A DNA stretch of 55,575 bases from contig NOWV01000163.1 of assembly GCA_003344405.1 (NCBI GenBank), forward strand, positions 124,001-179,575, given 5' to 3'. Position numbers and translations under genes: made by a program. Source of the DNA: Trichoplax sp. H2 (Eukaryota). Within the stretch, counting starts at the first letter, position 1. Each line of letters begins with the position of its first letter. The notes beneath the pieces were generated by a model, which was not told the origin of the DNA, made no database searches, and worked only from the letters and a program-made list of their open reading frames with translations. Shown here in pieces: positions 1 through 55,575 of this stretch.

Positions 1-3000
1 CCCACACTGATTTGAATGAAAGCATGACGACTAAAATTTGATGTACAGAAAATAAAACTGAACACGAATAATTCAACCTGTCATGCTTGAAAGACCTTCC
101 GTATTAGCTTTCAACACCTGCTAAGATCCAATCTGAGATCAATAGAAGCGTGAAAAGTAGGCCTGGCGATCAATAGCTTACCGATGTCTACATCATCTAT
201 AGATTGTGTTGTCACTAGCCGATGTTTACAAGATAATTGTTGTGACTTTATAGCATATTACTTTCCATAGTCCTGATAGACAACCTAGGATTTATTTGCT
301 AGATTCTTGTTCAAAGTTTCAGAGTAAAAGATTAAGAACCGTGCGATAGTATTGTTTAAGTTACGATGTCGCTGTTCTTATTTGTGTAGTCAACAGTGTC
401 GTAACCTGTAGTCTATCAATTTCTTCTTGAAGACAATTCGTTGTTGCTGATAGACAATGATCACATTGATTTCATAACAGATTGATCGATTGTCATTCTT
501 TGAATATGACAAGTAAATTGTTACAGTTATTGTCCAATCTTTACCAATTATTTATTACGTAGAATAGAGCTCTAGTTCATATAGGTAAGTTAGATGCATT
601 GGCCATTTATTATCGTTACGGATTACTTTCATGGTAGCCATCGAGACTAGATCCTGTGCACTGAATTACTTTGACAAACTTTGCGGCTTAAGAGAAGACA
701 TTAGACTTGAGTTTAATTAAAACTTCCCAGTTTGAGGTAAAGCATCTTTAAGAATCGTTCTACTATATTGTAATAACTAGAGATTGACATACAAAGTAAT
801 AAAGACTAAAACTACGCCAAAAAATTTTTCTGATTTTGTAACATTGACGTATCTATTAGGTTATTTTGATGACGATATACCAGTAGAGAATGTAATGCTT
901 CTAAAGTAGTATATGGCAAATAAAATTTTATCACCACAATTGTTTCTTCCCGTAGATAGTGGCGACATCTAGTTTTGATTTTATTCTCTTGGCATCATTG
1001 ACTACGACTTTATCTTCTTATCTTCTTATTGAGCACTTCCGCATTACTCATCTACATTAAATTTTATGTGGATTTCGTCTAGACGTCAAAGGAATTAATT
1101 ATTTAATTACTGATTTAAGGCTTTACCGTATTGAAATGTATATTTAAATTCAATTGATAATCTAGTCTGCAATAAAAGTCTCATAGTTTCATTTTTATCA
1201 TTAAAGTATGGAAAGAGATTGGAATGAGTGGTGTAATGCATCCCAGCATTCGTCTTTATTATTTATGGATCGAAACAGAATGATTTTATTCTCTTTACTT
1301 ATAACGTAATATTTTTACTAAGTGCTTTTAAGCCCTAAGGCTTATAGTAATAGAGAACAATTGGCGTTCTGTTTTATAGGTGCTAGTAAGGCCGCAAAAT
1401 TGTCATAAATTTAGATTACAATTGATAAATTAATTGATTTATCAACGCGTATGCGACGATTATTATCGCAACTATAGTAAAACTGATTATCGACTATTCG
1501 AGGTAAGACATCGACCAGTAATTGCTTGAATTAGACCTTTTTCGTGAAAAATATCAAACTATTAGTTATAACTGAATTAGAACGGAATTGTTATCATGGC
1601 TAGTAATTATGAAAGCAATTTATGTTAAAATGATATCCAACTTAAACTACCTCCAATTTAAACTCTAACATAGATAAGCCTTAGGATACTTCATGTTTGC
1701 TTGTTAAATCAGCTCATTGCTTTCTATTTTGTTGCCGGGATATAAAATTCTGTTTTACGTTAGAAATTCTATTAAATTTATGCAAGTATTGAATCTATTA
1801 ATATTAATTAAGTAAAGAAGAAGGCATGACGGTCCTACTGAAATATCAGCTTACGATCGTATCAATCAGTATGTATTGTTTTAGATTAGATTTCATTTTT
1901 AAATTGGTGTTATCCAATTCACCTGCTGAGTCTTTTACTTTAACATAAATATAAAGTATTAAAATCAAGTTCACCTCCTTTTATTAGAATTTCGAATACA
2001 TATAATTTATGGATAAAAGATCACTTAATTTAAGTCACAAAAGGCAATAAGTATATAGATAATTATCTGAATTTCAGAATAGAGATGGGACATGATTGTC
2101 TTCTATGGACATGGTTTCCATAAAGTTGCAACAGCATCAATTTCATGCCACTAAATATTATGCATTAAATTTAGACTTTGATAATTATAATGCGAGATAG
2201 TCTTATATCACAGCACATCAATTACAGAAGAGGTCTACACCTCTTTCATGGGAAGATGAAATTAACTAAGACGCTTAAATACCGCATTATTGACTTTATA
2301 TTGAGATGAAACAGGCAGCTATTTTGTAGGTCTACTGGAGGGAAAATCTCCTTTACAGATTTAGGGTAAAACTGTAACTACGGCTTAATCTGTCACACAA
2401 TTTTATGGTATATTCACAAACAATCGATTTGTCATCTTATTGCAGTCAATATTTTTAAATTTATTACGGAAAGCACTCACACTTACTTGACTCGATCCGA
2501 AGAAAGGTGTTCTGCTGAAAGATCAATCAAGGGCCATACGATTCATTAGTATGCAAAGTTGTATAATTCTAATAGTTACAATCAATATGATGATACATTA
2601 ATATTCGTCGAGATTTGAAGTAACTATTTAGTTTTAATCTTATTCTTAATTTCTCTATCAACGATTTTCTGAGTCTGCTTCTTAGCAATCCTTAATACGC
2701 ATTAATTAAATAATAAAGTGAGTCAAAAACTGTAGGGTTATAGGGCCTTCTTAATCGATACTTTCCTCTTAGCTGGAGATATAACCTTTAAATTCTTACT
2801 CGCTGGTTACATTAAATGCTATAGTATTTATTACTTTTTATCGGTAGTTGATACTGTAAGATGTGAAATCGTAATTACTAAGGCCAATTTTGCAATTTCC
2901 TGTCATAGTTTTGTGAGCAAGAATTTGATGTAGATGTAGCTCATTTAAATAACTCTTAAATCACTCTAATATCATTTGATTTTTACAAAGCTAATTTTGT

Positions 3001-3158
3001 ATAATGTAAATTTGGTTATTTATTACAAAAGCTAGTTCGATTTTAACTTAAAAAATCTTTTCAACTGACTGCATTATTTAATATCAATAATGCTAGGCTA
3101 TTCTGTTTTTATGTTCATAAGTATTCATATATTTTTTCTTCACTGTTTAGATTCAAAT

Positions 3159-4406
3159 ATGGCGTCTCAGCGAAATGGTGGTAATCTAAAATGTAGCGAT
3201 AGAAATTGCCCTAATGAGTGCATCTATTTTGACATCATAGAGAAAAACCCTATTATCAGTTTAAATAAAACCATCGAAGGACAAGATTTAGTTTCTGGTA
3301 TTTATATTGGCATTGGGATAATCGGAATTATTTTCAATGCTTTAGTTCTTGTGACTTTGAAAAAGAAGCAGGTATCTAAATCGAAGATTTTCCGTTCTTT
3401 AATGATGAATCTAGCAATTGCTGATTTATTTTCTGCGGCTGCAGTTTCTCTGCTTGGAATTAAAACAATTGCCATAATATTGAGTACCAAAAACATTAAC
3501 TTAATCAATGTACCATACCTTAGCGCCTTGTTCAATTATTCTTTGGAATTATCGAAGGGCACTAATGCTGTTTGTCAAGTCAGTTATATCTTTTTCTTCA
3601 TAACAAATTTTGTATCGACATTAACACTGACCTGCATGGGAATTGAGCGTTATCGTGCATTAATTGTTAATCAAATGTGTAAAGTTAGTGATGAAAGATC
3701 AGAAGCTTGGAAGATCCGTGGTCTGCTAGCTTCTATTTGGATAGTATCCACCGTCGGTTCCATTCCTTTTGCTTGGATGGTCGAGGTTACACCTAGAGTG
3801 TATAATCGATGTTTCTTTGCACATCATCATCCCTGTGGATATTGCCATTACAATTTAATTGTAACTATACTAACCACCTGTATATTTGGCTTAATACCAG
3901 CTGTTATCATGCTCTACTGTTATATTCACCTCGCTAGGTTTCTGCTTAAGTATGGGAAAGAACGTCGGGCATCATTTTCTCATCAGGACTCTGCAATAAT
4001 TAAGCGTTCTGCTCCAAATTCGCCTGCTGCTCAAAAATTGCGTGAAAAACAGGCTGCATTCTTATCCATCATTGTCGCATTCTTATTTTTATTAACCATG
4101 ACTCCATTTATTGCTTATTTGCTATTTATCTCCATTAGTCATTGCAATGGCGATGAAATATTGCACGTATTGAATGTCATGAAATCAAATCTATGGATTG
4201 GCATCGAGGCTGCTCATATGTTTTTCGTTTTACCACCTTTGCTTAATCCTATATGCTATTCTTTTTGTAACCGTAGCTTTCGACTTGCTCTAATGTCTTT
4301 ATGCAAGAAAATGACATTAGAAAATTCGCAATCTTCCACCAAAATCAGTTTATTGAGCTCTGTACGAAGTCATGTTGGATCACGTCGGTCACAGACCGAA
4401 TTATAA
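3159..4406 (+). CDS. Class A (rhodopsin-like) GPCR, cluster gene 1, orphan
   Basis: Seven hydrophobic segments with GIIFN (TM1), NLAIADL (TM2), Cys at the top of TM3 plus ERY, TM4 Trp, ECL2 Cys, CY at the end of TM5 and NPICY (TM7). The ORF track starts at 3090. ATG 3159 (MASQ) follows a pyrimidine tract ending in AG at 3150 and matches paralog N-terminal lengths. Confidence 0.95.
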   Translation: MASQRNGGNLKCSDRNCPNECIYFDIIEKNPIISLNKTIEGQDLVSGIYIGIGIIGIIFNALVLVTLKKKQVSKSKIFRSLMMNLAIADLFSAAAVSLLGIKTIAIILSTKNINLINVPYLSALFNYSLELSKGTNAVCQVSYIFFFITNFVSTLTLTCMGIERYRALIVNQMCKVSDERSEAWKIRGLLASIWIVSTVGSIPFAWMVEVTPRVYNRCFFAHHHPCGYCHYNLIVTILTTCIFGLIPAVIMLYCYIHLARFLLKYGKERRASFSHQDSAIIKRSAPNSPAAQKLREKQAAFLSIIVAFLFLLTMTPFIAYLLFISISHCNGDEILHVLNVMKSNLWIGIEAAHMFFVLPPLLNPICYSFCNRSFRLALMSLCKKMTLENSQSSTKISLLSSVRSHVGSRRSQTEL

Positions 4407-4955
4407 TCTTGTCGATTATTTCTACTGTAAGTCTCGTTAAAGCATTTGGAAGAAATTTAAATAGCTGGATAAATTTAGGTTGCGCATATTCGGCTTCCTT
4501 GACACTTTTGGGTTCTCCTTAAAGTCTTTATTTTTGGCGCGCACCTTTATAATTCAGTTGAGCTAATACTGTATAAATGCTTTCATATGATTTAGAATTT
4601 CCTTTGGTTTGGTGTATTTAGTCTCAGGAATTTCATTATACCAAATCTAGAGAACTTGGCTGATCAATTTATCTATAGCGCAAATTGACATAGCGTATAC
4701 CAAAGATTACGAATTGACGGATTTGAATTTTGGTCAACAGTATAGTTCAAATATTTCATCTAAGCATTTACCTAAAAGACAGTTTTAATTTCTCTTTCAA
4801 AACTTTTAAAATATTCTAAAAATATATGTCGCTTGACTGGAGCTATCGCTATTCTACTTTGAATTGAAATAAGAACTTACTCTATTCACAGCTGGAACAC
4901 GTGTATTGATTTGTCGCTTTAACAGTAAGGGCAATTTTGTATTTGACCATGTGGT

Positions 4956-5401
4956 TGTCACGGTACGAACTACCGTGAAGAAGTAGCTATCTAAATTTGG
5001 TCAATATAATATAGTGATAATATATTACAACTAGTTACTTACAATAGGAATTACTCTAATTATAAATGTGTTAGAGTTAATTAAATACTGTGCTGTAATG
5101 TGCACTGAAGTAATTCTGTGAATGGACGTCCATATTGTACTCCGACTGTGGAAAATTAGTTAGTAGATGTTCTCACCTAAGTATTTGTATAAGATGACTC
5201 ACGATTGTTAGCTGCTGTAGAAGGGTATATAAGCCCATCAGATAGTTGAATAAATTAGTTCTCAATTGTCTAGTTAAGTTTAACGTAGAATCAAAGGCGC
5301 CTAAATTCTTGTGAGATAGTTAAGGGATACTGAATCCCAGAGACTATAGTAATTTAGAGATTTGTTTTACGTTATCTTTGTCACGAAGCTGGTTTATGAC
5401 A
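4956..5401 (+). mobile_element. Solo LTR-like element, family A, copy 1
   Basis: TGTCAC...TGACA ends, flanked by GTGGT/GTGGC (5-bp TSD, 1 mismatch). Internal TATATAA and AATAAA (5249). Aligns to five other segments in the window. Confidence 0.88.
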
Positions 5402-8400
5402 GTGGCAAATATCCTAAATTGTGTTTTCATTTAATTGATATGTGGTTATTAATTTAATGCTTAACTGGGTTTGATTTAAATCTACATTAAATGTAAAATT
5501 AACAGAGTTTTCAATAATTACGGACTATCGTGATGATTTATAATAGGGATACCGGTATATAATCTGACATAAATATATTTGATGTCCGAGTAATTCACTA
5601 ACATTAATATTTGATTCATTGGTACAAGCTGAAGATCTTGCTTGAAATATTTATCCCGTACAATAAAATAGTTAAATTTACATTTCCGGTTTAAGTTATA
5701 CGTACGTATGATTCGTTATGATTCGAATTATTTTAATCATTCAATTATGTTATGAAAGATAAAATTTTAATTGCGTATATCTCACCAATTTAAATTATCG
5801 ATTGTTATTAATTCGCTATAATTACTTGAACCAAATCTACGTTTGAATAAATACGAGGTATTGTACTTCGAAGTGTTTGTGTTTATCAATTATTTACAAA
5901 AAAGCATGTTGCAGAGCCATTGCTAACTAACTTGTACAATAATTCTAAGGTCAATACCCTTTCAAATGCATATCAATTTTTTAATTTATATTATTTGGAT
6001 TTATGAACACCCTTACAGCAGGTATGGAATAAGGTTTGATAATTATTCCTGCCAAGAATGATTCTATTTATTAGTTTAAACAGCTAGAAATTAAACGTTT
6101 ATAAACTTTGGCATGATAAAGCAAAGACCTGCTACGATTATATTTCAATTCAATTTGACTTTAAAAAATTCTTTCCAAAGACCTCGAGCTAATGAGTAAT
6201 CCACGATAATAAGGTAAATGGAAGTCAATAGAAAGATTGAAAAAAAAAACTTGGTAAAATTACAGGACTACATTGATTTAAAACAATTACAGAAATAGTG
6301 TTGTAATAAGTACTAATTTCAACCCTACAGTATCCAGTTACATAACTCAGTAAGCCCTTAACGTAGCGTTTAAAAATGTTTATTAATTAAAATCCTCTAG
6401 CTGCATATTGAAATAGTAGAATTTAAGATAAGGCAACTACGCACATTGGCAGCTCAAGGCTATCGACCTACCTCCCATCCAAAGGAGTTGGTCTTTTATA
6501 CATTCCTAAAAAGGATTATTGACTAACATGTTATCAAATCCCCGTTTCCATCAATTTAAGTAAAATCCTACTTAACCTTTCCCGTACTGTTCTTAACTCT
6601 ACTTAACATAAGTAAAAAATAGTGCGAGGGAGAATAGTTTTAATGCTTATTAAGGTAACGATAGATGATAGCTGAATAGACTAAATTTGAGGTCAATAGG
6701 TTGCAAACCTTAGACATCAAAAACTCGTCCATGACAAGAATGTTTCTTACATCATTTTACTCTTGAAAGTGAAATATCTTCTTAGGGGACAGTCATAAAA
6801 AGAACAGAACTTATAGCTAAGTTTGATTTGCTCTTGCAAAGTGGATAGTTTTAATCTTTCTGATGTAATCTAAATCCAACGGAATCGAAAAAATGAAATA
6901 GTCTTGGGAATTTCCATTTTATCGTCATGACGTTGTTTCTATTGATGGATTGAACAATTTCACGTTGATCGTAAAAATCTAAAGCAACTTGTAGTAAAGA
7001 TAATTCTTAAGGACCTAGAGTAAATCAGATTAATTGGATTTGAAACCGGAAGTAAGATTTATTACAATAAAATCAATCGTAACTGTAATCTTAATAAACT
7101 ATAACATGAAGAACTCTCGATCCAGTGTACCCTTTAAAAAACTACTGATGACCATTGGTTGTTATATTTAGCCTAATTCTATTTCAATTTATTTTCCGTA
7201 ATCACTGAATAGAGAATTGAATGGGCAATTAGGTATAAAGCAGAAGTTAAATACGCTCCAGCAGAGTGAATAGGTCTGTAAAATATGCATTGATCCTAAA
7301 CTATTCACGGTCTAGCCATTCTCTTATGTATCGTATTCTAGTTACGCTAATATGATCAATTCATTCCAAGATAATCAATTATTCTTATTGTGAGGCCTAT
7401 TTTTGAAGGTTATGACAAATTTCTTAATAATAAATACGCTTAATGAGTTTATTAGTTGTACCTTATTAAAACAAAACAATAATCTAGTCTTATTGTTCAA
7501 TTTCAGAGAAATCAAACCATTTATCTATTGAGCTTAAAAGAACCATTACTTCAACGTAGTCATTACATTAGTCAGTTATCAGCAAGCCTACCAAGGTTAA
7601 TGTCTATTAGAGACAAAAATTAAATTCAAAGAATTACAACAAAACTCCATCTTGGGAAAAAGGTGAGCTTAATTTGAGTGTTAAATTGGTAATAAATGGA
7701 TATAATTTTGTCGCAATCATTATACGGTTGGGATAACGATCATGGTTATAGTCTAAGTTAAATAATATCCTAAAAAATAGGCAAAGACATAGGCAGCATT
7801 ATTAATAGATTTCAAGATTACAAATAGGCCTTTATTCCCCTGAAAGACATCATTTCCTTCTCTGGATGCTATTTAATTATATATTATCAAGCAAATTTTG
7901 TTGAAATTAAGTTGTTATTGCTTCTTTACTAGACTATACCAGCTGGGAAATAGCAGGGCTACAACTAAAAGCCTTTTTTGTTTGCAAATAATTGAGGCTT
8001 CCTCAATGCTTTTACTTTACCAGTTTAGGTAGTGATTTCCGTTAATATCATGACTTATGTTAGCTGAAATTAAATTTGCTCAAATTTGTCCGTCTTGAAT
8101 AAACTAATTCAAGAATTATGTTTAGAAGTTATACATAAAAAAGGTGATTGTAAGATTTCATATCATCATAAGTTTAGGAAAATTGGATCACTTTATATAA
8201 TAATGTAAGGATTCTTGGTTACGGTCGTAATAAACCACTAGATCTTTCCTAACATTTACTCTAGCTGGATAATTTACCTATACTTCGATAAATTACTCGG
8301 TTTTAATTGGCAATTGGAAGTAAATTAATCACTTAACGTATCATTTGACTTTATCTTTAGTCAGTTTGAAAGTATGAACGACAAGTTATAAAAGGCTTTC

Positions 8401-10350
8401 AACTAGCGATGCTTTTAAATCCAAACAATCAAATTTTCATAAGTTTTATTATATTTCTCTTCATCATCCGTTGGAATGATCTAATTCGGTTCTACATATA
8501 CTGTGTGTCGTTTTCTAAAGTCCGACTTATTTTAGTTGCTTTTAACATTACTGCATGTATTAGAATTCATATTACTAAGAGAAGTTTACCACCTTTACCA
8601 CATGAATAAAAAGTCTGATAATATAGTGAATAAAAATGACTTTTAAACGATTATTGGCCGATGCTTAATCGATGATTAAATAATTAAATGATTTGAGAAA
8701 ACATGGGTAAAATATGAAGCAGAACGTGTGGTTTTGATATCCGTCTGGTAACAACGTTATTTACGCTTTCTTGATGCCTGGATGAGTCTAATTGCAATCA
8801 CCGTGTAATCTTTACAATCTTAATTTTAATTTTTGCTGCTGTTATTGGAGATTCGTCAGAATTTAAAATATCAAAGACTTAAAGAAACGATCGCATACAC
8901 CAAAAATTCTGAATTAGAGCAATTGGCTAGTGCCGTTATCATTTGATAATGTGCATACTTTCTACTAATTGAGTAGATTGATTGTTTTAGTTTCTTTTGA
9001 TTCTTGCTCTAAGCATTCGAAGGCCTCAACCACGGCCGTATATCTCACTTTGATATGCCAAAGTAGTGAAAGCATTAAAATACGCCATGATCACAAATAC
9101 AATATGCCGTGCTGAGTAATGTTGATGATCTGCGGATCGTTAGGATCGTTAAATTGAAAAGATTCTATGTACTCGTTATCTCACTCTGAGAGATTTTCGA
9201 TATCGAATTCTTGATAGAGGATGCTAAAAAGCTGTTGTCTTACAATGTTAACCGTGATAGTAATCCGAAATTTTAAGGGAAACTCTACAAAATTTGAATT
9301 TTTAAACTAAAACAAGTGTCTTTTAACTTTCTGCTTGCTAGCACACCGATAATCGACTTCCTGTTCTAGAATTACAAGAATGTAGTCCTCTTCCTATTTT
9401 GTGCTTAATCTCGATTCATTCACTCTATCTCCACTTAATCCAATTATAAGCTCGCATATTAAGCTGTATACTATTTTATTTGCACCATTACTATTACGAT
9501 GCATTTCATCTTCTAACGAGGGATTTACTTAAGTAATTTATGTCTAAATAACAGTAACCCGCTATATATTGTTACACAGACCGTTGATGATCAAAGTTAT
9601 GACATCATCCATTCATGATGGAGGTTCTGTTATTCTGAGCAGCGACAAATATTAAATCATGTGATGGAATCTTTTTATTACGCTAATTATTTCGTGCTTA
9701 CTAGAATACAGTATAACCTATTATGACTAATAAATACCACGATAAAGAAAGGCGGTACTGAAGGTAGTATCAATTGCATGTTAAATAGATTATCATTTCA
9801 TGATACGAATGTAACCTAATCTGTTTAACCTCAGGAAAGGATTAACAAAATCTTACAGCCACCATTTACCTATCAGTTTCGCTAATTTTGCATTCATATT
9901 ATAATTTTACAAACAAATTATGTACATAATCTTATTTTCTGAAGCTCGATTTACAAAGTGTATTTACTTTCCAGTGTCTATGCGTACCTGCTGCAGTTTA
10001 CACTTTAGTAAAATTGGATGAAATTTTTAAATTAGTAAAGGATGGAATGATTGACAATGCATGTCTACTGCATGGCTTATCGTAGTACAGCAAAGTAGGG
10101 CGTATGATTTTTAAGTAATACAATTCTTGATATTTTCCTTAATCTCGTAAAGTAATATTAGAATTGATGAATTGATTCATAATTATCATTGACTTGAAAG
10201 AATATGTGATATATGAACTTTATAGATGAGGACATATACGAAATTCGTTTTAATATCTTGGGTACATTGCTAGTACAATAGCATTAAAAGTTCCTTTTCA
10301 TTTTTACTATCTTAGTCTAGATTCTTAATTTAGCAATTTCAAATTGAACC

Positions 10351-11496
10351 ATGGCGGATGTGTGTAACAGGAATTGCTCATTTTATGGTCCCTATTTAAA
10401 TTCGAAAAATTTTAACAAAAATCAAATTGTCAAAGGCCAAGATGTTATTGCATACACCTATATTGGCATTGGCATACTTGGATGTCTGTTAAATATTATT
10501 GTCCTCTTTACTTTGTTGAAATTCCAACTGACAAAATCCAATGTATTTCGAATGTTGCTAAGGAATCTTGCCCTAGCTGATTTTTTATCATCAATTGGCG
10601 TTATATTAGTTGGTGCTAAAACATTAATAATTATAGACGTTATATCAAACCTTAAAAGCCTATCTGATAGCTTGGATGAAAAAATACTGGCTAGTTTAAC
10701 AAATATGTGCAGAGCAAGTTATGTTATTTTTTTCATCACGAATTTCTTGTCTGGTTTAACGATAACCGTTATGGCAGTAGAACGTTATCTTGTAATTATA
10801 GTTCGCAAATTTCGAGGGCTTTACCAAAATGATTTAAAACCATGGAAACTATATGTGTTGTTGGCAGGCATTTGGGCCACTGCAATCGCAGGATCCATAC
10901 CATACTTTATAAGCTTTGAAATTACAGATAGAGTGAACAATCGATGTTTTTTCTCTATTGATACTTCCATGGTTAGCTGTATCTATAATATTATACTTAC
11001 TATATCTACTACAAGTGTACTTTGTGTAGCACCTTCCTTTGTTATGGTATTTTGTTATTTCAAGATTGCTCGATATCTATTTAGCCATCGCCGGCCCGAT
11101 ACTGAAGTAAATAGACGTAGAAATGGCCAAAATTTTACCGCTGATAAACAAGCCGGCTTAATATCAATTTTGATTGCCATTTTCTTTATCCTTAGTATGA
11201 CACCTTTTATGGCTTATTTAATTTTTGTTTCGATAAATTACTGTAACGCAGACGAAGTAATAGTCTATTGGATCAATTCCAAATCTTACTTTTGGATTAC
11301 AGCTCACGAAATAGCGCACTATCTATTTATTCTGCCGCCGATCATTAATCCTCTTTGCTATTCATTTAGTAGTACTCAATTTCGAAGAGCAATAAATTTC
11401 TCATGCAAGGATAAATTAAAAAAGACACGTATGGCCATTAATTTATCATTACCATCATTTAGACGTGAATCAAGAACACTGAGTACCTCATTTTAG
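10351..11496 (+). CDS. Class A GPCR, cluster gene 2 (same subfamily as gene 1)
   Basis: GCLLN, NLALADF, ERY, NRCFF, CNADE and NPLCY motifs; 7 TM segments; accATGG start context. Confidence 0.96.
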   Translation: MADVCNRNCSFYGPYLNSKNFNKNQIVKGQDVIAYTYIGIGILGCLLNIIVLFTLLKFQLTKSNVFRMLLRNLALADFLSSIGVILVGAKTLIIIDVISNLKSLSDSLDEKILASLTNMCRASYVIFFITNFLSGLTITVMAVERYLVIIVRKFRGLYQNDLKPWKLYVLLAGIWATAIAGSIPYFISFEITDRVNNRCFFSIDTSMVSCIYNIILTISTTSVLCVAPSFVMVFCYFKIARYLFSHRRPDTEVNRRRNGQNFTADKQAGLISILIAIFFILSMTPFMAYLIFVSINYCNADEVIVYWINSKSYFWITAHEIAHYLFILPPIINPLCYSFSSTQFRRAINFSCKDKLKKTRMAINLSLPSFRRESRTLSTSF

Positions 11497-14400
11497 TTTT
11501 ACACTTAAATTCTCATAAACTATCTTTACTATAAGCATGGATGAAATTAAAGAAGAATAGCAAAAATTAGTATATACGGTAAAGTAAATGTTAATTTTAC
11601 TTAATTAACGCGTTTATATTAAATTATACTTCTAAATGCTAAATCGTTTTGTCCCCAATTATTTCTGTGCTTGTTAATTACAGGTATGGAAGTTGATCTT
11701 ACGAAAATTTTATGTATTAAAGTAGAAAATACAGCACTTTTATTATAAATCCTTGCGATTAAGCATAATACCTCTATCAGTAAGATGATAACTTTTGAAC
11801 AGCAGTAATGGATACAAATATGCAACTGCATCTTATAGTTAGTAATTTGATATGGTTAAGGCTCGACCGGAGCCTCTGGAAGTCAAGCAGAGGTAAAACT
11901 TCTTGTAGCCTGTATTATTATCGGACTTTAAATCGATGATACGTATTTTCTGATAAGAAACCAAAATGTGAAGGTTGTGCTGTTCTATAGCATACGACCT
12001 AGTATTTATTTTATTTTTCTAATTAATCTATACAATAAAACTCGTATTGCATTCTTTCCTTGAAATCCTTTGCGATTTTTGCTTTGATATTTTGGTAATT
12101 AAAAACTGTCACATTTTAATACATTTCTTCTTCATTGCAAGTATTAGGTTGAGATAATTACAAGAATCTAAAATTTGTAGAATATATTCATAAAGCCATT
12201 TTAATTTGTTAATTGTCAACTCTTTGAGAAAATGCGAAAAGAACGACATATCTCTAACTTGTTATTTACGTCTAGAACTTCGGATGCAAAAGTTATGAAC
12301 TTTACTAATAAGCTTTTAAATTACGTATCATACCTCTATTTTTCATCCTACTTAATTAAAATTGATTTTATGCCATTTCTCTAAATTATAAAATAGTGGA
12401 GTCTAGCAACATTAATACACAAATATACAAATATACTAATGGACTAATGGACTAAAGTAATTATGATCTTTAAATTTTGAATCGTCATTACTCTTATCGT
12501 CCGTTACATTTCAAATCTACTTCACGTAGTTTCACCTTAATTATAAAATTGTACGGTAATGCATTATTATCATATTAGCAGCTGTAGTTACCTTCGTGTA
12601 GAAATACAGAATTCGAGCTTAGAATTTATTGACAGATATAGTGATTTACTTGAGTATAAGACTCAGATGAAGCTAGCCTTTTAATCATCTTCGCCCAAAA
12701 TATATTTGATTACAAACGTTTCACTATCTCAAATATCTATCTATTCCATGTTTTACTCTGATCTTGATCTTTTGGGTTATCCCGTTACAATGAAAATTTA
12801 GTTTGCATGATAGATAAGACGATTTACGATACCTATCTGCCCTTTTCTAAACGATCCTTAGTTATAGATAAGACCTTATGTGTTAGCTATAACTTTAGTA
12901 AACTTCTTATTATAGTTTTAACAGTGGAAAATTATTAGGTGATAGTCCGCCTTGTCATAAATCATCGTTAGTCCAGAGCGAGTAATTCAATTTCTTTCTA
13001 TTTGCGGATCAACCTAAAGATACATAAAAATATTACGGTTTCATGTCTGCAAATCTGAATTTAAGGTAATAATATATCTTGCAATAAATTATCGTCTACC
13101 CTTAGCAAGTAATTGAATTTCTTCCTAGTAACACAACTGGATCGGCCTAAAGATTTATAGAAATATTGCAATTCATCTCCCATTCCAACTTACTTTTTGA
13201 AAACATGATACATTATCCCAATTGGGCAGCTAATTCTGTTCGGCAACAGTTTGTATGGAAATTAAGGATAACTTACGTATTCTTATAAGATCAGAAACAT
13301 TTTAACAGTCATCTATTGTTCCTAATCCACTAGTATGCAATTTAGTAAACATCGAGTTCATGTAGGCCTATCGAAGCTTTTTCATATATCATTGCAACTA
13401 ATAGTAGACTGTAATTGTCAATTTGCTTAGCAACATAAGCATAATCATTCCGCGACGGTAGTATTATATAGACTAATTAAGTGTGCAATTGTTCATTTAT
13501 AAAGGATTTATTGATCATCGATCGTTAGATGATTGTTTATTTTCCTTAGTCGAAAGTATATTGATTTACTGTTGATAACAGACCGATTATCATTTGGATT
13601 AATATAATAACTAGTTGGCATTGACAGCTTCATATTGGCTGATTTAGCATTCCATCAGAAAACTTGCAGATGTTAAAACTCCATCAAAATTAAACATTTT
13701 GGACGTACAGTAAGTTTTGATAGCCTAATTTCATTCTATGTAAAGATTTATTATATGTTACCTTAATCACTCGAAATTCTGTACATAGTGCTGGAAAAAT
13801 TTTTGTTTAATCGTGCTATTGAAATTTTTATTCGATAAAGTACGAATTTTATGGTAGTATTTGAATTCTTTACTCTTTATTCAAATAACGATAATCAAAA
13901 TTCGAGTGACGATCAAGTGTGCAAAAAAGTTGATTAATTAGTGCCTAAACTGGATTTAATTTTAAATGATAGCTTTAGTGTTTGAGTAAGATGCAATCAT
14001 CAAGTGTTCCTACACCCTCTATCGATGATTGTTTACCTTAGCAAATATAGACTTGGCAGATTTATCTATTCCATGAATTGAGTTCCGCGACGGTATAATA
14101 TATGTCATATAAATACGAACATAACTGATTGTTTAGTAAGAGTGTTCTCAGTTATACTGAAAGAACTAGTTTAAATCAACGATTTAAGTGTTATAAGTGC
14201 AATGATATTGCTCTAGTGGCTAGTTATTGGCCACTAGCCCAAAGTTCCAGTTTAAATTTGAAGTTAAAGAAAGTTTTTATCAATCTTGTTTAAGTTCATT
14301 TGCATCATCAAACAATTTTTGCTACTTGTTTGATATTGGATTTATGTGTACTAGGCTAATGGAGGATAAAGATGATTACTTGAATGCTTGTGCTAAACTT

Positions 14401-16099
14401 TAAAACCTTTTTGATATCCAAAGCTATCTAATCTGGTTCCTGTTTTGTAATTTTATTTTTACCCGGCTATTACGACCGTTGAAACTAGCGCTTCGCTGTT
14501 TTATTATCTCTTCAGTGTTCATTCCTATTAGAAGTATCGATTTCTTTAGCCTTAATTGCTTCACTGTACACTTTTCGCTTTAGATTACATTATATGCAGT
14601 GATTTCATTTCTTCTTCAAATATAAACAATTGAGCAATAAAACCTATTTCTCAAACGGCATGGGTGAGTAATTAATAGCCAAGAAAGAATGAGAGAATAA
14701 AGAATTTCAAAGTGTATCCCATATTGAGTCGAGCTACTAGTAGTAACAATCTATTCTGGATGCAATTTCTTCATAATGGTCCATCAGTAACTATAAAGGC
14801 TATCTATACATCTTTTACAGCGACTACGAAATCTATGCCTAAAATCTAGTGCTCATACTGAAGACTTTTTAAATCGTATTTGTTACAATATTAAAAACTT
14901 CCTACGCCCAAAAATTTAATACAGTTACTAACATTTTCTTTGTCCAAAGATATTTCCTACGATATCTTGTAATAAGTATGACTGATATGGAGTTGTTATG
15001 TTAAATTGAAATACTCATATAGTCATTTTTATTTTCTAATCAATTCTTCAATAGTATCCGTTATGATGGTCATATTGAAAACCGCTGCAATTATATCCCC
15101 TAGCGTTATCAAGTAGTAGTAATGTGAGTTTGGGAATTACCGTATACTCGTGCTAGTTTTCGATTCTATGAGAGGGGAAGGATATCAAACTATAAGCAAT
15201 GATATTATCAAATGAAGGAAAGCCGTTTTATAAAACTCTATTCTTTGTTTAAAATGCATTATGATAGCTATCATCATAACTGCAGTACTTAATCTTTAGC
15301 TTTTATAATGCGATAATGGCATTATTTTGAGAACTATTTTAGTTTTGGATGCTATAGTTGGGAAGGATTTCTCAATATGAATGATGCATAGTCTTAAATA
15401 GTTATGCTTCTAAAATCTTTCAATTGGAAGTTTAATATTGCAATAGCTTGAACTATGAAGACTGAATATGGCAAACGACTATTTTACTAGTATCATTAAT
15501 AGAGTATACAGCAGCTGCTAAATCGTTCTTATTAATTAAAACTGTACCTACCCTCGTTATACACTTCGAGATTCATTTTAAGGCAATTTTTATACCATGA
15601 CCGGCTAGAAGTGTTTGCAGTATCTTCATCAAGGATTTAGATTTTTTCCATCAGCCGGAAATGTAGAGTTAAGCATAACGTGTTTTAATTGCCTTAATGT
15701 ATTGTCTACGAAAACAATCAATTATTATTAACATATCAATGCCATTTGATGTTGATATAGTAACTTAGTCCGTTGTTATCAATCACGGCTACTTGCATGA
15801 CGTTTTGAATCTGGAATTGTCGTAGTAGAGCAAAGTCTAGGAGCGAGTAATGTATTGACTGTGGTTTTTGATGGTTTAAAAGTATTATCCTCTTCATGAA
15901 GCAATTAGTAGATGGATAAGGAAGGAGACTTTTATGCGGGTAGAACCGAGCAGGTTTGAGTATCGAATTAGCAAAGTGGTTACTACTCTAATTGAAAGTT
16001 GAATTTCTACACAGCGGCGTTTCATCTTGGGTAGACTTATATTAAACGTTTCCAATGAGGTTAAACTTAGCATAAATCCACTTGATTATGTAATAGTAC

Positions 16100-16662
16100 T
16101 GTAAAGTAACTTAGTGTTGTGATTGTAGACTATTAGCCATGTTTAGTTAAATGTATGGCAGTGTCTTTTTCTATATTTATTTTATGATATATTTAGTAGT
16201 CTATAATTATAGACTGGAAGGATACACCCTGTGCTAGTATGCAGATGACTATATACAGTAAGGTGTTGAGCTACTAATAAGGTTAGAGGTAGAAATAGAA
16301 TTGTAAATGATATATTAGGATATGCTTAGTTCATTTTATTTTGAGTGGTAGGAATAATGCCAATGAAAATACTGTAATCATTTCTATATTGGATCAATGA
16401 TGATTCGCTGTAAAATACTGTGACTAATAATATGCTGAACAGGTGTAAAATATGGTAGAATGCTTCTATGCTGATTGTAGCTGCGCAGACCATACAGAGA
16501 ATAAAAGCAGTAGATATTAGATTATCTGATTGCTCATTCTAGAAGTCTTTCTGTAGCTATATTCGACTAAAGTATAGCTGTGTGTAGCTAGTCCTTGTAT
16601 TGGATCTAATAAAGCTTTAATTTTCTACAAATTTGGAATATTCGTGATCGGATTTCATCGCA
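16100..16662 (+). mobile_element. Solo LTR-like element, family B, diverged copy
   Basis: TGTAAAGTAAC...ATCGCA ends with AGTAC/AGTAT flanks. Colinear with 45984-46534 but has many substitutions. Confidence 0.82.
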
Positions 16663-17133
16663 AGTATTATTGAAAAAGTAATAAAGACAGACATAAAGTT
16701 ATTATCTGATTCCGCAATGAAACTCCTTCATGTTATTTCACAGAATGGTGATCATTACCCAATAAAGACAAATATCATAGTAATAAACCGATCATATTTA
16801 ATTGCTTCGCACGGAAGGACACAAGATTTTAGTTTTGATCAGCGTAGAAAATTGAGTATAGCTACATGTATAATGTTGACAAGCTCATTAATAAACTATC
16901 ATTTCGAGCCAATGTTTTGTTTCGCAGTAACTCTACAATTGGTACTTCAGAAATTAAATTTTTTATCGTTTATTGCAATTTAAACGAGTGTTTCTAAGAT
17001 TTTTGCAATACAAAAGTACCATTTAATCTACTATGGTTGCCGCTAAGCATCGTTATTAGTATGATGATGCTAGTTGTTAATTGCCATTGATGGTTACCTT
17101 TTTGCTTATAGTGCGACCCTGATAACTGCCTAG

Positions 17134-18258
17134 ATGACCATGGCGAACAGTCCTACTTGTAATGCTCAATGTGTTTATTATGGAAATGACAGCCTTAACT
17201 CCAGTCAAATTGATCTAACAGCCATTGTAGCTGGTCAAGATGTTATCTCTAGTATCTATATATGTATCGGCGTTATTGGAACTTTATTGAATGGCTTAGT
17301 GGTATATATTCTTGTCAATAAGAAAATTTTAAGATCGCGTATTCTTCGACACTTGATGATTAATCTGGCAGTGGCGGATTTATGCTCAGCTCTAGCCGTT
17401 ATATTACTTGGTACTAAAACCTTCTATATAATTAATTTCAGCAGTAGCACTAGAATGAATCAAGAAGTCAATCTTAGCTTATTTGGGCAAGAACTCAATG
17501 GAATATGCAAGTCTAGCTATATTATATTTTTTATGACTAATTTTGTTTCAACTTTAAATTTAACAATCATTGCAATAGATCGCTATCGAACATTTGTCGT
17601 CAATAATATGGTCTCTATAAGATCGAAGCAAGTGAGTCTGGGTAAAATACGCTTATTAATAGCCTGCTTTTGGGTGGTTTCTATTGGTTTTGCCTTTCCT
17701 TTCATCGAAACTTTCGAGCTAACACCTAGAGTGAATAATCGTTGTCTGTTTGCACACTCTTATAAGCATTGCACGTATAATATTGTCCTAATGGCTATAG
17801 TTTTAAGTTTATTTTGTGCTTTACCGGCCGTTATCATGATATTTTGCTACTTTAACATCATTCTATTTCTTCGTAAGCATGCGACAGGCACCAAGAACTT
17901 ACTAAATAATAATAAGGAGAATCAAGCACGAGATCTTAATCACACCAAACTATTCGCCGTTATCACTTTTGCTTTTACGATCACTGTAACACCATTTATG
18001 GGATATTTAATCTACGTTTCTTGGACCAACTGTAATGCCGATGAGATTTTGCAGTATCTGTTAATAAAATCTGCTTACGGATGGATAGCATTTCATGAAG
18101 TTGCTCACTTCCTTTTTATTTTACCTCCAATTATAAATCCATTATGCTACACATTTAGTTCTCGTTCTTACCGCAAAGCAATCTTGAATGGATGCCAATG
18201 CAATAAAGCCACAGCTATTGGTCCTTCAACTCAAACAAACTCCACTTCAAATCGTTAG
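17134..18258 (+). CDS. Class A GPCR, cluster gene 3 (same subfamily)
   Basis: GTLLN, NLAVADL, DRY, NRCLF, CNADE and NPLCY motifs. The start may be ATG 17140 (accATGG). Confidence 0.96.
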   Translation: MTMANSPTCNAQCVYYGNDSLNSSQIDLTAIVAGQDVISSIYICIGVIGTLLNGLVVYILVNKKILRSRILRHLMINLAVADLCSALAVILLGTKTFYIINFSSSTRMNQEVNLSLFGQELNGICKSSYIIFFMTNFVSTLNLTIIAIDRYRTFVVNNMVSIRSKQVSLGKIRLLIACFWVVSIGFAFPFIETFELTPRVNNRCLFAHSYKHCTYNIVLMAIVLSLFCALPAVIMIFCYFNIILFLRKHATGTKNLLNNNKENQARDLNHTKLFAVITFAFTITVTPFMGYLIYVSWTNCNADEILQYLLIKSAYGWIAFHEVAHFLFILPPIINPLCYTFSSRSYRKAILNGCQCNKATAIGPSTQTNSTSNR

Positions 18259-19337
18259 AGATAGTAGTCTAAACAGTAAATCAATAAATTTTGTCTGATT
18301 TTTAGAATAATAAATAAGTAATTTTATCCGCTGAAGATGATGAAACTAGAGATAGACAATGAAACTAGTAGAAATCGACAAATGGTTATTTATAGTATTT
18401 AGAAACAATAATCAGATAAAATAATTGCTAAATTTTAAGGTATATAGTTTTAGTGGTGCTGAAGCCAATCGCTAATTATGAAAGATGATTTCTAATCAGA
18501 AATCCTTTCCATATTGCAATTGATTTTTAATGCATACTTAGTCTGCTTCAGATGACGGAGTACTGTACTATATTAATAAATTAATATTTATATCATTAAA
18601 GTCTAATTTAAAACCTTTTAAATTCTATATTTGTAGTACTTTATGAACTTAAGGACAGATTTTATCATTATCCTTCATTTTTTCATTATTTGTCGATTTT
18701 ATCTGGTTTAAATTTCGATATTATGGTGAAATTTTGTATTAATTGTACACATTTATGCCAACGTATCACCTTTGGCAAGCGACTGATATATATTGATGAT
18801 TTTTTAAAGTGAACATTTGTATGCAGTATCACCATGTTCTTAAGATTTAGTGTATTTCCTCTATGTTTAAATATTTATTATTCAGTAGCTAAGCTTTCTT
18901 TTCTTAATAAGAGCATCATTGAGTTGCGCTCTAATTAAATATTTCATTTGCTGTGAAAATTTTCTAAGGATGCTTGACGTACAATCTAGTGCAATAAAGA
19001 AATTTTTAATATTTCAGTAATTGACAAGATTGACTACTGTTATGATTTTATTTCAAATCATACTAATATGCTATATTAATAGCACTTATTATTGGATCTT
19101 TCTTTAACTTTGTGAGCTATAAATAAAATATTAAATTAGTTAATTCAGATCTCAAATAAATAACTATTGCCTTCCTGAATCAGATCAATAATCAGAGTAG
19201 CTAACATATTCCTTGAGTCAGGCGTTGTAGTAAAAATACTAATAATACCTACTCCTGTCAATTTTCAGTTTTTGTTCAAAATTTTCCCTTATATTTTCCT
19301 GGTAAGGAAACTGAAATCACAGCTATGCCATTCTTTG

Positions 19338-19640
19338 TTTTTGTAAAAGGTTATTTGAAATTAAAGTGAATGGCATGTCTGGATGATATTTTGCTAGATT
19401 AACAGATTAAATTGGTATACCCCCGCAATAGTTAATTTTAAGGCGTTATAACTTTAGCATTATTGATTACCTTTGAATAATGGAATACATATAATCATCC
19501 AGTTTATTTATTTACTACTTTATTTTTAACAAATTTCATGTAAACAACTAATTGTAAAATAAAACGGATTGCATACGACAATACTGCTTTGATTAGTAAT
19601 GTTGTTGTGTGAAATCACAAATTATTTAATGTATAAATGA
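19338..19640 (+). repeat. Diverged ~300-bp non-coding repeat, copy 1 (partner 27499-27800)
   Basis: Shared colinear blocks TTGTAAAAG, AATTAAAGTGAATG, GATATTTT, TGATTAC..TTTGAATAAT, ATTTCATGT, AACTAAT and ACAAATTAT. Boundaries approximate. Confidence 0.7.
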
Positions 19641-21364
19641 TTAGTATGTTATTAAACTTTATGTTACTTTGACTCCTAAGGATTGAACTGTAGAAGTGAA
19701 GTGAAGGAAAATTGTTTAAATCAAAATTTGTTCACTGTAGGAAAGTTGCATGAAAACATGTAATTGTGAAAGCTTTCCAAAATACATGAGCATTCTAAGA
19801 TACAGTTATGAGTTGCGTTTGTGTGCTAAGAGTTTCTTCTTATATAAGTAGCCGTTTTAGGAATAAAATAGTTTCACGAGTTTACAGCCCACCGTTGAGT
19901 GTAAATGCGTTGTATTGACGGTTATATAGTTGATGGCTTGCCCTTAGATTATAGATTGTAAAACTAATTCACTTTCCAGTGAGGAAAAGTAAATTAGTTA
20001 GATATCCTACTTATAGGAGAGCTCAAAGGTCAAATCTTATTTTAAGCATGACTGCCTCTTTTTATAAGCGTGCTCTAACGTAATTTAAAATATAGCAACG
20101 ATTTTCCCCATAAAGAAAGTTCGTTCTCCATAGTTTACGCGTAAAGAGGTTTATATCATTTCTGACGATAAACTTAAGGAAAAGGTCGGTAGTTTTTCCT
20201 TGAATTAATCTTGATAAGTGATTCTAGGTAGACGAAGACCAATATGTATTTCCGGTATATCTTTGTCTTTAGAAGGATATATAGATAGTGGTGACAAATA
20301 GATACTATGGAACTTTAAAGGCGTTGTCTATTGTGATTACGAATGGAATAAATGGCTCTTTCTCACTACTTGATCATGTTGAATTTCCCCTTAGAACAGT
20401 GATAAATAAAAAGATTTCATCTCGGTAAATGAAATACTGCTTACTTTATGTTGTAAATGAAAGATAGTTATTTTAAGTCGTAATGCAGTTATAACATCTC
20501 GTAGTTCTTTTTTGTCAGATGCAGTTGTTTAAGTAACTCTACTATAAAAGAATCAATTAATTGAATGTCTAACATATAATAGATTGACTGTATAATTCTA
20601 ACAATTGAGACATGATCAATTAGGTGAATAATGAAGTATACAGTTACCATCCTTTCTTGTATCCTTTTATGAAGTAACTCTCAACTTCAAAGTATGTTTA
20701 GAACGAACGCGGAAGTATAATAATTGAAAAGTATAAGTCACGTAATTATCTTTCTTATTTGCCAATTTGATACTTATATGAATGCTATTAATTCGAAAGA
20801 TAAATAAATTCAATGATCTTTGCACTAGAATTTAAGTACACTGCAAACGCGAATTTAAATTGATCCTAAGCTTAGAGGCTAGAGAAAAAGTATTGTTTGA
20901 TCTAAGAATAATTAAAGCGGTAAGAATTTTTTGCAATTACATGGTTTAAGTTCTTAACCTTGCCCTTTGGATTGATTAAAAATTATTGAGAATATGTATT
21001 GTACTGCATATACGAATCTATAGTATATCTTGAAATGATTTTTATCTAGTGTACTTTATCCTCTTCGTAGATAGAAATTCTTAATTATGATCGTCGTCTA
21101 AATATCTTCATAGATTCATAATCATCCGAATAATATTTGACCACTAGTTGCTAATACATTCTCCTAAGTTGAGCTATCGTTAAACATTAAAAATCGTTAT
21201 ATCGTTGTCGAAGCCATTCCATTTTTTGCTTTTACTTTGGAGAAAAAATTGATTTAACTTTATATTAGCTATGATATATAGTAGCTTTTCTTCATGATTT
21301 ATTCTACTAATTGAGAAAATTATTATTAAGCTCGCTTAAAATGGATAATGACTGGTAATTCTAC

Positions 21365-21916
21365 TGTGATATATACCGATCACGAAATTCCAAATTTTAG
21401 AAAAATAAGGGCTTTATTGAATCTTATATAGAGATTAACTACACACAGCTCTACTCTAGCCGAATGCTACTATTAAAGACTTCTACAACGAACTAACAGA
21501 ATAATCTAAAGTTGCATACTTTTATACTTTTCGTAGCATTCGCAGCTACAATCCGCACGTCAACCTTTTACCTTATTTTACAGATAGTAAAATTATTCTT
21601 AGTAGCACTTTTCTACTGCAGACCATCATTAATCTGATATGGATACGATTACAGTATTTACGTAGACATTATTCACACCAGCCAAAGTACAATGAATTAA
21701 CCATATCTTAATATATAATTTTTAGTTTTATTTTTACCTATAGCCTTCTTGGTAGCTCAACACCTTACTGTATATGGTCTTATGTACTCTAGCATAGAGT
21801 CTATACCACTACAGTCTATAGTTATGGCTACCATGTATCTCTTAGGATAAGTATCTACCGTACATTATACTAAACATGGCTAACAGTCTACAAGCACAAT
21901 ACTAAGTTACATTACA
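21365..21916 (-). mobile_element. Solo LTR-like element, family B, reverse orientation
   Basis: Reverse complement of 45984-46534 along its whole length. Ends read TGTGAT...ATTACA on +. Flanks TCTAC/TTTGC are a degenerate TSD at best. Confidence 0.85.
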
Positions 21917-23546
21917 TTTGCAAAACCCTGGTAATTAAAGTAACGGTTCCTAATGGTAGTCATGTTAAATCTGGATGTTGCTTGTTTCTTCGGATTGGGA
22001 GTTCATTCTATCTATGCTTTGTTCGTGGTCTTTTTATTAATAAATTCGTGATCAAAGAAAAGTCCTTTAGTTCATGAGACTCTAATAGCAATTATTTAAA
22101 AGTTCATCTTCTTTCAGAATTACGTAAGGTCGTTATTCTTGATAAGTATTTAGAAGAATATAATAGTTGAAACGGATCAACGTGGCCATGATGCTCATAG
22201 TCAAACTGATATGCTGATAATTTTTGACTTCAATTTATAGCGTACGTGAATGTAACTGATATCTAAAATCTTTAAGGAGGTTTCAAAGGATTCAATAGAC
22301 GATACTCATTATTCGATTCACTGTTTAATTATGATCTGTAACTTAGTTTTTTAAATTAATTTATTGAAAATAATCGTAATTATCTTGTATTCCATTGTGT
22401 AATACAGTAAGATAGTAATCCAACTTCCAGAAAGAAAGTGATTGATATTCTTAGATATTACGTGATTAAGGATTGGGACAAGTGTGTCGTTCATCGTACT
22501 ACTGAAGTCTATAATTAATTTATTGGGCATAACTAGTGTTCTATGTTATCTTTCAAATACCTGAATACTATAATCCAATAAAAAGTTCTACTGTGCCAGT
22601 ATGTACAAATTGCAGTATCGTGTTATAACGGCAATATAGTCTCGCTATTGACTAGACACAACTTCCTTTGAGTTTAATATTAATTCCAGATTGTCTGCAA
22701 TTGTAATGAAAGGAAAGTGTAGAGATCAAGTTACAAAACTTTAACAAACTTTAATTCTACTTTTGTTGCACTCTGGTCGACTTAGCAAAACTTTGACACC
22801 AAATAAAATTTAGGGAAATAATCGAACAACAATTTATTACAAAACAAAATGGAGAGTAGTATAAACCGAACAACATTACAAATACTTAGCTTTAACTATT
22901 AATAAAATAAGTCACAGACTTAAAAACTGTCAACGACCAAACAACCTTTCAAAAAGAAGAAAGTTTTAACTTGCGACAATTCGATCCCGAAGGCCTTTTA
23001 AATTCAACAAGTTTTTCAAATAAAATCTTCTACTCTCTGTCTAAATTTTCTAGTTGCACTATCATTTATAGGCTTCTTAGAGCCGTCAGAGGTATTTAAA
23101 ACTAAACAATTGCTAACCAATCGCTCTCAAGATCCGTTTTAGAAACCTACTTTGCACCATGTAAGAAAACAAAAATCATTCAAAGTTCAGACACAATTCA
23201 CCCTACGATTCCCTACAAAACACTATAAAACTAGCAAGCTAACTATAAAAATACATCAAATTTCACTTCTAACATAATTTCTATCATTATTTCGCTACAC
23301 TATAAAAGTCTAAAAATCAACCTTTAAACATCAAGATTTAGTCATCAAAATAACATTCTAACTACTTAACAATCAACGCAACCTCTGCCAATTTCCACCT
23401 TATTTTCCATTTTTCTAACTAAACTTTCCTAATGTGACTTTCAAGTCACATCATAAAATTCCAAAGTTTCAAATTCATAACCAAAAGTTCAAATTTAAAA
23501 AATCAACTCTTACGATATTTTTCATAAACTAAAATCTAAAAATTAC

Positions 23547-23603
23547 AACAGAAAAATTATATCAGACATAAATTAAAACAGGAAAATTATATCAGACATA
23601 AAT
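23547..23603. repeat. Tandem duplication, 30-bp period, two copies
   Basis: AACAG(A/G)AAAATTATATCAGACATAAAT at 23547 and at 23577. Confidence 0.85.
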
Positions 23604-23688
23604 CCGACTGGTTCCGGAATCCGAAAAATTCGGTTCTTATAAAGATCACAGTAATCGCTTATCAAAAAAATTTATATGACTATTACGA

Positions 23689-24325
23689 TGTCACGGTACG
23701 AACTACCGTGAAGAAATAGCTATCTAAATTTGGTTAATATAATATAGCGATAATATGTTTGAAGATTCCTATTTAGTTCGTTAGTCGGTTAGATAGTCAA
23801 CTAGTTTTTTCAATTGATATTTAATTGTAAAGACTATAATCTTGGGTGCCAAGATTCCTTCAGTAATAAATGATAGTAAATCTCTGACTATCTCGTCTAC
23901 ATCATCTGTGACGCTATAATTATACCATAGTGTTCGGTCGTTGGAACTGAATTATTTGATGATATAGCTAATCTCGCCTCTTTAAGTTAGTAAGTGGCGT
24001 TCTCCGCAAGGATTGGCGTGTGTAGACTACTTTGTCACTAGTGGTGTGTGACAATGTTACAACTAGTTACTTAAAGTAGGAATTATTCTAATTATAAATT
24101 TGTTACAGTAAATTTAATGCTGTGCTGTAATATGTACTGAAATGATTCTGTGAATGGACATATTGTAGTCCGACTGTGAAAAATTAGTTAGTAGATGTTC
24201 TCACCTAAGTAATTTTATAAGATGACTTGTGAATGTTAGCTGCTGTAGAAGGGTATATAAGCCCATCAGATAGTTGAATAAAGCAGTTCTCAATTGTCTA
24301 GTTAAGTTTAACGTAGAATCAAAGG
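23689..24325 (+). mobile_element. Family A LTR interrupted by a nested element and truncated by the gap
   Basis: Starts TGTCACGGTACGAACTACCGTGAAG, resumes family A sequence at 24054 and runs into Ns at 24326. Confidence 0.88.
23760..24053. mobile_element. 294-bp TG...CA insertion (family D, solo LTR-like) nested in the family A LTR
   Basis: Perfect 5-bp TSD ATGTT (23755-23759 and 24054-24058). TGAAG...GTGACA ends. Absent from the other family A copies that span this position. Confidence 0.85.
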
Positions 24326-24345
24326 NNNNNNNNNNNNNNNNNNNN

Positions 24346-24762
24346 GGTTCCGGAATCCGAAAAATTCGGTTCTTATAAAGATCACAGTAATCGCTTATCA
24401 AAAAAATTTATATGACTATTACGATGTCACGGTACGAACTACCGTGAAGAAATAGCTATCTAAATTTGGTTAATATAATATAGTGATAATATGTCACAAC
24501 TAGTTACTTAAAGTAGGAATTATTCTAATTATAAATGTGTTACAGTAAATTTAATGCTGTGCTGTAATATGTACTGAAATGATTCTGTGAATGGACATAT
24601 TGTAGTCCGACTGAGAAAAATTAGTTCGTAGTTGTTCTCACCTAAGTATTTTTATAAGATGACTTGTGAATGTTAGCTGCTGTAGAAGGGTATATAAGCC
24701 CATCAGATAGTCGAATAAAGCAATTCTCAATTGTCTAGTTAAGTTTAACGCAGAAGCAAAGG
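24346..24762 (+). repeat. Second copy of 23610-24325 without the nested insert (probable alternate haplotype across gap 24326-24345)
   Basis: Identical 79-bp flank and the same LTR junction (TACGA|TGTCAC); about 11 substitutions within the LTR. Confidence 0.85.
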
Positions 24763-24838
24763 CGTCTAAATTCTTGTGAGGTAGTTAAGGGATACTGAAC
24801 CCCGGAGACTATAGTAATTTAAAGATTTGTTTTACGTT
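24425..24838 (+). mobile_element. Family A LTR lacking the normal 3' terminus
   Basis: Matches family A up to TTTTACGTT (~24838), then diverges; no terminal TGTCAC...GTGACA module. Confidence 0.85.
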
Positions 24839-26172
24839 CTGCTTTTCTGACATTAGTATCGCTGAGTATTCGCGAGTATTGACAGTTAATGTTTTAGCGT
24901 CAGATTGTACGGTAACTGTACGATTATAGACTACATTACAGTACTTTACCGTCATGTTATAAATCCCCTTTCTTTATGGATAGGATTTTGCTACTAAATC
25001 AAATTCCTTTATAATTTGAATAGACGATCAAATACCCTTTCTTTAGATTAGGCAATTGCTCTCGGGCTACTTCTATAGTAATCTCTATATAATACCTTGT
25101 TAAATAATGAAGAAGAAAAGATGACGACATGATGATTTGGCTGGGTAAAACTTAAAAACACTATCACTTTCTAGGTATTTTCTGTAGTAAAATAGTACTA
25201 GTTACATACTAAAAGCTATAGAGTACTCTACTTTTAGTCCTTTACTACACAATAATAGATTTCAACTAAGCTACTGTATCTTATAAGCGATTCTCTAGGC
25301 TAAAGATAATCTAATTTAATGAAGTTAGTGGAATAAAAGCACATATTTTTCGATATAAAATATAATGTAGAGAAATAATTATATCAGAACTTTGATCGAG
25401 TAATTCTACTGTAGTTAATTATGATGAATTTCAAAAGATTTCTAGGGTCGAAAATTCTTGTGGCAGGTAGCTTAAAAAATTCACGTCTATGATTTATCAT
25501 TAGAAATAAGTTAGCTAGGTAAATTTAATCATATCTAATTAAAGAACCTAGCCGGTCCATATTTAATCTTAAGAAATTTAATTCTAAAATAATAAATTGT
25601 CCAAGTCAAGATGAAATTAAAAAAGCTTTATCTATGAGGTTTTAGAAAGGTAGAGGTATAACTCAATAACAAGTATTTAAGATAATATACCCTTAGCCGG
25701 ATAGAATCATCGGTTGCTATTTGTAATTTTTAGATACATAACGGCAACAATGCTGCTTGTAATCTTGTAACAAACGCCATGGAAACAGTTTTACTCAAAT
25801 ACGAAATTAAATTATCCTAACACACGAATCTATCTACTGCAGATAAAATTACGAATTTATAGTATTAATATGAATGACTAACTAAAATTAAATTATCTAA
25901 TTCAAATCGAGCTATCAACAAAATCAATACGTGACTTATCGGTACTTCAATTATTATTTGTTAACAAATACCATTCTTAGTAAAATTTATATCTATAAAT
26001 GAAGATAACAAGTAAACTTTCATGATATTTCTGCAAAGCCGTAGCGGATAGAGTAGCATCATTTCATTTACATCTTTATTTAAATCAGTCATAAGAAAGC
26101 TAGCATAATCTTACTTTCTGACTTTGTTGATATAATTTAATTTTAGATAGAAATTATTAAATTCTTGCTGCC

Positions 26173-27357
26173 ATGGATCGGTATGCTAATGTATCCAAGG
26201 ATATATGCCATGTAGAATGTCCTCTGCATAAATTAATGGGAAACATTTCTGATGGTGAAGAATTCTTCCGTCGAGGTCAATTGGCTATTGCTGGCATATA
26301 CATTTTCATAGGCATCTTGGGACTGATTTTAAATACTGTTACTATTGTGATTTACGCTATAAAATTTCGGACGAAAATTACGACTTTTCATACTTTAATA
26401 ATGAATCTTGCATTATCAGATACTCTATGCTCTATAGCTATTATTTTGCTTGGAGCTAAGACTATTCTCATTGATATGAGTTCGCGTTCTCAGCCTATTG
26501 ATACTTTGAAGGCAGCACTGTCTGCAAATAACGCGATTTGCAAGTTCAGTTACGTTATTTTCTATATGACTAACTCCGTATCTACGCTAACTATAACTGG
26601 AATGGCCGTTGTACGATATATGTCTTTACTTGCAAGAAATATTACTGAATATCAGACATACAACGCAAAGCCAAGGAGAAGAATTTTCGTTCTGATTATA
26701 ATATGGGCCTTAGCCATTAGCAGTGCAATTCCAGTTTTCAGAATTGTCGAACTAACTCCTGGAGTTAAAGTTCGCTGCTTTTTCGCAAATTATCATGATG
26801 AAGGCTGCTTTTATAATTTGGGCTACATTATTTCGATTACAATACTTTTATGCATTATTCCTATGGTAACACTACTGTACTGCTATATTTATTTAGCTAA
26901 ATTTTTATTCCGACAGCAAACAGAAAGGAGGGAATCTTTCAGTGAAGCGAATCTAAACTCGACTGCTTTTCGTACTCGTAGTATTAAGGAAAGACGAGCA
27001 GCAATATTAGTAATCAGTGTTACAATTATATTTATTTCGACTTCGATTCCTTTTATAGTTTATCAGTGGATCATTTCTGTTAGTCAATGTAATGCCGATG
27101 AAATATTAATTTTCTGGATGTATAAGAGTTCATCGAACTGGATATTTTATGAAATTGCTCATTTGTTATTTATATTGCCTCCTATATTGAATCCTATATG
27201 CTATACATGCTTTAATAGTAATTTTCACAACGCTTGCCGATCAGTACTAAAGAATAGAAGGCTTACCAGAGAATCTCAGTCATCGACTAAATCAAGCTTG
27301 TTGAACATTTTAGACAGCCTTATTTTCTATGCGGAGAAATTAAAAAGAGCAAAATAA
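26173..27357 (+). CDS. Class A GPCR, cluster gene 4 (same subfamily; VRY in place of DRY)
   Basis: GLILN, NLALSDT, VRY, VRCFF, CNADE and NPICY motifs; gccATGG start context. Confidence 0.96.
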   Translation: MDRYANVSKDICHVECPLHKLMGNISDGEEFFRRGQLAIAGIYIFIGILGLILNTVTIVIYAIKFRTKITTFHTLIMNLALSDTLCSIAIILLGAKTILIDMSSRSQPIDTLKAALSANNAICKFSYVIFYMTNSVSTLTITGMAVVRYMSLLARNITEYQTYNAKPRRRIFVLIIIWALAISSAIPVFRIVELTPGVKVRCFFANYHDEGCFYNLGYIISITILLCIIPMVTLLYCYIYLAKFLFRQQTERRESFSEANLNSTAFRTRSIKERRAAILVISVTIIFISTSIPFIVYQWIISVSQCNADEILIFWMYKSSSNWIFYEIAHLLFILPPILNPICYTCFNSNFHNACRSVLKNRRLTRESQSSTKSSLLNILDSLIFYAEKLKRAK

Positions 27358-27498
27358 CCTAAATAGAGATTAATATGGTTTATAAAAGCATTACTGTAAT
27401 TTCCGCTAATCGTGAATTTATTAAGCTAATTACCATAATTAATAAATTTTTAATTTTCCTTATAAAAAAGCTGTAGTCGTAGTTATGTTGTTATTAGT

Positions 27499-27800
27499 TC
27501 TTGTAAAAGCTATTCAAGCTATTTAGAATTAAAGTGAATGAAATATTCAGGGTGATATTTTACAAGATTAAGATATTGAACGAATATTACCCGAAAGTTA
27601 TAATTTTTAAAGCGCTGTGATTTGGGCATTAATGATTACTTTTGAATAATATAATAAATATAATTATTCAATTTATTTACCAAAGCATTCATAATTGATT
27701 TCATGTCAATAACTAATAGATAATGAGAGGCATAAAACAAGGTTGCTTGGGTTACTAATATTGTTTGGTTTATTACAAATTATGTTATGAACATATGCAT
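27499..27800 (+). repeat. Diverged ~300-bp non-coding repeat, copy 2 (partner 19338-19640)
   Basis: Colinear similarity to 19338-19640. Boundaries approximate. Confidence 0.7.
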
Positions 27801-30800
27801 TATTTTTTGTACCTTATATATATATTTTTATACATTGAAGTATAGGGGTGAAATAAATAAAAATTTGTGCAACTTTTTGATTTAAAATGATGAATTAATA
27901 CTTTTCAATTGAAATAGTAATAATTTCTCATTTGTTATAAACAAGAATATAAATAAAATTTGTTATTACTTCATGCGTATTTAAAAAAAGATACCAATCG
28001 TGATAGATTTATAATGATACTTTCACTAAGAACGAAAAAAGGCTTGTAATAATCTATAGCTAAGTTGCTTGTAGAAAAAAATTACTTGGAAAAATGTCAT
28101 GGACAACCGCTTCCGATTTCTACTTCTTGGATTCGATTGTAATGTATAAAGATTTATTGCATCGCCTCCACCTGTTAATATACTGCCTGTTGAAAAATTT
28201 AGACCTTCTATTAATCTGCCTAAAGAATTAATTTAGCAATATCCGATTGCACGACTTAAATTTGAGAGTCTGTCTCTCATTAGATTTCGCATAGCAGAAA
28301 TTGTATTCTCCAATATTTAAAAGATTGAAATGCATAGAATTAATAACGTAGCGTATTGTAACTTATGACGCAATATTAAGAAACATTTCATGAGTCTAAA
28401 GAAAAATTTGCGAATTAAAAAGATGCCTAATCAGGCATAGTGGAGTATGTTATATCTCATATGTATTTTGCTGGAAAAGCATGATTACTTGTATGAGTAG
28501 AAACAAGGGTTTAGATTCTCTCATATTATGCTTTCATTTATGCTAATACAATATTGTACTTCGTCATTATTTGCCATATGGCTTAGATTAATCCTGATGA
28601 GGAAGCAAAATTGAGTTGAAAGCAAATGTGAAATATTTGAAAGAAATTTTATAATTTGATTGACTTGTTTCTTGATATGAAAGGTTTATTGAATAATGGC
28701 GGATTAAATACTTTTTATACGCCTGTTTTAAGAACCCAGGTAATATTATCTAGAAGTAAAAAGCTAAGCATCATGCAGAATATTCTTTGAAGGAACGATA
28801 TCCTTTATTGCTAGCTATTCTTAATACATTAGGAAAGTAGACCAGTGTAAAACTATGATGACTGATTTAAACAATTCCTCTATTATTCTTATATGCAGAA
28901 TACGTAGACATACCTACTGCTTTGAAAACGCTAACAATGACAAGGTCAATACTGTTTAATGCAAAATAGATTTTGCAATTCAATTATCAGTGTATGATTT
29001 TACATTATTAATTTGATTAAAGAATTGCATGGATAAATCATAGCTTTCAATTACATGCTTTGTAATCGTCTATGTGTTATAGTAAAGACCTGTAAATAAA
29101 GTACAATAGTCATTTTACTCTTATTTTAACCAAAACCAATTATTTTCGCTAGATTCTTTACTTTGGACAAGTTAATAATTTTCGTTTCTACCTGCAACTA
29201 AAATTTATTAAGCTTCAATTACCATATATATGTGATTGTAGTCTTGCTATGTTGTGTTTATTTTATCGTAAATCACAGATTATTTCTCAACCAGCAAAAC
29301 TTAATCACAGAATTTTTAAGCTTTATTATTTTGATATCATTGCAATAACTAAAGATTTCGATGAACAGGTCTCTTAAATTATGGCATATAAGTTTAACTA
29401 CTATTCGGTAGCTTAATATGTTGATAATAATAGCACGTATATTCAATTCATTCTTATTGACTAATTTTGCATCCAAAAAACGCTGTAATAATTATTTATC
29501 ATTTAAATACCATAAAGATTAGTTTATATAACCTTTAGATTTACTTTATGATGGAGTATGCTTAGTTGAGCCTGGCTTTAAACTTATCTATATTTGTGTT
29601 AGCAGTACTCTTCATAACCCATAAAATGCCCGTTATTTATTACTCCTGATCAAATATATAAAAGCGATACGCTTTCTCGAGACTGTTTATGTTCTATAAA
29701 TGTTGGAGGAGGTTTAAGACTAACTAGCCGTAAGCATAATTTAACTAAGCCTCAGTAAAAGACAGCAGCAAGACCGTTATGATCTCTACCGTAAGAAAAT
29801 CAAGAATGCTCGCAGGTGTAAGCAAACTTCCTTAATTATGGGCACCAAAAGCTTATAACTTTTGATTAGCAATCCTTCAAAGATATTACGGAAATTGAGT
29901 GTAAGAAGAAGCAAAACTGCACTTAGTTCAATAGTGCAAAAATTTGAAACAGAATACTTTTCCTCTGCTAAATAGAGGTGGGTAGATAAAAAGACGACTT
30001 TTAGGCATGTTTCATGGAGGCATTTATTGTATCCTTTTCTACACCCTCTCTTAGATGCATTTAATAATAATACAATTCTAGTATATACTACTGTGGATGG
30101 CTTTTTTACAAAGACTTTATACGACTATAAATCTCTTCATCGCTAAAATTATTCTTGAATATCAACTTCGTGACCAAAATTGCTATGTAATGTTGATTTG
30201 AAACTCGATGTGACTCAGCAATATCATATAGTAATGTAGGTAATTGTGGCAATCTACCATATGTTTACATAAGTTTTCAGCTTTCGATTGCACAATTTGT
30301 TAAGTAATGATCACCAGGTCATCAAATGCCAATTATATTTATATAGCTTCTTTACTGTATTTTGATCTATAAAGCTGGAAAGCTTTGAAGTAACAGGACA
30401 TTTTGAGTAACCAAAGAGTGTTCCTTTACCTTATTAAAGATCCTGTGTAATCTTCCTGCAGACACGAATTTTTTGAAAGAGTTGTATGTATACCTAGTAA
30501 AGATCTTGTGGACAGGTTTATTGCTAAATAATTTATGGTAAGATTGGGAAAAATAAATTAATTGTAATTTATTATCAGCGGAGGCGGCAATTGTTTTCAT
30601 TATAGCTAATTTTGATTTGAACTTTCGCTTGGGTGTTGCAATCGTAGATAGCAGTAAAGATAATTCGTAAGATAAATTTTATTCGATAAAAAGCATTTTT
30701 TTACTATAACATTTCCTTGATAAATATTATAAGTCTTCCGCATTTAAAAAATCTATCTTAATTTTCGCGAAATATTAATATCGGGTTCGTCATATATACC

Positions 30801-33049
30801 TTTCATAGAGAGCCCTTTAATGCGGTAGATTTCTCTTACATTAAACAATAAAAGAGATGATGGTTATAAATTTTGCCACACTCGGTTTGCTGTAATCATG
30901 TAAATTGCTTGCCGATGAACGTCATTTAAGTCGCTAAAAGTAATATCAATTCTTAGTATAGTTATGCAAATTGCTAATATGTTATTGAAATTGCTTTATT
31001 TACAAGAAATATATTAATTGAGGAAGTTTAGGATTTGGAAACAAATGTTTATCGATTAGCGGTCATTTACCTTATAATGGTTCTAAAGTTATCAGTTCGG
31101 CTTCACTACTGCTTGATCAGTATTTGTGTAATGCTTATCTCTAATCAGATATTGCAGTTTGTATGGGGTAATCGTTAATTACTAGAGTAAAAGTTGGTCA
31201 TCTTTAACCCAAATTTAAAAATACATCTTCGTAGGCCCACGCTATTTTAAGATTTGAGGCTTAAATAGACCATAAACTCATAATATTAATTTCTATAAAT
31301 AAAAATTTAGTTTTATAGTTAAAAAGCTGCCCGAATAGATATTGTCATAAATTTTCAAAATTAAATAAACGTTCAAATACTTTAAAGATTCATAATATTA
31401 AAGTTACTGTTGATTCTGATTAACGAACTGAAAAATATGAAATTCTAGAAATGTTCTTGCGTCTTTTCAGTATTCGATGGGATGATGTCTAGTAATTATA
31501 ACATGCTAAACATATTTAGATAATAATAATATTTAACAATCACTGCAAGGTAGTTCATAAGCGGTATCGATATTTTCGTATATGGGATTAGAACTAGTAT
31601 ATTCTTTAAATGTGTAACCAAGAATGGTGCAAAAAATAGATCGATAATTTTAATACCAATCTGTATTTCTATCTTTTTCGTGATGGAAATTCTCAATTTG
31701 GAAATTAATTTAATTTCATCACGGAACTATTTCTAGGATTATAGAGGAAAACTTTGTATAAATAGATAATTCGATTTGTATTACAATACTGTTAAAGGTA
31801 TCTTGATACTAGGTAGTGAATCACTATAACATAACCCTTTTTTACTACTTAATTTGCTATGAAAGAAATTTTACGACGCCGTTGAACTTTACCGTTTATA
31901 TAATGCTATGCTACGTTTTGAGGTGTCATTCTCGTGATCGCAAAAAAAACTAATATTCAACCTGACGTCGCAGCGAATTAATAAACTGCCATATGTTTCA
32001 AAGTAAACAATGAAATTTAACGCAATCAAATATTTGCGAGCTAAAATTTTTTGTTGCTTTTTTGAACTTTAAATAAAATTGCTAAGAAACAAGGTCTATT
32101 TATCTACTTGTTTCCTTATGTTTATCCTGCTATTTGAAACTATACTCGCATACCACACATACGTTATATTGGAATGCAACCGATCACTAAATTTCAAATT
32201 TAGTAGGAAATTAGAACTTTATTAGATCTTTGTACAAAGATAATTTATAGACAGCTCTACTCTACTTGAATATAACTACAAGAAAGATTTTCTAGACTGA
32301 AGAACTGAATCTGAAGTTGCTTACTTAAATAATCTATAGCAATAGTACCTACAGTCTGCATAACATTATTCTAACATATTTTAAAAATTATCTGATTACT
32401 GTTAGTGACAAAATTTTATAGCAGATCATCTATAATCGAACATCATAACTGCTACAGTAATTTCGTCGACATTATTTTTACCAGACAAAAACATGATAAG
32501 CTAAGCATATCCTAACGTATTATATTAACATTGCAAATAGTCTACCAACCAATGCTAAGTTACGTTACATGTATAGCGAATATATTGCTTCCAAAGCTGG
32601 AGCACCAGTAATACATTTTGTACCTAAAGCAACGGTTACGATGATTAATGTTATGTTCAATTAATTTCCATATTAGGGATTATTACTGGTTATGCTCACC
32701 ATTTTAGGGGTAACTACTGTCGAGAGATTATGTTTTAAAACATATTTACTGTTGTCGTGGCTTTATTAACTTACCTAACAATTATAGAGTATCGATGTAT
32801 CAAATATACTATTATAAAAAGGAGATATAATAGAAAAAAGAGGAATTTTCGGCTTATGCTAAGTTTGAAGGAGTCTAAATTGCTCGTAAGCAATTTGTTA
32901 TTTATTGTTACTCGTTGCTGACGTAAAAGTAAAGGAGATTTCTTTTAAGTTTAACTTGCAGTTGTGACAGTTAATATCTAGTCAAATCACAAAACTTCCA
33001 GCTATAGCCAGATATTATAGCCAGGAAATTAAAATTTTATACCTTAACG

Positions 33050-33074
33050 GGCTATTATATAGTATATAATAGCC
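33050..33074. repeat. Perfect 12-bp inverted repeat with a 1-nt spacer
   Basis: GGCTATTATATA-G-TATATAATAGCC. Confidence 0.9.
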
Positions 33075-33446
33075 TAGTATAATTTGTCTATGATTATATT
33101 GATGATTAGCTAGTCGCAATACTAGTATACCGTCCAACAGCTGTCATAGCTATATTAAGGTGGAAGAAATTGTTAATATTCGCTTTATAAAGCGATTGGG
33201 TATTTCTAAAATGATTGACTACAAAAAGATTAACTTAAGCATCTTTAAAGTTAATAAAAAGAGTTTATAGTAATTTAGATAGATAAATTTAATGGATAAG
33301 CTCATACTAGTTAGTTTTTGGCTTGTAAAAAGACTTCAGTATTTCTTTTTAATCGTAGCAATAAGTAAGAATTTTTTTCTTAGTATGATTCAACTTGACT
33401 TTAAATTACTGTAATATTTAGATAATATCATTAAAAGCTGGCTAGG

Positions 33447-34616
33447 ATGGTATCTAATAATGGTAGCAATCTTTCGCATAGCGATTGCATGTTATCAGAA
33501 GTATTATCCGCTAATCCCAAGTTGGATTTAAAGATTGCTACTGCTGGACAGAAACCTATTGCTGCAATTTTTATCTTGATTGGACTTCTTGGAATAGCCT
33601 TTAATATATCAGTAATCATAACTTTAAGGAAGAAGCCGTTATCTGATCGAGTTCGAGAAAATCTCTCCAATTTATCCTCATTTAACACTTTGCTAACTAA
33701 TCTAGCTGTAGCAGATCTATTAGCGGCCATTGCTGTTACGCTAATTGGCGTAAAGACTATTTATATTATAGTCGCAGCTGAGGATTCATATAACGAAAAC
33801 AAGAAAGCTCCATCTAATATTAAAGATCTTATCACTGGTTCTAATGGAATCTGTAAGATAAGCTATCTCTTCTTTTTTCTAACAAACTTCGTGTCCATCC
33901 TAACGGCAACTAGCATGGCTGTTGGAAGTTATCGTGGCATCGTCATAGGCAGTATGCGTCGAGCGGGAAGTACCAGATTAAGCCGTAAAAAAATGGCTTT
34001 ACTTTTGACAGTAATATGGTGCACGGCTATAGCCAGTTCCATACCTACATATTATATAGTCGAAGTGACACCGGCAGTATATAATCGCTGTTTCTTTACA
34101 CATCATTTGCCTAATGGATTTTCTACTTTTAATCTTGCGTTTACTATATTTATAACGGCTATCTTTTACTTCACACCGGCTTTCGTTATGATGTTCTGTT
34201 ACATTCGCATTGATAGAGAGTTAAAGAAACATTCACAACTTAAATTACAAACACTAGCTACAACCAGTTCTACAAGGTTTAGCAACGGTGCCGAGCAGCA
34301 GAAATATCAAAATTCCAATAAAAAGGCCCAGAAGCCAGCTGTTGTGTTATCTATTATCGTAGCAGCAATTTTCTTAATTACAATGTTGCCGTTTATGGTT
34401 TATTTGTGGGTTATAGCTATTAGTAAATGTAATGCGGATGAAATTTTACAAATAGTTTTGGTAGATCGATCCCATTTGTGGATTTTATTCGAGGTTGCTC
34501 ATATTCTTTATGTTATGCCACCGCTGGTTAACCCGATATGCTATTCCTTTTGCATTCCAAGTTTTCAACGAAAATTTAAGGAAATGTGTGGAGAATTTAA
34601 CGAGGAAGATTCTTGA
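33447..34616 (+). CDS. Class A GPCR, cluster gene 5 (same subfamily; GSY in place of DRY)
   Basis: GIAFN, NLAVADL, NRCFF, CNADE and NPICY motifs; intact 389-aa ORF. Confidence 0.95.
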   Translation: MVSNNGSNLSHSDCMLSEVLSANPKLDLKIATAGQKPIAAIFILIGLLGIAFNISVIITLRKKPLSDRVRENLSNLSSFNTLLTNLAVADLLAAIAVTLIGVKTIYIIVAAEDSYNENKKAPSNIKDLITGSNGICKISYLFFFLTNFVSILTATSMAVGSYRGIVIGSMRRAGSTRLSRKKMALLLTVIWCTAIASSIPTYYIVEVTPAVYNRCFFTHHLPNGFSTFNLAFTIFITAIFYFTPAFVMMFCYIRIDRELKKHSQLKLQTLATTSSTRFSNGAEQQKYQNSNKKAQKPAVVLSIIVAAIFLITMLPFMVYLWVIAISKCNADEILQIVLVDRSHLWILFEVAHILYVMPPLVNPICYSFCIPSFQRKFKEMCGEFNEEDS

Positions 34617-35235
34617 ATGGTTAGAATAACTAACATGTGTATAAGCAATGAACAGTCAAGATGTTTCACATTCATGCATGTAACGGTCACACTACAATCT
34701 GCATATGCTAATATTAAAAAAATTAAGCCCTTTTGGTCTAATCTGTTATTATACACTAAAATGAAAGCTTTTCTCAAATTTCGAATATGCAATGGTCTAT
34801 AGGAATAGCTAAAGATCATATCAATTTTTACATTTGCAATACTCTTAGTTTTTTATACTGCTACATTCCGCAGGAATGGTTATTGGAGTAACATTACTCT
34901 TGTTGATATAAAAGAATAAGGTGCTGGTAGATTGTACCGATTTAAATTCTCTTAAAAGGTGTTACAGTATTACCGTACAGTTAGGATAGTTTAATAGTAC
35001 AGTATTAGCTAATACGTATTTGTAGTGCTAGGTAAGATAAGTAATTCCTTAACGTGGATGTTATTTGTGGTAGTTTTTTACATATTTTATATTGATTGCT
35101 ATTATGTGTAGGCAGTAGTAAGATGATTCAAGTTCTAGCTAATGATAATTGATCTATACAACATACATGCTAAGATAAAAATTATGCAGAAATAAGAGAT
35201 TAAAAACATCTACTGATAGAAAATCTATGTAAGGA

Positions 35236-35678
35236 TGTCACGGTACGAACTACCGTGAAGAAATAGCTATCTAAATTTGGTTAATATAATATAGTGATAA
35301 TATATTACATCTAGTTACTTACAATAGGAATTACTCTAATTATAAGTGTGTTACAGTAAATTTTAATGCTGTGTTGTAATGTGTACTGAAATGATTCTGT
35401 GAATGGACATATTGTAGTCCGACTATGAAAAACTAGTTAGTAGATGTTCTCACCTAAGTATTTTTATAAGATGACTTGTGAATGTTAGCTGCTGTAGAAG
35501 GGTACATAAGCCCATCAGATAGTTGAATAAAGCAGTTCTCAATTGTCTAGTTGAGTTTAACGTAGAATATAAGGCTTCTAAATTCTTGTGAGGTAGTTAA
35601 GGGATACTGAATCCCGGAGACTATAGTAAATTAGAGATTTATTTTACGTTATCCTTGTCACGAAGCTGGTTTGTGACA
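35236..35678 (+). mobile_element. Solo LTR-like element, family A, complete
   Basis: TGTCAC...GTGACA ends; perfect TSD AAGGA (35231-35235 and 35679-35683); AATAAA at 35526. Confidence 0.92.
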
Positions 35679-37858
35679 AAGGAACATCTCAGTTCGATGT
35701 AACGCTCCTAGTAAGGTAAAATAATAATACTGTTGTTGTTTATAAATTAGAGGGTTCCTATATAAACGGTAACATTAGAGTTGTGTTGTACGGTGAAAAG
35801 TTGTAGATAATTCTATGATAATAACAGTTCTATCTTTACGGTACTTTGCTGTGCATGCTTGATATTTTGCAGATGAGTAATCAATTCATTAGTTAATTAT
35901 AGACTTTTGCCGTATGTTTCCTTGTCACAGGGTTTAAATTGTGAGAAAAGGTAATCGAAGATTCACTGTATTCGGGAGCAAGTACTAGAATGAAAAGAAT
36001 ATTAATGCTATAAAATATCGAACGAAAAGGAAGATCTGGCATTACGGGTAGTATATTTTACTATATTTTTACTATAGAGATTGACTGAATAACGATTTCT
36101 GGTATTAGTCTACATACAGTACTGTAGTTTTACACATTATAAAAGTCGCAAATGATTTGCAGAAATTAATAGTTTCAAGATCGATAGGGAAAGGAAAAAT
36201 AGATTTGCATTTATTTGCTTTTTTGCATTGCATTCTAAGATGATGATGACGGAATCTTTTATTAACATGGCAGAACACTTATAACGTCATCAAAATTTAG
36301 TATAGCTGAGGAGTTAATAGTTATTAAGAATAGCTTCATTGCATTACTATATTGCATTACTATCTAATAATATTTCATTTAGTGTCTATTTTAAGCAACT
36401 AAAACCTTGATTAAAGATAATCACGTAAGTTGATTCACATTTTCATTTCCAGATACTAAATTATGATGGTCTTCAGGTAAACTTAAAAACCATCTCTTTA
36501 AGCTATTATTACTGAGCAATGTTATTATTATTGGTTTGATGAATTATTACTGTCATGCTGAATAAATTGTTCTTAAAAAATTTTCATAGCATTTAGAACT
36601 GTTGTTCTGTATAAATGTAAGCTCCGCATTTGTTTTCAACTAGCATATTGACTCCTTATTCTCAATACTATACTTAATATAATAAATCCAGACTTCAGTA
36701 TTTTGCAAGGTATAATAAGCTTTGTTCTTAAATTTTTCCCATATTGGATGAAAGGGTTTGTTTGTAGAAATTTATTATCGGATTATGGTAGCTAAAAAAT
36801 ATTATTTAAAGTTCAATACCTCTCTATCTTATTTTCGAAATTTCATTACTGTGAGTAAATCTGTTAATATACGAAGGTGTGATTGTCTCGTAAACACTGT
36901 CTACTTGTGTTATTAAAGACACATATTGCTTAAAATTGACTCATTTTATTGATAGTAAACACAAAGTCATTGTCATATAGCGTTATAAATATTATAAGTT
37001 CCTTAGAGATGGCAATAGGTTAGATTTTAGTATGAAATAAAATTTTACAGTAAAGCTTTCACAAGCGCTGCCGCATTATAATTCAACGAACAAGAATATA
37101 TTGTTATCTGGAACGCACTATTAAGGAACACCATTTTAAACTGGCTCTACATATATCGGTAAACTACTCTATTTTGTTGAAAGTAAAATAGACACTTACC
37201 TATGTACATTATCTATTATCGAAATTAATAACAATAAATTAGCAATAGAAATTATGGATTAAGCAAATGTCAGTGAGAGTGAAGCTAACCAGAACATTAT
37301 GCTCTGTTGTTAGCTTATTTACAAAGTTTTTCAAACTTGTATATATTGTATTAATTATAATGATAAAATTTTCTTACTTTTTCATCAATCAAGGTGATAC
37401 TACTTTACAGGTTGGCAGAAATTGAAGGAACCTATTATAAATCGTACTATTAATAGCGCCTACAGTTAAGTGTAACAAATGCATTATTCCTATGCATTAA
37501 AATGATGTTTCTACGTGGTAAAGAATTGCTTTGGCAACATCTGGCTAACCAGTGCGTGGGCGCTTTTAACAATTAACTAAATAAGCGCGTATTAAACAAT
37601 AATCTAGTGTTACACTACATTATAAAACTAAGGTTTTCCATGCTATTAAAGCATTTCTCACGAATGCAATCTAAGTTGGATAATCTCGAAACGCAAATTT
37701 TCTTTCGATTTTTATTCCTAGAACGCTTGGTGATATTATATTCCAGCTTAAAAGAAATCAGTCCCAATAAATTTTTTACCATTTGATAGAAGATCGCGTC
37801 TAGTTTGCATTCTTTAATGGTACCTATTTAATTTTTTCGCATTTTTTACATTATTGAT

Positions 37859-38953
37859 ATGATGAATAGAACTGTTGCTCCGCTAAATGGCTTTGGAAAT
37901 GATTCCTTAACCGTAATTAATCTATCAACCGATGATGCATTAATCGTAAGTGTATCTTATTTAGTTTTCGCAGTGATCGGTACAATATGCAACTTATTAA
38001 CGTTAATGTTAATTCCAAGATTAAAAAATTTACATAATGACATTCATTGGCTATTTCTAAATTTATCAGTCATTGATTTAACCTGTACAATCCCGTTATT
38101 GGTTTGGATTTCATGGTCACTTAAATCACAAGATAACGTTCCTTTTATGGATTCATTATGCAATATCATTAGCTTTATTACTATGATGAGCTTCTCTGCT
38201 ACATTATTTACCCTAGCAGTGGCCTCAATTGAGGGCTTAACTTCATTTCTGGTTGTTTATTACGTACAAATGAACACGAAAAGATTTTCTACACGATTAA
38301 CCAATATCGCTATTTGGATTATGGCAATATTAATTTCGTTACCCAATTTTGTTATGCATCGTCATCCATCTAGCTCGTTACAGCATTGTCTACTTTTACC
38401 ATTTGGTAATCTTGTTAGTCCACTTGACCGAATTTACTTTGTTGTTTCGATTGTTTCACTCTATACTGTTTTATTAATTACAACCTTGTATTGCTACAGT
38501 AAGGCTTTCATTATTATGCGTACTAGGATAAGATCTGCGGAACGGACACAATCTTTAGGAATTATTGACTCTCGACGAAGATCAAAGCAAAGCCATATCT
38601 TTGCTTTATTTACGTTAACGATGTTCTTTATCTTAACTACAGCTCCCTGGATGATTCTCATTAGCTATCTTACTTTTACTAATTTAACCATGCAGGTAAT
38701 TAATAATCATTTCTCAGTTCATGATTGGATATTAGCACATCTCTTCCGACTTTTATATATATCAACTTGTTCTGGCATTCCAATTATGTATAGCTTGGTT
38801 AATCCTCTCTTAAAGAGATCATTTTTAACATGTATGGGTAGCAATTGCTGTTGCTGCTGTGAAAGTGAAATTCATAAAGACAATGCACTAGACAATCTGT
38901 TTGAAGAATTACCGCTAACACAGAAAGAGGAAGAAATAAGTGGAGTAGAATAA
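37859..38953 (+). CDS. Divergent class A GPCR, cluster gene 6 (EGL for DRY, IPIMY for NPxxY, poly-Cys tail)
   Basis: 7 TM segments, GTICN, NLSVIDL, TM3 and ECL2 Cys, TM4 Trp and YCY at the end of TM5. N-glycosylation sequons NRT, NDS and NLS in the N-terminus. Confidence 0.92.
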   Translation: MMNRTVAPLNGFGNDSLTVINLSTDDALIVSVSYLVFAVIGTICNLLTLMLIPRLKNLHNDIHWLFLNLSVIDLTCTIPLLVWISWSLKSQDNVPFMDSLCNIISFITMMSFSATLFTLAVASIEGLTSFLVVYYVQMNTKRFSTRLTNIAIWIMAILISLPNFVMHRHPSSSLQHCLLLPFGNLVSPLDRIYFVVSIVSLYTVLLITTLYCYSKAFIIMRTRIRSAERTQSLGIIDSRRRSKQSHIFALFTLTMFFILTTAPWMILISYLTFTNLTMQVINNHFSVHDWILAHLFRLLYISTCSGIPIMYSLVNPLLKRSFLTCMGSNCCCCCESEIHKDNALDNLFEELPLTQKEEEISGVE

Positions 38954-39381
38954 TGCACGATTTATCTTTGACTCGCTTAGCAGAATTCATCATGCTACCA
39001 AGACCAATTTAGCGATCAATTTCTACTTTCATTTCCAGCCGTTACGGATACCGTTGTTAAATTTAAAATTCGAAGAATAGTGCGGATATTTTTAGTTACT
39101 ATGATTTCTATTTACTTGAATTCGAAATTATCTTAAAATTCCTTGTGAACGTTCATTTATTCTGTTTTGAATGTGTAAATCTGAGTATAATCTATTACCC
39201 TTTCTTCTAGCTATTGCTGTATAAGTATACACGTATGTCCGGCAAAATGTCATACATAACTGATTTAAATTCACTATTAGGGAGGAAGCAATCTCTAAAT
39301 ATTCCAACAATAGCATTATCTACCATGTCAGAAGACCTCAATGAAATTAATGACCAGTTAATGCCGTACTAGTTTAGCTAT

Positions 39382-39920
39382 TGAAATGTAACTTAGTATT
39401 GTGATTGTAGACTGTTAGCCTTGTTTAGTATAATGTACGGTAGATACTTATCCTAAGAGATATTTGCCAGTCATAACTATAGACTGTAGTGGTATAGACT
39501 CTATGCTAGAGTACACATGACTATATACAGTAAGGTGTTGAGTTACTAATAAGGTTATAGGTAAAAATAGAACTGTAAATCATATATTAGGATATGGTTA
39601 ATTCATTGCACCTTGGCTGGTTTGAATAATGTCTACTTAAATACTGTAGTCGTATTCATATCAGATTAATGATAGTCCGCAGTAGAATAGTGTTACTAAG
39701 AATAATTTAACTATGTGTAAAATAAGGTAAAAGGTTGTCATGCGGATTGTAGCTGGGAATGCTACGAAAAGTATAAAAGCATGCAACTTTAGATTATTCA
39801 GTTAGTTCGTTGTAGAAGTCTTTAGTAGTAGTATTCGGCTAGAGTAGAACTGTGTGTAGTAAATCTTTGCATAAAATTCAATAAAGCCTTTATTTTTCTA
39901 AAATTTGGATCTTTCATCAC
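39382..39920 (+). mobile_element. Solo LTR-like element, family B, damaged 3' end
   Basis: Almost identical to 45984-46534 until ~39909. No TSD found; end approximate. Confidence 0.87.
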
Positions 39921-41308
39921 GCCCTTGAAATATTATTATTTATTTCGTTGAAATAGACGTATTTAGTTTAGACATTTTCTATTGGTATAAATTGAAATGT
40001 TAGAAGATAAGTTTAATTGATTTAAGTTAAAGTTAGGCGTGATGTCAAAAGATTTCAAAATATTTGATATGAAGCATTCCCTGTAATGATTAGCTATAAA
40101 AGAATTTCATTTCTTAAATAAGTCGGATCTTTGGCCAGTGGCTAGATAAAAGTGATCATTACACAGATGATATTTAAATAGGTTACTAGTAGCATTTTAG
40201 TTGAGGCATTACAAGATAGTTAGCAATATCTTTTGCAAATTATTGAACAATATAGCCAAAAATATTTGTTGTTGCTTAATCTTTCATTATTTAACCAACC
40301 GAAACCGTAAGATTTTGTTGTATTAGCATAAGGTTATTGTATTTTGCCGTATTTTGCGGAGAGAATATACTTTCGTTAAGTAGCTCCCATATCGCCAAAG
40401 TACCATAAAAGCTAAAGCATGTACTGAATAAGCATGTAGAGATAGTTTAGTGCATAAATCTTGGTCTGTAGTTCATCTTTTAAGATATTTCAGATAAAAA
40501 TTTGCAAGACTACATTTTTAAAAATTCTGTTAAAGTTATTATAAATGCAATTTATGTTTTCTTGATACTTTAGAACGCATAGCTCATATCTACTGCATTG
40601 CTCAGTGATAATATTGTAGGTTAGTTCTAGAGATTCAAATAGATGTAAAGTTGCGCTATCACAGTAAAACTAATCAAGAAATTTCATTTTATTATTCTGT
40701 TCTTTTTATTCGCGTTGCTCGTGTTCAATAACTCATATAAATATTGTAACTCGGCAAAAGATCCATTAAAGTACGTTACAGAACTTTAGTTCATAATTTC
40801 TAGTCAAGTATATCAATTTTTGACCACATACAAAATATAAATTAATATTAACGATAATTTCTAATGAACAAAACAAATATTTATGAGTATAGTTCGGCTG
40901 AAGATGTGAATTTTTTAAATTATCGCTTGATTATGGAAAATTTCTAATACAGAATATTTAATGCGTATGAGTAAAGTTAATTAATTGTCTTCAAGGTCTG
41001 CTTAATAGATTTTAATAAAAATAAATTTTAAAACTGTCAAATTTAAAGACATATTTGTTCAAAACAGTACGGAAGACGAATTTATACCGAAATGATAAGT
41101 TGATGAAGTAATATAATATTTCTACGAACCTCTTCATCAGAGAATAGAAATAAAGTATAACCTACCTCAGTTTAAGATCAGTTTACGTAATCGATAAATT
41201 ATGATTACTTATTAATAGATGCTGACATTATTGCTTAACAGTTAACTAAAAGTTTACGAAATAGTGTGTAAGCTAGGGAACTTTTACGCAAATTATCGAT
41301 TTTACTTT

Positions 41309-42356
41309 ATTGCGTATACTTTATACTTTATACCGGACAGGAATGATCTGCAAGCATCTCGTTTGAAATAGGATATAAATCTAAGGAGCTTTGATATTTA
41401 GTAGGAAGTAGTAAATTAGTAATTATCCTATTTACGGTTTCCGATAGCAGTCATTATTTCTCTTCATGTTAAAAATAATTCATCGATTACAAATGCCATA
41501 TTTTTAAATATTATTGCAGTAAAAGTAGGAGAAAGTTACAGGGAACTATTAATTACAAGTTCATTACAATGTCTGCTATCTTTAGGACAAAAGATAGCGC
41601 TTGTATTTTCTCTTTGATGGCCATGTTTTGATGTAGCTTCAGTTCCAACATCAACAGATAAACGATATTTTCATAAACATAGACAGTAAATAAATATTTT
41701 AATAGCCTAAGATCTAATAAACAAATTAATTATTTGCAAAATGGCATAACAACATTAATCGATTGCGAGAAGTATATGTCAAATATCTGTATTTGGTTAC
41801 TTTTCTATCTCTCCACTATCGCCAATTTACGGTTAATAATTAATTAAATAAAAAAGTGTATACTTGCTAAAAAGCGGGGATTGCATTAAAATGGCATTGA
41901 ACACTTTAATTAATTTTTTTTTAAATCTGCTGAACTATTAAAAAAGCGATGCTTTTTCTTGAAATAAACTATTTGATCTGCTTCTTCTTAAACTTAAATT
42001 GAATAGTCTCTATGTAGCTGTTACGTAATTCATCAATACGAAATCTTTTTCTAGGTACATCGACCATGCTTTACATGTTTGTTTGAATAACTGGTTACAT
42101 TTATGAAAATATTCAATCTATCAATATTAACCTGGCTGCTCATCAAATTAATTGCCTGTATCAAAAGCAGATGAATTTATAGTCCTCTTATTTATGTAGA
42201 GTAGTAAAAGTTCCTGTGAAATTTGATATTAACAACTTAGAAGATATAATGTAAAAATTTAGTCACCAGTAGGCCACAAATATGCATTTAAAATATTAAT
42301 TTAAGTTGAAAATGAGACATTAGTTAGGATAACGATAGAAATCTGCTGTTAGTTCT
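41309..42356 (+). repeat. ~1.05-kb segment repeated at 42821-43870 (probable allelic copy, empty-site version)
   Basis: Colinear, about 30 differences; ends exactly at gap 42357-42376. Confidence 0.9.
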
Positions 42357-42376
42357 NNNNNNNNNNNNNNNNNNNN

Positions 42377-42820
42377 GATATACTGCATTTATATACTACT
42401 CCTCAATAGTTCATGAGTCATAGTTAATACAATTAACATTAGAATCATTTACTGAATTAGATATTAATTTTAGCTACTGCTCCCTTAATGTAGACAACAG
42501 TATTTACGAATATAGACATGTAATGACTAATACAGAATAGTCAGATTACGATATGTCCTATCACGGAGCATTTCCATGATAATTTACGGTCTACCATAAG
42601 TAAATTACAATCACAATGATTCGAATTGTAAGTAGATGATTTGCATTCCCTATTATAACTATTAATTTCAGTATGTGTATAAGTGTCACTGTGATAAAAA
42701 GTCAGTGCTATATTAAAACACAGTATATCCAAATTAGAAGTTAACTAAAATAAGGATAGTCTAACAGAATTATCCTAACATAGATATTTCTACTGTAATA
42801 CAGTATTTAACACTGTAACA
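42377..42820 (-). mobile_element. LTR-like element, family C, cut by the gap
   Basis: Reverse complement of 55110 onward. Its terminus ...CACTGTAACA abuts ATTGC, exactly where the duplicated flank begins. Confidence 0.82.
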
Positions 42821-43870
42821 ATTGCGTATACTTTATACTTTATATCGGACAAGAATGATCCGCAAGCATCTAGTTTGAAATAGAATATAAATCAAAAGAG
42901 CTTTGATATTTAGTAGGAAGTAGTAAGTTAGTAATTATCCTATTTACGGTTTCCGATAGCAGTCATTATTTCTCTTCATGTTAAAAATAATTCATCGATT
43001 ACAAGTGCCATATTTTTAAATATTATTGCAGTAAAAGTAGGAGAAAGTTACAGGGAACTATTAATTACAGTTCATTACAATGTCTGCTATCTTTAGGATA
43101 AAAGATAGCGCTTGTATTTTCTCTTTGATTGCCATGTTTTGATGTAGCATCGATTCCAACATCAACAGATAAACGATATTTTCATAAAGATAGACAGTAA
43201 ATAAATATTTTAATAGCCTGAGATCTAATAAACAAATTAATTATTTGTAAAATGGCATAACAACATTAATCGATTGCGAGAAGTATATGTCAAATATCTG
43301 TATTTGGTTACTTTTCTATCTCTCCACTATCGCCAATTTTACGGTTAATAATTAATTAAATAAAATAGTGTATACTTACTAAAAAGCGGGGATTGAATTA
43401 AAATGGCATTGAACACTTTAATTAAATTTTTTTTTTAAATCTGCTGAACTATTAAAAAAGTAGTGCTTTTTCTTGAAATAAACCATTTGATCTGCTTCTT
43501 CTTAAACTTAAATTGAATAGTCTCTATGTAGCTATTACGTAATTCATCAATACGAAATCTTTTTCTAGGTGCATCGACCATGCTTTACATGTTTGTTTGA
43601 ATAACTGGTTACATTTATGAAAATATTCAATCTATCAATATTAACCTGGCTGCTCATCAAATTAATTGCCTGTATCAAAAGCAGATGAATTTATAGTCCT
43701 CTTATTTATGTAGAGTAGTAAAAGTTCCTGTGGAATTTGATATTAACAACTTAGAAGATATAGTGTAGAAATTTAGTCACCAGTAGGCCACAAATATGCA
43801 TTTAAAATATTAATTTAAGTTGAAAATGAGACATTAGTTAGGATAACGATAGAAATCTGCTGTTAGTTCT
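42821..43870 (+). repeat. Second copy of 41309-42356 (filled-site version)
   Basis: Direct alignment to 41309-42356. Confidence 0.9.
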
Positions 43871-45114
43871 GACTTTTTTATTTATAATGAGCATTTATAG
43901 GCCTCCAGTTAGTATTAATTGCGTTTGTAATTTGATAAATGATTATTATATTATAATTTGTAATTTCGGGCGATTCCAGAGTTGCATCTATTCAGAGAAA
44001 TGTTTAATTTGGACCCAGGAGATAGATGTAAATCAAAGTAGTGTCACTTTATTAAAATAGCTCTTAATTAAGATATGTTGATCATGTATTTTTAAAGGTC
44101 TATAAATATCGTACATATTCGTAATTACTCTTTGTCAATTTCAATATCCTCACTGCTATCACATTTGGTTCATAGTCTATTGATCTTACGGTCTTAAACC
44201 GACTTAGATTCCTGTATTAGTAAAGCGGTATTATTGTAATAATACATTTGGGCACAGTCTATCAGCTGTTAGTCTCGGCTGGCAATACTTGGTATAAGAT
44301 TGAATACTTTACATCACCGTACCATCGTCAGCCATGGCCTTTTAGCTTATCTTATTCCATGCAAACCGTCTCACTGTTATGGAACAAATTTTTAATCTAA
44401 GATGGATAATAGGGATACAAACTGTACTTTAAATTGATTATTTGTTAACTAGAGATTTACTTACGTAGTTTTATCGACATAGTCAGCCATGAAATTGAAT
44501 TTCTATTGCTACTAAACAAAATTTAACTGGGTTAGTTATTAACAAATTTTTATGGAATGCTACTCCAATTTCAAATGTAACAATCATTGGAAAGTTTCGA
44601 AGACCAGCTATTGAAATAAGAGCCCTTGCTTATGAGTTTCTAAATTGCTAACAAGATCAAATGTCTGAGTAACAATAGACTAATAATTTTCTATTGCTTT
44701 TAAACTACTACGCGTCCATTTTCCTGGAAGAATTAACTATATTAGTATTGTTAAAAAGATAGTAATTTGTACCTTTTAATAAAACACAGGTATAAAAATA
44801 TATTATTCGCTCAGAAAAATACTGAACTCATAGATTGAAAAAATGTTGATACGATTATATCAAGTCGCTTATAAGTTAAGTTATTAAGTGTGCATTTCTT
44901 GTCACAGTATCACTATTATAGTAAGTTTAATCCTGTATCATCTTCCTGAAAATATTCACATTCGATTGTAATATACCGGTTTTTAATATAACATTAATTT
45001 CCATTGATGATATTTTGATAATGCTTTTGAGACATGTTAATTTTAGTTTTATTATTAAAATTTTCAACTTAAACTTATGATTTTCATAATAAGTAAGTTA
45101 TTAGTGTATCCTTA

Positions 45115-45315
45115 TGTCACAAACCAGCTTCGTGACAAGGATAACGTAAAACTAATCTCTAAATTACTATAGTCTCTGGGATTCAGTATCCCTATTCACA
45201 AGAATTTAGACGCCTTTGATTCTACGTTAAAACAACTATACAATTGAGAACTGCTTTATTCAACTATCTGACGGGCTTATATACCCTTCTACAGCAGCTA
45301 ACATTCACAAGTCAT
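45115..45315 (-). mobile_element. Family A LTR, reverse orientation, truncated by gap 45316-45335
   Basis: TGTCACAAACCAGCTTCGTGACA is the reverse complement of the family A 3' end; inserted after CCTTA. Confidence 0.88.
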
Positions 45316-45335
45316 NNNNNNNNNNNNNNNNNNNN

Positions 45336-45519
45336 ATCCTGTATCATCTTCCTGAAAATATTCACATTCAATTGTAATATACCGGTTTTAATATAACATT
45401 AATTTCCATTGATGACATTTTGATAATGCTTTTGAGATATGTTAATTTTAGTTTTATTATTAAAATTTTCAACTTAAACTTGTGATTTTCATAATAAGTA
45501 AGTTATTAGTGTATCCTTA
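45336..45519 (+). repeat. Second copy of 44930-45114 continuing without the LTR (empty-site version)
   Basis: About 5 differences in 185 bp; ...GTATCCTTA|GCACA here versus ...GTATCCTTA|TGTCAC in the first copy. Confidence 0.88.
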
Positions 45520-45983
45520 GCACATTGTGTTAAGTAGTTCCTTTGTTACCGTAGACTAGACCATTTCGTAGTAGGCGTAGAACTGATGTAACGCCTTATT
45601 ATAATATGTTATCTTTAAAGAAAAGGTAGAATGTTCGGAAATATAAAATAAAGTATTCGGAACCGTGATCAAATTTGTAAATAAAATACTACCGGTTAAA
45701 AGATAATAGTATTAATTTAATTAATTAATAGATTCTCTGATATCCTGATGGAGGGAATTGACTCTAAGATCCACACTGCTTCTTTCTAAAGAAAATTTAT
45801 TAAAAGCCCCCATAATGATCACATCGCGTTAATTAACTTTGTAAATAGAATGGTAATTAAATTAACCAATTATGGTAACTTTATCCTATAGAAAAATTTA
45901 AGATCCATAGGCACAAAACAAGATGTTGAAAAGATTGGTAGCTATTATACTTAATTTTTAATGAAATTCCTGTCCTTGATAAT

Positions 45984-46534
45984 TGTAATGTAACTAGTAT
46001 TGTGATTGTAGACTGTTAGCCATGTTTAGTATAATGTACGGTAGATACTTATCCTAAGAGATATTTGCCAGTCATAACTATAGACTGTAGTGGTATAGAC
46101 TCTATGCTAGAGTACACATGACTATATACAGTAAGGTGTTGAGTTACTAATAAGGTTATAGGTAAAAATAGAACTGTAAATCATATATTAGGATATGGTT
46201 AATTCATTGCACCTTGGCTGGTTTGAATAATGTCTACTTAAATACTGTAGTCGTATTCATATCAGATTAATGATAGTCCGCAGTAGAATAGTGTTACTAA
46301 GAATAATTTAACTATGTGTAAAATAAGGTAAAAGGTTGTCATGCGGATTGTAGCTGGGAATGCTACGAAAAGTATAAAAGCATGCAACTTTAGATTATTC
46401 AGTTAGTTCGTTGTAGAAGTCTTTAGTAGTAGTATTCGGCTAGAGTAGAACTGTGTGTAGTAAATCTTTGCATAAAATTCAATAAAGCCTTTATTTTTCT
46501 AAAATTTGGAATTTCATGATCGATATATATCACA
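45984..46534 (+). mobile_element. Solo LTR-like element, family B, complete
   Basis: TGTAAT...ATCACA ends; perfect TSD ATAAT; internal TATAAAA followed by AATAAA. Confidence 0.92.
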
Positions 46535-49500
46535 ATAATAAATAATAATTAATTAAATTAAGGTATTACTAATATTAGATCTTGATATTGAATTCAATAT
46601 AAAATGTTTATTATCTCAGCTACATTATACGATTATTTTTTTAAAATTTACTTATTTATTCTATAATAATTTATAATAAATTCATGATATCTACAACGTG
46701 ATTTCTATGTTATACTTGTAAGTAAAAGAGGAGCACCTTGAATTTTTCATTAATTTTGTATCGATAATAATATACAGCATATTTATTACCATATAATGAA
46801 ACAATGAATGAAAAGTTTATTCTATATATATATATGTGTATATGACTACCTTTACATTTTAGCTACTTTAAAGATCAGTCAATTCTAGATTTCAGGACTT
46901 CAGTACCCGAATTTCATTGTTCATCGCTCGCTATAGCATCTTTTATCAGGTACAGCTATATGTGCATACAAGAATCTGATATTTACTCAGCAAAAAGCAT
47001 ATTAAAAGTATTATACTTACGGCAAATATGTCTTCACCAATTAAATTGGTTCGTCAAATAAATGAGTTTATCATATGTTATTAATAAAATAAGCATTAGA
47101 TAAATAGTTATGCTTGAAATATCTCTTGTTTGATGTTTTTCATGTGTGCCTTTAATCATAGACTGCATATTGATTTGAATATAAATGGTTTTTAAAGAAG
47201 TATTTATTAATTAAGTTACAACTCTATGATTAAAGTGGACGGTGCTAACTGATGCATTCTCATTGCAAGTGCAGTCTTGGTATATTTTTAGTCGTTTATG
47301 AAGAGTTAGCGAAACGTTACAATCAATAAAGCATATTACTAGATAAATTAGAAATAGAAAAAGATAAAACGTTATTACATCTGCAAAATGGCCGCATATT
47401 TGATTAACATCAATACAAATAGATATTTAATATAGAAAATTGTAATTCAGACTTTATTGTATGACTACACTTAAAATGCTGAAACATTTAAAAAGCTGAC
47501 AGGAATGCATTCTCTGTGTATGTCATAAACAAATGTTGTAACAAGAATTGAACTACTGATAAGATAAATACCGAATTAAAATCACAGCCAAGACAAGACT
47601 GGTATGTTTTATCAATCTTTTGTTATATGAAAAGACTCTAGTTACAAAAGAAATATTGCCTACCAGAACAAGCTTTTGTATTTATTTCTTTTTCCAACTC
47701 AGAGTTTATAATACTAGTAAACAAATACAAACGTTTCTCTATTTTTTCTAATATTTTCTAATTCTCTTGTCTAAAACAATGCTTCGTTGTCGTAGCATTG
47801 CGTACGTTGTTAAAACTACGCTATCCAAACATGATAATGATAGCTTCATTAACTTTTGCAACAATAAGTTACTTAATCAACTTCATATACGATTTCTAAG
47901 TAGAATATTCTACGTTAGGACGAATATACTTCAGTACATATCGATTAATAAATTATAGGATTTATGTTTGACGATATTGATAGTTCTATAAAAGTACAAG
48001 GCAATGGCATCTAGACCGGTTATCAGAATTTGGGCTTTAATTTAAAGTTTAGATTAAATAAGCTTGAAATATTAATACAATGCCTCTACGTTGTGAGAAG
48101 GAAAAGAATAACTCAATTGCATCTGTAGATCAGGTATTTAATTTCGGTTCTCTCTTTTGTATTAAAACATATTTTCTCATCATATTCTATGATTACGTCG
48201 ACTTTTCATTACTAATTCGAGCGTTATATGATTTAAGTATTGATATATCAAAAAATCTGAAACCTGTAAATAGATGATAACGTTACTGAATAATTTAAGA
48301 AGAGATTAATCAAAAAATCAGATTAGACGTCTCAATTCTCCCGATTTCATCTCTATATGCCTTTTACCTGTCTACAAATTAGATTCCTATTTTACTTTCT
48401 ACCTCCTTTGTACTCTTTATTTATAACTAAATGAAAATATAAGACTAACTTTATTCTTCGATGAATTCGAAAACCGAAGGAATTTCTAAACTGTCTGCAC
48501 GTTTCTTACTTCCGAATTTTCCGGTTATTGATAAACTTGAATTGTTGTGTAGCACTTGATAGAATTATCGAATAAATATCGATGAATTAATTAGCAGACA
48601 AAGGCCTGAATTTTATTATATTACTTGGTAGAAATAGTATGTAATGCAAGACTTCGACTATTATAAAAAATGACTTAGTTTTGCTTAAAATTGATAGGAT
48701 AATCCTATCTATGCAACAACGACTAAATTGAATAAAAATTTTAGTTCACTAACTAATATAACGAATCAGTACTGCATTGTTTATCCAAAAATTATAATCT
48801 TTTTTTGAGTTTTTTAAACTAAGGCTAATGAAAAATGAACAGGGCATAGAAGATTAGCATAGTAACTTATTTTAAATTTTAAGTTTTATAATAATTTGGC
48901 TCCTAATTAAGTGATTTTTTTTGATTAAATTACCATATATTGAAATATCATGTTATTGGACAATTACAAATTAAAAATTAATTTTCTGTATACCATGTAA
49001 TTTACGTAGTGGTGACCTTGTTCGAAAACTACTTAGGCCATTTTCTTTACTGGTGAGTACCATTACACGATAGTGGTAACATACTAATAAACCTATGAGC
49101 TACTAAAAGCTTTGATGCACCAGTATTTACAATGTCGAATGACTGATATACCGTAAATTTATCGATACATGAAAAGCTTATTGCTGTAAAATATATTTAT
49201 CATTTCATATGGTAAGAAAATCTGGTTCATATAGAGGAAACTATTAGCATCTAACCCTCTAAGCCGCGGGGTACTTATAAAGTATTAAATATAATGTTGC
49301 TATGGCTAAATCAGCCGTGACTATTACTGGAACAATTTGCACCTTAGGGTGACGTCAGCTAATTTATTACTAAAAGGAAGTATTTCATCGAATATTTTCC
49401 CTTCTGAATCAGGTTTATATTTAAACTGAAGTAACTAAGGATTTCTCATTTTTAGTTAGTATTCAAAAACTTTGCATTTAATTATATTTATTAGCCATCA

Positions 49501-51075
49501 GATAATGTTTTGATTACAATTATCTTCATCTGGCTGTACATTATTGATCAAAACAATTAATAAACTAATTTGTTATAATATTTTTTAGCTGACTGATGGC
49601 TTGAAATTTAATTTAATTTGAAGTCTATTTAAATTAATCAATTGAATTAATTTTTATACAAATCAGTTTCATTTGATTTCTATTTTTCGATTCATGCTCA
49701 CAATTAATTTAGATTTTTATATGCAGTAGGCCAAATAGAGACTGAATTTTTTTGATTATCACTTAGGCATCTTAATATTTGGTAGAAATTTTAACGTCAT
49801 CACTTTTTTGTATCATTCAATTTTAAGATCTACAAGCCTTCTTTATTTTACGTTCAGCGATGAGTAATTCTAGTTGTCCAAAATTAAGAATGAATGCCCA
49901 ATAATTTTATAACAACTGCGAAATACTGATAATTAATGAACTAAACTATCAAGTGCAAGTGATGAAGAATAGATATCTGTATTTAATTTAATTTGGTTGA
50001 AGAGAACATGCGGCCTATAAAAATTATTAGTTTTGATTTTATTGGAATGTGACGTTTCAAAGTCAAGCGGTATGACAAATTGAGTTGACAATGACAATTG
50101 GCAGCTTCATTGGTGTCTATTCAAAATTTTATCCGTAGAAATAGTGCAATTTCATCTTAAATTTAGTTTATGTTCAGTTAGAATTCAGGAAATGTCGATT
50201 AATTTAGTTACCGTTTACAAGCTATCTTACTGAAACTTGTTTATTTCCTTCATTTTTTATAAAGAATATTTAGTTGGATCTCATCTATTAAGAACTTGAA
50301 TAAAAAAATTGGTAAGAGGATGCAAAATGATACTAATTAAAGCAATAAACTATTGACTAGAAATGATTTGATTTGTTAAATACTGCACCAAATTGTCATA
50401 TGAATCTGTGCTAGCGTTTGCATCTGTTCGTTATCTCTTTGACTTCATTAACACCTGACATTAATTATTTCGATTATAATGGTCTGTGAATCGAATATAC
50501 AAAATGTTAATCTTGCTTGATATAATTAGTATAATAATTTAAAAATAATAAGTATTGCGTAGAGGCAAAAAATAAAATACTTGTTTTAACTAAATTTAAA
50601 ACTACAAATTTGAAATAAACAGAGGTATAACAACAACTTTATGACAATAAAACTGTATGAATAGATTTTCATTTTTGATGTGGTAATGATTAATTAATTT
50701 CAAAATAGAGCAAAAAATTTAATTCGGGCCTTAGCTCCTTTCTTTGATCAATACCATAATTAACATGTTCTTAGATAGCTAATGTACTTTCTTTATTTCT
50801 TAAATTAGGATTGATGCGATTTTAATAGCCGATATTTTGAAAGATATTCGAAAGCTAGAAAATTCGATGCTGAATCAAGATTAAAGAGCCAGTTTATTAA
50901 GTTTTCGCTACAAAAGTTATTCAAGTGAAACTCATGTACATATATTTCTAAAATTTTTGCATCTCTTAAAACAGTTATTCACTAATTCAAGATCCAACAT
51001 TCTCTTCCAAAATCTGTAATTCATATCTGCTTGTTTTTGCATCCAAGTTTAATTATTGAAGTTTTTGTGTCGAAG

Positions 51076-52104
51076 ATGATAAATTCTAAAATTACTGTGT
51101 TCGATATTGGAATATTTTATGCTGAAGCAAATACAACAATGATTGTTGGTCTCCTTGCGATGGTTTTAAATCTTATTGTAGGCGTAGCATTTATTAAAGG
51201 CAAGCGACTGAATACTCCGGCTTCGTTATTTTTGGCTAACTTAACAGTAACTGATTTAGTTTGTGCATTATCGTTAATTCTTGATTCTATAACGAATTAT
51301 ATACTCTTGAAGATGCCTATGAACACCCAATACGTTGATTCGCTTTGCAAATTTAGTAACTTCCTATGCGGTCTATCCTATATTACTTTAAGTGCAAGTC
51401 TGTCGGGCCTTAGTACTGAAAGATATAATGTAATCGTACGTACTAAGAGTAAAGGCTTCCAAATTAGAACTGCAAAGATCATGGTTGGTTTAATTTGGAT
51501 TTATGGAGCAGTTGTTGCTACTCCTCTTGTATTTGTTTTTGGAATCAATGTTATTATCGAAGATAAAGTTACAAATTACTCTAGATGCGTTTTATTACCA
51601 GAAAATTCTACGTTTAATACCATTTATTATTCAGCTGGTTTTATAGGGTTGTTTTTATTGCCATTTATGTCCATGCTTTATGCATATTACAAAATTGCTA
51701 TGAGAATATATAGTAATAAGCGTCCTGGTGAATCTGCTATTCGTGTTATGACTACTCGTGAAAAAAGCAAGCGCCGCCAAATTATCATTTTATTCTTTAT
51801 GAGTATGGCTTTTATGCTGTCATCTCTCCCTTACTTTGTATTATTACTAATCGTTCCAATATATAGCCTAGATGGCATTAATATATATCATGAAAGTCGA
51901 ATTTTTTGGATTATGTACGTAACTGCTAAATTACTCTATACATGCTCTTGTTTGTATGATCCTATATTGTATAATTTTATTAGACTAAATTTCCGAAAGT
52001 CGTTTAAAGACACTTTCAATCCTTGCAGTCCAAAACCTAAGGCTCAAATTCATCCAACTGGCTCATCAAAAGTGGGTACAACGGAAATTGTTGGCTTTAA
52101 GTGA
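51076..52104 (+). CDS. Class A GPCR, cluster gene 7 (different subfamily), orphan
   Basis: MVLN, NLTVTDL, TM3 Cys plus ERY, TM4 Trp, ECL2 Cys, LP..YxY in TM5 and DPILY. The track start at 51031 is TTG; the first in-frame ATG is 51076. Confidence 0.94.
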   Translation: MINSKITVFDIGIFYAEANTTMIVGLLAMVLNLIVGVAFIKGKRLNTPASLFLANLTVTDLVCALSLILDSITNYILLKMPMNTQYVDSLCKFSNFLCGLSYITLSASLSGLSTERYNVIVRTKSKGFQIRTAKIMVGLIWIYGAVVATPLVFVFGINVIIEDKVTNYSRCVLLPENSTFNTIYYSAGFIGLFLLPFMSMLYAYYKIAMRIYSNKRPGESAIRVMTTREKSKRRQIIILFFMSMAFMLSSLPYFVLLLIVPIYSLDGINIYHESRIFWIMYVTAKLLYTCSCLYDPILYNFIRLNFRKSFKDTFNPCSPKPKAQIHPTGSSKVGTTEIVGFK

Positions 52105-54056
52105 TAATCATGATCAAAAATTATTAAATATATCTAGGAATTTGACTATCGCGTGGCTATGGGTAATGCTTGCATTATAATTTATTTAAAGCCTAATTTT
52201 AATATTCGTAGAAATAAGCCTTTAGAAAATATTTTATGGTTCAGTATATCCTTGGCGTCTTAATAATATTATCTGAATCACGAAATATCTGCTATGACAT
52301 AACGCTACCCTTAATTTGTATTTATACAGCAATAAAATTAGCTTTAAAACACAAATGGGATAAAAAATTAAAATTCTGTAATAAATATCATAATATAGCG
52401 GAAGGAATTTACTGTATACTAGACCTACCTCCTAGATCGATTGTTATCTAGTGCGATTAAAAATTTCATGTAATGGAATGCAAATGTCTGCAATAGCCAT
52501 TTTTACAGCTCTAAAAATTTGCTCTCATTATTCATGATAAAGTAAAATAAGTATAAGCATTGTTAAAATGCTAACTCAGGAAGGAAATAGTTAGCCAATT
52601 TACGCCTCGTATGTGTTTTTTAATTCATGTCAAAACCTTTAATGTCTACATTTACCCAGAAAAATTTCATGAATTTAGAACGATATTGTTGTTACAAGGT
52701 ACCTGTGTTATAATTTGCTAGTCAGCATTGCTTATGGAAGTAAAATAGATGAGAATTAGAAGTAGTTCGAATGGAACTGTAGCATATTGTTCCTAATATA
52801 TGCAGTAAATAATGTAATTGTAGTATTTCCTGATATTATATTTGAAGTAAATCTGTATTTTGATGTACGAGCATATCAGCAAAAGCCAAAGGTAACATTT
52901 CTGTTACCATTTAGCTTCTACTTACGCATATTTAAAAGTCCATCTATTATATCACATGAGTTCGTAATTTATTAATTAATTACTTAAATTTCTAAATAAG
53001 GTATACTCGTATTACATATGTGTGTACACTGTAAAATTTCGATCTTTATGCAGGTATCTATTTATGCTATTGAATGGCTGAGAATGACTAATAAAAAATG
53101 AATATTATCAATGTTGCTTTATAGTAATTGCCTTATTTACTTAATTTGGAAGTTAATTTATTTCAGATTATCCTTTTATGGTATGATAATTTAGATTACA
53201 ATTAAATTTCAAATATCATATTGTCAGTGTAATTGTAAAACCCACAAAAATGACTAATTATTATTTTTCATTACTCTAGATTCCTTAATCATATTTCTAT
53301 AAACTGTTTCGTACCATGTTCATGGTTCGTAATCGATTCTCGCTACAACATGCTACAACAAGTCTTACTTAACTGTATCAATAATTTTATTTTAATTGAT
53401 ATATCGCTCTACTGTAATTAGTCTCTAAGTAATGTATGCATTTAATTAATTAGAATTTCAGGTTTAGATTCACAAATAAATTATAGTAGTAATAACCTTT
53501 GATTCTTAAATTTCTGGCTGATTTTATCGTTATTACAGGATCAGTGGACAGTTTCCATTCGTTTTAATAGTAAGAATAAGATGATCAGAAATTCATCGTA
53601 ATATTAATTTTTAAATTTCCTAACAGTTCTAAATAATTGTCTGTCTCATATTCAAATTATGTACCTTATTTTCTAGCGAGATTAAAATGTATCAATAAAT
53701 CTTGATTTATTGACGTAATTGCAGCTCTAAAACTAATTCAGCTAGCAATGAAATTTTCAATGCATATAGACTGTTAACTTTGTTGGAAATATAGATCAGA
53801 CAATGAACTGCAATTCTTGCTCGAAGACTTATTGGTTACATATAACCGTTATGGCATTGTAGCGCCTCGGCAGTAGATTTCTTCAGTGATTATTAGTAAA
53901 ATAATTCTATAGATAGAAGTATTTGATACTGGTGAATAATATTGGAATTTGTATAGATATTTTACAGTCTTATGTATCGAGAAGAATTATCCGGTTTATC
54001 CTAGCCGATGGTCATTTCCAGCTTCGAATGATCTTCTGATAAAGAACTTACCATAT

Positions 54057-54498
54057 TGTCACAAACCAGCTTCGTGACAAAGATAACGTAAAACAAATCT
54101 CTAAATTACTAGAGTCACCGGGATTCAGTATCCCTTTACTATCTCACAAGAATTTAGACGCCTTTGCTTCTACGTTAAACTCAAGTAGACAATTGAGAAC
54201 TACTTTATTCAACTATCTGACGGGCTTATACACTCTTCTACCGCAGCTAACATTCATGAGTCATCTTATAAAAATACTTAGGTGAGAACATCTACTAAAT
54301 AATTATTCATATTCGGACTACAACTTGTCCATTCACAGAATCATTTCAGTACACATTACAGCACAGCATTAAATTTACTGTAACACATTTATAATTAGAG
54401 TAATTCCTATTGTAAGTAACTAGTTGTAATATATTATCACTATAATATATTCACCAAATTTAGATAGCTATTTCTTCACGGTAGTTCGTACCGGGACA
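54057..54498 (-). mobile_element. Solo LTR-like element, family A, reverse orientation, complete
   Basis: Reverse complement of 35236-35678; perfect TSD CATAT (54052-54056 and 54499-54503). Confidence 0.92.
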
Positions 54499-55109
54499 CA
54501 TATATAGAATGTAGTTTTATTTTGCATGGTTTTGTATGGAATTACGAAAGCTTAGAAATTGGCTAAGTCCAATTATCCGGTTAATCTTAGCCACTTTCAA
54601 CCGTTCTTATATGAGAGGAGAAGTAATTATACACCGGACTTCCTAAACGTATTTTGTATAGCGTTTTAATAAACCTTAGAAAAATTGGAGGCTATATCTT
54701 TATCAGCTATCATTATTGTGATACAGCGTGGTGTTTTGCTAACTTTGGCAAAGTAACCGAATATAATCAAAGTGAAGTAGGCAAGATCTTACAGGTGTAC
54801 CGCCATGAAACATTCATATATCGAATGTTTCTTCTTGCGTAATGAGCTTTCAGTGTTACGAAAAACATCTTGATACCAGATCTTCGAATCAAAATATCAT
54901 CTGAGACAGTTCAATGTGTATAATTATTAAAATTTTACTTACATGTTTTAGCTTAGGTAATACATTTCTAAGTCTGTAACATATCTAGTGATAAATTCCA
55001 TCCTTTATCTGGCCTTCGATAATTATAATAAATAATTATAATCAACGAAACCAAAAATTGCTATCACTATAAAGATTTACAGTTTGCAGTTGTTATAATA
55101 ATACGTTAC

Positions 55110-55575
55110 TGTGACAGTGTTATATACTGAATAAGCGTAGAAATATCTATGTTAGGATAATTCTGTTAGCCTATCCTTATTTATTTAACTTCTAAAATCA
55201 TCTACTTATAGGTGAAATCATTGTGATTATAACTTACTTGCGGTAGATTGTAAATTATCGTGGAAATGTTCCGTGATAGGGCATATCGTAATCTGACTAT
55301 TCCGTATTAGTCATTAGACGTCTACGTTCATAAATGCTGTTATCTGCATTAAGGGAGCAGTAGCTAAAATTAATACCTAATTCAGTGAATGCTTCCTAAG
55401 TAAATCGTACTAACTATGACTCATGAACTATTGAGAAAGAGCATATAAATGAAGTATATCGTGTAATAAAGTGGATTCTTAAACAAAGCGTTTAACGTAA
55501 AATACGAGGCGTCTAAGTCTTCGTGTAGTCAGCTAGTAGAGCAAAAGTGTTTGTGATAGTGCAGATATCGTTCCT
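55110..55575 (+). mobile_element. LTR-like element, family C, probably running off the window end
   Basis: Starts TGTGACAGTGTT and aligns to the reverse complement of 42377-42820 up to 55460, with an internal deletion. TATAAA then AATAAA. Right end not seen. Confidence 0.78.

What the first reader, a model, noticed from the sequence alone, without database searches (positions are those of the whole stretch)
3159..34616. Co-varying cysteines predict an extra disulfide cage tying the N-terminus to ECL2 and ECL3 in GPCRs 1-5
Seen: beyond the standard TM3-ECL2 pair, the N-terminal Cys count equals the spare ECL2 plus ECL3 Cys count in every paralog. Gene 1 is 3 = 2+1 (KCSDRNCPNEC; PCGYC; HCNGDE). 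Genes 2-4 are 2 = 1+1 (CxxxC; CxYN; CNADE). Gene 5 is 1 = 0+1: it lacks both the first Cys of CxxxC (SHSDC) and the CxYN Cys (STFN). Established: an N-terminus-ECL3 disulfide occurs in chemokine, angiotensin and P2Y receptors. Inference: the second Cys of CxxxC bonds ECL3 and the first bonds the ECL2/TM5 junction, giving a doubly (gene 1, triply) stapled lid I do not recognise from characterised receptors.
Basis: partly seen in the sequence, partly recalled or inferred. Interest (0 to 1): 0.72.

Follow-up and report, generated by a model that had tools for sequence, protein, structure and literature searches.

The report
Placozoan GPCRs with stapled N-terminal lid
Five neighbouring receptor genes of a Trichoplax-like animal gain and lose outward-facing cysteines in matched pairs, which points to extra bonds tying the receptor's N-terminus to two of its outer loops, an arrangement already solved in the human niacin and lactate receptors.

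Summary
Genes 1-5 are single-exon-CDS class A GPCRs of a placozoan (gene 3 is 99% identical to TRIADDRAFT_62237). Their cysteine counts are exactly as described. Six further distinct relatives from unnamed assemblies extend the rule: the extra extracellular cysteines sum to an even number in 11 of 11 distinct family members.

The closest relatives of gene 3 have lost the first CxxxC cysteine and the ECL2/TM5 cysteine (position 5.32) together. This loss is independent of the gene 5 lineage (AU test p 2.5e-6). One gene 4 relative keeps CxxxC but has its ECL2 cysteine at a different site.

So the inferred pairing (Cys1 to 5.32, Cys2 to ECL3) has co-variation support. There are only two independent contrasts, and SG-SG distances could not be measured because no model coordinates are released.

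The novelty claim fails. Human HCAR1, HCAR2 and HCAR3 cryo-EM structures show this same three-disulfide lid (N-terminus to ECL2/5.33, N-terminus to ECL3/7.25, 3.25 to 45.50). A 2026 survey lists doubly stapled N-termini in 10 of 289 human receptors.

The family is unrelated to HCARs, so this is convergence. Only gene 1's possible third staple could be a new variant. Interest is modest.

The parts
3159..4406 (+). Gene 1, class A GPCR, 415 aa (near-identical to TRIADDRAFT_62236). Extra Cys codons: C12 3192-3194, C17 3207-3209, C21 3219-3221 (N-terminus); C226 3834-3836 (5.29) and C229 3843-3845 (5.32); C329 4143-4145 (6.63). Canonical pair: C139 3573-3575 and C218 3810-3812.
   Evidence: start supported
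10351..11496 (+). Gene 2, class A GPCR, 381 aa. Extra Cys: C5 10363-10365, C9 10375-10377 (CxxxC); C210 10978-10980 (5.32); C298 11242-11244 (6.63). Canonical pair: C120 and C199.
   Evidence: in-frame stop at 10345
17134..18258 (+). Gene 3, class A GPCR, 374 aa (99% identical to TRIADDRAFT_62237). Extra Cys: C9 17158-17160, C13 17170-17172; C213 17770-17772 (5.32); C300 18031-18033 (6.63). Canonical pair: C125 and C204.
26173..27357 (+). Gene 4, class A GPCR, 394 aa. Extra Cys: C12 26206-26208, C16 26218-26220; C212 26806-26808 (5.32); C306 27088-27090 (6.63). Canonical pair: C123 and C202.
33447..34616 (+). Gene 5, class A GPCR, 389 aa (cluster of TRIADDRAFT_62238). Only C14 33486-33488 in the N-terminus and C328 34428-34430 (6.63). 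Ser stands at the Cys1-equivalent (S10, 33474-33476) and at 5.32 (S226, 34122-34124). Canonical pair: C136 and C215.
3149..3158 (+). Start of the coding exon of gene 1. Contigs of RNA-type runs break here behind an AG. Two alternative sets of upstream letters both carry in-frame stops, so the ATG at 3090 lies outside these transcripts.
   Evidence: (table 7: X3 and X19 at 3149, X3 at 3150)

Best explanation
Genes 1-5 are a placozoan-specific tandem family of peptide-receptor-like class A GPCRs. Their short N-terminus is covalently tied over the ligand entrance. All members keep the canonical C3.25-C45.50 bond. All also keep a bond between the last N-terminal Cys (second Cys of CxxxC) and an invariant Cys at the top of TM6 (6.63, motif C-N-[A/G]-D-E). 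Most members add a second staple, from the first Cys of CxxxC to a Cys at the ECL2/TM5 junction (5.32). The gene 1 lineage added a third N-terminal Cys together with a Cys at 5.29, probably a further bond. The result is a lid of N-terminus plus ECL2 held in place over the pocket, as in the human HCAR receptors, and reached independently. What is shown: the cysteines, their positions, their joint gain and loss, and the known precedent. What is inferred: that the bonds form, and their connectivity.
For: (1) Parity: the extra extracellular Cys (N-terminus + spare ECL2 + ECL3) sum to 6,6,4,4,4,2,2,4,4,2,2. That is even in 11 of 11 distinct family members, with no Cys in ECL1. (2) Co-variation: P0151/P0155 and P0152 are the nearest relatives of gene 3 (52-53% identity; clade support 99/98). 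They sit inside a clade whose other members all have 2=1+1, and they lack both Cys1 and C5.32 while keeping Cys2 and C6.63. (3) Holding all five 1=0+1 rows as one clade is rejected (lnL difference 67.2, AU p 2.5e-6). So there are at least two separate joint changes of this pair; 2 of 2 independent contrasts go the same way. (4) The gene 1 lineage (gene 1, P0004/P0154) gained an N-terminal Cys and C5.29 together. (5) P0009, the gene 4 relative, keeps CxxxC and lacks C5.32, but has a Cys at 45.50+5, so parity is kept by relocation. (6) Rough null: random placement of 4 or 8 changes on the family tree leaves an even number on every branch with p 0.013 or 0.002. (7) Background: spare ECL2 Cys occur in only 3 of 130 distant GPCR relatives, and the full pattern in 0 of 130. 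In that set N-terminal Cys and ECL3 Cys are associated (10 of 29 against 8 of 101, Fisher p 0.0009; not corrected for phylogeny). (8) Precedent, with the same order of Cys: HCAR2 C18-C183(5.33), C19-C266(7.25), C100-C177. HCAR1 uses a different ECL2 site than HCAR2 and HCAR3, which parallels P0009 against gene 4. (9) AF2 models are confident (gene 1 pLDDT 86.3, pTM 0.89; gene 3 88.7, 0.90). The Cys-bearing N-terminal blocks score 70-94 (gene 1, residues 11-30) and 77-79 (gene 3, residues 11-30), so they are not modelled as a free tail.
Against: No SG-SG distance or contact could be read, because structure prediction returns no coordinates and none appear in /data. The bonds and their connectivity therefore rest on counts and co-variation alone. 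There are only two independent contrasts for the Cys1/ECL2 pair; the sign test gives p 0.5 and cannot reach 0.05 with so few. The gene 5/P0006 position at the base of the family is unresolved (71/10), so that event may be one gain, one loss or two losses. P0009 shows that Cys1 can persist without C5.32, which requires a different partner. The ECL3 Cys lies at 6.63, not at 7.25 as in the solved examples, so the geometry is not directly transferable. Residues 1-10 of gene 3, which hold C9, have a mean pLDDT of only 62. The relatives come from unnamed assemblies, and I could not inspect their upstream DNA, so their N-termini are as predicted by others.
Confidence: 0.62

Rival explanations
1. Other connectivity. 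In the four-Cys members the CxxxC forms a small intra-N-terminal loop, and C5.32 bonds directly to C6.63 across the tops of TM5 and TM6. In the two-Cys members the remaining N-terminal Cys bonds to C6.63.
For: It gives the same parity in 11 of 11 members. 5.32 and 6.63 sit on neighbouring helices. Nothing measured here fixes the connectivity.
Against: It needs a re-pairing of C6.63 each time the pair is lost, at least twice. P0009 moved its ECL2 Cys to 45.50+5, further from TM6. In the solved HCAR lids both N-terminal Cys go to loops.
Confidence: 0.13
2. The counts are a by-product of descent plus chance. Cys2-C6.63 may be a real bond, but Cys1 and C5.32 are not bonded to each other and were lost together by coincidence.
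For: There are only 2 independent contrasts (sign test p 0.5). The branch to the P0151/P0152 clade is long (0.38 changes per site), so two changes on it are not rare for average sites.
Against: Random placement leaves an even number of changes on every branch with p about 0.013 (4 changes) to 0.002 (8 changes). No member with an odd total was seen, 0 of 11. Spare ECL2 Cys are rare in relatives, 3 of 130. Unpaired extracellular Cys are generally disfavoured (established knowledge).
Confidence: 0.1
3. Some of the extra cysteines are functional thiols rather than structural bonds. They might bind metal together with the His-rich ECL2 (gene 1 has AHHHPCGYCHY), form a redox-active CxxC, or make an intermolecular bond to a Cys-containing peptide ligand or to a second receptor.
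For: Gene 1 and P0004 have a C-G-Y-C motif flanked by His. CxxxC and CxxC motifs bind metals in other proteins (general knowledge).
Against: The His run is not conserved in genes 2 and 4. Strict pairwise gain and loss fits intramolecular pairs better. No metal-site or ligand evidence was obtained.
Confidence: 0.08
4. Swapped pairing: the first Cys of CxxxC bonds to ECL3 and the second to 5.32.
For: Geometry was not measured, so this is not excluded on structural grounds.
Against: Wherever the ECL2 Cys is absent, the first Cys is the one missing and the second is kept with C6.63. This holds in 5 of 5 distinct 1=0+1 members. HCAR2 has the same order: first to TM5, second to the ECL3 side.
Confidence: 0.04

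Closest known systems
Human hydroxycarboxylic acid receptors HCAR2 (GPR109A), HCAR3 and HCAR1: three-disulfide N-terminus/ECL2 lid
   Same: The canonical 3.25-45.50 bond plus two N-terminal cysteines. The first goes to the tail of ECL2/top of TM5 (5.33 in HCAR2; 5.32 here) and the second to the ECL3 side. Paralogs differ in which ECL2 site is used (HCAR1 against HCAR2/3; here P0009 against gene 4). Passages read.
   Different: There is no specific sequence kinship: HCARs are not among the best 60 of 261 PDB profile hits. The N-terminal Cys are adjacent (CC) in HCARs and CxxxC here. The ECL3-side Cys is at 7.25 in HCARs and at 6.63 (end of TM6) here. The bonds here are inferred, not observed.
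N-terminus to ECL3/TM7 (7.25) disulfide of chemokine, angiotensin, apelin, P2Y and proton-sensing receptors (GPR4, GPR68)
   Same: A single N-terminal Cys anchored to the ECL3 region, as in gene 5, P0006, P0151 and P0152. By sequence profile the family is nearest to this peptide-receptor neighbourhood (GALR1, CX3CR1, AT2R, apelin receptor). GPR4 C9-C258(7.25). AGTR1 and 51 receptors with an N-terminus to TM7 bond.
   Different: The partner Cys sits at the TM6 end of ECL3 (6.63), inside an invariant CN[A/G]DE motif, rather than at 7.25. Most members add a second staple.
TAAR-type double N-terminal staples (N-terminus to ECL1 and to ECL2) and the OR51E2 N-terminus to ECL2 bond
   Same: Two N-terminal cysteines are each bonded to a loop. 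The survey authors conclude that such bonds arose many times independently.
   Different: The partner loops differ (ECL1+ECL2), and no ECL1 Cys exists in this family.

Membership tests
Rhodopsin-family (class A) GPCR, Pfam 7tm_1 | Match to PF00001 above the curated cut-off | tested here: met
   7 of 7 window proteins score 61.9-105.5 bits against a cut-off of 30.5.
Rhodopsin-family (class A) GPCR, Pfam 7tm_1 | Seven-helix bundle fold | tested here: met
   AF2 models of genes 1 and 3 have pTM 0.89 and 0.90. Foldseek's top PDB hits are all class A receptors with probability 1.00.
Rhodopsin-family (class A) GPCR, Pfam 7tm_1 | Canonical C3.25-C45.50 cysteines, D2.50, NPxxY | tested here: met
   C3.25, C45.50 and P7.50 are present in 11 of 11 members. 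The LAxAD and NP[IL]CY motifs are visible in the alignment.
Rhodopsin-family (class A) GPCR, Pfam 7tm_1 | E/DRY and CWxP micro-switches | tested here: inconclusive
   ERY or DRY in genes 1-3, VRY in gene 4, GSY in gene 5 (no R3.50). The TM6 motif reads S-M-T-P-F in gene 2 (gene 1 T-M-T-P-F, gene 3 V-T-P-F), with no Trp at 6.48 in genes 1-5. The motif names are recalled.
HCAR family (hydroxycarboxylic acid receptors) | Specific sequence relatedness to HCAR1-3 | tested here: not met
   A profile of the family against PDB sequences gives GALR1, CX3CR1, AT2R and CysLT1 as best hits. No HCAR is among the 60 listed of 261, and none is among the 14 hits of the single-sequence search.
HCAR family (hydroxycarboxylic acid receptors) | Two N-terminal Cys plus a Cys at the ECL2 tail/5.33 plus a Cys at 7.25 | tested here: inconclusive
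   Two N-terminal Cys and C5.32 are present in genes 1-4 (gene 1 has three N-terminal Cys). The ECL3-side Cys is at 6.63, not 7.25. So the family works like an HCAR lid but is not a member.
Receptors with an N-terminus to ECL3 disulfide (chemokine/angiotensin/P2Y type) | One N-terminal Cys and one ECL3/TM7 Cys that are bonded | not testable with these tools
   Both cysteines are present in 11 of 11 members. Bond formation needs coordinates or chemistry, and no coordinates are released.

The most novel reading that the evidence does not exclude
The gene 1 lineage (gene 1 and P0004/P0154) ties its N-terminus down with three separate disulfides (C21-C6.63, C17-C5.32, C12-C5.29) on top of the canonical bond. 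The categories of the survey of 289 human class A receptors list no receptor with more than two N-terminal partners, so this connectivity would be new. The array as a whole would then be a natural graded series of one, two and three staples, with a reversal in the gene 3 orthologs, for testing how lid rigidity tunes ligand access.
Probability: 0.3. Interest if true: 0.45.

Novelty: new member of a known kind. Interest (0 to 1): 0.3.

Why it matters
It adds a pre-bilaterian, independently evolved example of the HCAR-type stapled N-terminus/ECL2 lid. It also supplies naturally occurring one-, two- and possibly three-staple versions in close paralogs and orthologs. That makes a compact system for asking what such staples do for folding, surface expression and ligand access in orphan placozoan receptors. 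It does not reveal a new principle: doubly stapled N-termini are already solved and surveyed in human receptors.

Tried and rejected
- Whole-genome search for further paralogs: no genome is held for this window.
- Earlier notes of this scan: nothing found by place, relatives or words.
- Word-index homolog searches returned few rows: 2, 5 and 4 proteins. The profile search scored only the 8000 candidates sharing most words and missed known members, so absence there means little.
- The exhaustive representative search shows a sharp family edge: 9 proteins at E<=1e-30, then the next at 5e-14.
- Pseudogene or extra family copies in the window: of 126 tblastn alignments, none lies outside the seven genes.
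- The ESM Atlas look-alikes were generic class A clusters and did not help.
- Literature on these genes: a search for the three TRIADDRAFT identifiers found 0 papers. The placozoan GPCR preprint 10.1101/2025.04.18.649542 holds none of the identifiers nor 'disulfide', 'cysteine' or 'tandem' in its main text (its supplements are closed and might list the genes).
- The GnRH receptor N-terminus to ECL2 bond (Cys14-Cys200) is recalled only. My search for it returned no relevant paper, so it is not used as evidence.
- Read laying: the parts without cover in X3, X19 and X20 are not taken as evidence of silence. The intron joint 7660->10314 rests on one contig with 23 letters on the shorter side and is only a weak hint.
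Full report
WHAT IS THERE. The window is AT-rich (GC about 0.28-0.33). It carries seven ORFs of 342-438 aa on the + strand, and all seven match Pfam 7tm_1 above the curated cut-off. Gene 3 is 99% identical to the protein a source names TRIADDRAFT_62237 of Trichoplax adhaerens. Gene 1 falls in the 90% cluster of TRIADDRAFT_62236 and gene 5 in that of TRIADDRAFT_62238. The window is therefore from a placozoan very close to T. adhaerens. Genes 1-5 form one family. Genes 6 (37859-38953) and 7 (51076-52104) are distant class A receptors that lack the extra cysteines.

- Gene 1 has C12/C17/C21 in the N-terminus, two spare ECL2 Cys (5.29 and 5.32) and one ECL3 Cys.
- Genes 2-4 have CxxxC, one Cys at 5.32 and one ECL3 Cys.
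- Gene 5 has one N-terminal Cys, none at 5.32 and one ECL3 Cys, with Ser at both vacated positions.
- The ECL3 Cys is always at 6.63, the first residue of an invariant C-N-[A/G]-D-E motif.
- No member has a Cys in ECL1.

THE N-TERMINI ARE SOUND. Genes 2-5 have an in-frame stop 0-4 codons before the ATG. Gene 1 has an upstream in-frame ATG at 3090 that would add a Cys. However, contigs of RNA-type runs from two studies break at an AG acceptor at 3149/3150, and their upstream letters carry in-frame stops. The start at 3159 therefore stands. Contigs of two runs on record as RNA cover the coding parts of genes 1-3, which is consistent with transcription. The tool warns that contigs do not prove it.

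HOW BIG THE FAMILY IS. HMMER with gene 3 against 1.84 billion representatives gave 207 hits at E<=0.001 but only 9 at E<=1e-30; the next best is 5e-14. The nine are the five window genes plus P0002, P0004, P0005 (a fragment), P0006 and P0009. Cluster look-ups and a profile search added P0151/P0155, P0152 (the full-length form of P0005), P0153 and P0154. All come from unnamed assemblies. By similarity (43-58% identity to the window genes) and tree position they look like one-to-one counterparts of genes 1-5 in other placozoan lineages; this is an inference. That makes 11 distinct sequences.

- P0004/P0154 (gene 1-like) keep 3=2+1.
- P0002/P0153 keep 2=1+1.
- P0006 (gene 5-like) keeps 1=0+1.
- P0151/P0155 and P0152 are the closest relatives of gene 3. 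They have only the second N-terminal Cys (..VQC..) and Gln at 5.32, and they keep C6.63. So they are 1=0+1.
- P0009 (gene 4-like) keeps CxxxC and has Ile at 5.32, but carries a Cys five residues after C45.50.
- The sum of extra extracellular Cys is even in 11 of 11 members.

THE TREE. I used IQ-TREE on 20 rows; P0003 and P0156 were left out as near-duplicates of genes 3 and 1. The family is monophyletic (99/98). The clade (gene 3,(P0152,(P0151,P0155))) has 99/98 support and sits inside a 94/98 clade with gene 2 and P0002/P0153, which are all 2=1+1. Gene 5 and P0006 sit unresolved at the base. Forcing all five 1=0+1 rows into one clade costs 67.2 log-likelihood units (AU p 2.5e-6). The joint absence of Cys1 and C5.32 therefore arose at least twice.

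HOW STRONG THIS IS. The formal test gives 2 of 2 independent contrasts in the same direction, which cannot reach significance (p 0.5). I also ran a rough null of my own: changes are placed on branches in proportion to branch length, and I ask how often every branch carries an even number. It gives p 0.013 for the four Cys1/ECL2 changes and 0.002 for all eight inferred changes. Among 130 distant GPCR relatives, spare ECL2 Cys occur in 3 of 130 and the full pattern in 0 of 130. In that set N-terminal and ECL3 Cys go together (10 of 29 against 8 of 101, Fisher p 0.0009). These are rough region counts, not corrected for phylogeny.

STRUCTURE. AF2 on alignments of 141 sequences (11 family members plus 130 distant hits) gave confident bundles: gene 1 pLDDT 86.3 and pTM 0.89; gene 3 88.7 and 0.90. 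The Cys-bearing N-terminal blocks have mean pLDDT 70-94 (gene 1, residues 11-30) and 62-79 (gene 3, residues 1-30). That is more than a free tail usually gets, but it is no proof of a bond. No coordinates are released. Foldseek and sequence profiles place the family among peptide-type class A receptors (GALR1, NTSR1, CXCR2/3, CX3CR1, AT2R, apelin, SSTR2, NPY2R) with no close relative.

MECHANISM. The most economical reading has four parts.
- Cys2-C6.63 is a constant N-terminus to ECL3 staple.
- Cys1-C5.32 is an optional second staple to the ECL2/TM5 junction.
- Gene 1's C12 and C5.29 form a further pair gained together.
- P0009 re-sited the ECL2 partner.
The staples would hold the short N-terminus over ECL2 as a lid on the pocket. 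The cysteines and their joint changes are shown. The bonds and their connectivity are inferred. The rivals are an intra-N-terminal CxxxC loop plus a 5.32-6.63 bridge, coincidence, functional thiols or a metal site, and swapped pairing; they are weighed in their own sections.

COMPARISON WITH WHAT IS KNOWN.
- In cryo-EM structures of human HCAR2 the authors describe C18(N-term)-C183(5.33), C19(N-term)-C266(7.25) and C100(3.25)-C177(45.50). These form an N-terminus/ECL2 lid, and Cys mutants lose signalling (passages read).
- HCAR1 and HCAR3 also have three bonds. HCAR1 uses a Cys at the head of ECL2 instead of 5.33 (passages), which is a direct parallel to P0009 against gene 4.
- A 2026 JBC survey covered 289 human class A non-olfactory receptors (sections 4, 6 and 7 read). 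It lists N-terminal bonds in 86 AF2 models: 51 to TM7, 14 to ECL2, 7 to ECL1+ECL2 (TAARs), 2 to TM5+TM7 and 1 to ECL2+TM7. It reports agreement between AF2 and experiment in 30 of 39 cases, and concludes that such bonds arose many times independently.
- GPR4 and GPR68 have an N-terminus to 7.25 bond.

DIFFERENCES FROM HCARs. There is no specific kinship with HCARs: none is among the 60 listed of 261 PDB profile hits. The spacing is CxxxC rather than CC. The ECL3-side Cys is at 6.63 rather than 7.25. This is therefore a convergent new member of a known kind. The survey's categories hold no receptor with three N-terminal partners, so gene 1's possible triple staple is the only part that could be a new variant, and it is untested.

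IN PRINT. Nothing was found on these genes. Searches gave only general placozoan and cnidarian GPCR papers, which I saw as listings only.

VERDICT. The pairing inference is supported by co-variation but not structurally tested. The novelty claim is not supported. Interest is modest (0.3).

Noticed in passing
window 33447-34616 (gene 5), residues around 150: Gene 5 has G-S-Y where the family has E/D-R-Y, so the conserved Arg3.50 is missing. Its relative P0006 keeps ERY. Gene 4 has VRY and P0009 has M-R-C. Gene 5 may signal atypically or act as a decoy.
   Followed up: no
genes 1-5, TM6 (e.g. gene 2 residues about 283-289): The TM6 motif reads S-M-T-P-F in gene 2 (gene 1 T-M-T-P-F, gene 3 V-T-P-F). 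No member has the Trp of the usual CWxP toggle at 6.48.
   Followed up: no
gene 3 residues 69-159 (window about 17338-17610); gene 1 residues 76-170: AF2 models a very long TM2 (residues 69-106 in gene 3). TM3 starts 14 residues before C3.25 (from residue 111), and ECL1 is 25-35 residues in the alignment. This suggests a helical TM2-TM3 extension above the membrane.
   Followed up: no
genes 1-5, ECL3 (e.g. gene 3 residues 300-311, window 18031-18066): An invariant C-N-[A/G]-D-E motif sits at the end of TM6 and is followed by a short predicted helix inside ECL3. C, N, D and E are invariant in the 10-sequence alignment.
   Followed up: no
window 3149-3150 and 7660-10314: The coding sequences are single exons, but the genes seem to have 5'-UTR introns. 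Gene 1 has an AG acceptor at 3149/3150 with two alternative sets of upstream letters (two studies). Gene 2 has a GT..AG joint 7660->10314, seen in one contig with 23 letters on the short side, so it is weak.
   Followed up: partly
window 4884-5404 and 15825-16345: Summed contig depth in the DNA-like run X1 jumps from about 100 to about 91,000 and about 8,800 in these bins. There are smaller spikes in the other runs and many loose ends at their borders. These look like high-copy repeats or mobile elements between the genes.
   Followed up: no
window 13011-15550, - strand: A contig of X3 joins 13011 to 15550 with CT..AC ends, which is GT..AG on the minus strand. This suggests a spliced minus-strand transcript between genes 2 and 3. 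No ORF of 110 aa or more lies there.
   Followed up: no
window 10351-11496 and 26173-27357: The 90% clusters of genes 2 and 4 hold only the window's own protein, whereas genes 1, 3 and 5 have named T. adhaerens counterparts (62236, 62237, 62238). Genes 2 and 4 may be unannotated in that reference gene set.
   Followed up: no
window 37859-38953 (gene 6) C-terminus: Gene 6 ends helix 8 with a run of five cysteines (NCCCCCE), a likely multiple palmitoylation site. Genes 6 and 7 lack all the extra extracellular Cys.
   Followed up: no
window 24326-24345, 42357-42376, 45316-45335: Three runs of 20 N mark assembly gaps in intergenic DNA.
   Followed up: no
gene 1 residues 219-231 (window about 3813-3851): Gene 1 has a His-rich ECL2 around the spare cysteines (F-F-A-H-H-H-P-C-G-Y-C-H-Y). 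It is partly shared by P0004 and by the Cys-less relatives (A-H-H-Y-L-Y-Q). It could be a metal- or pH-sensitive site.
   Followed up: no
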